From: Halobacteriota archaeon
GTDB taxonomy: Archaea; Halobacteriota; Syntropharchaeia; DAOWMC01
DNA: 46,040 bases
Direction: 5' to 3'
Assembly (NCBI GenBank): GCA_034189535.1
Contig: JAXHUQ010000002.1
Coordinates: 1 to 46,040 of the forward strand
Part shown: positions 1 through 46,040 of the stretch, piece by piece
Position numbering within the stretch: position 1 is the first letter of the stretch
Layout: each line of letters begins with the position of its first letter
The notes under the pieces: generated by a model
Database searches by the model: none
The model's input: the letters and a program-made list of their open reading frames with translations, nothing else
What the model was told of the DNA's origin: nothing
Position numbers and translations under genes: made by a program

Positions 1-612
1 GGAAGCCCCATGCACTTCTGAGAGCTTCCTACGATGAAATCAATTCCCAGATCACCAACCTCTATCTTGTCTCCTCCCATCGAGCTTACTGCATCAACCA
101 TAAACGTGACCGGAAGACTCTTGTTTACCTCTTCTATCACTTTTGAGATCTCTTTTAAAGGGTTACGTGTTCCTGTGCTGGTCTCGTTATGCGTGACAGT
201 GATTGCATCATAATCTCCACTAGATAGCTTCTCATAAATAGCGGACGGAACAGCTGCCGTACCCCATTCAAACTCCAGAAGGTCTGCACCTTTGCCATTT
301 GCCTTTGTGATCTTGTGCCATAAGTTACCGAATGCACCGATACTCACATTCAAACATTTTTCCTTGACACAGTTTCTCACAGCCGCTTCCATAAGACCTG
401 TACCTGATGAGGTAGACACGATGATCTCATATGGTCCGTAGTTGCTTTCATCTCCTACAAAAAGTAGTGTCTTCGTATTTTCAATTATCGTCTCGAGGCG
501 CTCTGAGATATCCTTTGCTCTGTGTCCATAAGGTGGGCTCTTCATCACTTCAAGCACTTCGTCTCTTACGGTAATCGGTCCGGGGATATAAAGATCGTCA
601 GTCATTGTCATA
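1..612 (-). CDS. Class V (PLP-dependent) aminotransferase, N-terminal part; gene continues beyond the left window edge
   Basis: Not in the ORF track because it is open at the window edge. Hand translation of the minus strand from ATG 612-610 gives MTMTDDLYIPGPITVRDEVLEVMKSPPYGHRAKD...STSSGTGLMEAAVRN...VTHNETSTGTRNPL...FMVDAVSSMGG...VGSSQKCMGLP. The PGP, SGTG, HNETSTG, DAVSS and SxQK (Schiff-base Lys) blocks are typical of class V aminotransferases. GAGGAA lies just upstream of the ATG. Frame is open for all 204 codons. Confidence 0.75.
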
Positions 613-862
613 ATTCCTCTTGTTCTTCACCATATTGATACTTTCGAATGTTTAATCATACTTAGTAGCCTTCTGTTTTTCAGGACATCCAGGCGGATGC
701 ATGATATAAGATTCAAAATTTGTTTTTGGAATCAAAAAGGAAATCATTTATCATCTGTAATAGAATAGCATCGGTAAGGGCAGAGATCTCAAATTGTGGT
801 CAAAAGCTTTATCCATCTGACATAAAATACCAGTGGTTGACGTAAAATATCAAGGTTCAAAT

Positions 863-2014
863 ATGGGTTTACTTAGAAACGTACTCTTCGGTTTTTTACT
901 CGTTGTTCTTCTAGTGTTGGTTGCAAACACAGTCTACAATTATATGGATATCGTTTATGATTATAACGAGACAGTAGAGGTAAATTTGAGCCTGAGAGCG
1001 CCTGAAGTTCCCACCTACGAACCACATAAATTTGAGAGTAAACCAATAGCAAGCGCTAGGTCCGGACCGGGTTATGGCTTTTACATGGAGAGCGTCAAAT
1101 CGGACTTCTATGAGTACTATGGTGGCATAATGAAGATTTGGTTTGAAAATACCGGAACAAGTCCTTTATTTGTCTATGAATATGGAATAAAACCGACATG
1201 GGTATCAGATAGTGATTGGAAGCCATCGAAGACGGGAATCAAGATAAACCCCGGTGAAAGAAAGACTCTGGGACTGAAGAACCTTGTTGCTAATGTCGTG
1301 GAAGTTGATGATGGTGGTTCGATGTCATACACCGTTCAATATGGTGTCTCGCTTATGGCAAAGAGAAGTGACGGGAAATGGTTTGACTATGGGACAGTCT
1401 TTACCGATCCGATCAAAATTGTGGTTTATCCCGCAATAGAGCCGACCGAAAAAGAGTACATCTCAAATCCAGGATACCTTCATAACGAGATGAACAGGCT
1501 TGTCAACTCAAGTGATCCCCAGGTGATTGAAATTTCAAAAAGTATTGTTGAAAAGTATCCGGGAGAATATAACGTGTATCAGATCTGCGCACTCTTTGAT
1601 TATGTTTCAGAGACTGTTGAATACGTGAGTGATCCGGTTGACGAGGAGATCTGGCAGACACCTGATGAAACACTCGAACTATGCACCGGTGATTGTGAAG
1701 ATTATGCCATCCTGATGGCTTCGCTTATCTGCGCATCTGGGGGTAATGCAAGGTTATATCTGACAGACGATCACGCATTTGCAGCGGTTTATGTCGGAGA
1801 AGATGTAAAGGGTGTAGACGATGCAATCAGGAGGTACTATAACACCCAGGCCACCATCTATTTTATGACCGACGAGTATGGTTCCTGGTTGATACTTGAT
1901 GCAGTTAGCGGTTTTTATACCGGCAATCTCCCTGTTGGCGCAACTCCTTCTATTACAGACTGGGATTTTGAGAATACAAGTACGATCACAGTAGTAGATA
2001 TCGTCGACTCTTAA
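863..2014 (+). CDS. Membrane-anchored transglutaminase-like (Cys-His-Asp) protein
   Basis: Track ORF 833..2014 starts at GTG. ATG at 863 preceded by AAGGT is the likelier start. N-terminal TM helix LLRNVLFGFLLVVLLVLVANTVY. C-terminal transglutaminase-core blocks: CTGDCEDYAILMASL (Cys), DDHAFAAVY (His), LILDAVSG (Asp). Confidence 0.7.
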   Translation: MGLLRNVLFGFLLVVLLVLVANTVYNYMDIVYDYNETVEVNLSLRAPEVPTYEPHKFESKPIASARSGPGYGFYMESVKSDFYEYYGGIMKIWFENTGTSPLFVYEYGIKPTWVSDSDWKPSKTGIKINPGERKTLGLKNLVANVVEVDDGGSMSYTVQYGVSLMAKRSDGKWFDYGTVFTDPIKIVVYPAIEPTEKEYISNPGYLHNEMNRLVNSSDPQVIEISKSIVEKYPGEYNVYQICALFDYVSETVEYVSDPVDEEIWQTPDETLELCTGDCEDYAILMASLICASGGNARLYLTDDHAFAAVYVGEDVKGVDDAIRRYYNTQATIYFMTDEYGSWLILDAVSGFYTGNLPVGATPSITDWDFENTSTITVVDIVDS

Positions 2015-2089
2015 GTTCTACACGGACGGCAGGCCTTTACCATCAAAACCAATCTTTTATATTGCAGCTGGATAGACAGCTTAAAGACC

Positions 2090-3805
2090 ATGCCATCGGA
2101 ATCAGACCTCAGAAGGGTACTCCAAAGGATAGACTCAAAAGGATATAAGGCCTACAATGATATTAAAGGCAGGTACGATTGTGAGTGTTTCACACTGTTT
2201 GTGGATTATGTTCAAAGGGACCCTTTCGCACCGCCCAGTCAGATGAGAGTAAGAATAGGTCAGGATCTGGCAGGCTTTGATGTATCTTTATTTAATACCA
2301 AGAGCAGGGAGGTTGCCTTTAGGGATTTTCTGACAAGGAGGTTCTCAGATGCGGCGCACAGGATCTGTAAGACGAACAGAGGAACAGGAAACAGCGGTGT
2401 AATATCTATCGACAGACCAGGTCAAGAGGTGTTGAGACGCACTTCAGCCTTCGTCACAAAAGATTATATAGAAGTCAGATTCGTGATGGGCCTTCCTGCT
2501 TTCGGTAGAAAGGTTGCCTCAAGACACGCAGAAGAGATGCTTCTCTTGGAACTTCCTGAGATTGTAAGGGCTTCTCTATACTTTGAGAACCTGGATGAAA
2601 AGTTACTCATCGAGCACCTAGAGGTTGTCGAAGATGCAGACTTTCTCAGGGATAAGCTCTATGATCTGGGGTTGGTTGCCTTTGTTGCCGATGGAGCGAT
2701 TCTTCCCCGTGCAAGCGGCGTTGACCCCCGTCCAATGAAAAAAGATCAAGTGGTACCATTCAAGTCCCCTGACTCTCTTCGTGTTAAAGTGGTGCTTCCA
2801 AATAGGGGTAAAATCGAGGGGATGGGGCTGAGAAAGGGTGTTAACCTCATCGTCGGTGGTGGATATCATGGGAAGTCTACACTTTTAAGGGCACTCGAAC
2901 TGGGTGTCTATAATCATATACCCGGAGACGGAAGAGAGTTTGTTGTTACAAACCCTATGACCATGAAGATAAGGGCCGAGGACGGCAGGCGTATAGAGAA
3001 GGTGGACATCTCGGCGTTCATATCAAACTTGCCGATGGGTCTTGATACCAAGGCGTTCTCGACAGAGGATGCAAGCGGAAGTACATCCCAAGCAGCAAAT
3101 ATAATCGAGGCCCTTGAAGTCGGAGCCCGTGTTCTCTTGATCGATGAGGACACATCTGCAACCAACTTTATGATAAGGGATCAGAGAATGCAGGAGCTTG
3201 TGAAGAAGGACAATGAACCGATCACGCCCTTCATAGATAAGGTCCAACAGCTTTATGAGGATCTTGGTGTCTCCACTATTCTTGCGATAGGCGGATCAGG
3301 GGATTACTTCGATGTCGCTGATTTTGTAATCTGTATGATGGAGTACAAGCCATTTGACCTTACACTTGAGGCTAAAGATATTGCAAAGAAGTATAAAACC
3401 GGTAGATCGCCTGAAGGTGGCAAGTCTTTTGGAAGGATAATAGAGCGGATTCCTCTTGCAGAAAGCTTCGATCCCAGCAAGGGAAGAAGGGATGTCAAGA
3501 TTTCATCCAAAGGATTGCAGTCAATAATCTTTGGTACACACAAGATAGATCTTGGGTATGTGGAGCAGCTGGTGAGTGTTAGCCAGACCAGGGCGATCGG
3601 AGCGGCAATATTTCTTGCTACGAAGTACATGGATGAGAAGAAGACGCTAAGAGAGATCGTTGAGATGGTACTTGATGATATAAGAAAGGATGGTCTTGAG
3701 AGGCTGGACAGCAGACCGGTGGGCGACTTAGCAGAGTTCAGAGAGCTTGAGCTGGCCTCTGCCATCAACAGGCTGAGGACCTTAAGGGTTAGAAAGCATG
3801 CCTGA
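2090..3805 (+). CDS. Stand-alone ABC-class ATPase (COG3044 / ABC_ATPase-family), no transporter partner
   Basis: 571-aa ORF. N-terminal block LRRVLQRIDSKGYKAYNDIKGRY...VDYVQRDPFAPPS is characteristic of this family as I remember it. Walker A GGGYHGKSTLLRAL. Walker-B-like VLLIDEDTSATNF. All antisense ORFs inside it look like shadows. Confidence 0.7.
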   Translation: MPSESDLRRVLQRIDSKGYKAYNDIKGRYDCECFTLFVDYVQRDPFAPPSQMRVRIGQDLAGFDVSLFNTKSREVAFRDFLTRRFSDAAHRICKTNRGTGNSGVISIDRPGQEVLRRTSAFVTKDYIEVRFVMGLPAFGRKVASRHAEEMLLLELPEIVRASLYFENLDEKLLIEHLEVVEDADFLRDKLYDLGLVAFVADGAILPRASGVDPRPMKKDQVVPFKSPDSLRVKVVLPNRGKIEGMGLRKGVNLIVGGGYHGKSTLLRALELGVYNHIPGDGREFVVTNPMTMKIRAEDGRRIEKVDISAFISNLPMGLDTKAFSTEDASGSTSQAANIIEALEVGARVLLIDEDTSATNFMIRDQRMQELVKKDNEPITPFIDKVQQLYEDLGVSTILAIGGSGDYFDVADFVICMMEYKPFDLTLEAKDIAKKYKTGRSPEGGKSFGRIIERIPLAESFDPSKGRRDVKISSKGLQSIIFGTHKIDLGYVEQLVSVSQTRAIGAAIFLATKYMDEKKTLREIVEMVLDDIRKDGLERLDSRPVGDLAEFRELELASAINRLRTLRVRKHA

Positions 3806-3820
3806 AAGATTGTACCACTC

Positions 3821-5152
3821 TCAACCGACAACTTTCATGTCTCTTACTCTCACTGTAGGAACTATCACATTTCCTGCTGTCTTGACATCGGTATCAAGAC
3901 CGTCGATATTTTTAATGAGATCAAAGACATTTCCCGATACCATAACCTGTTTGATCGGCTCACTGATTTCCCCGTTTTTTATCAGGAAAGCGTTTCTCCC
4001 GTCAAGTGAGAAATCGCCTGACACCGGATTTGCAGTATGACCCCCGATCACTGATGTAATAAGTATCCCATCGTCTGTTTCAGATATGAGATCTGATGTA
4101 GGGTAATCTATGATCAGATTTCCGATCTCGATATGAGGTGAAGCTGAATATGATGGGCGTGTGGCATTACCTGTGCTTAAAATCCCCTCTTTTGACGCTG
4201 TGTGGTGATCATATAAAAACGAGGTGAGTTCACCCTTTCTGATGAGCTCAACCTTCTGAGAAGGCGTCCCTTCATCATCGGATGGAGATGTTCCGATTCC
4301 ACCATCTCTGAGTCCATCATCTACCATGCTCAGTTCACTTGGGGCTATATCCTCGCCTATCTTACCTTCAAGCGAGGATCTATTCTTCTGAACATTTTCT
4401 GCATTTAGTGATGGTATAAAAGCGTTCTCAAGGATATCAACAAAGGCGTACGGTCTAAAGAGTACTGTAGTGGTATCCGGATCAATTTTTACACCATGTA
4501 AAGAACTTTCTGCAAGTTTTGAAGCATCTCTTCCGAGATCGAAATAGTCGATATTCATGCTTCTAGAGACCTCGTACTCATAAGCAGTAGATACATCATC
4601 TCCATCTCTTGCAACCGATTCAACGTAAGCTTGAAGAAATGTTTCCTTTCTACCGATCTCAACACCATTGGAGTTCATCACGACAAAGTCATAAGTAAGA
4701 AACCTGAGTGATCCCGAAGTTGGTTTGGAGACCTTAGTATCGGCTCCACTGATCATCATTGAGGCGATATCGAGGCATTCTTCTATACTCACCTCATCGA
4801 TCTTCTTATCATATATTCCCTTGACATCTTTGTACTTTCCAGCCGGTGGCAAGCTTTTCCAATCACCGTCACCATCGGCATCGCTCACCTCAGCACATTT
4901 TATCGCATTTACCACCGATTGATCTATCTTCTCAAAGTCGTTTGTTGAAGAAAATCCGATAGATTTTCCGCAAAGGGCCCTTATACCGGCACCTCTCTCG
5001 AAGCTTACTCTTGCCAGGTTGATCTCATCCTTGACGATCTCGATATTAGAAGATTTTCCTGAGATGCAGAAGATCTCTAACTCATCTGCTCCTGATCTTT
5101 CTCCCACCTTCAGGGCCTCTCTTCCCACCTCGTATAGTTCTTCAAGCACCAT
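3821..5152 (-). CDS. TldD/PmbA-family metalloprotease-like protein
   Basis: Track ORF 3821..5170 starts at GTG. In-frame ATG at 5152 (MVLEELYEVGREAL...) is the likelier start. Family-typical blocks: GAGIRALCGKSIGFSSTND and C-terminal ITSVIGGHTANPVSGDFSLDGRNAFLIKNGE. Convergent with the ABC-class ATPase across a 15-nt gap. Confidence 0.75.
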   Translation of the reverse strand: MVLEELYEVGREALKVGERSGADELEIFCISGKSSNIEIVKDEINLARVSFERGAGIRALCGKSIGFSSTNDFEKIDQSVVNAIKCAEVSDADGDGDWKSLPPAGKYKDVKGIYDKKIDEVSIEECLDIASMMISGADTKVSKPTSGSLRFLTYDFVVMNSNGVEIGRKETFLQAYVESVARDGDDVSTAYEYEVSRSMNIDYFDLGRDASKLAESSLHGVKIDPDTTTVLFRPYAFVDILENAFIPSLNAENVQKNRSSLEGKIGEDIAPSELSMVDDGLRDGGIGTSPSDDEGTPSQKVELIRKGELTSFLYDHHTASKEGILSTGNATRPSYSASPHIEIGNLIIDYPTSDLISETDDGILITSVIGGHTANPVSGDFSLDGRNAFLIKNGEISEPIKQVMVSGNVFDLIKNIDGLDTDVKTAGNVIVPTVRVRDMKVVG

Positions 5153-5262
5153 GAAAACACCAAATAACACTTTACAATTCTACAACTACTTCATCCCTTC
5201 ACCTATTAAAACACAATGGTTAAAGAGTCGTAAAAGGAATAAAGAAGAGTACCGGGGCAAAT

Positions 5263-5925
5263 ATGAAGGACATTAAAGTTATCTCCTTTGACATGGACGG
5301 CACACTGGTCGATCTGAAGTTCGTTGATCTTGTCTGGCAAGAAGGAATACCCCTCTTGTATGCAAAGAAAGAAGGAATTGTCTTTGAAGAGGCAAGAGAA
5401 CGAGTGAGAAGTGAGTACAAGAAATTTGGAGAGTACGCGATTGAGTGGTATGATATCACCTTCTGGTTCGATTATTTCTCCTTTGAAGAGAGCTGGGAAG
5501 AGATGGTGGATAGGTACAGACACGAGATCGAGGTCTTTGCCGAAGTGCCAAAGGTACTGGACGCACTCAAGGATGATTATCAGTTGATCGTCGGATCCAA
5601 TGCGACAAGAGAGTTCATCGACAGGGAGCTACATGGCTACGAGAGTTACTTCAAACACACATTCTCATCAACGTCTGATTTTGATCAAGTAAAAAAGACA
5701 TCTGATTTCTATGCAAATATCTGTAATGTGATGGGTGTTGGCCCGGAAGAGATCGTTCATGTAGGCGATCACTGGGAGTTCGATTATCTGGCACCAAGAG
5801 AGCTTGGTATCACCTCTTTCTTTCTGGATCGGGATGGAAAAAAGACTGGAGATGTAGGTGATTTAACAGTAAGTGATCTGGAAGAGATGTGCAGGTATAT
5901 AACGGATGGAATGGGTGATCTGTAA
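5263..5925 (+). CDS. HAD-superfamily hydrolase
   Basis: Motif I ISFDMDGTLVD. Motif II-like LIVGSNA. Motif III/IV K...HVGDHWEFD. GGGG Shine-Dalgarno-like sequence upstream of the ATG. Confidence 0.75.
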   Translation: MKDIKVISFDMDGTLVDLKFVDLVWQEGIPLLYAKKEGIVFEEARERVRSEYKKFGEYAIEWYDITFWFDYFSFEESWEEMVDRYRHEIEVFAEVPKVLDALKDDYQLIVGSNATREFIDRELHGYESYFKHTFSSTSDFDQVKKTSDFYANICNVMGVGPEEIVHVGDHWEFDYLAPRELGITSFFLDRDGKKTGDVGDLTVSDLEEMCRYITDGMGDL

Positions 5926-6247
5926 GAGTAGCCCAATAGGTTGAGACCATACTTATGGGCCAAGGGTAGTTAAAGTGAAGGAGTATGCCAGGAGAGTACT
6001 CTAGGGTTTTTCGCTTAAACTTGCTGAACTGAAACGGTAAATCGGATAAGACATTCTCACAAAGGTCACTTTTCCATATAGGTATGAGATGAGGGGGTAT
6101 TGTAATATATTTAAACAACATAATTGATGATTTGTGAGGAGATTTCAACATGAAAGAATGGATCGATGAAAAGATCGAGTATTTGTATCCATTGATCGGT
6201 CGTGTTCCTCCAAATGATTTCCTCTTTGAACCTACCAATGAATTATC

Positions 6248-6778
6248 ATGTTGGGTCTAGGTAAGTTGCTCCTAAATGGAGTGGAAGAAAGAACCGGAGC
6301 TTTGACCAAAAAATTGTGTTATTTACCCATTTCTGATTTGATACGTGCATACACGAAGGTAAGTTCACTTTATGGAGTCCCAACCGACAATTATCTCGAC
6401 AATTTATCTTATCCGGCTTATTCTAAGGTTAAATCCCTTCTTTTAGCCGATTTAAAAGAGAGGTGCTCAGAAGTTCAGAACATTGAGTTGATTATAAAGG
6501 ATGTGTATCTTAAAATTAGAGATAATCAAGAGTTGATCAATAGAAATATCGGTAGTTTCAAGATTGAGCCAGAGGACAGCGAGATATTTGTTAATTTGAA
6601 CAGTTACCAGTTTGAACAAGGTTTCGAAGATCATACCTCTCATATCAATGCAAAGATACGAAGTGTTAAAGAGAGGATAGAAATAGAGAGGGAGCGTATA
6701 CCATTTAAAACCGCAGATCTTGAAATTATTCGGATGGAAAATGATTCTTTTCGACATATTATAATCGTGGAAAGTTGA
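6248..6778 (+). CDS. Hypothetical protein, no recognisable domain
   Basis: 176-aa ORF in an AT-rich stretch. Its start overlaps the end of a 36-codon ORF (6150..6260). Its stop overlaps the start of the TPR-like ORF (6775). Coding status uncertain. Confidence 0.4.
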   Translation: MLGLGKLLLNGVEERTGALTKKLCYLPISDLIRAYTKVSSLYGVPTDNYLDNLSYPAYSKVKSLLLADLKERCSEVQNIELIIKDVYLKIRDNQELINRNIGSFKIEPEDSEIFVNLNSYQFEQGFEDHTSHINAKIRSVKERIEIERERIPFKTADLEIIRMENDSFRHIIIVES

Positions 6779-7107
6779 ATAGTGATTTTAATCAAAAACA
6801 CAAGGCTATAGATGATTATTCTGAAGCTATTAGACTGAATCCTACTCGTGCAAATGCCCATATCAAACAAAAAAATCATGCAAAGGCCTACAAAGAACGC
6901 GGAAATAACTATCTTCGTTTGGATAAAAGTGTAGAGGTGGTAAACGATTTTCAAATGACTCTAAGACTGAACCCGGACGATCAGAAGACTAAAAATGATC
7001 TTAAAAATGCATTTTCTTCTTTGGGTGAACCGGAAGGGTTGACAATATATGTTAAGACCAAGATAAAGATTTATTCACTTGAGGTCATAAATCAGATTAG
7101 AAGATAA
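6775..7107 (+). CDS. TPR-repeat fragment / small TPR protein, possibly a gene remnant
   Basis: TTG-initiated 110-aa ORF. AIDDYSEAIRLNPTRANAH...AYKERGNNYLRLDKSVEVVNDFQMTLRLNPDD matches the TPR consensus (A..dy.eAi.lnP ... a...G..y........A..d....l.l.P.d). Only about two repeats and no canonical ATG start. Confidence 0.35.
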   Translation: MNSDFNQKHKAIDDYSEAIRLNPTRANAHIKQKNHAKAYKERGNNYLRLDKSVEVVNDFQMTLRLNPDDQKTKNDLKNAFSSLGEPEGLTIYVKTKIKIYSLEVINQIRR

Positions 7108-7168
7108 TAAAGAATTCAAGATACAAGATATTATACTGAAAATACACTGAAAAAGGAGATGGTAAAGA

Positions 7169-7495
7169 ATGGCCAAATACCTAAAACCAGCAATAATAGG
7201 AATTATTGTAGCCTTTATCCTCGGAATCTTCATGACACCATTCATCTCTGTTATTATCGGCGGTTTTATCGCAGGTATTCTCAGCAAAGGAGGTGTTCGG
7301 AGTGGTGCCTTCGTTGGCTTCCTTCTGGGGTTCATATCGGCGATACCATTTTTCATAATGGCAGGTGTGATCGGATCTATCGTTCCGTTTGTTGGGGCGA
7401 TGATAGGCGGACTTGGTGCGGGTTTGATGTTTATCATCGGAATACTCGGCCTTGTCGGAGGTGCGATCGGCGGACTGTTAGGCGGAAAGGAGTGA
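7169..7495 (+). CDS. Small glycine-rich integral membrane protein, about 4 TM segments
   Basis: 108 aa, almost entirely hydrophobic or Gly-rich (IIGIIVAFILGIF, VIIGGFIAGIL, FVGFLLGFISAIPFFIMAGVIGSIV, GLGAGLMFIIGILGLVGGAIGGLLGG). GGAGATGG upstream. The competing frames 7159..7500 (+) and 7075..7437 (-) give low-complexity Arg/Cys- or Pro-rich peptides. Confidence 0.6.
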   Translation: MAKYLKPAIIGIIVAFILGIFMTPFISVIIGGFIAGILSKGGVRSGAFVGFLLGFISAIPFFIMAGVIGSIVPFVGAMIGGLGAGLMFIIGILGLVGGAIGGLLGGKE

Positions 7496-7589
7496 GATGA
7501 GTATAATCGTTGGTCTCTCTAAACAGAGAGATGTCAGGTATCCTGTTAGGATTGGATTTAAAATGGTGTACAACACCTCTTATTTCGAT

Positions 7590-7610
7590 CAACCTTTTGT
7601 GAAAAGGTTG
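7590..7610. terminator. Perfect 9-bp stem / 3-nt loop hairpin between convergent genes; candidate bidirectional terminator
   Basis: CAACCTTTT-gtg-AAAAGGTTG read directly at 7590-7610. It lies between the + strand gene ending at 7495 and the - strand gene ending at 7731. The T4/A4 runs sit inside the stem. Confidence 0.4.
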
Positions 7611-7730
7611 GTATGGAACCATGCCACTTCGATTATCGATTTGTTATAATAACATGCGTGTATCTGATGTAAGAGAAATATAATTGCTAGCTGATTCCTT
7701 GACGTTAAACGCCATCGTTATTACTCATAC

Positions 7731-8612
7731 TTATGAGTTTTCCGGGGTTAATGTCTCGATTTGAAGATTTCTCCAATTACCTTTCCACAGAAAAACAATG
7801 CCTAGTATGACCAAGATTGTATTGACCCACAATCCAGCTATAAGGCTAGTGCCAATAGTGATTTGAAGTGAGTCTCGAACACCGTCATAGGTAGCATGAT
7901 ATACAGTAGCAACAGCCAAGCTGCGACTGCGCGACCATATATACGCATAAACGACGCCGTGTAGTATAGCTGGAATAGCACCGACAAAAACTACTATGGC
8001 AACTGTGACAGCCACGGATAGGTTAACGGACATACCCATCTCTTCTGTACTATTGATACCAGTCCGAACTCCTGCGACAGCCAAAAGAGGTAGATGCCAT
8101 GCCCACCAAATGATGGCGTGAAGTAAAACTGATTTATTCACACTCATTTGGCGAGCTAGACGTGGTAACATATAACCACGCCAACCAAACTCCTCACCAA
8201 AACCGGGTATGAGTGAAACGAATAGGAATACGAATATCCAGAATATCTGTGTCCTGGTTAAAACACTGGGTAAACTCAGCGTCCCTAACGCAAGATCAAT
8301 AAGTGTGGGGACGACCCACAACAGCAATACTAGTCCGACAACAGCTAAGTAGTATTTCAGTTTGCCCCATCGCCAACCGGCATTCTCGAAGCCATCCTGA
8401 AAAACGTAACGTCCAGCGATGAATGTACCAACCATCACCATTATCATTGAAGTAGCATTCAACGCATAGCTGGATAACAAGTCAGTAGCCCATATTGTGC
8501 TTACAATCTGAAACGGCCACGATATGCCAAACACAATCAACAGGTAGAGGCTTAGTGAAAAAGATCGTTTTTGAGAAATATCCTCCTTATTTTTTTCCAA
8601 CATATATTCCAC
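7731..8612 (-). CDS. CPBP-family (CAAX/Abi-type) intramembrane glutamic protease
   Basis: Polytopic membrane protein. Motif 1 GFGEEFGWRGYMLPRL (EExxxR). Motif 2 LLHAIIWWAWHLP (HxxxH-type). Later YHATYD block. Start may be the downstream Met (8603). Confidence 0.75.
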   Translation of the reverse strand: MEYMLEKNKEDISQKRSFSLSLYLLIVFGISWPFQIVSTIWATDLLSSYALNATSMIMVMVGTFIAGRYVFQDGFENAGWRWGKLKYYLAVVGLVLLLWVVPTLIDLALGTLSLPSVLTRTQIFWIFVFLFVSLIPGFGEEFGWRGYMLPRLARQMSVNKSVLLHAIIWWAWHLPLLAVAGVRTGINSTEEMGMSVNLSVAVTVAIVVFVGAIPAILHGVVYAYIWSRSRSLAVATVYHATYDGVRDSLQITIGTSLIAGLWVNTILVILGIVFLWKGNWRNLQIETLTPENS

Positions 8613-9327
8613 ATCCTAAGTAATTAGTAATATCCCTGGCAGCGGGCGATGATTCTTTTATGAACCTTCTGTTAGCTGATAGAAACTTATACCAACCTTT
8701 TAGAAAATCTTTAAAACCGAGCCACCTGCTTTGCTCGATAATTTCGCTTAGAGCAGTCACTTTATAAATTTTTCCTATTACGTCCCTTAACCCAGAGTCT
8801 TTTAACAAATCTTGCCACCCATCAAAAGTTGGAATATCTCCGAAAAAGGACAGGTCTTCGACTAATTCTGGGGGTGATGCCTTTATCCAACTCATGCTAC
8901 AAAGCCCAACGTATCCTCCTTTCTTCGTCACTCGCACACACTCGCTTATCACTCCCTTCTTATCCTCCATAATTGCAATTGCATCTTCGCTAATTACTAC
9001 ATCAAAAAAGTCATCCTCAAAGGGGAGATTTTGCGCATCAGCTAGTCTAAATTCAACTCTTTCAGCTATACCTTCTCTTTCCGCTCTCTTCTTTGAACTA
9101 TCCACCATCTTTTCCAAAATATCTATACCCACCACTTTACAGTCATGTTTTTTTGCAATATAACAAGGTGTTATTCCAACGCCACAACCGACATCCAAGA
9201 CGTATTTGCCTTTACCTATATCACACAAGTTAATTAGCTCTTTTGTGGCCTTTAAGCCCCCCACATGTTTAGTGAATCCTACATCATTTAGCAAATCCAA
9301 AATATTAGATTCTTTTAAATTCTTCAT
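8587..9327 (-). CDS. Class I SAM-dependent methyltransferase
   Basis: Motif I VLDVGCGVGITPCYIAKK. Acidic post-I VVGIDILE. Motif II-like FDVVISEDA. Track ORF starts at 9363. ATG at 9327 (MKNLKESN...) preceded by AGGGGAAAA is the likelier start. The 3' end overlaps the CPBP gene start by 26 nt. Confidence 0.8.
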   Translation of the reverse strand: MKNLKESNILDLLNDVGFTKHVGGLKATKELINLCDIGKGKYVLDVGCGVGITPCYIAKKHDCKVVGIDILEKMVDSSKKRAEREGIAERVEFRLADAQNLPFEDDFFDVVISEDAIAIMEDKKGVISECVRVTKKGGYVGLCSMSWIKASPPELVEDLSFFGDIPTFDGWQDLLKDSGLRDVIGKIYKVTALSEIIEQSRWLGFKDFLKGWYKFLSANRRFIKESSPAARDITNYLGCGIYVGKK

Positions 9328-9630
9328 TTTATTTTCCCCTATTATAAGCCCCATCCATACCACTCCATTTTGAAAACGGGTGAATCCACGTTTGCCGTTG
9401 TTTGGGTATTTGGTTTACTTTGTGGACTTCTTGTTTTAAATGTTTTAGGTATAACGTTCCGGTGTATGCGAAGTCCGAGCAAAGTAAGGATTTGAATGGA
9501 TTGGTGCAACCCCCTAGAGCTGCGTAGCGGATGTTGTGGGGGACGTGCTGTAACTGGATCAGCCCGCCAATCAAGTGGGGCAATTTGTTATGTGAATATT
9601 ACATTAGGTATTTTACATTTGCTGATTTTC

Positions 9631-10335
9631 TTAGATAAGGCTAATTTGCTCAAGTAGTAATTTTCCTAATTGAGTTATTTCGGAATATGAGATTTCTGGC
9701 TGACCAGTAAATTGATTAAACAATGGCTGACCTAAATCCTTATCGAATCGAATATTGTTTTTTATCAAACCAAGACGCTCTAAATGTTGTATATAACTAT
9801 ATTGAAGTGCTGCTTTCTGGATAATTTCTTTATCTGCCCCCAAATAAGGCTGAATCCGATCTAGAATATTCTCATGTTTATTCCGAAATTCTTCATCACC
9901 ACCAAATGTAGGAAATAGATAGAATCTTAACCATATTATTTCAATATCATTTAGTTCTTGTAATAATTTAAGTAAAAATTTTGACTCTTGAAGTTTAATT
10001 GAGTCATTCGTTATTCCATTTGTAACAATAGAGCTTATATACCTTCTTCTTTCGTCTGTTATTGCTCTAGAAGCTTGAACAAAACCTTCTTCAATTAAAT
10101 CGATAAATTCATCATTATCCTTTAGATTATTAATTTTTTCTTCCGAAATGTCTGATATTTTTTTATCAAGTTCTTCGATATATTTAGTTAGTCTGTCAAA
10201 TCTTTGATCAGGAATAACATTTCCAACTAATTCTGAAAGTAACGCGCCAGCGAAAGGTACAGCACCAACTGCTGATTTTGCTACACTGGTCAGAATATCT
10301 GTTTTATTGTTGTTAAGATTAATTTTATCAGACAT
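9631..10335 (-). CDS. Orphan hypothetical protein, predicted all-alpha, in a very AT-rich segment
   Basis: 234-aa ORF with no competing frame. N-terminal Gly/Ala-rich hydrophobic segment AKSAVGAVPFAGALLSELVGNVIP, followed by charged helical sequence. TATA-like TATATAAT and ATAATTATAA boxes 25-45 nt upstream of the ATG on the minus strand. I recognise no family. Confidence 0.55.
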   Translation of the reverse strand: MSDKINLNNNKTDILTSVAKSAVGAVPFAGALLSELVGNVIPDQRFDRLTKYIEELDKKISDISEEKINNLKDNDEFIDLIEEGFVQASRAITDERRRYISSIVTNGITNDSIKLQESKFLLKLLQELNDIEIIWLRFYLFPTFGGDEEFRNKHENILDRIQPYLGADKEIIQKAALQYSYIQHLERLGLIKNNIRFDKDLGQPLFNQFTGQPEISYSEITQLGKLLLEQISLI

Positions 10336-10556
10336 GATGCACCCTGTTTCAAGTTGTGGTTATAATTATGTTTTTGAGGATTATATACATCTTCATTTAT
10401 CAAATTAAACTATAATTACTTTTATATTAGACACATGAGATATTATTTTACCCATTTTCCATATTAAGTTTTTGAACCTATTTAAAATTATCCGAAAATT
10501 CAAGAAAAACAATAATAATTCGTTTGGAAGGATATATTTGTATATTTTGTATTTCT

Positions 10557-10594
<38 letters not shown>

Positions 10595-10925
10595 TCTGAT
10601 TTTTTACATCGCAAGCAGTTATCTGATCCCAAATATCGTCCCTGTCTAGTGCAGTGGGTACGGGAGTTTCTGAATTTGCCCATTAGAGACTAGGATATTC
10701 ATTCGAACAGACTCGTGATCTTTTTAAGGATTTTTCGTCACGGTTAAGCTTTGCAAAAGGATGGATTGAACGGATTCCAGATGAAGATTTTAAGTATGAA
10801 TTGTTAGGTTGTTGAGTATAATCTCTTTGGTTTTTACCTGGCCTAAATTCTGAATCTTGATACGAGCTACGTCTGTGATACAATCACAACTTTTTTGTTG
10901 ATGACTGGGAAAGTAGCAGAGGTAA

Positions 10926-11837
10926 ATGGTTAAGACTGAGAAGTTCATTGAAAAGAGCGTAGAGGGGCTAAGAGAGAAGATCGATGGAAAGGCGCTTATT
11001 GCACTCTCCGGCGGTGTGGATAGCTCTGTCTGTTCAGTTCTTGCTTTTAAAGCAATAAGTGACCAACTGATACCGATATATGTCGACACAGGCCTTATGC
11101 GAAAGGGGGAGACTGATAGGATAAAAGAGACCTTCTCTTATATGAACCTTCGAGTTGTCGATGCCAAAGATCGTTTCATAAGTGCGCTGAGCGGTGTTAG
11201 AGATCCTGAAGAGAAGCGAAAGATTGTAGGGAAGCTATTCATCAGAATATTTGAAGAAGAGGCGCGAAAGGAGGATGTTAAATACCTCATTCAGGGGACG
11301 ATATATCCTGACAGGATTGAATCCGAAGGCGGCATCAAGTCACACCACAATGTAGGTGGTCTGCCATCAGTTATTGATTTTGAAGAGATAGTGGAACCAA
11401 TTGCCGATCTTTACAAGGATGAGACCAGGGAAGTTGCAAGAGCACTCGGACTGCCTCCTGAGATCTCTGAGCGTATGCCTTTTCCGGGACCTGGGCTTGC
11501 AGTAAGGATAATCGGAGAGGTCACAAGCGAGAAGTTAGATATAGTAAGAGAGGCAAACGCGATCGTTGAGGAAGAGGTTATGAAGTTTCAACCCTGGCAG
11601 ACCTTCGCCGCACTCCTTGAGAAAGGAACTGGTGTAAAAGGAGACCAGAGGATTCATGGATACATAATATCCGTTAGGGCCGTGCAGTCGAGAGATGGTA
11701 TGACTGCTGATGCGATGGAACTACCTTGGGAGACTTTGCATAAGATATCTTCCAGAATCACAAGTGAGATTTCAAATGTCTCAAGAGTCGTCTATGACAT
11801 AACCCCAAAACCACCCGCAACAATTGAGTTTGAGTGA
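10926..11837 (+). CDS. guaAB: GMP synthase (glutamine-hydrolysing) subunit B, ATP-pyrophosphatase subunit (archaeal split form)
   Basis: 303 aa. PP-loop [22 protein letters not shown]. conserved [16 protein letters not shown]...[12 protein letters not shown]-terminal dimerisation block ending [14 protein letters not shown]. No glutamine amidotransferase domain, so this is the split archaeal type. Confidence 0.9.
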
Positions 11838-11843
11838 CATAAG

Positions 11844-11852
11844 TTTTTTTTT
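11844..11852 (+). terminator. T9 tract; candidate archaeal oligo-T terminator after guaAB
   Basis: Nine consecutive T read at 11844-11852, 7 nt after the guaAB stop. It sits in the 19-nt gap to the convergent MBL gene. Confidence 0.4.
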
Positions 11853-11856
11853 AAGA

Positions 11857-12576
11857 TCAGACCCACATTACATCCAGATCGTGTGGTAGAAGGATTGGTT
11901 TAAAGACCTCCCCTGCTTTCTCGATCTCTTTATCGGGATCTACTCTACGGAATATATGGACCAAGGCAACCATCTTTGAATTCGAAGAACTTGCAAGTTT
12001 TGCTGCGTTGAGTATCGAAGAGTGCCCCGGAACTCCTTCAAGATACGCTTCGCATATCAGTAGATCCGAATCTTTTGAGAGGTCGGTCAACCCGTCACTG
12101 TGGGCACCATCGCTAGTATATGTTACCTTCTTATCGTTTATTATGGAAGTGGCATAAGATTCCACCGAATGAACAGTCTCAACAAATGAGAACTCATACC
12201 CCTTGAATCTCTTGGTATCGCCTTCAACGATCTCTTCGGTCTTTATCTCAAACTTAAAGTCATCAAGAGATTTCTTATAGGAGATATCAAGGAGAGTATC
12301 GATGTAATTATCAATCCCTTTGGGAGCAAATATCTGAAGGTCCTTTGTCCTTCGCTCTTCCCTCGATGCGAGAAAAAAGGCAGGCAATCCAAATGTATGG
12401 TCGGCATGGAGGTGGCTGATATAGATGACCTCGATCTTGGAAAGGTTCAGTCCGATCCTCCTTAGCTGTGTCAATGCATGATTACCGCAGTCGAGCAGTA
12501 TCTTGTCGTCTATGAGCATTGATGTGTTTGCTCTCTTACCGAATGCTTCTCCGGTACCTAAAAATACAACCTTCAT
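11857..12576 (-). CDS. MBL-fold metallo-hydrolase (RNase Z-like subgroup)
   Basis: MKVVFLGTGEAFG... N-terminus, HxHxDH motif ISHLHADHTFG, and later TVHSVES / CEAY...GHS blocks. Confidence 0.75.
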   Translation of the reverse strand: MKVVFLGTGEAFGKRANTSMLIDDKILLDCGNHALTQLRRIGLNLSKIEVIYISHLHADHTFGLPAFFLASREERRTKDLQIFAPKGIDNYIDTLLDISYKKSLDDFKFEIKTEEIVEGDTKRFKGYEFSFVETVHSVESYATSIINDKKVTYTSDGAHSDGLTDLSKDSDLLICEAYLEGVPGHSSILNAAKLASSSNSKMVALVHIFRRVDPDKEIEKAGEVFKPILLPHDLDVMWV

Positions 12577-12603
12577 TTAATTTTCCCCCTCATCAGATCC
12601 AGA

Positions 12604-13116
12604 TTATAGATTCTCTTTCTGATAGACCCCGTCATATCCGTCTTCTACCGGAGTCGATCTCAGAAAGATCAGTTGAAGGATACGCGCATCCTTTTTTAGA
12701 TGTACTCCATCACTATTTTTTACGATTAGGAGGCTCTCGCTTCTACCCTCATATCCTGCATCCCAGATCGCTGAATCAACGGTGCAGCCGCTCCGAAGCA
12801 GGGAGGATCTCGGCCTACCTATCGCACACATATCCTTTGGAATACTAACCACTTCATTAAATATAACTTTATAGCACCCTTCTTTAAGAAATATCCAGCC
12901 ATCATCCCCAAAATTAAGTACCTTACAGTCCGGTATCTCCCTCTCAGAGTTATCAAAAGCTATTCTGCCGGAACCACAAAAAGCCTCGATTCGCGAAAGA
13001 CTCAGATCAATTCCATTCACTTGTATCTGTTTTTCCGGGTCAACCATCTCTCCAACAAGTCCTTTCTCGACTTCAGTTACCAGTTCATCCTTCGATAAAA
13101 CAGATCCCATCTTCAT
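12604..13116 (-). CDS. dut: dUTP diphosphatase of the dCTP-deaminase/dUTPase (archaeal) family
   Basis: 170 aa. NGIDLSL, GRPRSSLLRSG and IWDAGYEGRSESLL blocks match the trimeric dCTP deaminase/dUTPase fold family. The size fits the archaeal probable-dUTPase type rather than the longer bifunctional Dcd. Confidence 0.7.
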   Translation of the reverse strand: MKMGSVLSKDELVTEVEKGLVGEMVDPEKQIQVNGIDLSLSRIEAFCGSGRIAFDNSEREIPDCKVLNFGDDGWIFLKEGCYKVIFNEVVSIPKDMCAIGRPRSSLLRSGCTVDSAIWDAGYEGRSESLLIVKNSDGVHLKKDARILQLIFLRSTPVEDGYDGVYQKENL

Positions 13117-13231
13117 TACCTCACAAGCATTTACAAATATGAGGGGGTATGTAACAGATAAGGTTTTTCAAAGAGACGATGCGGGATCTTCATGGGAAAT
13201 ATTATTATTTGAGATAACACTTACCTAAAAT

Positions 13232-13708
13232 ATGACAGAACTCAAACTTCATTCATTTGTTATCCTTGTGAAAGATATCGGCGTCTCGAAGAGATTTTAC
13301 CAGGAGATACTCTCCCAAGAAGTTGAGATGGACTTCGGAAAAAATGTAGGTTTCAAGAGCGGACTTGCATTATGGGATAAGAAGTACGCAAAGAACATAA
13401 TTTTTGGCTCAAAAGTATCATCAAGTGATGATAATCGCAACTTGGAGGTATATTTTGAGACAGATAACCTACCTGAGATCTATGACAAGGTTAAGGAAAA
13501 TAAGGTTGAAGTGATTCACGATATCAGAGAACAGCCCTGGGGCCAGAGGGTATTTCGCATCTTTGATCCGGATGGATTCATAATTGAGATCGCCGAGTCG
13601 ATGATGGATGTAGTAAGACGCCTAATAGGCGAGGGTGTGTCAAAGGAAGCAGTATCAGAGAAGACTATGATGCCAAAAGAAGCAATAGATGCGATTCTTA
13701 TGGATTGA
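13232..13708 (+). CDS. VOC-family (glyoxalase/bleomycin-resistance/dioxygenase fold) protein
   Basis: LHSFVILVKDIGVSKRFYQEIL N-terminal beta-alpha-beta-beta-beta module and C-terminal WGQRVFRIFDPDGFIIEIAE block. Confidence 0.7.
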   Translation: MTELKLHSFVILVKDIGVSKRFYQEILSQEVEMDFGKNVGFKSGLALWDKKYAKNIIFGSKVSSSDDNRNLEVYFETDNLPEIYDKVKENKVEVIHDIREQPWGQRVFRIFDPDGFIIEIAESMMDVVRRLIGEGVSKEAVSEKTMMPKEAIDAILMD

Positions 13709-14023
13709 TTCTTAAAAAGGTAGATTTGTAAAAAATCTTCCAAAATAATAAATTAGGATGGGACCAGTTTCAGATCTCTTAACGAAAAAAATTCTCATTC
13801 TGTAACTCTCACCATAATTCAATGAGCGTAAAGTTATTAAACGAAGAAGTAGATTAATAGTGTACGATTTCCATAAGATTGGACCCTTTGGTCAGTCTGA
13901 TTTAATGAATTTCTTGGGTAGAAAATGCCGGGGGATGTATATCAGGCATTTCAGTCCGATCCCGAAAATATCGGGTGAATGGCCGAGGTTTGATCTAGAA
14001 GATAGTCAAGGTGAGGTAAGGAA

Positions 14024-14272
14024 ATGTCGGATGTATTTGCGACCGAGATGGTAGATATGAAAGTGCTCAGCACGGACGGTGACAACGTCGGTACCCTGAG
14101 CAATTTGGTCATTGATCAGAAGACCGGTGATGTGGTTGACATGATCGTAAAACTGGATTTGGATGCCGATAGAGCCGGATTACAGGTGACTGATAGGGGG
14201 CTCGCACTCGTGCCGTTTGAATCTATTACAGCAATAAAGGATTATATCGTCATCGATAGGAATAGAGGTTAA
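14024..14272 (+). CDS. PRC-barrel domain protein
   Basis: 82 aa. MKVLSTDGDNVGTLSNLVIDQKTGDVVDMIV ... VPFESITAIKDYIVID is the PRC-barrel pattern. GGTGAGGTAAGG Shine-Dalgarno-like sequence upstream. Confidence 0.7.
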   Translation: MSDVFATEMVDMKVLSTDGDNVGTLSNLVIDQKTGDVVDMIVKLDLDADRAGLQVTDRGLALVPFESITAIKDYIVIDRNRG

Positions 14273-15943
14273 GTGCAGGAGAATGTAGTAGTGGTAGAGA
14301 TCACAATAGACGAGGGTCTCAGGGATCTTAACGAGAGTAACTTGGAGAGGATAGCGAGTCTCTGGGATTTGGAGTCTGCCGAGGTCCTTAAAGAAGGTAA
14401 CTTTGCCGGTCTCTCAGAGAGGATGAAGGATTCTGATAGCTTGCGCAGAGTTCTCGATAAGCTTACACCAAGAGACCTTCAAATCTTAGGCATATTCGCC
14501 CGGAAGGGTTGGGTGATGGAATGTAACGACCTTTACGATTATGGTATCTACGAAGAGGAGCTCGGAAATCTTCCCGCATACAACTGGCAGAAACCCAGAG
14601 GTCTTGCCGGTAGTGCACTGATACTTAAGACAAAGAAGTTCGACACACACGGACCCACCGTCTTTATGGTACCAATCGAGCTCAGAGAAACGATAATTGC
14701 GGTCTTCTCAGAGAGCTCGAGAGATATGGAATTTAAGGATCCGGTCAAACATAGTAAAAGTGGTGGGAGTCTTTTAAATGATCTATTCATATACCTATCA
14801 TTTATATCCGGAGAACGGCCTGCTCTTACAAAGAATCTTCACCAGATCCCAAAGAGATCACTTGAGAAACTGAATATTAGTAATGGAAGGATATCTTTTA
14901 TTCAGGAGATTTGTGAGGATCTGAATCTGACAAAAAAGGGATACAATTCAGTAGAAGACGAATATATAATCAGAACTACCAGTAAAGCTGAAGATTATAT
15001 AGCTACGAAGGAAGAAGATAAAATCAAAGAGATTTTCAGCTTCCTTATTATGAAATCTGATGCAAATGATGTTATAATAGTCAATGGCCTGAAAAAACTC
15101 AAGGTTGGTACATGGTACGATCTGGATCTCTTCTTCAAAAACCTCAAGAGTGAACTCTTCGTTGATGATAAGATTGATAAGTGGCGCAGATTCAGCAAAC
15201 CGAAGATCAAGCAGTTCCTAGAGCGGCTTAGGATGCTAGATATGGTCGCTATCGGCCACAATGGAGATAAAACTGCATTTTGTTTGACCCCAATCGGTGC
15301 TCATGTTCTCGGTATAAAGGAGATTGAGGGCAGGGCGATTGAGAATAAATTCATAGTCCAACCCAATTTTGAGGTCACTGTCTTTCCTGAGACGAAACAA
15401 AGGACGTTGTTCTACTTGAGTAAGTTCTCAGAGGTGAAGAGCCACGACCAAGTTGTGGTCTATCTGCTCACGAAAGTATCAGTTCTCGGAGCCCTTGACA
15501 ATGGCCTGAAGATAGAGGAGATAATTGATTTTCTCAATGAAAACTCCCAGAATGATATGCCCCAAAATGTGATATACTCGCTCAGAAGTTGGGGTTCGAA
15601 TTACGGGGGTGTCAAGTTGATGCGTGGGACATTCTTTGAGGCCGATAAGGGGTTATCGGATCTGATCAAGAAGAGAATTGAACCTCACGTGATAAAAGAG
15701 GTTACACCTTCTCTCACCATAATAGAGGGAGAAGATGCTGTAAATGATCTCATGAAGATACACGACGAGATCTTTCTCGAAATCGATGATCCGATACAAG
15801 CAAAAGTAGTTGAGAAGGTGATCGAGGAGTATATCGTAAATAAACCATCTCCGACCTTCATCGTAATCAAAAAAGAGTCTCTGAAGAGTGTTATCCAGGC
15901 CCTAAAGAAGAGTGAGATATACCCTAAGAACCTTATCAATTGA
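14273..15943 (+). CDS. Hypothetical 556-aa protein; C-terminal region resembles the XPB/Ssl2-N-terminal (Helicase_C_3-type) helicase-associated domain
   Basis: Long clean ORF. GTG start directly abuts the PRC-barrel stop (TAA-GTG) with AGAGG 4-5 nt upstream. No in-frame ATG for 50 codons. Block YLLTKVSVLGALDNGLKIEEIIDFLNENSQNDMPQNVIYSLRSWGSNYGGVKL resembles, from memory, the y.lt..s...Al..G.....i..fL......vP..v...l..w....g pattern of that domain. No ATPase motifs. Confidence 0.5.
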   Translation: MQENVVVVEITIDEGLRDLNESNLERIASLWDLESAEVLKEGNFAGLSERMKDSDSLRRVLDKLTPRDLQILGIFARKGWVMECNDLYDYGIYEEELGNLPAYNWQKPRGLAGSALILKTKKFDTHGPTVFMVPIELRETIIAVFSESSRDMEFKDPVKHSKSGGSLLNDLFIYLSFISGERPALTKNLHQIPKRSLEKLNISNGRISFIQEICEDLNLTKKGYNSVEDEYIIRTTSKAEDYIATKEEDKIKEIFSFLIMKSDANDVIIVNGLKKLKVGTWYDLDLFFKNLKSELFVDDKIDKWRRFSKPKIKQFLERLRMLDMVAIGHNGDKTAFCLTPIGAHVLGIKEIEGRAIENKFIVQPNFEVTVFPETKQRTLFYLSKFSEVKSHDQVVVYLLTKVSVLGALDNGLKIEEIIDFLNENSQNDMPQNVIYSLRSWGSNYGGVKLMRGTFFEADKGLSDLIKKRIEPHVIKEVTPSLTIIEGEDAVNDLMKIHDEIFLEIDDPIQAKVVEKVIEEYIVNKPSPTFIVIKKESLKSVIQALKKSEIYPKNLIN

Positions 15944-15975
15944 ACTTTAGAGGGGGTGAAAAGACCACACAGCCT

Positions 15976-16254
15976 TCACCCACCACCGGCCGGGGGAAGA
16001 AGAGCTATCTCGTCTCCGTCTTTGAGTATGGCATCTACACCACCGAGTAGGCTTGACAGTCTTCCGTTTATAAGGACAAAGAGGTGCTTTGTGATATCCT
16101 CCCCGTCGAACAACTTCTCCGGTAGGTTGTAATAGTCACGAAGCATTGTGAGAAGATCTCCTAATGTCGGATCTTCTGTAAATTCAAGATTAAATTCTTC
16201 TCCACCCATCGCCTCTTTTATCGAGGTGAAAGCCATCACTTTCAAACTAATCAA
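15976..16254 (-). CDS. MoaD/ThiS-family ubiquitin-like small sulfur-carrier / SAMP-like protein
   Basis: 92 aa with beta-grasp-like pattern. C-terminus DGDEIALLPPAGGG ends in the diglycine required for C-terminal activation. Confidence 0.7.
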   Translation of the reverse strand: MISLKVMAFTSIKEAMGGEEFNLEFTEDPTLGDLLTMLRDYYNLPEKLFDGEDITKHLFVLINGRLSSLLGGVDAILKDGDEIALLPPAGGG

Positions 16255-16283
16255 TCTTTATTCACCCTATGAAACCTTCTGAT

Positions 16284-16775
16284 CTACGCAAGTTTTCCAA
16301 GAATCTCTTCTGCAAAAGTGGCAGCGTCCTTTACATCAGTATCGTCAGGATGACCGTTTGCCTCTTTTCCGATATCCAGTAGGTTTTGTGGCAACACCTT
16401 TCTTATCTTCTCGGAGTGGACCCCAAGACAGTCAAATGTTCCCAGTATTTCACCATTTTTCTTGCCAATTATCTTCTCTGACTTCTTCTTTGCACTTATC
16501 CACATATCTTCGGGGGGCATCCCATGTGTGAAAAATAGGGCTGTCTTCATCCCCTCAGGAATCGTCTCAAGGAAGCTCTTTACCGGTTTAGGAACTCCGT
16601 TTGCATTAACAGGAGAGCCTATAAACGCAAGATCATAGTTATTTAGATCCGAAGGAAACGAGTCCTTCTCTATCTTAAATAGTGTCGCGTCTCCAGCCCC
16701 TACGGAGCTTTCGATCCCCTTTGCTATCTTCTCGGTGTTTCCACTCTCGGAGAAATATGTTATCAGAACCTTCAT
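16284..16775 (-). CDS. Flavodoxin-family protein
   Basis: MKVLITYFSESGNTEKIAKGI FMN phosphate-binding loop (S/T-x-T-G-x-T type). FIGSPVNANG second loop. 163 aa. Confidence 0.75.
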   Translation of the reverse strand: MKVLITYFSESGNTEKIAKGIESSVGAGDATLFKIEKDSFPSDLNNYDLAFIGSPVNANGVPKPVKSFLETIPEGMKTALFFTHGMPPEDMWISAKKKSEKIIGKKNGEILGTFDCLGVHSEKIRKVLPQNLLDIGKEANGHPDDTDVKDAATFAEEILGKLA

Positions 16776-16890
16776 TTATTCCACCTGTCTTTTTCTGATA
16801 TAGATTACTTTGAGGTTTCCTTAATTAATAATAAGTCTTTATTTTTCTATCGACCATACTTCATTTACATCTAAAGAAATTCTGTCTTTG

Positions 16891-17694
16891 TCAAATCACG
16901 ATTATACCTGCATATCCCACTACCTCACGCATGCTCTTCTCGATATCCCCGGAGGTTGCATATGCTATTAACTTGCCCTTCTTTGCGCCGAGCATTTTTG
17001 TCGCCTTCAACATGGCGGCTATCGGTCCGACTCCACATACTGTTGCATTGCGATTGTAGACTCTTGTGTAGAACTTGGATATATTCATCTCAAGAATTGG
17101 CTCAATTACATAGGAATCAACCTCCCTTGCCACTTCATCGAGCATATAATGGGTGAAGTCAGATGATGCAAGTATCACTACCTTTTTATTGAGCTTGCTT
17201 ATTGCGTGGGCAACTTCTTCACCTACTTCTTTTGCAGTTTCCTCATCCTGCAACCCAAGGCTTATGGGGGCGATCTTGAAATCCTTGAAGTTATACTGAA
17301 GAAACGGCAATTGAACCTCTATCGAATGCTCATAACTGTGCGCGATCTCGTCCGTATCGATGATATTCTTCGGAAGTGCTTCAACAAAATCCAGATCCAC
17401 TTCGATCTCACCAAGTGGTGTGATCCATGACTCCCTCGAGGCCGCAACCATCGAACCCCCACCTCTGTGACTCGGTCCGATTATAACAAAGGTCTCCACT
17501 CTTGGAAGTTTTGCGTACACTTGTGCAGCAACTTTTCCCGAATATGTATAGCCAGCATGGGGAACCACTGCGCCTATGACATTCTCTTCTCTTCCTTCAA
17601 CACCGGAAAAGAGATTACTTAACTGCCGATTTAGGTCACTATCAACACCAGGATAGAACTGTCCGGCAAATGCGGGTCTTCTCATTATCTTCAC
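16891..17694 (-). CDS. amrB: AmmeMemoRadiSam system protein B (MEMO1 family)
   Basis: N-terminus MRRPAFAGQFYPG, VVPHAGYTYSG, IIGPSH, EHSIEVQLPFLQ and SSDFTHY blocks are the Memo-family signature. Confidence 0.85.
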   Translation of the reverse strand: MKIMRRPAFAGQFYPGVDSDLNRQLSNLFSGVEGREENVIGAVVPHAGYTYSGKVAAQVYAKLPRVETFVIIGPSHRGGGSMVAASRESWITPLGEIEVDLDFVEALPKNIIDTDEIAHSYEHSIEVQLPFLQYNFKDFKIAPISLGLQDEETAKEVGEEVAHAISKLNKKVVILASSDFTHYMLDEVAREVDSYVIEPILEMNISKFYTRVYNRNATVCGVGPIAAMLKATKMLGAKKGKLIAYATSGDIEKSMREVVGYAGIIVI

Positions 17695-17831
17695 CTGCCA
17701 ATGTTTAGCTCTGAGTAAAGATAACTATATTGCCCCCACATAATAAATTTACCCCAGAAAGTTATGACAGAATCCAAAAGTATACAACACCAAGAATCAT
17801 AACTATCATCACGGGATGGGAAGTGGGAACG

Positions 17832-18014
17832 ATGAAGTCCGAGTCAAGAGTAGCTGTTCTGAACTGCAAGGGTTGTGGTTCCTGCGACAACGTCTGTCCT
17901 GTGGACGCTATAAAAAAGATAAATAACAAAGCGGTTATTGATTATGACAGATGTGATTCCTGCCTCAAATGCCTTGAAGTCTGTATGAATAAGTCAATTG
18001 TGGTGGTAGATTGA
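17832..18014 (+). CDS. Small 2x[4Fe-4S]-type ferredoxin-domain protein
   Basis: Track ORF starts at 17730 with a non-ATG codon. ATG at 17832 preceded by GGGAAGTGGGAAC is the likelier start. CKGCGSCDNVCP and CDSCLKCLEVC cluster motifs. Confidence 0.65.
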   Translation: MKSESRVAVLNCKGCGSCDNVCPVDAIKKINNKAVIDYDRCDSCLKCLEVCMNKSIVVVD

Positions 18015-18050
18015 TAGCAAAAGCATCGTATTGCTGGTGGTGATCAGTAG

Positions 18051-18575
18051 GTGAAAGCCCTGATAAGTGTATCGAGCAAGAGGGATATTGTGCGTTTTGC
18101 GGAAGGTCTGAGCTCCCTCGGTATTGAGATAATCGCAACAGATGGTACTGCAAAAGAGTTAGCATCGGAAGGGATACCTGTAAAGAGGGTAGCTGATATT
18201 ACCGGATTTGAAGAGATGCTCGACGGTAAGATAAAGACGCTTAATCCCTTAATCCATGAGATGATAATGACAGCAGATATTGGTATCGTTGTAGTGAATC
18301 TGATTCCGGTGGACGAATCCAAGACGGCGCTTGACAAAATAGATGTAGGGGGGGTTGCTCTTATAAAATCGGCGATAAAAAATGTGAACGATGTCTGTGT
18401 TATTGTGAATTTCGAGAGGTATGAAAGTATCCTCGAAGAGCTGAAAAGAGGGGGCATCTCAAGAAATACCAGATTTGAGATGGCAATTGAAGCATGTGAA
18501 TATATAATCTCTTATGAAATGAAGGTAAAAGGGATAATTAAAATATTAGGGTATAATAACAGAAGAGTGGTGTAA
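18051..18575 (+). CDS. Stand-alone PurH-N-terminal-like (MGS-like / IMP cyclohydrolase-fold) domain protein
   Basis: GTG start. ALISVSSKRDIVRFAEGLSSLGIEIIATDGTAKELASEGIPVKRVADITGFEEMLDGKIKTLNP...VVVNLIP...IDVGGVALIKSAIKN aligns by eye with the PurH IMPCH domain consensus (ALISVSDK.g...fa..L...g.ei.StgGTak.L...Gi.v..vs..TgfPEmldGRVKTLHP...VvvNLYPF...IDIGGp.m.RaaAKN). No AICAR-transformylase domain. Confidence 0.65.
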   Translation: MKALISVSSKRDIVRFAEGLSSLGIEIIATDGTAKELASEGIPVKRVADITGFEEMLDGKIKTLNPLIHEMIMTADIGIVVVNLIPVDESKTALDKIDVGGVALIKSAIKNVNDVCVIVNFERYESILEELKRGGISRNTRFEMAIEACEYIISYEMKVKGIIKILGYNNRRVV

Positions 18576-18577
18576 AA

Positions 18578-18964
18578 ATGAAGATTTCTATTCCTTCAAT
18601 GGGATGTAGAGGGATGAATGAAATTATATGTGATCATTTTGGGATGGCAGAATCATATACAGTAATAGACACCGAAACAGAAGAAGTAAAAATTATCCCT
18701 GTAACATCGGAGCCTCCTAAGACTGAAATCACATCGCCGGATATGCTATTCGGTGAGGGTGTGAATGTCGTCTTGTGTGGCGGACTTGCCTGTCGAGGTA
18801 TAGGATTACTGGCCTTAAAAAAGCTTGAAGAGCTTGGTATTGAGGTCTACGTAGGTGCAATCGGGACAGTAAGGGATGCGTTGCAATCATACCAGGTAAA
18901 AGCCCTTGAAAGAGCAACGTATGACAATATATGTTGTGAATGCAATAGTGAGATAAAGATGTAA
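18578..18964 (+). CDS. NifB/NifX-family (dinitrogenase FeMo-cofactor-biosynthesis-like) domain protein
   Basis: MKISIPS...ICDHFGMAESYTVIDTETEEVKII ... VVLCGGLACRG pattern typical of this small alpha/beta domain family. 2-nt gap after the upstream gene. Confidence 0.65.
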   Translation: MKISIPSMGCRGMNEIICDHFGMAESYTVIDTETEEVKIIPVTSEPPKTEITSPDMLFGEGVNVVLCGGLACRGIGLLALKKLEELGIEVYVGAIGTVRDALQSYQVKALERATYDNICCECNSEIKM

Positions 18965-18966
18965 AT

Positions 18967-19527
18967 TTAGTCCCCTTCTCTTAACCTTACAGGAATGTGA
19001 TAATCAACCTCTGAGTTCTTATTATCTAGCCCGAAGAATCGCTTCTCGTTGTAGACTTCAATGAAGTATGGATATGCCTCTTCATATTCCCTGGAAGTCC
19101 TAAACCACTCCTGCCATATGAAGTCCCCTCCCCTAAACATTTCTTCACCCTTGAAGGTGAATACGGCATACATAGTTGTGGGAAATACTTTTCCTACAAA
19201 CTCGATAGGCATTTCGGTGAACTCTTTCACTTCGACACCAACAAATACATAATACTTCTTCGTATCCTTGTAGTCTTCCGGTTGTATGTGAATTTCATAT
19301 GCAGTTTCTTTATTTAACCTGATCTTATCGATAGCATCCCTATTCTTTTCAAGAAGGCTACCGAACCTCTGCCAAAGTAATCCTATCTCATTTTTTACAC
19401 TCCATTCACCTTCAGAATGGAATGGATCGCCATAAAATTGGCTGCCCATTACCTGCAATGGTTCCTTTCTCTTTATGATCTCAATTTTTTCTGGTTTTAC
19501 GGTATCATCGCCTGTCATAAAGATCAC
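18967..19527 (-). CDS. GyrI-like small-molecule-binding (AraC-effector-binding-like) domain protein
   Basis: 186 aa. YEIHIQPEDY..., YYVFVGVEV, MYAVFTFKGEEM...IWQEWF...YPYFIEVYNEKRF resembles the duplicated GyrI-like module (..yavf.h.G......w..i...w........p.fE.Y). Confidence 0.55.
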   Translation of the reverse strand: MIFMTGDDTVKPEKIEIIKRKEPLQVMGSQFYGDPFHSEGEWSVKNEIGLLWQRFGSLLEKNRDAIDKIRLNKETAYEIHIQPEDYKDTKKYYVFVGVEVKEFTEMPIEFVGKVFPTTMYAVFTFKGEEMFRGGDFIWQEWFRTSREYEEAYPYFIEVYNEKRFFGLDNKNSEVDYHIPVRLREGD

Positions 19528-20194
19528 TATAACTCAAGGGGGGATTGGTTAGTATAGATTACCCACAAGATGGTATTTTTAGATTTTGAATTGTGCGAGG
19601 AAGATAAATATTTTTGGTAGTGTCCTAATATAAATACCTTAATATGGTAGCCTCATTACAGTTTCCATAAACGTGATAAATACCATCCCTTGTGATTATT
19701 CTGTCACCGGGACTCTAGGCACTGATTGCATCTTTGATCTATGTATAGTAACCAAGAACAATTATAGTTAGACCATCAACCTGCAGTGGTGCAATAAGAG
19801 ACAATTTTAACAAAGCAAGAGATGTGGCAAAGAGATCCCAATGGGACTTATCTAAAAATCTCCAGAAGCTGCCTTCTGTTTATATCAATAAATCCCCATG
19901 ATTACCTTGACTTTCCAGTACAAGTTGCCAAATTGCAAGAACAATCCAATATATAAGGGAGTTACGGCCGAAAACAATATATATGTGTTCACTACACCTA
20001 ACCAATATGGGCGTATATATACGTGATATGTCCTACCGATCTGAATTTAATCAGAAGGTGTAATGGGATGAAAGGAAGAATTTTTCCTGTTAAATTCCGC
20101 ATTGATGAAACTTGTGATTAAGATGAGATACAACTAGAATCTACTGATTAACAACCATATTATTCTTTTGTGAAGGGGACGGAGATGAACGACG

Positions 20195-20632
20195 ATGCTA
20201 TCAAGACCGATTGATGTTCTGCTGGTGGAAGATAATCCCGGTGATGTGAGGTTGACTGAAGAGGCTCTTAAAGAGGGTGTAATGCGAATAAACCTGCACG
20301 TCACAAATGACGGGGTCGAAGCAACTAAGTTTCTAAAAAAAGAGGATGAATATGCTAATGCACCTTCTCCTGATCTGATATTACTCGATCTAAACATGCC
20401 CAGGAAGGGCGGACGTGAGGTTCTCGAGGAGATAAAAGCCGATGAGAATCTTAGGCGTATACCAGTTGTAGTCCTCACAACTTCGAGAGCAGAGGAGGAC
20501 ATTAAAAAGTCTTATGACCTTCACGCTAACTGTTTCATCACAAAACCTGTAGATATGGATCAGTTCGTCGAAGTGATAAAGTTCATAGAAGGATTCTGGT
20601 TCACAGTTGTAAAATTACCCGGAGGGTACTGA
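20195..20632 (+). CDS. Stand-alone response-regulator receiver (Rcp1/phytochrome-partner-like CheY type), RR1
   Basis: [20 protein letters not shown], phospho-acceptor [40 protein letters not shown]-terminal FIEGFWFTVVKLP. No output domain. Stop overlaps the next start (TGATG). Confidence 0.9.
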   Translation: MLSRPIDVLLVEDNPGDVRLTEEALKEGVMRINLHVTNDGVEATKFLKKEDEYANAPSPDLILLDLNMPRKGGREVLEEIKADENLRRIPVVVLTTSRAEEDIKKSYDLHANCFITKPVDMDQFVEVIKFIEGFWFTVVKLPGGY

Positions 20633-23600
20633 TGACTGGTCTTGGTAACTCAAATGTGATTTTATCTGCAATAAGGGAAAAGGAAGATGATTTTTTAGAT
20701 CATGAAAGTAACTTTAAGTCACTGATAGAGAACTCTTCGGATGCGATAGTCGTAATTGGGCCCAAAGGAAAAGTGGTCTACCAAAGCCCTTCGTATGAGA
20801 AGATTTTGGGCCGCAAGAAGGAGGATCACCTGGGAGATTATGCCCATAGATACATTCATCCCATGGATCTCCCCCATATGTACAAACTATTTGGAAGACT
20901 CTTGCGTTCTCATGAAACTTTTGAGAAGATCAGGTTACGTCTGAAACATAGTGATGGGTCGTGGCACTGGATCCAGGCGACAGCAAAAAATCATCTTGAT
21001 GATCCGAAGATAAATGGGATTGTGGTCAATTTTCGAGATATAACAGATCAAAAAGAGATTGAAGAGAAGTTAAAGGATACTATCAAAAAATATTCGGCCA
21101 TCATTGATGGGGTAAGGGAAGGCGTAATTATTCTAAAAGACATGAAGGTCGAATTTGCGAGTCAGAGTGTTGAGGATATCACCGGTTACTCAACGGATGA
21201 GATAAAAAACATTGATCCGATGAAGGTTATTCTTCAAAAAGACTACAACAAAGTGGTTGAGATCTTCCGCAATATAGTGAAAGAAAGCGAAGTGATAAAA
21301 CCTCAACAATTCCAGATTTTTCACAAAGATGGGCACACACTCTCTCTTGAGCTAAGTAGTAAAAAGATCAAGAATAGGCGTGAAACGACTGATATTGTCT
21401 TTTTACGGGATCTTTCCTTAAAAGAAGAGAAGGAAAAAGTACTAAAGGATAGCGAGGAGAAGTACGCAACTCTTGTGAATATGAGCCAGGATGGGGTTCT
21501 ACTGTTACAACATGATAGAATCGTCTATGCAAATAATAGGTTCTACGATATATTGGGGATCGATAGGTCGAGTTTGGATGGAAAAAGTATCATATCTACT
21601 CTTTCGAAGAGTATGCCAGATATGCTCAGCGCAATGTCAAAAGAAGATAGAGAGATGCTTTTAAATAGGCTTTCGGACGCAAAGAAGGGAAATATCACCT
21701 CGCACTCATACCAGGTACCACTTAAAACAAGATCTGGCGAGATATGTTGGATCGAGATCTATGTAAACCCGATAAAGTATAAAGGAGAACCTGCGGAGAT
21801 TGTAGTATTCAGAGACGTTACAAAATTCAAGAATTACGAAGATAAACTGGGCAGATTAAAAGAGCACTATCGGTCTTTGATCGAGTCTTCTCCAGATATG
21901 ATAGCTCAGTTCAACGGCAGCGGTAAAATTATTATGGCTAATACCAGGATGGCTGAATTTTTAGAGGTATCACTTGAGGAGCTAATAGGTGGTGATGCTT
22001 TAAAAGTTATGCCAAAAGAGCTTTTGACACGCGCAATTGAGCTGCTTTCAACTGCTACAAAGTGTGAAAAACCGTTCTTCTTCGAGGATTATATCAAAGG
22101 TAGGTACTATCACAGTGTGATTGTGCCAGTTGATATTCCTGGTGAGAAGAGGACTTTTCAGATGATCTCTCGCGATATTACCGAGCATAAAGAGGCAGAG
22201 ATCGAGATTGAAGTTGCCAAAAAAAGGATGGAAGATATACTCGAAGGCATGATCGATGGAATCACCATCTCCGACATGCAGGCAAATATCCTATATGTAA
22301 ACAAGGCAGCAACTATGCAGACAGGGTTTCAACCTGAAGAGCTGATCGGAAAGAAGGTGATGGAAGTATACATAGGAAAAGAAGATTTTCTGAAAGCTGC
22401 CAAACATCTGAAAAAACTCTTCACAGGCGAATCTCTGAAGGCTGAAGAGTACTCGATCTTAAGAAAAAATGGACCTGCATTTCCGGCAAGTCTCAACTTT
22501 TCACTTTTAAAGGATAGTGATGGGAAGCCAGAGAATATTATTGCAGTCCATAGAGATATCACCGAACGCAAGAGTATGGAAGAGGAGCTTCACAAGAGTA
22601 AAGAGCGTTACCGCCTTGTAGCAGACAACTTGGAGGACATCGTATGGAGTATGGATATGAGCTTAAAGATCGATTACATAAGTCCTTCAGCAAAGACCAT
22701 CTACGGCTTAGATCCCGAAGAGGCGTTGGGAAAGCCGCTTATGAGCATACTATCTAAGGAATCGGCCGAATCGATGATGAATGGGATCAAACAGAATCCT
22801 GCCCTATTTAAAATAATGATGGAGATGATCTCCGGGCGCATCGATTCAGGTGAATTAAAAAATAACTCGGATGTTCTTTCAAAACCGATAGAGTACGAAT
22901 ATACACGTCAGGATGGTACAAAACTCTTCGTCGAATCTGCAATGAGCCCGATGATTGATGATGGGAATGCAGTCGGGATCTGTGGAATTACCCGCGATAT
23001 TACCGAGCGCGTGAAGGCTGAAATAAAGGTAAACGAGCTAATGAATGATCTGGAACGCAGTAACAAAGAACTGGAGCAGTTCGCATACGTTGCTTCTCAC
23101 GACCTCCAGGAACCTCTGCGTATGGTTTCAAGTTATCTTACTCTCCTCTCGCGAAGGTACAAAGGTAAGCTCGATTCCGACGCTGATGATTTTATCCATT
23201 TCGCTGTTGATGGTGCAACACGCATGCAGAGAATGATAAATGATCTTCTCACATACTCAAGAGTCGGTACGCGGGGTAAGCCATTTGAAGAAGTTGATAG
23301 TGAAACCCTTCTTAAAGACGCTCTCTCAAATCTGGAGATAAGAATCGAGGAGAGTAGTGCCATAGTCACTCATGATCCCCTTCCAACTGTGATGGCAGAT
23401 GATGTGCAATTTGTACAGTTACTTCAGAATCTCATAGGAAACTCAATCAAATATAATGATAAAGATACGCCAGAGGTTCACATTGGAGTTGAGGATAAAG
23501 ACGGAGATTGGCTATTTTCAGTAAAGGATAACGGCATCGGAATAGAACCGGAATATATCGATAGCGTCTTTGAGATATTCAGAAGGCTTCCGACCGAGAA

Positions 23601-23763
23601 GGAGTATGAAGGGAGCGGAATAGGCCTTTCTGTCTGTAAGAAGATAGTTGAGAGGCATGGGGGACGGATATGGCTTGAATCGGAGCCTGGGAGTGGGACG
23701 ACGTTTTACTTCACAGTTCCTTCATTAAAAAACGAAAAATTAGAGGTAGCAAGCGTAATGTGA
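20632..23763 (+). CDS. Soluble multi-PAS sensor histidine kinase HK1 (6 PAS/PAC modules + HisKA + HATPase_c)
   Basis: 1043 aa with no hydrophobic TM segment. Six about 120-aa modules each end in a PAC-like (F/L/T)RD(I/V)(T/S)E.K linker. H-box [20 protein letters not shown]-box [13 protein letters not shown]1 VKDNGIGI. G2 GSGIGLSVCKKIVERHGGRIW. Confidence 0.9.
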   Translation: MTGLGNSNVILSAIREKEDDFLDHESNFKSLIENSSDAIVVIGPKGKVVYQSPSYEKILGRKKEDHLGDYAHRYIHPMDLPHMYKLFGRLLRSHETFEKIRLRLKHSDGSWHWIQATAKNHLDDPKINGIVVNFRDITDQKEIEEKLKDTIKKYSAIIDGVREGVIILKDMKVEFASQSVEDITGYSTDEIKNIDPMKVILQKDYNKVVEIFRNIVKESEVIKPQQFQIFHKDGHTLSLELSSKKIKNRRETTDIVFLRDLSLKEEKEKVLKDSEEKYATLVNMSQDGVLLLQHDRIVYANNRFYDILGIDRSSLDGKSIISTLSKSMPDMLSAMSKEDREMLLNRLSDAKKGNITSHSYQVPLKTRSGEICWIEIYVNPIKYKGEPAEIVVFRDVTKFKNYEDKLGRLKEHYRSLIESSPDMIAQFNGSGKIIMANTRMAEFLEVSLEELIGGDALKVMPKELLTRAIELLSTATKCEKPFFFEDYIKGRYYHSVIVPVDIPGEKRTFQMISRDITEHKEAEIEIEVAKKRMEDILEGMIDGITISDMQANILYVNKAATMQTGFQPEELIGKKVMEVYIGKEDFLKAAKHLKKLFTGESLKAEEYSILRKNGPAFPASLNFSLLKDSDGKPENIIAVHRDITERKSMEEELHKSKERYRLVADNLEDIVWSMDMSLKIDYISPSAKTIYGLDPEEALGKPLMSILSKESAESMMNGIKQNPALFKIMMEMISGRIDSGELKNNSDVLSKPIEYEYTRQDGTKLFVESAMSPMIDDGNAVGICGITRDITERVKAEIKVNELMNDLERSNKELEQFAYVASHDLQEPLRMVSSYLTLLSRRYKGKLDSDADDFIHFAVDGATRMQRMINDLLTYSRVGTRGKPFEEVDSETLLKDALSNLEIRIEESSAIVTHDPLPTVMADDVQFVQLLQNLIGNSIKYNDKDTPEVHIGVEDKDGDWLFSVKDNGIGIEPEYIDSVFEIFRRLPTEKEYEGSGIGLSVCKKIVERHGGRIWLESEPGSGTTFYFTVPSLKNEKLEVASVM
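23056..23711 (+). repeat. Direct repeat copy 1 (kinase-core segment of HK1); 656 bp, partner at 25683..26338
   Basis: Line-by-line comparison with a constant offset of 2627 bp. 23056-23618 is identical to 25683-26245 (563 bp, no difference seen). Three mismatches follow (23619, 23625, 23643) up to 23711. Sequences 5' of 23056 are only about two-thirds identical. The track also shows identical shadow ORFs (23133..23369 = 25760..25996). Confidence 0.9.
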
Positions 23764-23792
23764 CGAAGATATAATTACACGGAGTGCAGGGG

Positions 23793-26372
23793 ATGGAAAT
23801 TTCAACATGTGAAGATTATGGTGATACCGAACTAAAAATGGTGATTCAAAGAGTAATAAAAAATCTTGATCTTGACAGTACGATACTGATTGCCACCTAC
23901 CTAAATAAAAAGATCTCATTTGTCAATGATCATTTCACCGAAGTTTTGGGATACGAAGAAGCAGAGGTTTTGGGCGAAGACTTGTCAGATCTATCATCTT
24001 TTGATGGCCGTAAGAGATTTAATAAATCTTTATTTCAGAGAAAAGATCTCAAAATGGTACTTATTTCATGGCAATGTATACCAATATTAGGTAAATCTGA
24101 TGAGAAGATCGGATTACTTCTATCAGGTATGGAAGAGACTGATAAAAAGATTTCGGATGAGCTTTACTCTAAGGTTGTAGAAAGAGCAAATGACGCCATT
24201 TTCATCATCCAGGATGGTGTCTTCAAGTTTGCAAACCAGAAGATGGCAGATTTTAGTAAATACATGGTGGAAGAACTTGTTGGAATGGACTTTCAAAAGT
24301 TGATCACACCAGAGTCCATAGATATAGTCGCTGAAAGAGTTAGAAAAAGATTAGCAGGAGAGCTTGTAGCAAATTCCTACGAGTTAGAACTCCTTGATAA
24401 AGAAGGCCATGTGCTGCCCATTGAGGTAAATGCCGGTTTGATCGATTACGAGGGTAGACCAGCAGACCTGGTCTTTTTGCGTGATATTTCTGAACGTAAG
24501 AAGATGGAGGATTCACTCAGGGAGTCCGAGCAGAAATACTCAACCGTGGTAGAGGGAAGTAATGACGGCATCATAATACTAGATAATAAGATGTGTGTTG
24601 TGTATGCCAATAAAACGATACTTGATTTGTTGGGGTATACAACTGAAGCTATAGGATCAAATGTACTTAAATACATAAAAATCGAACCCAATCGGCTAAT
24701 TAATCTAATGGGTAACTTTCGTCAACGTATGGCAGGTGAAGGTGTAACTTCAACCTTCGAAATAGATCTATTGCATAAAAATGGTAATATAATCCCTGCC
24801 GAGGTTAGTATCGCCAAAATTGATTTTAAAAGTAAACCTTCAGATGTGATTTTCATTCGTGTCATATCCGAACGAAAGCGGGCTGAAGAAGCTATAAAGG
24901 CAGAAAAAGAAAAATATCAAGACGTTGTTGAAAATATAGAGGAGGGTTTATTTACCCTTGATAGGTATGGTAAATTTATTTACCTAAATCAGGAGATGGT
25001 TGAAAATATTACCGGATATACATCAGAAGAACTTATTGGAACGCACATTTCAGCGTTAGTCTCAAAAAGGAGAAATACAGCCATATTGCCCTCATTTTTG
25101 ACGTTATTAAAAAGGAATAAAATATGTAACGTTGAAACAGAGATTAAGAAAAAAGACGGTACTTTTGTTCCGATAATTGCAACTATAACTCCCAAAATTG
25201 AAGATGGTAAAGTAACCAAGATATTTGGTGTAGTTAGAGATATATCTGAAAGAAAACATTTTGAAAAATCAATCGAAGATGCCCACAAGCAACTGAAAAA
25301 TATCTTTGATAGCGTTGATGTTGTATTGTTCTCAAATGATATTGTCAAATCTCGCATACTAGAGGTCTCACCAAGTTGCGAAAAACTCTATGGATACACT
25401 CCTGAGGAGTTCATTGAGAACCCAATGATTTGGAGAGATACGATACACCCAGATGACAGAAAATCGATTTCAGAACTTATCATCAAAATGTTTTCAGGAA
25501 AATCGCTAGGTGCAGAATACCGCATCATCCGATCTGATGGAGAGATACGGTGGGTATGTCTTAACCTAAAACCGATACTTGATAGCTCAAACAGCCTCAT
25601 ACGCGTTGATGGGGTTGTATCTGATATTACCGAACGCAAGAAGATTGAGGTAGAGAAGGGGGAACTACTTGAAGACCTTGAGCGCAGTAACAAAGAACTG
25701 GAGCAGTTCGCATACGTTGCTTCTCACGACCTCCAGGAACCTCTGCGTATGGTTTCAAGTTATCTTACTCTCCTCTCGCGAAGGTACAAAGGTAAGCTCG
25801 ATTCCGACGCTGATGATTTTATCCATTTCGCTGTTGATGGTGCAACACGCATGCAGAGAATGATAAATGATCTTCTCACATACTCAAGAGTCGGTACGCG
25901 GGGTAAGCCATTTGAAGAAGTTGATAGTGAAACCCTTCTTAAAGACGCTCTCTCAAATCTGGAGATAAGAATCGAGGAGAGTAGTGCCATAGTCACTCAT
26001 GATCCCCTTCCAACTGTGATGGCAGATGATGTGCAATTTGTACAGTTACTTCAGAATCTCATAGGAAACTCAATCAAATATAATGATAAAGATACGCCAG
26101 AGGTTCACATTGGAGTTGAGGATAAAGACGGAGATTGGCTATTTTCAGTAAAGGATAACGGCATCGGAATAGAACCGGAATATATCGATAGCGTCTTTGA
26201 GATATTCAGAAGGCTTCCGACCGAGAAGGAGTATGAAGGGAGCGGGATAGGACTTTCTGTCTGTAAGAAAATAGTTGAGAGGCATGGGGGACGGATATGG
26301 CTTGAATCGGAGCCTGGGAGTGGGACGACGTTTTACTTTACGATACCAAGGATGAGGGGGGATAGAGATTAG
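23793..26372 (+). CDS. Soluble multi-PAS sensor histidine kinase HK2 (5 PAS modules + kinase core identical to HK1)
   Basis: Track ORF 23784 (GTG). ATG at 23793 lies 8 nt after GGAG. Five PAS-like modules. From ERSNKELEQF to FYFT the protein is identical to HK1. Confidence 0.9.
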   Translation: MEISTCEDYGDTELKMVIQRVIKNLDLDSTILIATYLNKKISFVNDHFTEVLGYEEAEVLGEDLSDLSSFDGRKRFNKSLFQRKDLKMVLISWQCIPILGKSDEKIGLLLSGMEETDKKISDELYSKVVERANDAIFIIQDGVFKFANQKMADFSKYMVEELVGMDFQKLITPESIDIVAERVRKRLAGELVANSYELELLDKEGHVLPIEVNAGLIDYEGRPADLVFLRDISERKKMEDSLRESEQKYSTVVEGSNDGIIILDNKMCVVYANKTILDLLGYTTEAIGSNVLKYIKIEPNRLINLMGNFRQRMAGEGVTSTFEIDLLHKNGNIIPAEVSIAKIDFKSKPSDVIFIRVISERKRAEEAIKAEKEKYQDVVENIEEGLFTLDRYGKFIYLNQEMVENITGYTSEELIGTHISALVSKRRNTAILPSFLTLLKRNKICNVETEIKKKDGTFVPIIATITPKIEDGKVTKIFGVVRDISERKHFEKSIEDAHKQLKNIFDSVDVVLFSNDIVKSRILEVSPSCEKLYGYTPEEFIENPMIWRDTIHPDDRKSISELIIKMFSGKSLGAEYRIIRSDGEIRWVCLNLKPILDSSNSLIRVDGVVSDITERKKIEVEKGELLEDLERSNKELEQFAYVASHDLQEPLRMVSSYLTLLSRRYKGKLDSDADDFIHFAVDGATRMQRMINDLLTYSRVGTRGKPFEEVDSETLLKDALSNLEIRIEESSAIVTHDPLPTVMADDVQFVQLLQNLIGNSIKYNDKDTPEVHIGVEDKDGDWLFSVKDNGIGIEPEYIDSVFEIFRRLPTEKEYEGSGIGLSVCKKIVERHGGRIWLESEPGSGTTFYFTIPRMRGDRD
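25683..26338 (+). repeat. Direct repeat copy 2 (kinase-core segment of HK2)
   Basis: See copy 1. Same orientation, 2627 bp downstream. Confidence 0.9.
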
Positions 26373-26421
26373 GTCAAACTCTTATCATTCACTAATTTTT
26401 GTAGAAGACAAGGTAAATGAT

Positions 26422-29019
26422 TTGAAGTTGGAGTTACAAAGTGCGAAGAATTTTCTCGATTTGGCAGATTCCATCTTCGTTGCTACAGATACAGACCATA
26501 ATATTATATTTGTTAATAAAAAGACCTGTCAAGTTCTAGAACAAGCAGAAGAAGATATTATTGAGAAGAATTGGTATGATACATTCATCTCAGATGGGGC
26601 AAGAGAAGAGGTGAAGAACGATTTTCAAAACCTTTTATTGAGAAGCAGAGATGAGACACATGTCTTTGAAGAGACCATAGAAGTAGTCTATGGCATAAAG
26701 AAGTCCATATTATGGAGTCGTAAGGTAATAAAAGATGATTATGGGGTTAATATTGGAATAATAAATACAGGAGAAGAAATAACATGTCAAAAGCGTATTA
26801 ATGAAGATTTAATTGATATTAAACAAAAATATAATACTTTATTCGAAAATAAGATTGAAGGAGTCCTTATTTTTGATGCCCAAACGATGAAGATAGTATC
26901 GGTCAACCAAACCGCAGCAGAACTTTATGGATACCGAGGTAAAGAAGAAGCAATTGGGAAAAGTCCGCTTGATTTTATCCCGGAAGGAGATAGAGCTAAT
27001 GTCTTTAAAGATATCACAAATGAGCTGTTCAAAAAGAATCTGAAAAAAGTTAGAGAGTACAGGACAGTAACAACGGAAGGCCAAGAGAGATGGATCGAGG
27101 TATACGGCAGTAGGATCGAATTTGAGGGTAAATTGGCAGGTCTGGTCATATTTAAAGATATAACAGAAAAAAGGAAGATAGAAGAGGAATTACGCCGATC
27201 AAAAAAGAAATATGAAAGCATCGTAGAAGGGGCAAATGATGGCATTATTATTCTCACAGCAGATCTGAAAATTGTATACGCCAATAAAAAAGTGACTGTT
27301 CTGTTTGGTTATTCAGCTGAAGAAGCATTAAAGATCGATTTACTCAAGGCAATTTGCCCCCACTCTTTAAAAGAGGCATTGAATTTATTCAAACGCAGGA
27401 TGGTAGATGAAGATACGGCTTCAACATACAATATTGACGTATTCCATAAAGACGGTCATGTTATACCTGTCGAATTGAGTAGCGCAAAGACCGAGTATGA
27501 GGGTAAACCGGCTGATATAATTTTTATTCGCGACATTTCAGAACGCGAGCAAGGAAAAGAGGTATTTGAGGAACTAAAAGGGAGTTATCAGGCTCTTATT
27601 GAAAATTCTCCGGATATAATAGCCCAATTTGATGTAAACGGAAAAATAATCACTGCTAATACCAAAACAGCAGAATTTTTAAATTTGTCCTTGAATGAGG
27701 TGATCGGCTGCAAGATCTCTGAACTGTTACCAAAAGAGTTCATGGGAAACGCCTTTAAGCTAATATTAAATTTAATCGGAAGTGATGAACCAAGTTCATA
27801 TGAAGATTGTGTGAACGGAAGATACTATCAGATCTATTTGACACCTGTCAAGGGCTTAGGTAAGATAAGGACTTTTCAGTTTATCGCTCACGATATAACC
27901 GATAGAAAAGATGTGGAAATGGAGGTTTTGTCCGGTAAAAGGGAACTTGAGGATATAATGAACAGTATGATCGATTCGGTGTTTATCGCTTCTCATAAAG
28001 CAAAGATTATCAACGTCAATGATTCAGCCGCGTCGCTTACGGGATATGATAAAGAAGAACTGATCGGAACATTTCCCACAATGATTATTAGTAAAGATTC
28101 CATCTCATCATTCTTCTACAATCTCAAAAAATTACAGGCAGGTACCAATGTAGAATCGTTGGAACTAACAGCTAAAAGAAAAGATGGTTCAGAGGTCCCA
28201 GTCAGCGTTAATATCTCATTTACAACTGATTTTGAGGGAAAGCCGGATAAACTGGTCGTTGTTTTACGAGATGTAACTGAACGCAAAAGATATGAGAAGA
28301 GACTTAAAGAGACGCTGGAGGATTATAAAGACTCAATGGGGGAGCTTGAACAGTTCACCTTTATAGCCTCACATGACCTGCAGGAACCTCTACGCATGGT
28401 GGCAAGTTTTGTTCAACTCTTGTCGTTGCGATATAGGGGCAAATTTGATTCCGATGCTGATGAGTACATAGACTATGCCGTCGAAGGTGTAAAACGTATG
28501 AAGGGGATGGTCGATGATTTGATGGCTTTATCAAGTATCGGTACAACAAATAAATCTTTAAAACTTGTAGAGTGTGAAAAGGTCCTCGATTTGGCTATTT
28601 CCGCTCTTGATACAAAGATAAAGGATAGCGGCGCTGAGATTTTGCGTGAACCATTGCCAGTTGTAATTGGGGACAATTCTCGGCTCATTGAACTCTTCAC
28701 AAACCTATTAGATAACGCTATCAAGTATAAGGGATCAGAATCGCCGCATATTCACATATCTTCTGAAGAAAGAGAAGGTAACTGGGTCTTCTCGGTACAG
28801 GACAACGGTATTGGAATTGACCAGGAAAATGTTGAGCACATCTTTAAGATATTTAGGCGTATGGACAAGAGACGATCAGGGACCGGAATCGGACTTGCGA
28901 CATGTAAGAGGATTGTACAGCACCACGGGGGAAGAATTTGGGTAAAATCAGGGCTAGGGATAGGAACAACATTCTACTTTACAATTCCGGTAATGAAGGT
29001 TGAGAAAGATGAACGGTGA
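26422..29019 (+). CDS. Soluble multi-PAS sensor histidine kinase HK3 (5 PAS modules + HisKA + HATPase_c)
   Basis: TTG start. It is the first canonical start codon after the in-frame TGA at 26353, with AGGT 7 nt upstream. H-box [20 protein letters not shown]-box LFTNLLDNAIKY. VQDNGIGI. GTGIGLATCKRIVQHHGGRIW. Confidence 0.85.
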   Translation: MKLELQSAKNFLDLADSIFVATDTDHNIIFVNKKTCQVLEQAEEDIIEKNWYDTFISDGAREEVKNDFQNLLLRSRDETHVFEETIEVVYGIKKSILWSRKVIKDDYGVNIGIINTGEEITCQKRINEDLIDIKQKYNTLFENKIEGVLIFDAQTMKIVSVNQTAAELYGYRGKEEAIGKSPLDFIPEGDRANVFKDITNELFKKNLKKVREYRTVTTEGQERWIEVYGSRIEFEGKLAGLVIFKDITEKRKIEEELRRSKKKYESIVEGANDGIIILTADLKIVYANKKVTVLFGYSAEEALKIDLLKAICPHSLKEALNLFKRRMVDEDTASTYNIDVFHKDGHVIPVELSSAKTEYEGKPADIIFIRDISEREQGKEVFEELKGSYQALIENSPDIIAQFDVNGKIITANTKTAEFLNLSLNEVIGCKISELLPKEFMGNAFKLILNLIGSDEPSSYEDCVNGRYYQIYLTPVKGLGKIRTFQFIAHDITDRKDVEMEVLSGKRELEDIMNSMIDSVFIASHKAKIINVNDSAASLTGYDKEELIGTFPTMIISKDSISSFFYNLKKLQAGTNVESLELTAKRKDGSEVPVSVNISFTTDFEGKPDKLVVVLRDVTERKRYEKRLKETLEDYKDSMGELEQFTFIASHDLQEPLRMVASFVQLLSLRYRGKFDSDADEYIDYAVEGVKRMKGMVDDLMALSSIGTTNKSLKLVECEKVLDLAISALDTKIKDSGAEILREPLPVVIGDNSRLIELFTNLLDNAIKYKGSESPHIHISSEEREGNWVFSVQDNGIGIDQENVEHIFKIFRRMDKRRSGTGIGLATCKRIVQHHGGRIWVKSGLGIGTTFYFTIPVMKVEKDER

Positions 29020-31351
29020 TGATTGCGGGCAAGGGGACCTTATCTTAATGGGTACGGACAGCACGAATGATATCCTTATTAGGGGTTACACTCTCGCTGA
29101 AAAGTATCTCATCGATAAAGAGACGATAATTGTTGCCCTCGATTCCGATCAAAAGATACAAAATATTAACAGATATGGATTGGAATTACTTAGATATACA
29201 AGGGAAGACCTTTCTGGATGTAGTTGGTCCGATCTATCTGTTTCAGATGGGAATAGAAAAGAAGTAGAGTCTTTACTTGCTAAAATTCTAAAAGAACCAT
29301 CAGAAGAGAGTATAGCTTACAAAGACACCTTATTGACAAAGGATGGTACGACTAAGCACTTTTCATGGCGAGTTACTGTGGTTTTGGAAGATTCGGGTGA
29401 TGCGGTTGGGGCGATACTTACAGGGGGGGTTATAGGCGAGAATTTATATGATAGAGAGGGTGTGTATTCTGCCATCGTTAATGGGGGAAGTGATGGCGTA
29501 ATAATTATGAAAGATCTGAAGGTTGTCTTTGCCAATCAGAAGATAGCTGAGATCACGGGTTATGATATTGAAGAGGCTAGAGAGATAGATCTGAAAAAGA
29601 TAACACCGCCTGAGCACTATATAAAGGCTGCTTCCAGATTCATTCGGAGAATGAAAGGTGAGGATCTGCCCCAGGCCCTGGAGATGGAAATTTTTCATAA
29701 AGACGGTCATAGGATCCCCATTGAGCTTAATAACTCAAGGATAGAATATGATGGAGGACCTGCAAGTGCCATCTATATCCGGGATATATCTGATAGAAAA
29801 AAGGCAGAAGAGGATGCAAAAAAGAATGAAGAGATGTATAAATTCCTCTACGACAATAACCATGCCATAAATATAGTTATCGGGCTAGATGGGACAATTT
29901 TAGATCTTAATCCTGCTGCAGCAAGACTACTGGGGTATGATGCAAAAGAAATCTTGGGTAGACATGCTCTTGAGTTTGTCAGTCTCTCTCAGCGGAGTTC
30001 TGCTTTTTGGAATATGATAAAAATCTTGCGCGGAGATACTGTTCCAAGCATTGAGCTCGAAGTTGTTACCAAGTATGGCGACTCTACACTTCTATTTGCA
30101 GAGGGAAAAGCCGTCAGATTTGAAAAAAACGGACAACAAGGTATCATACTTAGTGGAATAGATATAACTGAGCGAAAGATAACAGAAGAAAACCTGTTAA
30201 GGAGTAAAGAGCAATATCGCCTACTTGCAGATAACCTGAAGGACGTTATCTGGAGTATGGATATGGAACTGAAGATAAATTATATCAGCCCGTCTTCCAT
30301 AGAGATGTTTGGTATAGATCCTGAAGATGCGATTGGAAAGTCGATGATGAATCTGATGCCAAAGGAATCGACTGAGTCGATGATGAGGGGTATAAAAAAG
30401 AATCCTGATTTATTAAAAACCATAATAGAGATGCTGTCTGGACTTATAAGCTCAACAGAGATTATTAAACGATCAGACCTTCTTTCAAGACCATTAGAAT
30501 ATGAATATTATTGCCCTGATGGTAAAAAAATCTACGTCAGTTCAACGATGAATCTTGTTATAAATTCGGAGGGTGAAGCTGTCGGAGTTTGTGGTATCAC
30601 AAGAGATATTACCAATCTTAAGAGATCAGAAGAAGGACTGAAAGAGGCCCTTTACAACCTAAGAAGGTCTAATCAAGAACTTGAGCAGTTGACCTATATT
30701 GCATCGCATGACCTGCAAGAGCCTCTGAGGATGGTTGCAAGTTTTGTAGGAATGCTTTCTATCCGCTACAAAGATAAACTGGATTCAGAAGCAAAAGAGT
30801 ATATAGACTACGCAATCGATGGCGTAAAACGGATGAGAGAAATGGTCGACAATCTGATGGCTTACTCGAGTGTTTTAACCAAAGGAAGTCCATTTGAACC
30901 GGTAGACTGTGATATGATACTTGATCGTTCGCTTAAAAACCTATTATTAAGTATTAATGAGTCTGAAGCGGTAATAACGTCAGAAAAGTTACCGCAATTG
31001 TGGGGAGATCCTACACAGTTAGCAGTAATATTCAGGACACTCATCGAAAATGCAATCAAGTATCGCAGTAAAGAGAGACCGATTATTATAATCTCGTCAG
31101 AGAGAGAAGATGATCACTTCATTTTTAAAATTAAAGATAACGGAATAGGAATCGAACCTAAAAACCTAGAGAAGGTCTTCGAACCTTTCAAACGCATGAA
31201 TAAGAAGAGATCCGGTACCGGAATAGGTCTTGCGATATGTGACAGGATAATTCAGCGTCATGGTGGAAGGATATGGGTAGAATCAGAGCCTGGGAAGGGT
31301 TCAACGTTTTACTTTACTATTCCGGTCAAAGGAGGGGATAAAAATGAATGA
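29009..31351 (+). CDS. Soluble multi-PAS sensor histidine kinase HK4 (4 PAS modules + HisKA + HATPase_c)
   Basis: Track start TTG 29000. ATG at 29009 (MNGDDCGQ...) follows GAAGGT and overlaps the HK3 stop (29017-29019). H-box [56 protein letters not shown]. Confidence 0.85.
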
Positions 31352-31787
31352 AGAACGGTTAAAACCAATTGAGATACTCCTTGTGGAGGATAATCCTGGA
31401 GACGTAAGGTTGACCCAAGAAGCCTTCAAGGAAGGTAAGATAAAGAACAATCTGTATGTAGCAAAAGACGGTGTTGAAGCGATAGAATTTCTAAGGCATC
31501 AGGGTGAGTATTCCGATTCGCCTCGTCCTGACCTGATTCTACTGGATCTGAATATGCCAAGAAAGAGTGGTAAAGAGGTTCTTGAAGAGGTCAAGGCTGA
31601 TGAGGGGCTAAGGCGCATCCCTGTTGTAATCCTCACAACTTCCAAAGCAGAAGAGGATATATTCAGATCATACGATCTACATGCAAACTGTTTCATAACA
31701 AAACCAGTGGATATGGATCAGTTTATTGATGTTGTAAAGTTTATTGAGAGCTTCTGGTTCACTGTTGTGAGGTTACCGACAAGATGA
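31344..31787 (+). CDS. Stand-alone response-regulator receiver RR2 (Rcp1-like)
   Basis: [79 protein letters not shown]. Overlaps the HK4 stop by 8 nt and the HK5 start by 4 nt (ATGA). Confidence 0.9.
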
Positions 31788-34510
31788 CTGGTAAGAAGAT
31801 TGAGTCCGCAGGTTCTCTTCTGTTACTAAAAGAGCCTGAAGATAGCAGACAAAAAGATGAGTGGAGTGCAGCAGAGAGATATCTTGATTTTACAAAAGAG
31901 ATTATTGTTGCAATCGATCTTGATGAGAAGATTACTCATATCAACAGAGCAGGGTGTGAGACCTTAGGCATTCGAAGAGAGGAGATTTTTGGTGAGAACT
32001 GGTTTGAGATGTTCGTCCCGGAAAATTTAAGAGAAGATGCAAGATCTTACTTCAGAAGGTTGATCTTTGAAGATGGATATCATTCGGAACATTTTGAGTC
32101 TTATGCCATCGGAAGTGAGAGTCATGAAAAGATAATTTCATGGCACATCGCTGCCTTTGCAGATGAATCCGGTAATACAATAGGTGTACTTGGATCAGGG
32201 GAGGATATCACCGAACTAGTGGTAATGAAGGGTGAGTTGTCACAACAGATGGCGTATACGAAAGGAATTCTCGATAATGCACCCGATATGATACTGGTCC
32301 TTGATAGGAGATGGAAGATAACCTATGCAAACAACACTCTCGCAAAATTTGCGGGAATGAAAACAAATGAAGTTGTCGGTAAGGAATTGATGAGTGTTGT
32401 AAAGGAAGCGGGAATTCTGAACAGTAAATCGGTCAAAATATTGTCTGCACGTATGAAAGAGTGGCTTCAGACGGGAAAACCAATATCTGACGTTGAGTTA
32501 GACGCAATTGACAAAAATGGTGAAGAATTTTCCTTCAGCTACTCAACATCTGTTATCAAGGGTGAAGATGGGGACGTCATCGGAGAGTTCGTAATAATTC
32601 GTGATATCACTGAATCAAAGAAGGTAAAAGAGGTGATAGAAGAGAGTGAAGAAAAATACTCTTCACTTGTTGAACTTAGCCCGGATGCTATTATGATGAT
32701 CAGTGAAGCAAAAATCGTCTTCTGCAACAGCCAATATTACAAGATGCTCGGCATTGAAGATTATGATGTAGTTGGAAAGAGTGTCTTTGAACTTCTCAAT
32801 GGGATAATGAAAGATTCACTTGCCGTTTTAACAAAAGATGAAAGGCAAAAGATCGTAAAAAACCTTAAAGATGCAGCCAGAGGTGTCGTTGAACCACGTA
32901 GATATCAGATACCTGCAAGGAGATCCACAGGCGAGATGATATGGGTCGAAATATATGTTACTCCGATCACCTACAAAAAGAAGACTGCAGAGATGATCCT
33001 TGTGCGAGATATCACTGAGAGCAAAAGAGCTGAAGAGATCACCAAGATTGAGCATCAGAAATATCAGGAGGTTGTCGAAAACATCGATGAAGGGCTATTT
33101 AATATGGATCTGAAAGGTAGGGTCAGACTCATCAACCCGAAGATAGCCGAAAAGGTGACCGGGTATGACATGGATGAGATTGAAGGAAAATCCCTTACAA
33201 TGCTTGCACCAAAAGAAGAGATGCCTGCCGCTATATCTGTCATCCAAAAGGTCCTTGGTGGGAATAAGATTCGCAACTTTGAGACGGTGCTTAAGAAGAA
33301 GGATGGTACTATTGTTCCTTTCCTCATGTCTCTTACACCCAAGATGAAGGATGGTAAAATTTACGAGATATTTGGCGTTGTAAATGATATCAGTGAGAAG
33401 AAAAACGCCGAAGAGAAAGCAAGGGTCGTACAGGAGCGGTATAAGACGGTAGTTGAAAATATCGGAGAAGGGCTATTTATACAAGATGCAACAGGAGTCA
33501 TAAATTATGTCAATCCGGAGATAGAGAATATAACTGGCTACAGCGCACGCGAACTGATCGGATCGAACTTTGCAAATCTTCTGTCAAAAGATGTTCGCAA
33601 GATTATATTACCGGGTTTCGGTAGACTCATGAAAGGAGAAACTCTGCATAATCTCGATATTAATTTTACAAGAAAAGACGGAGAAGAGATCTTTATAGAA
33701 ATTACTATAACGCCATATCTAAAGAAAGGTAAAATTACAGAGATAACAGGCGTTATTCGAGATATAACCGAGAGGAAGGAGTCAGAAGCAATTTTGAATA
33801 AGACTTTATCCGATCTCAAGCATACCAATAAAGAACTTGAGCAGTTTGCATATGTTGCCTCTCATGACTTGCAGGAGCCGCTCAGGATGGTGGGAAGCTA
33901 TGTGCAACTCATCTCACGTAGGTACAAAGGCAGGTTAGACGATGATGCCGACGAGTTTATAGAGTATGCTGTTGACGGTGCCAGGCGTATGCAGAATATG
34001 ATCAACGACTTACTCACCTATTCACGCGTTGGGACAAGGGGAAGTCCATTTAAGCAAATAAACTGCGAAGAGATCATAAGAAATGTAACTATAGATCTTT
34101 CAATACTGATTGAGGAGAATAATGCATCGATAACTCACGATCCTCTGCCTGTCGTGTGGGCCGATGAAGTACAGCTTATACAGCTATTCTCAAATCTTAT
34201 TGGAAACTCGATCAAGTATCGCCGTGAAGATAATCCAAAGGTTCATATTTCGGTTGAAAAGAGTGCTGACAATTGGTTATTTTCTGTACAGGACAACGGA
34301 ATGGGAATAGACTCGGTTTATAAAGAAAATATATTCAACGTCTTCAGTAGAATGGATAAAAGACAGTCGGGTACTGGAATTGGTCTTGCAGTATGTATGA
34401 AGATAGTTAAGCGTCATGGTGGCAATATTTGGGTCAAATCAGAATTAAATAAAGGTTCAACATTCTATTTTACAATTCCAACAAGGAGAAAATTTGATGA
34501 TGAAGAATAA
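31784..34510 (+). CDS. Soluble multi-PAS sensor histidine kinase HK5 (5 PAS modules + HisKA + HATPase_c)
   Basis: 908 aa with no TM segment. H-box [60 protein letters not shown]. Confidence 0.9.
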
Positions 34511-34943
34511 CATAGATGAAGCTGTTGAAATACTACTTGTGGAAGATAACCCTGGCGATGTAAGATTGACGCAGGAAGCGTTCAAAGAAGGCAAGATAAA
34601 GAATAATTTACATGTAGTCGGGGATGGTATTGAAGCTTTAGAATTTTTAAGGAATGAAGGCGAGTATGCGGATGCTCCTCGTCCCGATCTTGTGCTACTC
34701 GATCTGAATATGCCGAGGAAGGGAGGTAGAGAGGTTCTTGAAGAGATGAAGGCAGATGACGATCTTAAAGGCATCCCTGTTGTGATTCTCACTACATCAG
34801 AAGCAGAGCAGGATATACTCAGATCATATGATATGCAGGCAAACTGTTACATAACAAAACCGGTAGATGTGATGCAGTTCTTCCAGATCATTCACTACAT
34901 CGAGGATTTCTGGTTTACTATTGTGAAGTTGCCGGGAGGTTGA
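34494..34943 (+). CDS. Stand-alone response-regulator receiver RR3 (Rcp1-like)
   Basis: [78 protein letters not shown]. Overlaps the HK5 3' end by 17 nt. The next gene starts 1 nt after its stop. Confidence 0.9.
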
Positions 34944-34944
34944 G

Positions 34945-36570
34945 ATGACTAAGACTAAAAATACAACGGTCCTACTGGTAGAAGACAACCCAGGGGACGC
35001 ACGTCTTATAAAAGAGATGCTAAAATTCAGCAGCACCACAAGATTCGAGCTCACACAAGTTGAGAGTCTAAAAGATGCAATCGAGGTTCTTGAAGAGGAG
35101 TCTTTTGACATTATCCTCTCGGATCTCGGGCTCCCTGACAGCTGGGGACTTGATACCTTCAACAAATTACACATTCATGTGCCGAGGGTCCCAACCATTG
35201 TGCTGACCGGGCTAAACGATGATGTCACCGGTACAAGGGCGGTGCGCGAAGGTGCACAGGATTACCTCATAAAAGGACAGGTGGATGGGGATATTCTGTC
35301 AAGGGCCATCCATTATGCCATAGAGCGAAAGAAGAGTGATGAAGCATTAAGAGAGAGCGAAGAGAAGTACTCTGCACTTGTAGAGTTGAGCCCTGATGGA
35401 ATAGTTCTATTGCAAGCTGGCAAGGTGATATTTGCAAATAATAGCATATATAGACTCTTTGATATTGATGAATCAGATTTAATCGGTGGAGATATTTTTA
35501 AACTGATGAATGGTTCATTAAAAGATGCTATGGATGTATTGAATGGCCAGGAGAGGAGTTTAATAATAAATAACCTATCAGAAGCTGCAAGAGGAAATAT
35601 AACGGCCAGAACATACCGATTACCTTCAAAGAGGAAGTCAGGAGATATAATCTGGATTGAGGTCCATGTCACTCCGATCATGTACAAGGGAATAACTTCA
35701 GAGCTGATCCTCTTCAAGGACATCACAGAACAAAAGGAAGCCGAACAATCAATTAAGGAGAAGAATAAGGAGTTACAGGTGATGGGAGAAGAGCTACAAG
35801 AACTCAACCTTAATCTTGAAAACAAGGTAAAAGAGAGGACGATAGAGGTTGAAAATCTTCTGAAACAGAAGGATGAATTTGTTAATCAGCTCGGGCATGA
35901 CCTTAAAAGCCCACTTACACCCCTTGTAACGCTCTTGCCCATAATTGAAGAAAGAGAGAAAGATTCTGAACTTAAAGAACTACTCGGAATAAGTATCGAG
36001 AATGTCAATTTCATGAAGGAGCTTGTTATAAAGACACTCTCACTTGCGAGGTTGAATGCGCCAAATACAAAGTTCAATATAGATGAAGTAAAGCTCTCAA
36101 AAGAGGTTAAAACGATCTTTTACACCAAACAACAGATATTCATTGAGAGAGGTATATCGACAGAAAATAAGGTTCCAGAGGGACTGATTGTAAGAGCGGA
36201 TAAGTTGAGGCTCGATGAGTTATTTGACAACTTGATAACAAACGCAATCAAGTATAGCAACGAAGGCGGTTCTATAACGATAGATGCGGAAGATAATGGT
36301 GATTTCGTTAAAGTTTCAATCAAAGATACCGGCGTTGGTATGGCCGAAGAGCAGTTGAGCCATATCTTTGAAGAGTTCTACAAGGTAGACCCATCAAGAC
36401 ACGATCTTGATTCTTCCGGTCTCGGACTTTCGATATGTAAACGCATTGTCGAGAAGCACGGTGGAAAGATATGGGCTGAAAGCCCCGGAGAAGGTAAGGG
36501 CACAACATTCTACTTCACGATCCCTGCTCTAAGAGTGGAAGAGGAGGAGATGTTAGTTCTTGCTTATTAA
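34945..36570 (+). CDS. Hybrid REC-PAS-histidine kinase HK6 (N-terminal receiver, 1 PAS, coiled coil, different HisKA type, HATPase_c)
   Basis: Receiver: [42 protein letters not shown] related to HK1 module 3 and HK5 module 3. H-box FVNQLGHDLKSPLTPL (EnvZ-like, unlike the SHDLQEPL cores upstream). N-box LFDNLITNAIKY. IKDTGVGM. SSGLGLSICKRIVEKHGGKIW. Confidence 0.9.
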   Translation: MTKTKNTTVLLVEDNPGDARLIKEMLKFSSTTRFELTQVESLKDAIEVLEEESFDIILSDLGLPDSWGLDTFNKLHIHVPRVPTIVLTGLNDDVTGTRAVREGAQDYLIKGQVDGDILSRAIHYAIERKKSDEALRESEEKYSALVELSPDGIVLLQAGKVIFANNSIYRLFDIDESDLIGGDIFKLMNGSLKDAMDVLNGQERSLIINNLSEAARGNITARTYRLPSKRKSGDIIWIEVHVTPIMYKGITSELILFKDITEQKEAEQSIKEKNKELQVMGEELQELNLNLENKVKERTIEVENLLKQKDEFVNQLGHDLKSPLTPLVTLLPIIEEREKDSELKELLGISIENVNFMKELVIKTLSLARLNAPNTKFNIDEVKLSKEVKTIFYTKQQIFIERGISTENKVPEGLIVRADKLRLDELFDNLITNAIKYSNEGGSITIDAEDNGDFVKVSIKDTGVGMAEEQLSHIFEEFYKVDPSRHDLDSSGLGLSICKRIVEKHGGKIWAESPGEGKGTTFYFTIPALRVEEEEMLVLAY

Positions 36571-36576
36571 GATGTG

Positions 36577-36582
36577 TTTTTT
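36577..36582 (+). terminator. T6 tract after the last kinase gene; candidate oligo-T terminator
   Basis: gtgTTTTTTa read 7 nt after the HK6 stop. It is the only T-run of 6 or more at any gene junction of the nine-gene array. Confidence 0.3.
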
Positions 36583-36620
36583 ATCAAACCATTTATCATC
36601 TCGTTTCTCATACTCCCTTT

Positions 36621-37736
36621 ATGCTTTCAAACTTTGATGATATCAATATAAAAGAGCTCTCTGAGATTTACGATTCTGAAAACAAGGATACATTCATTAC
36701 TCTTTTTTTAAATATAGAAAGTTACGATGACAAATTCCTTGAAAAAAGGAAAAAATCCTGTATATCTGTTCTCAAGGGAAATAAGGATCTTCTTACCAAT
36801 TTTAACAGAACAGTAAAGATGATAGAAAGATATCTAAAAAAGATGGCGAGGGAGAAAGATCTGAAGGGACTTGCACTCTTTGCATCTCACAAGAACAACT
36901 TTTTCAGGGCGTATAAATTGAGAATCCCACTTGAGGATATGATGGTTGTAGACACATCACCATACGTCAGACCCCTGGTACGATTGATCGACGAGTATGA
37001 ATCATTCGGACTTGTTCTTCTTGATAGTCACAGGGCGGAAATCTATGTAGTCTCTTCAGGCAAAATCGAGGTTGAGGGAGAAAGGGTTAGCGATATCATG
37101 AACAAGCACAAGAAAGGGGGATGGTCGCAGGCCCGTTTTCAGAGATTAAGAGAGGGTGCGATAGATCATTTTTTAAAGGGAGTCGTAGAAGATGTGGAAA
37201 AGATCTCCAGTGATGAAGAGATTAAGAGGATAGTTATAGCCGGTTCGGGTAACGCGAAGAAGACGTTTGTTGATATGATCCCAGCTGGTATTAAATCGAA
37301 TGTTATTGATGTTATTGACGTCGAGTTTGACCAAGCAGAGGGTAGACTCATCTCAAAGGCAGAAAAAATTGTCTTCGAGGATGAGAAGAAGAGAAGTGAT
37401 GGGAATATTGAGAAATTAAGAGAAGAGATCCTAAAAGATGGGCTTGGTGTCCATGGCCTAAAAGAGACGTTAGATGCAGTTGAAAATGGCCAAGTGGATA
37501 CGCTTCTTGTAAGAAAAGGTCTCAAGGTCAGGGGATGGATATGTGAGAAGTGCCAGTCTGTAGGTCAGGGACATGTGAAAATTTGTCCGAACTGCGAGAG
37601 TGAAACTTCAGAAGCTGACATGATCGAGGAGATCATTGAGTTCGCCGAGAGAAAAGAGACTGTAATTGATTTCGTGGAAGGTAATCAGATGCTTGAGAAA
37701 CTCGGAGGAATAGGTGGACTCTTGAGGTATAGATAA
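36621..37736 (+). CDS. eRF1/Pelota-superfamily protein of the Vms1/ANKZF1-like (VLRF1/baeRF1) type with C-terminal zinc ribbon
   Basis: 371 aa. MNKHKKGGWSQARFQRLRE (nt 37116-37130 = GGWSQ) aligns with the aRF1/eRF1 loop KHGRGGQSALRFARLR but carries G-x-x-Q instead of GGQ. Downstream IVIAGSGNAKK and GQVDTLLV blocks resemble eRF1 domains 2 and 3. CEKC...CPNC (C308, C311, C322, C325) forms a zinc ribbon. Confidence 0.6.
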   Translation: MLSNFDDINIKELSEIYDSENKDTFITLFLNIESYDDKFLEKRKKSCISVLKGNKDLLTNFNRTVKMIERYLKKMAREKDLKGLALFASHKNNFFRAYKLRIPLEDMMVVDTSPYVRPLVRLIDEYESFGLVLLDSHRAEIYVVSSGKIEVEGERVSDIMNKHKKGGWSQARFQRLREGAIDHFLKGVVEDVEKISSDEEIKRIVIAGSGNAKKTFVDMIPAGIKSNVIDVIDVEFDQAEGRLISKAEKIVFEDEKKRSDGNIEKLREEILKDGLGVHGLKETLDAVENGQVDTLLVRKGLKVRGWICEKCQSVGQGHVKICPNCESETSEADMIEEIIEFAERKETVIDFVEGNQMLEKLGGIGGLLRYR

Positions 37737-38041
37737 AACCTAAACTCCCGTCAAATTAGTAATATTGAATATCCCACTCCATGTAGACGAGCGGAATATC
37801 ATATAGAGGTTGTCAAGTGAAATACTTAAGATATGGAGGTCCTTAACAACCTCTGCCACAGAAGGGGCAGAGGAAGAACTTCTCCCTAGGTAGAATTCCG
37901 GAAATGATAAGCTATCCTTTGATTTTATATCTAAGAAAAGGACAAGATAAGAAGAGGTTAAATGTCCTTTTCGATGATCTGGTGAGAAGATTCAACGAGG
38001 AGATCCCAGACCGAAAAAGATACCAACCACCTATCCTTCAC

Positions 38042-39022
38042 TTATTCATATCGATCAAGTGCATCAAGTACGAGGGGGAATACCTCATCATAAGCATTAG
38101 TTCCTACAAGGATATCTATGTGACCGAAATCAGGGAGGATATGAATGGAAGATTCGCCATGAACTTCCATTACTCTGTTGTAACTCTCGGTGGTAGATTC
38201 AGGTGTTGCAAACCTGTCTTTTGTACCGGTGATAAATACCATTGGGACATCAACCTTATCGAAGTTTTCCCAGTATGAGGGTGAAGTTTCCGAACCATAA
38301 TGTTCAATATTGCCTTCCGAGCCATAATTGTGCTTTGTCACCTCACCTCTTTTGAGAAAATCAAGAAAGTCAAGGAATACAGAAGGGGATTCATTTGAGA
38401 AGAGACTTAACATCTTACTACTCCTGCCCATATTATTCATAACGGAAGTAAGTGAAGTGGGTGATATACTACTGCGAGACCTAGAACCTATCATCCCCCT
38501 AACAAGCCTGGACTTTCCCATTCGCCTTACAAAACCCTCTGAAAAGTGACTCGGTGATGCTATCGAGACTACTACTTTGAGATCCTCTTTTCCATATCCG
38601 TCGATGACGTGTGCATATCCCAGCCATCCGCCCATGCTCCTACCTATCCACGAGACCTTATCTGATCCTGAGACCTCTTTCACCTTATCTATTATTGCTT
38701 TTGTGTCGTATTCGATCAGATCATTGATATTGAAATCCCAATATCCATTGGCGCTTTGACTGAAGTCCCATTCACCCTTTTCCTTAATAAAGAAACCTTT
38801 GCTTAGACCATGACCCCTCAGATCCACTACCCATGCGTCGTATCCATTGCTTGCCAGATACCTCGCAAGACTGCAACGTTCGTCTTTGAGAATATACTCG
38901 TTGCTATTTCCTGCCAGACCATGACACATTATTACAGGGCCCTTATCACCGCCGATTACTCTTTGTAATACTACCTTATAACCATCCTCGGTATCGGCGG
39001 TATAATCTTCCATACTACTCAT
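38042..39022 (-). CDS. Alpha/beta-fold hydrolase (lipase/esterase-like)
   Basis: 326 aa. Oxyanion-region VIMCHGLAGNS. Nucleophile elbow WIGRSMGGW (G-x-S-x-G). C-terminal GTKDRF...DFGHIDIL supplies Asp/His candidates. Confidence 0.75.
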   Translation of the reverse strand: MSSMEDYTADTEDGYKVVLQRVIGGDKGPVIMCHGLAGNSNEYILKDERCSLARYLASNGYDAWVVDLRGHGLSKGFFIKEKGEWDFSQSANGYWDFNINDLIEYDTKAIIDKVKEVSGSDKVSWIGRSMGGWLGYAHVIDGYGKEDLKVVVSIASPSHFSEGFVRRMGKSRLVRGMIGSRSRSSISPTSLTSVMNNMGRSSKMLSLFSNESPSVFLDFLDFLKRGEVTKHNYGSEGNIEHYGSETSPSYWENFDKVDVPMVFITGTKDRFATPESTTESYNRVMEVHGESSIHILPDFGHIDILVGTNAYDEVFPLVLDALDRYE

Positions 39023-39113
39023 TTTTTACCCCCATTGAGAAAAATTTCTGAGAAACTATGATCAGAACTTTACGATAAATTTAAATATCTTTCGGTTTTT
39101 AACGGTTTGTTAA

Positions 39114-39407
39114 ATGAAAAAGTGATGGCAATTTTGTACTACTAGATGTCAGAACAAGAAAAGAGTTCACAAGAGATACGGTTGAGGGCGCTATCAATAT
39201 TGATATACGATCCGATACATTCAAAGAAGATATTGGAAGGTTGATACCGAAAAAGTCCGATAAATTTTTCATCTATTGCAAGAGCGGGAGTCGAGTCTTA
39301 GCAAGAAGGCTCAGAGATTGTTGAGTTAACTCGGGTATTCTGAGGTTTATAATTTAAGAGAGGAAATCGCCCAATGGATGAAAGAGGGATTCCCTATCAC
39401 AGTATAG
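39114..39407 (+). pseudogene. Single-domain rhodanese (sulfurtransferase) gene disrupted by two frameshifts
   Basis: No ORF of 60 aa or more here. Hand translation shows ATG AAA AAG TGA (39114-39125). The next frame reads SDGNFVLLDVRTRKEFTRDTVEGAINIDIRSDTFKEDIGRLIPKKSDKFFIYCKSGSRVLARRLRDC*, with the active-site loop CKSGSR intact and TGA at 39322-39324. A third frame reads LGYSEVYNLREEIAQWMKEGFPITV* (stop 39405-39407). Removing one A from the A5 run at 39117-39121 would give MKSDGNFVLLDVRT.... Confidence 0.6.
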
Positions 39408-39441
39408 TCGTATGCCGATCAAGAAGTTGATCTGAGATTCT

Positions 39442-40059
39442 TCACATCCAGCTGAGGTACATATGATTGATCATATCGAAGTTCTTTTTCACGTTAACTT
39501 CCCCCCATACGGCTTCACCATGACCTGAGAGGATATAATCGATATCTAGCTTCGACATCCGTTCTATTGAGTCTTTTATTAGTGCAGGATCTCCACCTTT
39601 AAAGTCCGTTCTACCGATGCCGTTCAGAAATATAAGATCCCCACAGATCAAAATCTTCTCTTCTGACCAGTACAAAGATATGCTCTCTGGTGAGTGGCCG
39701 GGAGTATGAAATATCTTCAAATTCACTTCACCTAGGTCGAGATGGTCGCCAAAATATACAGCAGGTTTTCTTGAAGAGTACTGCTTCTTTGCACCCTCGT
39801 ATGCTGCAAACTTTGCTCCGGTCTCACTTCTAAATGCCCTGTTGGCTCCTGAATGATCCGGGTGAACGTGAGTGTTAAGAAGAAGGTCGATCGTCTTGGG
39901 ATCTATCCCGTCTCTTTTGATATCTTCCAGGAGATACTGTAAGTATGTGGTAGCTCCAGGATCTATGAGAAGGCTTTTATCAGATACAAAAAGGTAAGTG
40001 TTACAGTCCATCATCCCCTTCTCAGGATACCAGTACAGATTTTTATTAAGCTCCATCAA
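39442..40059 (-). CDS. MBL-fold metallo-hydrolase (glyoxalase II / hydroxyacylglutathione-hydrolase-like)
   Basis: NTYLF...LLIDPG, HxHxDH motif THVHPDHSGAN, FHTPGHSPES, ICGDLIF...GR.D, SGHG. Confidence 0.8.
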   Translation of the reverse strand: MMELNKNLYWYPEKGMMDCNTYLFVSDKSLLIDPGATTYLQYLLEDIKRDGIDPKTIDLLLNTHVHPDHSGANRAFRSETGAKFAAYEGAKKQYSSRKPAVYFGDHLDLGEVNLKIFHTPGHSPESISLYWSEEKILICGDLIFLNGIGRTDFKGGDPALIKDSIERMSKLDIDYILSGHGEAVWGEVNVKKNFDMINHMYLSWM

Positions 40060-40120
40060 CCACTCATAATCCTTGATTAGATATAAACATTCTTTTTGAT
40101 GGGGTATTTAAGGCCCAAGG

Positions 40121-40396
40121 TTACTTGGACTTAGTATGCTGTGTTTCTGACCCGAAGATGTACCTGATAAGTAAATATCTAAGGATAATCAGCTCGAGAG
40201 CAAAGATGATAATAAGTATTATTCCCATAGTGGATCTGGCCAGTACCGAGACGAAAGGTATACCGGCGTAGGAGATAAATATCACTACTATAATAGAGAT
40301 AAAGGCAATCATGATTGCCAAAAACATCTGAAAGACTTCGTAACCTTTGGATTTTATCCCCTTATCTTTGGTGGTCTTTTCATTCATGTATACCAA
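40121..40396 (-). CDS. Small membrane protein, 2 predicted TM helices, hypothetical
   Basis: 91 aa. VFQMFLAIMIAFISIIVVIFISYAGIPFVSVL and MGIILIIIFALELIILRYLLIRYIF hydrophobic spans. Divergent from the ADH gene with under 50 nt between starts. Confidence 0.5.
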   Translation of the reverse strand: MVYMNEKTTKDKGIKSKGYEVFQMFLAIMIAFISIIVVIFISYAGIPFVSVLARSTMGIILIIIFALELIILRYLLIRYIFGSETQHTKSK

Positions 40397-40433
40397 GTAT
40401 TAATGGTATTTGGCTTTTAAAGTTTCTGATATC

Positions 40434-41459
40434 ATGAGAGTTGCAATGTATTATAATAACAGTGATCTGCGTCTGGAAGAGTTACCTATCCCAAGCATCA
40501 GTAGCCGTGAATTGCTTGTAAAAGTGATAGCAAGCGGAATATGTGGTAGCGATGTTATGGAGTGGTATCGCATCAAAAAAGCTCCTCTTGTGCTCGGTCA
40601 CGAGATCACAGGCGTTATTGAACAGGTTGGTAGCGATGTGAAATCATTCTCTACCGGTGACAGAGTCTTCGTCTCACACCACGTCCCATGCAACAGTTGC
40701 AGGTATTGCCTAGATGGGAGATACACCGTCTGTGACACCTTGCACACAACCAACTTTTATCCGGGAGGTTTCTCTGAGTACCTGCGTGTCCCGGAGATAA
40801 ATGTTGATCGTGGAGTCTTTTTGTTACCTGAAGAGATATCGTTTGAAGATGGTACATTCATAGAACCGCTTGCATGCGTACTACACGCTCAGAGGATGGT
40901 GGGTCTCAGGGCTGGGCAGAGTGTGCTTGTCATCGGAAGTGGGATATCCGGTCTCTTGCACATCAGGCTCGGAAGGGCGCTTGGTGCATTCCGCATCTTT
41001 GCAACCGATATAAATGACTATCGTCTTGAGATGGCGAAGATATCTGGAGCATACGGAATGATACACGCAGAAGAGGACGTACCAGAACGTCTCAAGCAGT
41101 TGAACGATGGAAGACTTGCAGATCTTGTGATAGTATGTACTGGCGCTCCTTCTGCTATTGATCAGGCCTTAAAATCCGTGGACAGGGGGGGAACAGTTCT
41201 ATTCTTTGCCCCTTCAAAACCTGACGTCTCTGTACCATTCCCACTCAATGACTTCTGGAGAAACGAGATTACAGTTACAACATCATATGCAGCAAGTCCT
41301 AGTGACATATCGACTTCTATCAGGCTCCTGCAATCAAAGAGGGTGGAGGTGAGCGATCTCATCACCCATAGACTGAGCCTCTCAGAAACAGGAGAAGGCT
41401 TCAAGCTTGTCGAGAGCGGTGGGGAATCAGTAAAGGTCATCATCGAGCCACAGAGATGA
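40434..41459 (+). CDS. Zinc-dependent medium-chain alcohol/polyol dehydrogenase (threonine/sorbitol dehydrogenase-like)
   Basis: Track start TTG 40410. ATG 40434 gives MRVAMYYNNSDLRLEELPIP, typical for the family N-terminus. Catalytic Zn GICGSDV...GHEITGVIEQVG. Structural Zn CNSCRYCLDGRYTVC. Rossmann VLVIGSGISGLL. Confidence 0.85.
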   Translation: MRVAMYYNNSDLRLEELPIPSISSRELLVKVIASGICGSDVMEWYRIKKAPLVLGHEITGVIEQVGSDVKSFSTGDRVFVSHHVPCNSCRYCLDGRYTVCDTLHTTNFYPGGFSEYLRVPEINVDRGVFLLPEEISFEDGTFIEPLACVLHAQRMVGLRAGQSVLVIGSGISGLLHIRLGRALGAFRIFATDINDYRLEMAKISGAYGMIHAEEDVPERLKQLNDGRLADLVIVCTGAPSAIDQALKSVDRGGTVLFFAPSKPDVSVPFPLNDFWRNEITVTTSYAASPSDISTSIRLLQSKRVEVSDLITHRLSLSETGEGFKLVESGGESVKVIIEPQR

Positions 41460-41474
41460 AGTGTATGGAGGGAC

Positions 41475-41489
41475 TTTTGTCTCTTTTTT
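41475..41489 (+). terminator. T4...T6 tract after the ADH gene; candidate oligo-T terminator
   Basis: cTTTTgtctcTTTTTT read 16-30 nt after the ADH stop. Confidence 0.3.
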
Positions 41490-41853
41490 AAATATACCGG
41501 ATGAAATAATAATTATTGTATGATTTTTATTCATCCAGAACGTGCGAGTTACAGGGCTTGAGGGATGAATACAATCATAGGAGTATAGCAGAGAGAGTAG
41601 TAATATCTTTTAAGAAGGTCGTATTTTGTTATATTAAAACAAGCCCGCTGAGACAGATTTAGAAAGAAAAAGTACAGAATAATCGACGAACGCTATTATG
41701 TTTGCAGGTATTATACTCCTTTTTGTTGGATTATATAAGGTTTCTACTGAGTCAATTAATATTTTAACTCACATCAATTGAAGATTACACTAGCCGATTA
41801 CCGTATTTTTTGTTACAATTCCGATTGTTTTTATATGTACTTGCAATAGATAA

Positions 41854-42069
41854 CGAATCCGGGACTATTCCGGTAGAGCATCACTATGGTTTGGCGAGAT
41901 AAAGGATGGTGATCGAGTTATCGTCAGTGGCCTGTTCAGGGCGTCTGATGGGACTATCATAGCAGATGATGTGAGCAAAGCTCTTATTTTTGGAATACCT
42001 GGATTTGAAGCCGTATTTGGAATAATAGGATTACTTGCAGTAGCTTTCATCCTGTTAAGATCAAGATGA
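41854..42069 (+). pseudogene. Start-less C-terminal remnant of a PGF-CTERM-anchored (archaeosortase-A substrate) surface protein
   Basis: Hand translation of the + strand after TAA (41851-41853): RIRDYSGRASLWFGEIKDGDRVIVSGLFRASDGTIIADDVSKALIFGIPGFEAVFGIIGLLAVAFILLRSR* (stop 42067-42069). PGF (41998-42006) + hydrophobic helix + basic tail is the PGF-CTERM tripartite signal. The 71 codons contain no ATG, and the only GTG leaves about 30 aa. The track ORF 41865..42050 (-) is its antisense shadow. Confidence 0.6.
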
Positions 42070-42404
42070 CGTTTTTTAGGGTAATAAATCGGGATAGATG
42101 AGGATTACTCTTCGTTTTATATCTATCATTACCACAAGATATGCTACTGGGAATTTACCTTTCCTAATAGCTATGTTTTTAAAAGTTATATTGTTGCATC
42201 GAGTGTGGTTACAGTTTAGGTAACTATAAATTTCGAAGTTGAAAATACGGTTTATGGCTCGATAGGGGAAAACTATATTTTGACTCAGTACTATTCACAA
42301 AAAAGAAGGTTTATTAAAAAAACCTTATTAAATCCACGTACTTCAAGAGCAAATTATTGTGGCTGAGTTTGGAAAAGGGGGAGACTAACACCTTTTAGAA
42401 CTGG

Positions 42405-42440
42405 CATATAAAAGTTAAATTACATTACCGTTTATAAAAG
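42405..42440 (+). promoter_or_regulatory. Two TATA-box-like elements upstream of the AAA+ gene
   Basis: CATATAAAAG (42405-42414) and TTTATAAAAG (42431-42440) lie 27-62 nt upstream of ATG 42467. AAGGA Shine-Dalgarno-like sequence at 42453-42457. Assignment is by position and archaeal TATA consensus only. Confidence 0.3.
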
Positions 42441-42466
42441 AAGTATTTGATAAAGGATGATATTAC

Positions 42467-43492
42467 ATGAGAAGTGATTTGATAAAGAGATTATTTCAAG
42501 CTTATGCTGAATTTGATAACGTTAAATTTATTGAAACTGCAAACGAAATTATCAAAGAGGAAGAAAGAAAGAAGCACAATTTATTAGCTAAAGATCTAAA
42601 AAAAATCATTTCTTCTAAATCACAACTAAATTTTGAACCGAATAGAATATCAAAGCGTTATAAATCTAATGTACCTATTCCAAGAGATACCGAAAAAGGT
42701 TTTCCCCTACTTGAACTTAGAGAGTATTATTATAGTTTAGACGATGTGATTTTAACCGATGAACTTAAAGAAAGGGTCCAATATGTACTTGAAGAGCTTA
42801 AATCTACTGAAGTTCTTAGCACATTTGGATTAAAACCAAAGCGAAAGATACTTTTTTGCGGTCCACCCGGTACAGGTAAAACATTAAGTTCTAAGGTTAT
42901 CAGTTCTGTTATCGATTACCCATTGGTTTATATTAGATTTGATTCCATAGTTTCTTCTTATTTAGGTGAAACTGCAACAAATCTGAGAAAAATCTTTGAT
43001 TTTATTGAGCAAGGTGAGTGGGTCGTATTATTTGATGAATTTGATATTATTGGTAAAAAAAGAGACGATCCCTATGAACATGGGGAGATAAAGCGTGTTG
43101 TTAATAATTTTATGCAAATGTTAGATAATTGTGAAGGAAATAGTCTTATTATTGCTGCAACAAACCACCAGCAATTATTGGATTCCGCGATATGGAGGCG
43201 GTTTGATGACATTTTATATTTTGATTTGCCTGACATACATCGTAGAGAACAGTTGTTTAACAAATATTTAAAAGTATTAAAAAGGCAGAAAAATCTTAAT
43301 CTATCCAAAATAGCTGATATTACGGAAGGCTTTTCACCTGCAGATATTGCTCAAGTATGTGAAGAGGCCCTAAGGAGAGTTATTGTAAGTAACAAGGAAA
43401 AAATTAGTTATGAGGATATCATTTTGGCAATTGACCAACAGAAACGTATGAAAAATGTAACAGAGGATGGTGATTATGGCAGGAAGATATGA
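42467..43492 (+). CDS. Classical-clade AAA+ ATPase (IetA-like), single ATPase module behind a helical N-domain
   Basis: 341 aa. Walker A FCGPPGTGKTL. Walker B VVLFDEFD. Sensor-1 IIAATN. Second region of homology LLDSAIWRRFDDILYF (Vps4/spastin-like LD.A..RRF). C-terminal lid FSPADIAQVCEEA. No TM segment or signal peptide. Confidence 0.85.
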   Translation: MRSDLIKRLFQAYAEFDNVKFIETANEIIKEEERKKHNLLAKDLKKIISSKSQLNFEPNRISKRYKSNVPIPRDTEKGFPLLELREYYYSLDDVILTDELKERVQYVLEELKSTEVLSTFGLKPKRKILFCGPPGTGKTLSSKVISSVIDYPLVYIRFDSIVSSYLGETATNLRKIFDFIEQGEWVVLFDEFDIIGKKRDDPYEHGEIKRVVNNFMQMLDNCEGNSLIIAATNHQQLLDSAIWRRFDDILYFDLPDIHRREQLFNKYLKVLKRQKNLNLSKIADITEGFSPADIAQVCEEALRRVIVSNKEKISYEDIILAIDQQKRMKNVTEDGDYGRKI

Positions 43493-45575
43493 ACACTTAA
43501 CACTACCATTTGTTCCCGAAGATTTCTTACGCAAAAAAAGGAGGGGTTGGTCTGAATATAAAAAAGTGGAAAGAAGCAAGAATGAATTCTATAAAACTGA
43601 AATTCAAAAATTTAATGGGATCCAACAAAAACACAGAGCTGAAAAGAACAGATTTAAAGAATATCTTGATCCAAATCTAATTTTTAAGATTGAAATTAAT
43701 CAAAATGTATCTGAAGAAGCTTTTAAGACAGAATTGAAACGTATGGATACTGAAGTCATCTCTCCATCCCCTGATAAAAAAGGTTATTGGGTTGTATTTG
43801 CAGAAGATGAAGAATTTGAAAAATTTCAGAGTAAGCTAAAAGATTATGCAGGAGATATTGAAGATAAAAAATATTCTTTTTTCAATGCTATTGATGGAAT
43901 CTCTGACATCCCTTCTGAAGAGAAGATTGGAGAATATCTTCAAAAAGAACCTTTTGAGGAGGATGAATATTCTTCTTTGGACATAGAAATATGGAGAATG
44001 GACGATGACAGACTAAATGAGTTCTTAAAAGGATTTAAAAGGTTAATATCTGGAAAAAATGGAGAGACCGTTGATGGGTTTGTCACTGAAAATTTTTGTC
44101 TTATGAAGGTAAAGGTTGGTAAACAGTTGTATGAAGATATTTTAAGTTTACGTGAAATAGCTCATGTTGATAGACCGCCAAAAATAAAATTGGAAACACC
44201 GTTAGATATAGACATTGAAGAACTAAATATCGGTAGTAAACCACCAGAAGATGCCACTGGAATTTTGGTAGTTGATTCTGGAATTCTCTCAAGTCATCCA
44301 TTGTTAGAGAATGCTGTGGGAGACGAAATTGCAGTGGGTACAAGATACAGTACAAATGTTTCGGAAGACAGACCTTATGATGACGTGGGACATGGGACAC
44401 AGGTTGCAGGATTAGCCCTTTATGGAGACATCGATGAATGTATTAGAAATAGAAATTTTGACCCCGAAGCATGGATATTCTCTGCAAAGGTGATGTTTAA
44501 AGACGAGTATGGTTATGCTACTTATGATGAAGATGAACTACTTGAGCACCAGTTAGATGAAGCTGTTAGAAGAATTGTAAAAGAATATTCAAAATGTAAA
44601 ATTATAAATTTATCAATTGGAGATTCCGCAAAAAGAATGTATGAAGGAAAGCGGCAATTCAATCTTGCTGCCCTTGTCGATGAATTATCCAAAGAACTAA
44701 ACGTAATTTTTGTTGTATCTGCAGGAAATTATGAGTATCAGATTCAAGATGAGTATCCAAATTTTCTATTAGATGATTCGACAGATAGGGTAAAAATCAT
44801 TGATCCTGCAACATCTGCGCTTGCTTTAACTGTTGGCGCATTATCTAAGAATGCTATAGATGAGGCTCTATTGGAGGATCTTGTAGGATATCCTTCACTT
44901 ATAACAAGGGTGGGACCGGGATATAAAGGAATGATTAAACCAGAACTCGTAGAAAATGGAGGTGATGGGTTCGACAGGGAGTTTGACGTTATTACAATTA
45001 ACCCCCATTGGATTGAGGATGGATGCCTCTTCACAAAAGATTGCGGAACAAGTTTTAGCGCCCCTAATGTTTCAAATTATATTGCAAGACTGATGAACAA
45101 ATTTCCCGACAGATCCCCTAATCTGATTAAAGCGTTATTGATTTACTCAGCATCAATTCCTGAAAAAAGACCCGCAATCTTGTCTGAGATAGGTATAAAC
45201 GATAGTGATAAAAAAGCTATGAACCTTTTAAAAGTATATGGATTTGGGAAGCCAAACTTTGATAAATGTATTTTTTCCGAAGATAATCGAGTAGTTTTGC
45301 TCCGTGAGAATACGATTAAACCAAATAACATTCATGTGTACCCAGTTTATTTATCCAAGGAATTTATTGAAGAAAAAGGAAATAGACAAATCTCTGTAAC
45401 ACTTGTATTTGATCCACCGATAAACAAAAATAGAGTGGAATATCTTGGAGTGGCTATGGAAACACATCTTTTCAAAAATATACCGATAGAAAATGTGATT
45501 GGCAAATATAGCTCTGAAAAGATAGGTGACAAGGAAGAGATAATACCAGAGGATATCAAAAAGAATGAAATCTGA
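43467..45575 (+). CDS. Cytoplasmic S8-family subtilisin-like serine peptidase (IetS-like), ended by an in-frame TGA
   Basis: 702 aa. Catalytic Asp ILVVDSGI, His VGHGTQVAG, oxyanion Asn VVSAGN, Ser CGTSFSAPNV. About 260-aa non-catalytic N-region. No signal peptide. Start 43467, or ATG 43476 lying 8 nt after GAGGA. Overlaps the AAA+ gene 3' end by up to 26 nt. Confidence 0.85.
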   Translation: MVIMAGRYEHLTLPFVPEDFLRKKRRGWSEYKKVERSKNEFYKTEIQKFNGIQQKHRAEKNRFKEYLDPNLIFKIEINQNVSEEAFKTELKRMDTEVISPSPDKKGYWVVFAEDEEFEKFQSKLKDYAGDIEDKKYSFFNAIDGISDIPSEEKIGEYLQKEPFEEDEYSSLDIEIWRMDDDRLNEFLKGFKRLISGKNGETVDGFVTENFCLMKVKVGKQLYEDILSLREIAHVDRPPKIKLETPLDIDIEELNIGSKPPEDATGILVVDSGILSSHPLLENAVGDEIAVGTRYSTNVSEDRPYDDVGHGTQVAGLALYGDIDECIRNRNFDPEAWIFSAKVMFKDEYGYATYDEDELLEHQLDEAVRRIVKEYSKCKIINLSIGDSAKRMYEGKRQFNLAALVDELSKELNVIFVVSAGNYEYQIQDEYPNFLLDDSTDRVKIIDPATSALALTVGALSKNAIDEALLEDLVGYPSLITRVGPGYKGMIKPELVENGGDGFDREFDVITINPHWIEDGCLFTKDCGTSFSAPNVSNYIARLMNKFPDRSPNLIKALLIYSASIPEKRPAILSEIGINDSDKKAMNLLKVYGFGKPNFDKCIFSEDNRVVLLRENTIKPNNIHVYPVYLSKEFIEEKGNRQISVTLVFDPPINKNRVEYLGVAMETHLFKNIPIENVIGKYSSEKIGDKEEIIPEDIKKNEI

Positions 45576-45833
45576 TTACATCTAGGCGTTAGTTTACGGA
45601 AGAAAGGAGTGCATCAGAGAGGTATTAAACAATTTAAAGTGAGAACAAATATCAATGTAGATAATCCCCTTGTTTTAGTAGTGATCTGCCAAAACCGGTG
45701 GATTAAAGACGATAACTACAGGCAAGAATATGCAGTTATTGTATCAATTGAACACTCCAAAGAAATTGATTTGTATAATCAAATCCGCCTCAAGAATAAA
45801 GAAAAGGTTCAAATTTCGATTCACACAACTTAA
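45576..45833 (+). other. In-frame continuation of the S8 peptidase reading frame after the TGA at 45573-45575 (85 sense codons + TAA)
   Basis: 45609 - 43467 = 2142, which is divisible by 3. The 11 codons between the TGA and track ORF 45609..45833 (tta cat cta ggc gtt agt tta cgg aag aaa gga) contain no stop. Reading: ...IKKNEI*LHLGVSLRKKGVHQRGIKQFKVRTNINVDNPLVLVVICQNRWIKDDNYRQEYAVIVSIEHSKEIDLYNQIRLKNKEKVQISIHTT*. Confidence 0.5.
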
Positions 45834-45924
45834 GTCTACATTGGATAAATAAAACACATAAAATGGATTAATGGGGAAAAAATAATCGATTTTATTGTTG
45901 ATATAGTTAAAAGATAGACAATGA

Positions 45925-46040
45925 TTACTTCTTCTCCTTCCCCGCCTTCTTGACAGCCTTCACAACATCTCTTGTGCTGACCCTGTGTGTATGAAGTCCC
46001 AGATGTTTGTCCTTCATCCCAAAGGCCATACCGAGAAGCT
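45925..46040 (-). CDS. 3' end of an unidentified gene entering from the right window edge
   Basis: Hand translation of the minus strand: ...LLGMAFGMKDKHLGLHTHRVSTRDVVKAVKKAGKEKK* (stop = complement of 45925-45927). Composition returns to the higher-GC, core-like style. Product not recognised. Confidence 0.45.
   Translation of the reverse strand, partial: LLGMAFGMKDKHLGLHTHRVSTRDVVKAVKKAGKEKK

Follow-up and report, generated by a model that had tools for sequence, protein, structure and literature searches.

A nine-gene array of multi-PAS histidine kinases and Rcp1-type receivers in an uncultured Halobacteriota archaeon: a candidate expansion of a widespread three-gene module

Introduction

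In Rhizobium NT-26, BphP1 has two phosphorylation targets, AgR and the receiver of the REC-kinase ExsG; in this branched pathway, ExsG phosphorylates ExsF and is inhibited by the phosphorylation of its own receiver (PMC3899027). The RtBphP1-RtBRR-RtBHK operon of Ramlibacter has the same design as BphP1-AgR-ExsG (PMC6848086). It is the rule in archaea for kinases to be cytoplasmic with several PAS domains and for regulators to consist of REC alone (PMC5847659, PMC11784639), and most kinases of Methanosarcina acetivorans are orphans, only six or seven of them being encoded in operons with a regulator (PMC11784639).

Here we report on an array of two-component genes from an uncultured archaeon of the Halobacteriota, found in a window of 46,040 nucleotides (the whole stretch of DNA analysed). 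Both the genes around the array and its closest relatives place the host among the archaea. Nine such genes stand in tandem on the + strand at positions 20195-36570, in the order RR1-HK1-HK2-HK3-HK4-RR2-HK5-RR3-HK6, and encode six soluble PAS kinases and three small receivers, totalling 26 PAS modules, six kinase cores and four receivers.

Results

Gene and domain content. All nine open reading frames of the original prediction were recovered at the coordinates and on the strand that it gave. RR1 (20195..20632) is a stand-alone Rcp1/RcpA-type receiver of 145 aa, with the phospho-acceptor Asp65 (Pfam Response_reg, 1.4e-20); RR2 (31344..31787; 147 aa, Asp68) and RR3 (34494..34943; 149 aa, Asp70) are stand-alone receivers of the Rcp1 type. 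The soluble histidine kinases are HK1 (20632..23763; 1043 aa), with six PAS modules, HisKA (His823) and HATPase_c; HK2 (23784..26372; 862 aa from GTG 23784, the alternative start being ATG 23793), with five PAS modules and a transmitter (His648); HK3 (26422..29019; 865 aa, TTG start), with five PAS modules and a transmitter (His651); HK4 (29000..31351; 783 aa from TTG 29000, or starting at ATG 29009), with four PAS modules and a transmitter (His570); and HK5 (31784..34510; 908 aa), with five PAS modules and a transmitter (His694). HK6 (34945..36570; 541 aa) has the architecture REC (Asp60)-PAS-HisKA (His318)-HATPase_c. The six kinase cores and four receivers that had been predicted are catalytically intact, as judged from the six H-box histidines and the four phospho-acceptor aspartates with their accompanying acidic, threonine and lysine residues.

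An HMM built iteratively from the array's own PAS modules counted 6+5+5+4+5+1 of them in HK1 to HK6, which agrees with the predicted number of 26; the RD(I/V)(T/S)E.K linker, presented as their recurrent marker, is present at no more than about half of the module boundaries, a relaxed version of it still matching just 14 times. The domain types found by Pfam in the nine genes are limited to PAS-type, HisKA, HATPase_c and Response_reg; no GAF/phytochrome, DNA-binding, enzymatic output or HPt domain was found in them. No protein of the array has a membrane segment, the highest Kyte-Doolittle 19-residue mean being 1.29 for a usual threshold of about 1.6. These absences, HPt aside, had been read from the sequence beforehand, and the analysis brought up no membrane segment or output domain that had been overlooked. 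The inputs had been described as not evident, and the PAS modules indeed match solved structures only weakly.

Family assignment. The likeness to Rcp1 noted earlier is borne out by the PDB matches of RR1, namely 5te9 (3.7e-49), RcpA (1k68; 9e-44) and Rcp1 (1i3c; 4.4e-40). The HK1 transmitter hits 8f71 (6e-54) as well as transmitters of bacteriophytochromes (about 2e-36), one of which, 8avv, was solved fused to its own regulator. By sequence, the HK1-5 transmitters are closest to the bacteriophytochrome type. Among themselves, their cores share 49-60% identity and RR1-3 67-72%, whereas the HK6 transmitter is of a separate subfamily, with about 28-34% identity to HK1-5.

Specificity residues. 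We scored the positions that the EnvZ/PhoQ and Spo0F covariation studies associate with partner choice. The DHp residues His+7, +8, +11 and +12 are RMSY in HK1, HK2 and HK5, RMSF in HK3 and HK4, and TPTL in HK6. The alpha-1 helices of RR1-3 are near-identical and that of the HK6 receiver is close to them, the contact residues being GDLEA in RR1-3 and GDLEM in HK6. In a survey of the family, RMSY occurs in 30 of 58 kinases and GDLEA in 47 of 70 receivers; the shared residues are a family-wide default. The sequences thus point to a lack of insulation between HK1-5 and RR1-3 at the scored positions and do not speak for a selected cross-talk; residues elsewhere could insulate the pairs.

Junctions and transcription. 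The array had been called gap-free, and its genes overlap or stand at most 49 nt apart. The overlaps are of 1 nt at RR1/HK1 (TGATG), 11 nt (ATG 29009) or 20 nt (TTG 29000) at HK3/HK4, 8 nt at HK4/RR2, 4 nt at RR2/HK5 (ATGA) and 17 nt at HK5/RR3 if RR3 starts at TTG; the gaps are of 29 nt (ATG 23793) or 20 nt (GTG 23784) at HK1/HK2, 49 nt at HK2/HK3 and 1 nt at RR3/HK6. Shine-Dalgarno-like motifs precede seven of the nine genes. Together with the tight or overlapping arrangement of the genes on the same strand, these motifs support one transcription unit, so that a single transcript for the whole array is plausible. A T5 run at 26396, inside the HK2-HK3 gap, counts against a single unit, as it could act as a partial terminator in an archaeon. 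The only junction run of T6 or longer follows HK6, as had been stated, and was located at 36577.

The 667-nt spacer ahead of RR1 (19528..20194, + strand, 36% GC) has no open reading frame and gave no blastx match to the array proteins. It carries the TATA-like TATATATA at 20014, 181 nt 5' of the RR1 start, and is probably the promoter region of the array.

The gene that follows the array. A tenth + strand gene (36621-37736), lying 50 nt 3' of the array and beyond the end coordinate of the original prediction, encodes an aRF1/eRF1-like paralogue of 371 aa (Pfam baeRF_family10 PF18854, 9.4e-25; eRF1_2; eRF1_3). The protein has the loop KHKKGGWSQARF and a CxxC...CxxC zinc ribbon, and matches aRF1 (2.9e-16) and Balon (6.5e-7) in the PDB; its scores fall short of the thresholds that NCBIfam sets for aRF1, Pelota and Balon-type factors. 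It shares the eRF1 central and C-terminal domains and the zinc ribbon with the aeRF1 superfamily (aRF1/eRF1, Pelota, Balon), but its loop is GGxSQ instead of GGQ, and its N-terminal ~110 residues do not match the Pfam eRF1_1 model. Every one of the 43 homologues that span the loop retains GGxSQ, and baeRF_family10 has been described as retaining a catalytic glutamine (Burroughs and Aravind 2019, PMC6514570).

The 50-nt spacer between HK6 and this gene (36571..36620, + strand) contains the T6 run and two copies of a TTTATCA motif, the second of which begins 29 nt ahead of the ATG. The gene has no Shine-Dalgarno-like motif, and the second TTTATCA may serve as its archaeal TATA box, the transcript then being leaderless. 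At locus L001 the orthologue is 82% identical and lies at the same 50-nt distance from HK6; the spacer is mostly conserved there, except for its first few bases and the T6 run. The gene thus adjoins the array and is kept alongside it; any functional tie between the two is hypothetical.

Duplication, shuffling and conservation. A codon-by-codon comparison (repeat family D1) revealed a near-identical transmitter tract in HK1 (23080..23679, + strand) and HK2 (25707-26306, offset by 2627 nt), with 3 differences in 600 nt and a sharp drop of identity at both ends, which indicates that a gene conversion or a duplication took place recently. Six types of PAS module are found again in different kinases and at different positions (40-58% identity as compared with a 25% background): on sequence comparison, the modules are shuffled among the kinases, which are therefore mosaics. 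Across genomes, the block from HK2 onwards (HK2-HK3-HK4-RR2-HK5-RR3-HK6) is colinear in one related MAG, in which the PAS modules are 69-90% and the cores 85-90% identical. The orthologues at L001 are 83% (HK4), 97% (RR2), 82% (HK5), 83% (RR3) and 86% (HK6) identical, and that of HK3 at L285 is 81% identical over 857 aa. We take this colinearity at high identity as evidence for selection. The related MAG has an extra REC-kinase gene, the core of which is 70% identical to that of HK3. The mosaic, the HK1/HK2 tract, the conservation in a second genome and the aRF1-like gene had all escaped the original prediction.

The module in other genomes. We surveyed the genes flanking Rcp1-type receivers in other genomes. 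In 64 of 74 loci, a kinase is encoded by the same-strand gene 5' of the receiver, and its core is of the HK1 type in every case. The gene 3' of it starts with a receiver of the HK6 type in 57 of 75 loci; by reading of the sequences, REC-kinases account for 33 of these 57 and further Rcp1-type receivers in tandem for a few, the remainder being REC domains fused to GGDEF/EAL, HD-GYP, sigma54-type ATPase, HTH and similar outputs. HK5-RR3-HK6 matches this widespread triad of sensor kinase, Rcp1-type receiver and REC-fused output protein, whereas RR1, which stands ahead of HK1 and not behind a kinase, breaks the order. The third gene is the output slot of the triad, filled here by HK6. The array has no output domain, as had been predicted; this absence is nevertheless unremarkable, because REC-only regulators are usual in an archaeal host and because HK6 takes the output slot.

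Discussion

We favour, with a confidence little above even, a lineage-specific expansion of the three-gene module, with a convergent two-tier signalling into HK6. That module comprises a sensor kinase with a transmitter of the Cph1/bacteriophytochrome type, an Rcp1-type receiver and an output protein led by a second type of receiver. Tandem duplication, PAS-module shuffling and gene conversion would have enlarged it, a process presumably still under way, since HK1 and HK2 have all but identical transmitters.

Some of the same observations would suit a genealogical cluster of parallel insulated pathways, neighbours only through tandem duplication and without integration, in which each kinase would serve its own receiver (e.g., HK4-RR2 and HK5-RR3) or partners encoded elsewhere. 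We consider this a less probable, though serious, alternative. HK4-RR2 and HK5-RR3 do follow the usual kinase-then-receiver order of ordinary cognate pairs, the divergence of the cores and of RR1-3 leaves room for specificity beyond the scored positions, and the mostly orphan kinases of M. acetivorans show that distant partners are common (PMC11784639). Yet all the paralogues agree at the alpha-1 positions, both those of the DHp domains and the contacts of the receivers; HK1 and HK2 must share partners, because they have the same transmitter; none of HK1, HK2 and HK3 is directly followed by its own receiver; and the close packing of the genes, with their conserved order, speaks for co-expression. 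It is very improbable that the HK1/HK2 tract stems from a metagenome mis-join or a repeat collapse that made HK1 or HK2 chimeric: a 600-nt tract repeated 2.6 kb apart with 3 differences is the kind of repeat that can confuse short-read assemblers, but the copies do differ by 3 substitutions, the sequences on either side drift apart gradually with the frame kept, each gene is complete and closed by a proper stop, and the gene order is backed by the relative's contig, at the end of which an HK2-type C-terminus likewise precedes HK3.

The array might also control translation (ribosome rescue, termination or hibernation under stress) through the GGxSQ protein, the expression or activity of which would be regulated by the integrated signal. 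Its gene lies on the same strand 50 nt 3' of HK6; gene and spacer are kept in the relative, where similarity stops right after the stop codon; a homologue in an unrelated Thermoplasmatales locus (L012) directly follows a multi-PAS kinase of 1348 aa, the core of which resembles that of HK6; and the bacterial relatives Balon and Rv2629 are stress-induced ribosome factors (PMC10901736). We nonetheless regard such a control as unlikely. The homologues in 44 loci have mostly unrelated neighbours, with kinases near in just 4 or 5; none of 158 other HK6-like loci has the gene nearby; the protein has no receiver domain, and hence no part in His-Asp transfer; the gene probably has its own promoter; and the two genomes with the linkage are close relatives, so that the adjacency may be mere inheritance.

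In the two-tier expansion that we favour, HK1-5 would use their 25 PAS modules to sense cues that are cytoplasmic or able to cross the membrane and, because they have the same partner-recognition residues, could all phosphorylate a shared pool of the near-identical RR1-3. By analogy with BphP1-AgR-ExsG, they would probably also phosphorylate the N-terminal receiver of HK6. The expanded first tier, with the family's default residues throughout, is compatible with convergent signalling into HK6. In the second tier, the phosphorylated receiver would turn the HK6 kinase on or off, and HK6, the partner-recognition residues of which differ, would pass the integrated signal on to a regulator whose gene lies elsewhere. 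RR1-3 might engage in protein-protein contacts, or act as competing phosphate acceptors that shape the response. Like co-transcription, all these phosphotransfer steps are inferred from the genes. The branched, many-to-few integrator of the original prediction is thus retained, as favoured by the shared residues and the triad. The phosphorelay that accompanied it is rejected in its classical form because HPt is missing; a better fit is a kinase cascade of two tiers that runs through the REC-kinase HK6.

The closest counterparts are BphP1-AgR-ExsG-ExsF (Rhizobium NT-26, Agrobacterium) and the Ramlibacter operon, which share with HK5-RR3-HK6 the gene order. As in BphP1-AgR-ExsG, the sensor kinase has a Cph1/BphP-type transmitter, the receiver is a single domain of the Rcp1 type, and the last gene encodes a kinase that starts with a receiver; the branched, two-tiered logic would be shared as well. 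The array differs in its archaeal host, in its input (PAS module arrays instead of the bilin-binding PAS-GAF-PHY of the BphP1 systems), in its expanded first tier of five kinases and three receivers, in the HisKA core and PAS module of HK6, as compared with the HWE-type core of ExsG, and in that ExsF is encoded in the cluster of ExsG whereas no obvious HK6 substrate or ExsF-like gene lies nearby. The receivers are closely related to those of Cph1-Rcp1 (Synechocystis) and CphA-RcpA/CphB-RcpB (Tolypothrix), including the C-terminal FW...LP tail, and the kinase-then-receiver order of such pairs fits HK4-RR2 and HK5-RR3; unlike them, the array has no GAF or PHY domain, hence no phytochrome, and many kinases per receiver. 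With the archaeal repertoires (Galperin et al. 2018, PMC5847659; Georgiev et al. 2025, PMC11784639) it shares cytoplasmic multi-PAS kinases that outnumber the regulators, REC-only regulators proposed to be hubs, and kinases with an N-terminal REC, such as HK6; it differs from the mostly orphan kinases of M. acetivorans in gathering six kinases and three receivers in one contiguous array. We thus view the array as a tidy example of an enlarged module already studied in bacteria, not as a new kind of system.

Gene Organization and Domain Content of the Array

A six-frame ORF list places the nine + strand genes of the array (20195-36570; RR1-HK1-HK2-HK3-HK4-RR2-HK5-RR3-HK6, where HK1-HK6 are PAS histidine kinases, the last with an N-terminal receiver, and RR1-RR3 are stand-alone receivers) at positions identical to those of the original prediction. 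Their junctions were all confirmed in the sequence to be overlaps or short gaps. The overlaps measure 1 nt (TGATG, RR1/HK1), 4 nt (ATGA, RR2/HK5), 8 nt (HK4/RR2), 17 nt (HK5/RR3) and, at HK3/HK4, 11 nt with the HK4 ATG at 29009 or 20 nt with the TTG at 29000; the gaps are of 1 nt (RR3/HK6), 29 nt (20 nt from the GTG at 23784) and 49 nt. Shine-Dalgarno-like motifs precede seven of the nine genes, and the sole run of six or more T residues at any junction lies, as had been claimed, after HK6. A T5 run in the HK2-HK3 gap (at 26396) could act as an attenuator of array transcription. From the same-strand overlaps, the gaps of 49 nt or less and the Shine-Dalgarno-like motifs, we infer that the array fits one polycistronic unit, which would start in the 667-nt spacer (36% GC) before RR1. 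Nothing in this spacer is left over from a kinase or receiver gene. In a simple TATA-box scan, all candidates were weak and about as frequent as background (1.1 per kb). The antisense ORFs within the array (e.g., 35313-35825 and 24989-25357) had no family matches and were treated as spurious, and the window contains neither tRNA genes nor Rfam families.

Pfam annotation of the nine array proteins returned only PAS-type, HisKA, HATPase_c and Response_reg domains, in agreement with the proposal that they carry no GAF/phytochrome, DNA-binding or enzymatic output domain. The proposed absence of transmembrane segments is borne out by a highest 19-residue Kyte-Doolittle mean of 1.29, and the estimate of about 26 PAS modules, distributed as 6+5+5+4+5+1, was reproduced by an iterative HMM built from the modules of the locus itself, which gives the same 26. 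The six kinase cores and four receivers announced earlier are likewise present: each core has its H-box histidine and each receiver its phospho-acceptor aspartate, along with the companion residues. HisKA matches occur in all six kinases, as in class I enzymes, the H-box reading SHDLQEPL in HK1-5 (His823, His648, His651, His570 and His694, respectively) and GHDLKSPL in HK6 (His318). All six also possess HATPase_c (4e-26 to 3e-30), and a pattern search found the N, G1 and G2 boxes (such as the N box ENAIKY in HK4 and the G2 box SSGLGLS in HK6). RR1-3 are proteins of 145-149 aa with Response_reg as their only Pfam match and intact active sites (Asp65, Asp68 and Asp70, with the EDNPGD, TTS and TKP motifs).

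As to possible cofactors, the PAS modules show neither the LOV motif NCRFL nor a CxxCH motif. Against solved structures, the matches of the PAS regions were confined to a haloarchaeal PAS that is uncharacterised (3fc7, 4e-12) and to MmoS, whose tandem PAS binds FAD (3ewk, 1e-7 and 3e-10). The MmoS-like matches come from PAS modules 5-6 of HK1 and module 2 of HK5, and all of these matches are too weak for a ligand to be assigned.

Evolution and Conservation of the Array

When the 26 PAS modules (numbered P1, P2 and so on within each kinase) were compared in pairs, the background identity was 25%, above which six module types recur across kinases and positions at 40-58% identity. Thus, HK1 P4-P5 recur with HK3 P4-P5; HK1 P6 with HK4 P4 (58%); HK1 P3 with HK5 P3 and HK6 P1; HK2 P4 with HK5 P4 and P5; and HK2 P2 and P3 with HK3 P3 and HK4 P2. 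From this recurrence in different kinases and positions, we regard the kinases as mosaics of shuffled sensor modules.

Unlike the sensor regions of HK1 and HK2, which are unrelated in order, their transmitters are nearly identical: only 3 of 600 nt distinguish 23080-23679 (HK1) from 25707-26306 (HK2), a tract that extends from where the first helix of the DHp domain (the helix domain with the H-box histidine) begins to where the ATPase domain ends, and the identity collapses sharply on both sides. This tract points to a recent gene conversion or duplication, an assembly problem being less likely. The tandem array may be a nursery for recombination, with a continual reassortment of PAS cassettes onto a homogenised transmitter. 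Through its PAS mosaic and its fresh conversion tract, the locus illustrates clearly how sensor diversity arises.

The locus has a single close relative, in a metagenome-assembled genome from a tar biofilm, also labelled Halobacteriota archaeon. Its contig (L001/L285) carries colinear orthologues from HK2 onward. HK2 is represented by its C-terminus only, at the contig end, and is followed by HK3 (81% identity), HK4 (83%), RR2 (97%), HK5 (82%), RR3 (83%), HK6 (86%) and the aRF1-like gene (82-83%), a release-factor paralogue that lies downstream of HK6. Every PAS module is kept in the relative at 69-90% identity (85-90% for the cores), the N-terminal modules diverging most, so the modules are maintained rather than decaying. 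Between its HK3 and HK4, the relative has an extra 362-aa REC-kinase gene (L001 1311-2399, i.e., L285 2780-3868), whose product matches Response_reg and HATPase_c but not HisKA in Pfam, with a core 70% identical to that of HK3; this marks the gain or loss of a gene in the array.

The aRF1-Like Gene Downstream of HK6

The aRF1-like gene (36621-37736, + strand), which starts 50 nt past HK6, encodes a 371-aa protein with a zinc ribbon. The protein is a member of the Pfam family baeRF_family10 (PF18854; 9.4e-25, 88 bits against a cut-off of 27.1), and it also matches the eRF1 central and C-terminal domains; among solved structures, it resembles aRF1/eRF1 (about 1e-16) and the hibernation factor Balon (6.5e-7). 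It scores 138 bits against the cut-off of 234.7 of the canonical aRF1 family (TIGR03676), its loop reads GGWSQ and not GGQ, and its residues 1-110 have no Pfam match to the stop-codon recognition domain eRF1_1. It also falls under the curated cut-off for Pelota and reaches only 66-77 bits in the three Balon-type families (MSMEG_1130, Rv2629 and AOC03_06830; cut-offs 320-480). Being below all these cut-offs, it is a distinct paralogue.

The loop, KHKKGGWSQARF, was at one point taken for a lost GGQ and the protein for catalytically dead. We withdrew this reading, because the loop is a GGxSQ variant whose glutamine is found in 43 of the 43 homologues covering it, and because Burroughs and Aravind singled out family 10 as keeping the catalytic glutamine (PMC6514570). 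Whereas Balon-type factors have lost this glutamine, the aRF1-like family retains it. Given this conservation and the description of family 10, the protein may be an active peptidyl-tRNA hydrolase. PADLOC defence models did not match it.

The spacer before the aRF1-like gene is conserved in the relative and contains a duplicated TTTATCA, the second copy starting 29 nt before the ATG; no Shine-Dalgarno-like motif precedes the gene. Together, these features suggest that the gene has its own promoter and a leaderless mRNA. The similarity to the relative stops directly after the aRF1-like stop codon, which makes the array plus the aRF1-like gene the conserved block.

Does this block amount to one functional unit, in which a multi-input sensor network would set the level or the activity of the GGxSQ paralogue? 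If so, this archaeon would couple environmental or redox sensing straight to the rescue of ribosomes, to termination or to hibernation. A second adjacency of this kind, apparently independent of that in the window, occurs in a Thermoplasmatales genome (L012 4539-9779), where an aRF1-like homologue directly follows, on its strand, a 1348-aa multi-PAS/GAF kinase whose core is 51% identical to that of HK6. In the broader survey, kinases were found near aRF1-like homologues in only 4-5 of 44 loci, and none of 158 other HK6-like loci had an aRF1-like gene nearby. Altogether, we hold the single functional unit to be very unlikely. The idea that the aRF1-like gene is a family-wide kinase partner was rejected, since the Thermoplasmata homologues have other conserved neighbours and the 158 HK6-like loci lack such a gene. 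The aRF1-like homologues are widespread in Thermoplasmata, and are usually followed there by two genes that are saccharopine-dehydrogenase-like as judged from their sequences.

Archaeal Background and Kinase Density

The genes flanking the array are of archaeal/methanogen flavour, and encode a Memo-like protein, a short MGS/AICARFT protein, a Helicase_C_3/Tfb2-type protein, a FeMo-cofactor-domain protein and a GMP synthase of the two-subunit type, the subunit in the window being at most about 75% identical to any match (Methanosarcinales and Methanocellales; species-representative genomes). The Memo-like (16891-17694, - strand) and Helicase_C_3/Tfb2-type (14273-15943, + strand) genes are ordinary archaeal genes upstream of the array; the product of the latter is, we presume, possibly a Bax1-like partner of XPB. 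On the other side, the aRF1-like gene is followed by about 300 nt of non-coding DNA (37737-38041) and a convergent alpha/beta-hydrolase gene (38042-39022, - strand). The + strand ORF at 37904-38278, which overlaps the hydrolase gene and has no family match, is probably spurious. Further downstream, the GC content drops to 32-36% (elsewhere about 40%) in an island at 42467-45575 (+ strand). Its two products, an IetA-like AAA+ ATPase (E 1.3e-96) and an IetS-like subtilase (E 7.8e-105), make up the Iet pair, which defends against phages and plasmids and is in this case archaeal.

Archaeal kinases are often cytoplasmic with multiple PAS or GAF domains, stand-alone receivers make up about 40% of archaeal regulators, and archaeal signalling is thought to use protein-protein contacts rather than DNA-binding outputs (PMC5847659). 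Methanosarcina acetivorans has 53 kinases but 15 regulators; of the latter, 11 are REC-only and proposed to be hubs (PMC11784639). More generally, archaea have more kinases than regulators, most of which lack an output domain, and the route from signal to response is an open question (PMC5847659, PMC11784639). For an archaeal host, the absence of membrane segments and output domains is therefore expected, and the emphasis that the original prediction laid on the missing output must be dropped, REC-only regulators being normal for this lineage (PMC5847659, PMC11784639). The less usual feature is the packing, since most M. acetivorans kinases are orphans. Even so, the kinase density of the array is high, not unique: in the 38 full-length loci of Rcp1-type receivers among the matches listed, one or two kinase cores usually occur within 10 kb on either side, but ten of these loci have at least three cores, and L126, L171 and L177 have five or six; at L127, three HK1-type cores stand in tandem ahead of the receiver. 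The locus illustrates the current picture of archaeal signalling without changing it. With five kinases, three near-identical receivers and one REC-kinase side by side, it is a compact, self-contained test case, in which the idea of a many-to-few REC-only hub could be tested with ten purified proteins.

Partner Specificity and Signal Flow

The likeness of the receivers to the cyanobacterial regulator Rcp1, part of the original prediction, proved real: RR1 matches RcpA (9e-44) and Rcp1 (4.4e-40) over residues 5-143, and thus shares the C-terminal extension of these regulators. The HK1 transmitter best matches 8f71, an unnamed kinase (6e-54), and then bacteriophytochrome transmitters (about 2e-36), including the Deinococcus protein that was solved fused to its Rcp1-type regulator. 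By these two sets of matches, the array kinases and receivers fall into the cognate family pair of Cph1-Rcp1, although without GAF/PHY. Indeed, whereas the phytochrome partners of Rcp1 are bilin-binding PAS-GAF-PHY proteins, Pfam finds neither GAF nor PHY in the six kinases of the array, of which just the transmitter resembles that of phytochromes.

The HK1-5 transmitters are 49-60% identical to one another (94% for HK1 and HK2), and that of HK6 is only about 28-34% identical to them. At positions His+7, +8, +11 and +12 of DHp helix 1, which we take from EnvZ/PhoQ work to govern partner choice, the residues are RMSY in HK1, HK2 and HK5, RMSF in HK3 and HK4 and TPTL in HK6; the alpha-1 contact residues of the receivers are GDLEA in RR1-3 and GDLEM in the HK6 receiver. 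The scored positions thus separate neither the five first-tier kinases nor the three receivers, which shows a predicted lack of insulation, and the HK6 kinase is clearly predicted to address a different partner from HK1-5. We had considered the shared DHp residues as a sign of selected cross-talk, and downgraded this view because RMSY (30 of 58 kinases) and GDLEA (47 of 70 receivers) are the family-wide default among the matches listed. The strongest single point for convergence is provided by HK1 and HK2: since they have effectively the same transmitter, these two kinases with different sensor arrays must, on this prediction, address the same partners.

The original prediction of a branched many-to-few phosphorelay or integrator can be kept in part. 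The array is best read as a branched, convergent integrator, a plausible reading that rests on a known module, with the transfer of signals inferred from the sequences. The term phosphorelay is to be abandoned, because neither the ten proteins (array and aRF1-like) nor the ORFs on either side gave an HPt match in family searches; the array is more aptly called a "two-tier kinase cascade".

Comparison with Kinase/Rcp1-Type Receiver Modules of Other Organisms

A survey of bacteria and archaea yielded at least 80 loci around Rcp1-type receivers that are 57-68% identical to RR1-3, indicating that this receiver family is large. Among the matches listed, the gene directly upstream on the same strand is a kinase in 64 of 74 loci, always with an HK1-type core, and in 57 of 75 loci the next gene downstream has a receiver at its start, mostly of the HK6 type. 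Thirty-three of these 57 downstream proteins, among the matches listed, are REC-kinases. The other 24, whose outputs were assigned by reading their sequences, comprise, among the matches listed, a few further tandem Rcp1-type receivers and proteins with GGDEF-EAL, HD-GYP, a sigma54-type ATPase with HTH, a haloarchaeal Bat-like HTH, a ParA-like domain or another kinase type. The Rcp1-type receivers are conserved across very distant bacteria and archaea (L125-L204), with a near-invariant alpha-1 GDLEA, and a second conserved receiver type (...LPDSxGL...GAQDYLxKG...YAIERK) is usual after them.

HK5-RR3-HK6 has the same layout, i.e., a kinase, a single-domain receiver and a kinase with an N-terminal receiver, all on the same strand. 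In view of the neighbour pattern in the surveyed loci, it is one instance of a widespread triad, whose third gene would be the output carrier, here a second kinase. Apart from the phytochrome cases, we found no general account of the triad in the literature. The kinase core of BphP1 from Rhizobium NT-26 has two phosphorylation targets, the Rcp1-like AgR and Asp62 of the REC-kinase ExsG; receiver phosphorylation inhibits the ExsG autokinase, and a further regulator, ExsF, is phosphorylated by ExsG and not by BphP1, a pathway that its authors termed intrinsically branched (PMC3899027). The operon of Ramlibacter tataouinensis is built in the same way, and there the loss of the atypical hybrid kinase has the same phenotype as that of the phytochromes (PMC6848086). 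ExsG differs from HK6 in having an HWE-type core instead of a HisKA domain, and ExsF, the substrate of ExsG, is encoded in its cluster, whereas the flanks of the window encode no further receiver type. The gene order of HK5-RR3-HK6 nevertheless matches that of BphP1-AgR-ExsG. That the first kinase may here, too, phosphorylate the receiver of the second kinase along with the small receiver, and so control the second kinase, has indirect support in the closeness of GDLEM (HK6 receiver) to GDLEA (RR1-3). Hence, the bacterial triad of a kinase, an Rcp1-type receiver and a REC-output protein reaches into archaea, and the locus is, as far as its sequence tells, an expanded archaeal version of the sensor kinase/Rcp1-type receiver/REC-kinase triad, with PAS input.

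Follow-up and report, generated by a model that had tools for sequence, protein, structure and literature searches.

Apparent recurrent gene conversion confined to the transmitter modules of two neighbouring archaeal sensor histidine kinases

In histidine kinases, phosphotransfer specificity and homodimer specificity are located in the DHp domain, and paralogous kinases are expected to grow apart in their DHp residues once duplicated, avoiding cross-talk. Many-to-one signalling is exemplified by KinA-E, which act on Spo0F in Bacillus, and by LuxN, LuxQ and CqsS, which act on LuxU in Vibrio. To our knowledge, two-component wiring in archaea is almost unexplored. The tufA/tufB genes and rRNA operons are examples of concerted evolution by conversion. 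Such evolution by interlocus gene conversion is also known for the duplicated mtrA genes of methanogens (PMC4632066), and a survey has covered 26 recurrently converted prokaryotic genes, with the word 'kinase' absent from its main text (PMC6053082). Alm et al. (2006) described lineage-specific expansion of histidine kinases with domain shuffling, inferring recent duplication from kinase-domain trees, in a paper that mentions gene conversion 0 times (PMC1630713). In our literature search, incomplete in its coverage, we found no earlier paper describing gene conversion that acts between the transmitter modules of histidine kinases.

We analysed a stretch of 46,040 nucleotides from a Halobacteriota archaeon (contig JAXHUQ010000002.1), hereafter the window, and compared it with related metagenome-assembled genomes (MAGs), among them Syntropharchaeales MAG21, JAXHTM and JAXHTN. 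Its relevant genes and their parts are listed in window coordinates.

20195..20632, + strand: RR1, stand-alone CheY-like receiver response regulator (Pfam Response_reg, 1.4e-20)
20632..23763, + strand: HK1, 1043 aa, cytoplasmic multi-PAS sensor histidine kinase (Pfam)
22996..23055, + strand: HK1 linker DITERVKAEIKVNELMNDLE, from the last PAS to the DHp, outside the tract (63% identical to the HK2 linker)
23056..23711, + strand: putatively converted tract, copy A, HK1 residues 809-1027 (perfect to 23618; Pfam HisKA 814-879, HATPase_c 923-1031)
23712..23783, + strand: HK1-only C-terminal tail VPSLKNEKLEVASVM and stop, then 20 nt of spacer up to the GTG at 23784 (tail unrelated to that of HK2)
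23784..26372, + strand: HK2, 862 aa from the GTG at 23784, multi-PAS sensor histidine kinase (Pfam)
25623..25682, + strand: HK2 linker DITERKKIEVEKGELLEDLE, outside the tract (88% identical to the MAG21 HK647 linker, 98% to that of JAXHTM)
25683..26338, + strand: putatively converted tract, copy B, HK2 residues 634-852 (by sequence comparison)
26422-29019, + strand: HK3
29000-31351, + strand: HK4
31344-31787, + strand: RR2
31784-34510, + strand: HK5
34494-34943, + strand: RR3
34945-36570, + strand: HK6, a REC-PAS-HK hybrid

The stop codon of RR1 overlaps the HK1 start codon (ATGA). HK1 consists of about 6-7 PAS domains (TIGR00229 marks 7 stretches) followed by HisKA and HATPase_c, and HK2 carries about 4-5 PAS domains ahead of the same pair. 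HK2 was also called as a protein of 859 aa (cluster member P0335), matching the ATG at 23793 and not the GTG at 23784. Both kinases contain a HisKA domain with the phospho-accepting histidine in its H-box (Pfam 6e-11 for HK1 and 3.7e-11 for HK2) and a HATPase_c GHKL domain with N and G boxes, GSGIGL being visible (2.2e-29 and 1.4e-29). By these domains, HK1 and HK2 are predicted to be class I (HisKA-type) sensor histidine kinases. Their shared module is an ordinary Cph1/bacteriophytochrome-type HisKA transmitter, matching structure 8f71 at E 2.5e-53 and bacteriophytochrome kinase modules at ~1e-35. No LOV-type flavin motifs were found in the PAS arrays of HK1 and HK2, and none of the curated equivalogs searched names either protein. 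On alignment, the receivers carry the conserved acidic pocket and phospho-accepting Asp (LLDLNMP), and RR1 is 67-83% identical to the other receivers of the arrays. The kinases of the remaining same-strand array (26422..36570) served as a measure of background divergence.

Direct letter comparison at a constant offset of 2627 nt showed that 23056-23618 equals 25683-26245, with 0 mismatches over 563 nt. From there to 23711/26338 the only mismatches are at 23619, 23625 and 23643, giving a whole tract of 656 nt with 3 differences, and the genes diverge after 23711. All three differences are synonymous (GGA/GGG, GGC/GGA and AAG/AAA). Over 654 nt of core, dN is 0 and dS is 0.021, and the proteins are 100% identical across all 219 residues of the DHp and catalytic (CA) domains. 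The tract contains the DHp and catalytic module (HisKA plus HATPase_c) of these two multi-PAS kinases. It starts 14 codons 5' of the phospho-accepting histidine codon, at R809 in HK1 and R634 in HK2, and ends at ...FYFT. In the 60 nt directly 5' of it the two genes are 63% identical, and their sensors, at ~45%, are not alignable at the DNA level. Using blastn, 22996-23714 aligned with 25623-26341 at 96.4% over 719 nt with 0 gaps, and every other core pair within 20-37 kb matched at 66-76%. Nucleotide identity to the HK1/HK2 core was 59-64% for HK3-HK5 and 47% for HK6, and third-codon-position identity with HK3, HK4 and HK5 was 37-40%. These values bear out the first-pass annotation, which had claimed 563 bp of perfect and 656 bp of near-perfect identity at this offset with three mismatches, about two-thirds identity just upstream, clearly different sensors, and divergence of HK3, HK4 and HK5 at most synonymous sites. 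It had also claimed a sharp 5' boundary at the PAS/DHp junction; the edge near the DHp start is indeed sharp but lies at the signalling-helix/DHp junction, not directly at the end of the PAS fold.

In a Sawyer-type (GENECONV-type) run test, HK1 and HK2 matched at up to 351 consecutive polymorphic sites, against a permutation maximum of 35 (n = 10,000); the remaining window pairs gave longest runs of 6-13. A chance origin of the identity is excluded. All three differences fall in the last 93 of the 656 nt, for which uniform placement gives a probability of (93/656)^3, or ~0.003, and this clustering at the 3' end suggests at least two conversion tracts of unequal age. Searches of the tract for an embedded RNA or tRNA gave no Rfam match and no tRNA, a search for an antisense gene or other reading frames gave only short alternative ORFs (43-78 aa), and no inverted repeats were found when these or a mobile element were sought as the cause of its conservation. 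A simple recent tandem gene duplication was also considered and rejected, given the linker (63%), the region upstream (~45%) and sensors unequal in length and PAS number.

In MAG21, the orthologues of HK1 and HK2 (mHK1050 and mHK647) lie 9.8 kb apart on contig L009, with two kinases and two receivers between them. They share a perfect tract of 677 nt (2619-3295 = 12449-13125 of L009), which begins 10 nt upstream of the window tract start and ends 11 nt past the window tract end. The longest run in MAG21 was 363, against a maximum of 37 in 10,000 permutations. Core nucleotide identity is 99.2% within the window genome and 100% within MAG21 but only 75.8% between the two, with 50% third-position identity, dS of 2.1 and dN of 0.12. 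The sensors of HK1 and HK2 are reciprocal best hits with those of mHK1050 (P0122; 53.6% aa over 688 residues) and mHK647 (53% aa), respectively. Taken together, the last PAS and the linker show 66% identity between HK1 and mHK1050, compared with about 45% for the paralogues, and the linkers themselves are 68% identical for HK1 and its orthologue and 88% for HK2 and mHK647. A scan of genome contigs with the HK2 sensor returned MAG21 as the sole real relative. Three features of concerted evolution were thus found: identity higher within than between genomes, orthologous flanks and a significant run. Comparison with orthologous loci, suggested by the first-pass annotation for dating the event, shows cores grouping by genome and sensors and linkers by orthology, and homogenisation therefore occurred independently in at least two, and probably three, lineages rather than in one recent event. 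The same annotation had read the identity as very recent gene conversion or as duplication plus sensor swapping. The MAG21 orthologues favour conversion, but a single very recent event does not stand, since the pattern recurs in at least two lineages.

We consider it likely that HK1 and HK2 are old, distinct genes whose transmitters have been repeatedly converted, with a presumed shared output. On the sequence evidence, the pattern is one of concerted evolution by recurrent interlocus gene conversion of the transmitter only, and not of a single duplication. Two old, separate multi-PAS sensor histidine kinase genes would repeatedly overwrite each other's transmitter halves (the DHp helices plus the catalytic ATP-binding domain) through interlocus (ectopic) conversion, a non-reciprocal form of homologous recombination. 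The reach of each tract would be bounded by nucleotide homology between HK1 and HK2. Being confined to shared homology, conversion would therefore span the conserved H-box start to the HATPase_c end, and the non-homologous PAS arrays, linkers and C-terminal tails would escape it.

JAXHTM is the closest known relative, and its HK2 orthologue (P0001) is 94% identical at the amino acid level. The HK2 sensor has a dS of 0.067 between the window and JAXHTM, exceeding the paralogue core dS of 0.021, and the latest conversion in the window genome would postdate the split from this relative. The HK1 tail and spacer stretch is only 62% identical to that of the JAXHTM orthologue. The JAXHTM core fragments do not overlap (HK1 23376-23711, HK2 23056-23335), so they allow no mutual comparison of donor and acceptor. 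Separately, window and JAXHTM differ in an unexplained divergent patch in mid-core, at 23266-23505. When this patch was polarised with MAG21 as outgroup, window and JAXHTM proved equidistant from MAG21, and therefore no direction can be inferred for it. In JAXHTN, two different kinase contigs, L008 and L010, break off 105 and 92 nt past the core start. They share an identical terminal stretch of ~118 nt with four JAXHTN-specific substitutions, and it is this stretch that the JAXHTN evidence for within-genome core identity covers. Exact look-ups of the window HK1 and HK2 (two start choices) matched no other assembly, and thus no independent assembly of the same population. A core-only protein search gave thousands of relatives at 60-74% aa identity and no closer third copy as a possible donor. 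In JGI metagenomes scanned with the core, aa identity did not exceed 69%; the 80 JGI loci were used only as a background survey of intra-locus repeats.

The relatives are MAGs assembled from 2x150 Illumina reads with metaSPAdes 3.14 and described as fragmented, and the window is probably a short-read metaSPAdes product too. Interior differences in a repeat of more than 500 nt are unphasable by short reads and may be collapsed, so the '100%' tract identity is to be taken as at least about 97-99%. It is conceivable, though rather unlikely, that the cores are truly only ~97-99% alike and that a de Bruijn assembler passed twice through a single collapsed repeat edge, overstating the 563 'perfect' nt. 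The read type and fragmentation of the related MAGs fit such a collapse. JAXHTM and JAXHTN contigs break inside the core or ~100 nt into it, indicating that the core behaves as an unresolved repeat, and all three window differences are close enough to the unique 3' flank for a single read to span both (69-93 nt from it, within phasing reach of reads). Yet the first 150 nt past the unique 5' flank are phasable and free of differences, and both phasable ends of the MAG21 tract are perfect too. The biological conclusion stands even under partial collapse, because orthologues differ far more than paralogues could. A chimeric contig, in which only one gene truly owns this core, is very improbable: it has no direct support beyond the risk common to any metagenome assembly that crosses repeats, whilst contig L007 from another MAG joins in one piece the HK1 core end, HK1 tail, intergenic spacer, HK2 sensor and HK2 core start, and L008 joins the HK1 sensor to the core start. 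Both window genes keep an unbroken reading frame and every expected domain, the 3 differences and distinct tails show two separate loci, and the same architecture occurs in MAG21. Of the assembly artefact raised in the first-pass annotation, the whole-repeat form is unlikely given the junctions shared with L007 and L008, and the weaker form, in which a few interior differences were possibly erased, survives.

A young transmitter or whole-gene duplicate could instead have been fused to another existing sensor array, as in 'lineage-specific expansion with domain shuffling'. Near-identical kinase domains on different sensors within one genome are a hallmark of expanded families (PMC1630713), archaea commonly carry near-identical two-component genes in tandem (PMC5847659), and an unrelated metagenome contig (L017) carries two neighbouring kinases with a transmitter-only match of 88%. 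We nevertheless judge such a fusion improbable. The sensors and their abutting linkers have orthologues in MAG21 that are joined at the same junction to a MAG21-specific core, so independent sensor-core fusions at the same codons would be needed in two or three lineages. Moreover, boundaries at the limits of homology on both sides are predicted by homologous recombination and not by illegitimate fusion.

Under recurrent conversion, two different sensor arrays would converge on one output in a many-to-one design. The residues for partner recognition and dimerisation are identical at 219 of 219 positions, so HK1 and HK2 should probably phosphorylate one common receiver; HK1/HK2 heterodimers may also form. 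RR1 is probably the shared phosphoacceptor, being the simplest candidate as a co-transcribed stand-alone receiver, an assignment made weak by the 67-72% identity of the array's three receivers to RR1. More speculatively, homogenisation might be selected and long-lived rather than a neutral by-product, with conversion locking two PAS arrays of different tuning (possibly three in JAXHTN) to one transmitter and hence to one receiver and/or to heterodimers. We hold this only tentatively; if true, it would reverse the usual course after a kinase is duplicated, in which divergence insulates the copies.

HK1 and HK2 add a new, clear-cut case to a process already known. Their DHp and catalytic domains have stayed identical in no fewer than two related genomes, probably in three, and the pair offers a natural system for testing convergent signalling or heterodimeric kinases in archaea. 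Phylogenies of kinase domains serve to date family expansions and infer domain shuffling, and conversion limited to this module makes old genes look newly duplicated. Should the phenomenon prove general, many of the 'recent lineage-specific expansions with domain shuffling' drawn from kinase-domain trees would be old genes with converted cores. Such repeats also break short-read MAG assemblies inside kinase genes, as in two relatives here, and may yield falsely perfect copies.

Related solved structures include 8f71, 8uph and 2c2a/3dge (Cph1/bacteriophytochrome-type modules and HK853); unlike Cph1 and bacteriophytochromes, HK1 and HK2 take their inputs from PAS arrays that have no phytochrome photosensory core. 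As in the KinA-E/Spo0F and Lux systems, several sensors with different inputs are proposed to serve one receiver. Those systems, however, combine diverged paralogous cores with measured phosphotransfer, whereas HK1 and HK2 have identical cores and are known from sequence alone. Like the families of Alm et al., they are neighbouring kinases with related kinase domains and different N-terminal sensors, some lacking their own adjacent receiver gene. In contrast to the inference drawn for those families, the sensors of HK1 and of HK2 are each orthologous between genomes, and kinase-domain similarity therefore does not date the genes. The closest parallel in process is with mtrA and the surveyed converted genes (PMC6053082): within one genome HK1 and HK2 resemble each other more closely than orthologues from different genomes do, with sharp tracts and homogenised synonymous sites in several lineages. 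Unlike those cases, homogenisation here affects only a sub-genic module, the other halves of the two genes being non-homologous as DNA.

The kinase array occupies 20195-36570 of the window, which is one complete contig of 46,040 nt. All of its genes lie on the same strand and are closely packed, as follows.

20195-20632, + strand: RR1, a stand-alone receiver (REC)
20632-23763, + strand: HK1, a cytoplasmic sensor histidine kinase with about 6-7 PAS domains, then HisKA and HATPase_c
23784-26372, + strand: HK2, a cytoplasmic sensor histidine kinase with about 4-5 PAS domains, then HisKA and HATPase_c (called as an 859-aa protein, matching the ATG at 23793)
3' of HK2, + strand, in this order: HK3, HK4, RR2, HK5 and RR3
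ending at 36570, + strand: HK6, a REC-PAS-kinase hybrid

The window receivers belong to the stand-alone REC type, the commonest among archaeal receivers (PMC5847659). Genes around the array are ordinary archaeal housekeeping. An eRF1/Pelota-like gene (baeRF family 10, eRF1 domains 2 and 3; 36621-37736, +) follows on the same strand, 50 nt 3' of the last kinase. Further along, an AAA+ ATPase (42467-43492, +) and an S8 subtilase that overlaps it (43467-45575, +) match IetA (E 1e-96) and IetS (E 8e-105), respectively, from the anti-phage defence system IetAS. The pair sits in the contig's lowest-GC stretch (31-36% against about 41%), suggesting an acquired defence island.

The first-pass annotation had claimed 563 nt of perfect identity between the HK1 and HK2 cores with mismatches after it, and this holds as written. 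At a constant offset of 2627 nt, 23056-23618 equals 25683-26245 without mismatch; the only mismatches that follow are at 23619, 23625 and 23643, and the likeness stops beyond 23711/26338. Both the blastn comparison that the annotation had proposed and a run test of the GENECONV type confirm the tract. By blastn, 22996-23714 and 25623-26341 align ungapped at 96.4%, whilst all remaining kinase-core pairs of the array reach 66-76%. In a Sawyer-type test on five paralogues (10,000 permutations), the longest run of matching polymorphic sites between HK1 and HK2 was 351, against a permutation maximum of 35 and runs of 6-13 in other paralogue pairs. All three core differences are synonymous third-position changes (dN 0, dS 0.021 over 654 nt). 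Identity falls to 63% in the 60 nt 5' of the tract, and farther 5' the DNA of the two genes is not alignable (about 45%).

The tract encodes HK1 residues 809-1027 and HK2 residues 634-852. It begins 14 residues ahead of the phospho-histidine and ends at FYFT, 4 residues short of the end of the Pfam HATPase_c match, thus covering the entire DHp and catalytic (CA) transmitter and nothing more. The linkers between the last PAS and DHp lie outside it and differ (DITERVKAEIKVNELMNDLE in HK1, DITERKKIEVEKGELLEDLE in HK2), as do the C-terminal tails. No further coding or other content was found within the tract. The core itself is an ordinary Cph1/bacteriophytochrome-like HisKA module (match to 8f71, 2.5e-53) with thousands of homologues at 60-74% aa identity.

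The nearest relatives of the window are 'Halobacteriota archaeon' MAGs, all from one project. MAG21_tar_biofilm, described as a tar-associated Syntropharchaeales MAG, derives from 2x150 Illumina reads and the assembler metaSPAdes 3.14 (preprint 10.1101/2023.07.16.546273). Its locus, L009, carries the array in rearranged form. Sensor regions gave reciprocal best hits for HK1/mHK1050 (53.6% aa over 688 residues), HK2/mHK647 and HK3/mHK880. Two kinases and two receivers separate the mHK647 and mHK1050 cores, which are 9.8 kb from each other and identical over 677 nt (L009 2619-3295 = 12449-13125), a tract starting 10 nt upstream of the window tract and ending 11 nt beyond it. Between the genomes, the cores share only 75.8% identity (third positions 50%, dS about 2.1, dN 0.12). 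By contrast, identity over the last PAS and the linker is 66% between HK1 and mHK1050, any paralogous pair reaching about 45%, and the HK2/mHK647 linker is 88% identical. With identical cores within MAG21 and orthologous sequence upstream of them, cores thus cluster by genome and sensors and linkers by gene, the signature of concerted evolution.

Divergence between the window and MAG21 is very uneven along the array (HK3 gene 84%, HK6 core 73%). The HK2 PAS-coding segment 24129-24577 is 88% identical in nucleotides to mHK647 (L009 1833-2278), and the HK1 genes, at 73%, are well under this. Two MAG21 stand-alone receivers (L009 928-1401 and 3307-3780) are 90.5% identical in nucleotides, other receiver pairs being about 70%, and may have been duplicated or converted recently, as a second event within this array.

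JAXHTM is the closest relative (HK2 94% aa identity). Its 2584-nt contig L007 opens inside the HK1 core and closes inside that of HK2, with the HK1 tail, the spacer and the complete HK2 sensor in between, independently confirming such a core in both genes. Compared between window and JAXHTM, the HK2 sensor has a dS of 0.067, threefold that of the paralogous cores in the window. The comparison with orthologous loci proposed for dating the event thus places the last homogenisation in the window after its split from JAXHTM. Core identity to JAXHTM is a mosaic, at about 98% in 23056-23265 and about 93% in 23506-23711 around a divergent patch, 23266-23505 (57-93% per 30-nt window, about 80% overall, dS 0.29-0.65). 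Window and JAXHTM are equally distant from MAG21 in this patch, so MAG21 does not polarise it. An unseen allele or paralogue may have recombined into it, or it could reflect assembly-graph complexity; L007 both starts and ends within it. The HK1 tail and HK1-HK2 spacer (23712-23783) are 62% identical to L007, with small indels, beside an HK2 sensor at 96.5%.

In JAXHTN (GCA_034190145.1), the orthologue of the HK1 sensor (86% nt) lies on contig L008, whilst contig L010 starts with the final 120 nt or so of an HK1/HK2-type core and carries the RR1 orthologue, then another kinase. Both stop inside the core, after 105 and 92 nt respectively. Their terminal stretches of about 118 nt are identical and share 4 substitutions absent from the window. 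JAXHTN is thus a third genome with within-genome core homogenisation, its assembly breaking at the repeat. On L010 (1-3057), a kinase with an HK1/HK2-type core precedes the RR1 orthologue; the kinase after it has an HK1-like N-terminus (80% nt to window 21533), then diverges (47% aa overall). This suggests rearranged sensor arrays in JAXHTN, possibly with three genes bearing the same core.

Independent contigs bearing the junctions, intact frames and distinct tails make a complete artefact, in which the core is not truly in both genes, very unlikely. Short-read assembly may instead have collapsed interior differences. Reads of 150 nt cannot assign these to one copy of a 560-680-nt repeat, and metaSPAdes tends to collapse such bulges and thread one edge twice. 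The window's sole differences are 69-93 nt away from the unique 3' flank, precisely where reads can phase. Over the phasable ends, about 300 nt, there are 3 differences, so we take the cores as established to be at least 97-99% identical, '100%' being unproven.

Duplication of the transmitter with sensor swapping, which the first-pass annotation had allowed beside gene conversion, is improbable, as it needs identical sensor-core fusions, at the same codons, to have arisen independently two or three times in separate lineages. The most economical reading is that homologous recombination causes recurrent gene conversion between the two loci. Clustering of cores by genome and of sensors and linkers by gene supports the annotation's conversion reading and extends it to several genomes. 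Conversion would be limited to the portion of HK1 and HK2 similar enough in nucleotides to pair, which accounts for boundaries that lie where the H-box region begins and where HATPase_c ends and that nearly coincide across lineages. All three window differences fall within the 3'-most 93 nt of the 656-nt tract (P about 0.003 if spread uniformly), a clustering which suggests two tracts of unlike age, an older one extending to 23711 and a younger one that stops near 23618.

The DHp domain holds the determinants of receiver choice and dimer specificity. As their DHp and CA protein sequences are 100% identical, HK1 and HK2 should share phosphotransfer partners and could heterodimerise. Translational coupling links RR1 to HK1, and HK2, 20 nt 3' of HK1, has no receiver of its own; judged from this arrangement, RR1 would be the simplest candidate for a shared phosphoacceptor. 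The identity of RR2 (72%) and RR3 (67%) to RR1 counts against a firm choice. Two unlike PAS arrays would then be integrated into one output in a many-to-one pathway.

A survey of 80 unrelated loci (654 kb) found one more kinase pair with transmitter-only likeness, on the unrelated JGI metagenome contig L017. These neighbouring HisKA_2-type kinases (5101-7050 and 8709-10832; 88% nt, 84% aa) have unrelated sensors, their likeness beginning at DITERKKAED. Module-limited similarity is thus not confined to the HK1/HK2 locus, and the L017 pair appears to be an older case of what is seen there, in a different family of kinases. Two other loci carry tandem repeats (L057 4207-4943 and L089 8468-9975; perfect, 353 nt, and near-perfect, 384-nt period with 85-94% identity), which may be recent internal PAS-unit duplications; that of L057 lies directly upstream of a kinase core.

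Paralogues evolving in concert are well documented in prokaryotes, though regarded as rare (PMC6053082, whose main text does not contain the word 'kinase'), the mtrA paralogues being one documented case (PMC4632066). HK1/HK2 are a further instance of this known process, and the locus is a clean multi-genome case, in short-read MAGs, of archaeal sensor kinases whose transmitter modules evolve in concert. Near-identical kinase domains on unlike sensors have been read as lineage-specific expansion with domain shuffling, with no mention of gene conversion (PMC1630713). HK1 and HK2 show the same pattern, but from conversion between old genes. Near-identical kinase domains with unlike sensors can thus stem from this route as well.

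Follow-up and report, generated by a model that had tools for sequence, protein, structure and literature searches.

Positions 42467-45575 of the window (the whole 46,040-nt stretch of DNA analysed here) hold two overlapping, co-directional genes, a classical AAA+ ATPase followed by a cytoplasmic S8 subtilase. With a probability of about 70%, we regard this pair as an IetAS module that an uncultured archaeon related to the Methanosarcinales acquired horizontally and carries in its chromosome, and most likely as a disabled copy. The pair belongs to the Y4kL/Y4kK-type clade of the AAA+ ATPase antitoxin/S8 protease toxin family, and its host is archaeal, as the initial annotation proposed, and related to the (methanogen-related) Methanosarcinales. 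Given a premature stop in ietS, the window copy probably represents a defence cassette of a known family that was disabled recently and is decaying, and not the undescribed system suspected in the initial annotation; IetA/IetS was reported in 2009 as a protease-toxin/ATPase-antitoxin pair (cited in PMC8562856 and PMC13069673).

The ATPase and protease genes

The ietA gene (42467-43492, + strand) is intact and encodes a 341-aa AAA+ ATPase, the predicted antitoxin, as judged from PADLOC, Pfam, homologue columns, a structure model and Foldseek. The motifs on which the ATPase had originally been recognized lie where they were placed (GPPGTGKT at 132, LFDEFD at 188, AATN at 230 and WRRFD at 243), and the Pfam profiles AAA (E 2.6e-27) and AAA_lid_3 (E 1.8e-09) match the protein. 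Its landmarks comprise Walker A (132-139), the pore loop Y165-L-G, Walker B (D190-E191), sensor-1 N233 and the arginine fingers R244-R245. When aligned with 44 homologues, IetA keeps all 54 invariant columns, including S163-S164-x-L166-G167, D190-E191, N233 and R244-R245; K138 is also kept. The helical N-domain of its own that had been predicted for the ATPase appears in the structure model (pLDDT 83.5) as a three-helix bundle followed by a linker, which carries the conserved motif IPIPRDxEKGFPLLE. The closest match in the PDB sequence search was the D2 module of Cdc48/p97 (E 1.8e-61), and the best Foldseek matches of the model were Rpt, PAN, p97 and FtsH. The earlier description as Vps4-like proved not to be specific: the Vps4/CdvC/katanin meiotic clade was rejected as the nearest kin, since the NCBIfam score for CdvC (101 bits) is lower than those for PAN (135), FtsH (126) and CDC48 (123). 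The TATA-box-like sequence TTTATAAAA (42431-42439, + strand), read from the sequence about 30 nt 5' of the ietA ATG, may represent an archaeal promoter for this gene.

The longest ietS frame (43467-45575, + strand) spans 702 aa. However, the ATG at 43476 is better supported than the alternative at 43467, being favoured by the homologue N-termini (MxExxEHLxLPF) and by the gene call P0001 (699 aa). The truncated protease gene thus occupies 43476-45575 (+ strand), and its overlap with ietA equals 17 nt; the overlap proposed in the initial annotation holds, with its 26 nt as an upper bound. Pfam Peptidase_S8 matches residues 266-594 (E 4.1e-32), and the catalytic residues are Asp267, His306, Asn418 and Ser526 when numbered from ATG 43476. 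All four occupy invariant columns among 70 homologues (D268, H307, N419 and S527 in the numbering of the homologue P0002), and three of them, Asp, His and Ser, can be aligned with their counterparts in subtilisin, which bears out the complete active site claimed before. The product was also correctly taken as an intracellular protease: its N-terminus is charged and no transmembrane segment was found, the top 19-residue Kyte-Doolittle mean being 1.24. In the model, N-terminal alpha/beta modules precede the S8 core and a C-terminal beta-rich domain. The precomputed domains of the protein are PF27210, PF27160 and PF00082, the first two of which bear the names Y4kK_2nd and Y4kK_N. No similarity to the Inhibitor_I9 profile was found in the N-terminal modules, and the sequence search of the PDB returned no structure of an IetS-type protein.

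The family assignment made in the initial annotation rests on strong PADLOC matches to both proteins. IetA matches PDLC02196 (E 1.3e-96; residues 5-332, profile positions 6-328 of 374) and IetS matches PDLC02198 (E 7.8e-105; residues 47-688, profile positions 38-694 of 795), and the same top models, with similar scores, were obtained for the rhizobial plasmid and M. mazei pairs. The window pair has the features that define IetAS, namely an IetA profile match, an IetS profile match with the N-terminal domains, and adjacency with ietA first. As to the features of a functional system, the catalytic residues, Walker A/B and arginine fingers are present, but IetS, being 85 residues short, is not the full-length form (~750-850 aa) with an intact C-terminus. 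Both proteins score below the narrow NCBIfam equivalog cut-offs (IteA, 245.2 bits against 510; IteS, 122.9 against 900), which explains their database names of 'ATP-binding protein' and 'S8 family peptidase'. Given these scores and the 22-30% identity to the plasmid IetS of E. coli and Rhizobium, the function is extrapolated across a wide family.

An acquired AT-rich islet

The pair is located in an islet (41460-45923) with a GC content of 33.6%, compared to 41.0% for the rest of the window, so that the AT-rich stretch described at 41.46-45.92 kb is confirmed by computation. Among 740 windows of the same size elsewhere in the stretch, the GC content averaged 40.7% (SD 1.5), with a minimum of 37.1%. 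The GC3 values of ietA and ietS are 24% and 27%, respectively, while other genes range from 34% to 49% except for a 234-aa orphan at 9631-10335 (18%). In other hosts, ietAS has a GC content of 32-36% between flanks of 36-50%. Upstream of the pair, a remnant of 71 codons (41854-42069, + strand) has no start codon and is preceded by stop codons; its translation is a PGF-CTERM tail (NCBIfam TIGR04126 PGF_CTERM, 27.7 bits with a cut-off of 24.5), and it is a decayed PGF-CTERM surface-protein gene, in line with the remnant noted earlier beside the pair. The right intergenic spacer (45834-45924) leads to a gene on the minus strand with its stop codon at 45925-45927 by our own frame reading; judged by eye over the last ~115 bases of the window, the GC content rises again there.

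The comparison of the ADH flank with a related genome, proposed in the initial annotation, places the left edge of the variable region at 41460-41466. The nearest relative, the sister genome L008, retains the hydrolase-MBL-TM-ADH synteny at 74-79% nucleotide identity, but its last blastn block ends at 41466, 7 nt past the ADH stop codon, and different cargo follows, including a PADLOC PDC-S11 candidate; ietAS is absent from this syntenic site. With its foreign GC and GC3 and the other cargo in the relative, ietAS is an acquired, compositionally foreign islet, as had been suggested.

The claim that an archaeal version would be new territory was too strong. Hundreds of close homologues were detected, with pairs in Methanosarcina mazei, Methanolobus, Ca. 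Methanogaster and Geoglobus, as well as IetS in Aenigmarchaeota and IetA in Asgard archaea. Archaeal IetAS homologues are thus already common in databases, and PADLOC would label them routinely. The distribution of the pair is patchy and inter-domain. In all nine related loci ietA lies directly upstream of ietS, and from locus to locus the identity of IetA varies in step with that of IetS. Six of the seven distinct archaeal or metagenomic loci are found in restriction-modification, defence or mobile-element settings, with neighbours such as type I restriction-modification genes, a SIR2/BREX-like methylase, AbiTii with recombinases, and a provirus-like element (M. mazei). In the window and in one Methanolobus MAG, the pair lies between metabolic genes.

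The premature stop in ietS and its interpretation

The length of at least 702 aa originally given for the protease holds for the open reading frame, but an in-frame TGA (45573-45575, + strand) had been overlooked. This stop, known from one assembled consensus, falls at codon 700 of ~785, and the frame then resumes as an orphaned tail (45576-45833, + strand) of 85 in-frame codons up to a TAA at 45831-45833. In homologue alignments, the position of the TGA is occupied by Lys (rarely Arg, Met, Phe, Ser, Thr, Asp or Asn) within 'NEIKLHPG', and the tail is homologous to the conserved IetS C-terminus, which is kept in 119 of the 119 other homologues among the 120 best hits; the window ietS is the sole truncated one. 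Correspondingly, the PADLOC IetS match, which ends at profile position 694 of 795, spans positions 39-784 (372 bits) when the tail is added. The tail holds 21 columns that are at least 90% conserved, including the invariant P703 and R708, and some residues of its motif LxPGxxLRKKGVHQKG are among the best conserved in the family outside the catalytic ones. According to the model of P0002, a 69%-identical homologue, the corresponding region forms strands 713-720, 732-740 and 750-760 and a helix at 766-783, with pLDDT of 87-97 over residues 701-770 and 63 over 771-780. The lost segment thus consists of three beta-strands and a terminal helix in the domain after the catalytic core, and the cut falls inside the predicted beta-rich domain. 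The loss of such a conserved and well-ordered segment suggests that the truncated IetS is most likely inactive.

The tail is 64-68% identical to homologues, similar to the rest of IetS, and has no second lesion, so that the truncation is either recent or artefactual. The window deviates at 4 of the 21 conserved columns (>=90%) after the stop, compared to 3 of 157 such columns in the preceding part of the protein (Fisher p = 0.004), which points to relaxed constraint past the stop; one change is Pro -> Leu at an invariant column. It is unlikely that the system is intact, with TGA 45573 having arisen in assembly or consensus calling, or representing a minority allele, and with a real IetS of 785 aa. 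The unbroken, homologue-like tail would agree with it, as would an independent assembly, L173 (Logan SRR24907505), which equals the window at 1546 of 1547 positions and has a single 1-nt gap in an A8 homopolymer of ietA (42598-42605, + strand), a sign that this locus varies between assemblies or within the population; the A7 version frameshifts ietA. However, the stop lies outside any homopolymer (…AAATCTGATTAC…), and the excess of tail changes, including that of the invariant Pro, would be unexpected under selection. More broadly, we doubt that the stop is artefactual or leaky and that a working IetAS exists in this Methanosarcinales-type archaeon, even when this is taken together with a variant in which ietA is kept after toxin loss as an 'anti-addiction' antitoxin against incoming IetS. 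Such IetS could be brought in by invading elements, of which the provirus-like element of M. mazei is an example.

Still less probable is a truncated IetS that remains an active, regulated protease, with the pair defending the cell although IetS lacks its last 85 residues. In its favour, neither the catalytic domain nor any of the four catalytic residues is damaged, and the full conservation of ietA is what one would expect while there is a toxin to neutralize. In some subtilases, such as Tk-SP, the C-terminal beta-domain is dispensable for activity. However, the IetS tail is rich in highly conserved residues and missing from none of the other homologues, the cut does not coincide with a domain border, and the frameshifted ietA allele of L173 would be lethal with an active toxin.

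Two further readings have very low probability. A housekeeping chaperone and protease for protein quality control would fit the resemblance of the IetA module to the PAN/Cdc48/FtsH unfoldases and the metabolic flanks in the window and the Methanolobus MAG, but it is at odds with the foreign composition, the lack of the pair at the syntenic site in the nearest relative, the patchy inter-domain spread, the defence or mobile-element neighbours and the strong Iet profile matches. Least probable is a TGA recoded by design (selenocysteine or programmed read-through), for although the frame is open past the stop, homologues carry Lys or another ordinary residue there and neither Cys nor a stop, close relatives are all free of the TGA, genes of the window normally terminate in TGA more often than in any other stop (18 of 34 genes), and no Rfam element was found in 41300-46040.

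Known relatives, working model and significance

IetAS was reportedly described by Gao et al. in 2020 as an anti-phage system, and work from 2020-2022 made it known as an abortive-infection defence. Like the window pair, IetAS (Gao et al. 2020; B. cereus m1293, bioRxiv 10.1101/2022.08.27.505566) is a two-gene operon in which the ATPase gene precedes that of a cytoplasmic S8 protease, with the same best PADLOC models, and the catalytic and ATPase motifs are intact in the window; in contrast, the window pair is archaeal, has ~22% identity to the enterobacterial plasmid IetS and carries a nonsense-truncated ietS. The B. cereus m1293 homologue was studied by Stokar-Avihail et al., whereas the window clade is known by sequence. 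The Agrobacterium pTiC58 IetA/IetS and rhizobial y4kL/y4kK pairs (Yamamoto et al. 2009, as cited in PMC8562856 and PMC13069673) show the same gene order and share the N-terminal Pfam domains Y4kK_N and Y4kK_2nd with the window. PADLOC gives 293 and 446 bits for the rhizobial pair and 322 and 350 bits (372 with the tail) for the window pair. Identity to the rhizobial proteins is 30% (IetS) and 34% (IetA), and the window pair is a chromosomal islet rather than a plasmid-stability locus. Mycoplasma TA132/133 (PMC8562856), likened by its published description, pairs an ATPase antitoxin with a subtilisin-like S8 toxin on the chromosome and bears marks of horizontal transfer; its antitoxin gene lies upstream with no intergenic gap, but it is bacterial. 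The ietHAS system (PMC13069673) combines the shared IetA/IetS core with an SNF2 helicase, whereas the window pair has no adjoining helicase gene. The best structural matches of the IetS model are the Tk-SP, KP-43 and kexin/furin-type subtilases (3afg, E 4e-23; 1wmd, E 8e-19), which have a propeptide and a C-terminal beta-domain. IetS shares their layout of N-modules, S8 core and beta-rich domain; however, those enzymes are secreted and self-activating, while IetS is cytoplasmic and partnered with an ATPase. PAN/Rpt, Cdc48/p97 and FtsH share with IetA a classical-clade AAA module, the aromatic pore loop and two arginines in the SRH. In contrast to them, IetA has a single AAA module, a private three-helix N-domain and no fused or docked proteasome-type protease, and its partner is an S8 enzyme that, per published genetics, is restrained rather than fed.

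IetAS shows toxin-antitoxin behaviour and a protease requirement, its molecular mechanism being still unknown (PMC13069673); antitoxin deletion is lethal in mycoplasma (PMC8562856), and B. cereus ietAS mediates abortive infection triggered by SPbeta YosG (bioRxiv 10.1101/2022.08.27.505566). The abortive-infection logic suggested in the initial annotation agrees with these bacterial data. Toxicity, neutralization and abortive infection are known only for bacterial members (PMC13069673, PMC8562856, bioRxiv 10.1101/2022.08.27.505566), and our literature search found no experimental test of any archaeal IetAS. According to the published genetics, IetS is a cytoplasmic subtilase that is toxic if unrestrained, and IetA is required to keep it harmless. 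With its intact, conserved pore loops and arginine fingers and its PAN/Cdc48/FtsH-like module, IetA may be a hexameric protein-threading AAA+ motor, which we propose restrains IetS by ATP-driven remodelling or holding. A viral trigger protein, as published for B. cereus ietAS, would break this restraint, and the protease would then arrest the infected cell. In the window copy, with ietA intact and ietS nonsense-mutated, the toxin is most likely inactive and the cassette is probably decaying.

The environmental and archaeal IetAS clade is large, well conserved and gives confident structure models, and thus could serve to clarify by what means a cytoplasmic subtilase is restrained by a threading ATPase; it also documents the inter-domain spread of the IetAS cassette. 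The window locus, a probably inactivated copy, adds little to this. Its chief value is as a natural example of the expected order of toxin-antitoxin decay, in which the toxin goes first while the antitoxin is kept, and it marks the site downstream of the ADH gene as a variable defence-cargo site in this lineage. Should the IetAS of this archaeon work after all, no AAA+-gated protease abortive-infection system would have been shown before it to act against archaeal viruses, and the system would be one exchanged freely between Bacteria and Archaea.

The ietAS gene pair and its family

The ietA gene (42467-43492, + strand) encodes an AAA+ ATPase of 341 aa, the predicted antitoxin, and the longest ORF of ietS, the predicted S8 protease toxin, spans 43467-45575 (+, 702 aa). 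The ORF listing also includes a 74-aa ORF further downstream in the ietS frame (45609-45833, +). ATG 43476 is the best-supported start of ietS: it yields the family N-terminus MxxxxEHLxLPF in the homologue alignment, agrees with the gene call in the database (699 aa), and follows a GAGGA sequence by about 10 nt. With this start the two genes overlap by 17 nt; the overlap reported by the initial annotation is present, but its 26 nt is only the upper bound.

IetA is a classical AAA+ ATPase with a single module (Pfam AAA, E 2.6e-27; AAA_lid_3, E 1.8e-09), and all previously noted motifs were found, namely Walker A at residue 132, Walker B at 188, AATN at 230 and WRRFD at 243. IetS matches the Pfam S8 subtilase domain at residues 266-594 (E 4.1e-32). 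Its catalytic Asp, His, Asn and Ser, described earlier as a complete set, each occupy an invariant column among 70 aligned homologues. As also proposed, IetS lacks a signal peptide or membrane anchor, its hydrophobic stretches being too short (maximum 19-residue Kyte-Doolittle mean of 1.24).

PADLOC profiles bore out the assignment to Iet, with E 1.3e-96 for IetA, matched over nearly its full length, and E 7.8e-105 for IetS. The same models are the best matches for pairs from a rhizobial plasmid, an E. coli IncF plasmid and Methanosarcina mazei. Scores comparable to those of the window pair are reached by the rhizobial and M. mazei pairs, while the E. coli pair scores lower on both models, with a far larger gap for IetS. 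An IetA homologue lies directly upstream of IetS in all nine loci, which were retrieved through IetS, and the IetA/IetS identities to the window proteins covary across loci (78/67, 77/68, 71/65, down to 34/30%). The NCBIfam anti-phage equivalogs IteA and IteS are matched with scores under the cut-off, so that relatives are labelled in databases just as 'ATP-binding protein' and 'S8 family peptidase'. A PDB sequence search for a solved IetS structure gave generic subtilisins only (E of at least 5e-7), and tblastn detected no full-length IetS in phage genomes.

Altogether 656 proteins were found by the IetS search at E < 1e-10. The closest relatives are metagenomic sequences with 62-69% identity, and named archaea with IetS include Ca. 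Methanogaster (67%), Methanolobus (57%), M. mazei (54%) and Aenigmarchaeota (52%); a Geoglobus MAG locus was detected by tblastn (53%). Archaeal sequences are interleaved with those of Brocadia, Nitrospirota, Deltaproteobacteria and Dehalococcoidia at around 50% identity. Helarchaeota and Hodarchaeales, too, have relatives of IetA. The window pair adds a copy from an archaeal host to a known family that is widely distributed; its clade is already well represented in data from archaea and from the environment, and archaeal IetAS is hence not new to the databases. The observation of the pair and its Iet assignment are confirmed, but the claim that an archaeal version would be new territory is not.

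The gene neighbourhoods of homologues are dominated by defence and mobile-element functions. A type I R-M operon of Ca. Methanogaster (locus L002, 3789-13962) contains ietAS between its hsdM and hsdS genes, accompanied by two Fic genes and one HepT/MNT pair, and this locus looks like a composite defence island assembled by insertions into the operon. In M. mazei (locus L004, 7677-22358) the pair resides within a provirus- or plasmid-like integrated element with an integrase, MCM helicase, GINS-like gene, large terminase and D5 primase. Three other loci place ietAS next to SIR2, an Eco57I/MmeI-type methylase and a PLD-SNF2 protein (L088), a type I R-M operon (L089), or AbiTii, a resolvase and an integrase (L091). 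In a Methanolobus MAG the pair stands alone among metabolic genes, as it does in the window. The GC content of the cassette is 32-36% in all six tabulated homologue loci against 36-50% in their flanks; this constancy irrespective of the flanks is the hallmark of a mobile defence or toxin-antitoxin cassette crossing the domain boundary.

The AT-rich islet and its chromosomal site

The window is a chromosomal fragment from an archaeon. Its GMP synthase subunit B shares 72-75% identity with proteins of Methanosarcinales, and other genes encode an α/β hydrolase, a metallo-β-lactamase, a zinc ADH, PAS histidine kinases with response regulators, and an aRF1-like protein. The kinases form a 17.5-kb co-directional array (20195-37736, +) of five multi-PAS histidine kinases, one hybrid kinase, in which a receiver is combined with PAS and kinase domains, and three stand-alone receivers. 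The last member of the array is an aRF1/Pelota-like paralogue, which matches Pfam baeRF_family10 (E 9e-25) and scores under the aRF1 equivalog cut-off.

The visual impression of an AT-rich islet holds quantitatively: the stretch 41460-45923 has a GC content of 33.6% compared to 41.0% in the rest of the window, and islet-sized windows elsewhere average 40.7% (SD 1.5, minimum 37.1%). GC3 is 24% in ietA and 27% in ietS versus 34-49% in neighbouring genes, except for a 234-aa orphan (18%). The decayed remnant noted beside the pair is also real, and translation and profile matching identify it as a PGF-CTERM sorting tail without a start codon (41854-42069). No att-like borders or integrase were identified at the islet. 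The tRNA scan was negative across the whole window, and the repeat search in 40-46 kb gave only short, chance-level pairs, none of them flanking the islet as direct or inverted repeats.

Among the genomes found, the closest is L008, a 'Halobacteriota archaeon' MAG whose ADH protein has 86% identity to that of the window. The block of hydrolase, metallo-β-lactamase, small TM protein and ADH is kept there at 74-79% nucleotide identity, and homology ends 7 nt past the ADH stop codon. At the equivalent site, L008 carries different cargo (9113-12112) with an HTH protein, a 349-aa protein matching the PADLOC candidate PDC-S11 (E 1.7e-39), and an ORF read as endonuclease-like. ADH is therefore followed by a variable spot for accessory and defence genes, at which ietAS is polymorphic for presence or absence. 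In L008, a serine recombinase is encoded upstream of the syntenic block (4844-5635). Given the defence and mobile-element contexts, foreign GC content, different occupancy of the site in L008 and PADLOC matches, a housekeeping protease-chaperone pair was rejected.

A second AT-rich patch in the window (GC 30%) corresponds to the 234-aa orphan (9631-10335, -), which has no Pfam, NCBIfam or PADLOC matches and is probably another foreign insertion. A 66-nt AT-rich element including a TTTAAAATA box occurs at 10443-10507 (-) of the window and 9498-9563 (+) of L008 with 80% identity, in both cases about 75-110 nt 5' of unrelated AT-rich accessory genes. It may represent a shared promoter or the end of a mobile cassette.

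The premature stop codon in ietS

The ietS frame reads KKNEI-TGA-LHLGVSLRKKGVHQRGIKQF, with the TGA at 45573-45575, and stays open for 85 more codons to TAA 45831-45833. Homologues of 780-810 aa cover 99% of the read-through sequence, and adding the tail extends the IetS profile match from 694 to 784 of 795 positions; by its sequence, the tail is IetS. Most homologues have Lys at the stop position and few have another ordinary residue. Among the 120 best matches, the window protein is the only one cut C-terminally; five other short sequences are cut N-terminally and all keep the tail.

Within the family, tail columns P703 and R708 are invariant, and G704, K709, G711, H713, Q714 and K715 nearly so (numbering of P0002, the closest full-length homologue). 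The stretch LxPGxxLRKKGVHQKG (P0002 701-715 in family alignment A1), just past the stop position, is among the most conserved non-catalytic parts of IetS and could be a handle for IetA or an autoinhibitory loop. At columns with at least 90% conservation the window sequence deviates in 4 of 21 tail positions versus 3 of 157 before the stop (Fisher p = 0.004), including an invariant Pro replaced by Leu; to judge from these substitutions, the tail shows relaxed constraint. Since it has no further stop or frameshift and retains 64-68% identity to relatives, the truncation would be recent.

The TGA may alternatively be a consensus error, although the site is not a homopolymer. No second copy of the stop region was present in JGI metagenomes by exact-pattern scan (0 matches), and no record turned up for the 74-aa tail ORF. 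Selenocysteine recoding was rejected, considering the ordinary residue in homologues, the common use of TGA as a stop in the window, and the lack of Rfam elements, SECIS included, in 41300-46040 (E ≤ 1). Over the 34 gene ends, TGA is used 18, TAA 14 and TAG two times; this avoidance of TAG may fit a pyrrolysine-decoding host of the Methanosarcinales type.

Structural models, proposed mechanism and probable state of this copy

The structure of IetS was read from an AlphaFold model of P0002, which is 69% identical (pLDDT 84, pTM 0.75). A long helix and two β-α-β-β-α(-β) modules are followed by the S8 core and a C-terminal β-rich region with strands in 604-665 and 713-760 and a terminal helix (766-783). 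The window stop falls at residue 700 and would delete three strands and the helix, all modelled with high confidence, while sparing the first four strands; the truncated product would probably be misfolded or unstable. The best PDB folds are ProN-Tk-SP and KP-43, then PCSK9, Kex2 and furin, all of them subtilases that have a propeptide and, C-terminally, a β-domain. The N-terminal modules may be prodomain-like, to judge from their predicted topology and from ProN-Tk-SP as a Foldseek match. Their homology to Inhibitor_I9, the subtilisin propeptide family, was rejected, with no match in six N-terminal segments at E ≤ 10.

The IetA model (pLDDT 83.5) comprises a three-helix N-terminal bundle, a disordered linker, the strongly conserved motif IPIPRDxEKGFPLLE and the AAA module. 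The closest folds of this module are Rpt/PAN, p97/Cdc48 and FtsH; the 'Vps4-like' label was rejected as not specific. Because invariance extends over pore loop 1 (S-S-Y/F-L-G), the pore-loop-2 region, sensor-1 and both arginines, IetA, with these fold neighbours, looks like a protein-threading motor.

Work on bacterial members established IetS as the toxin and IetA as the antitoxin; defence requires the active site of the protease, IetA mutants were impossible to construct, and the mechanism is called 'unknown' (PMC13069673). In E. coli the pair acts as a toxin-antitoxin system, and a minimal mycoplasma does not survive deletion of the ATPase alone (PMC8562856). B. cereus ietAS mediates abortive infection triggered by expression of SPβ YosG (bioRxiv 10.1101/2022.08.27.505566). 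Hexameric IetA would most likely hold IetS in check by ATP-dependent engagement through its central pore; a viral protein would lift this restraint, and released IetS would cleave cellular targets and arrest the infected cell.

The window copy is probably inactivated, with a dead toxin and a retained antitoxin; toxin loss before antitoxin loss is the expected order of decay. This reading is supported by a contig of an independent Logan assembly (SRR24907505_382586, 1-1546) identical to window 42158-43704 except for one missing A in the run at 42598-42605 (A8 to A7), which frameshifts ietA after about codon 46. The A7 may reflect antitoxin loss in a variant of the population or, equally, a homopolymer artefact; if real, it would be tolerable only with IetS already harmless.

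The clade of the window pair models well. The window locus itself is unsurprising and a poor experimental start unless ietS is repaired.
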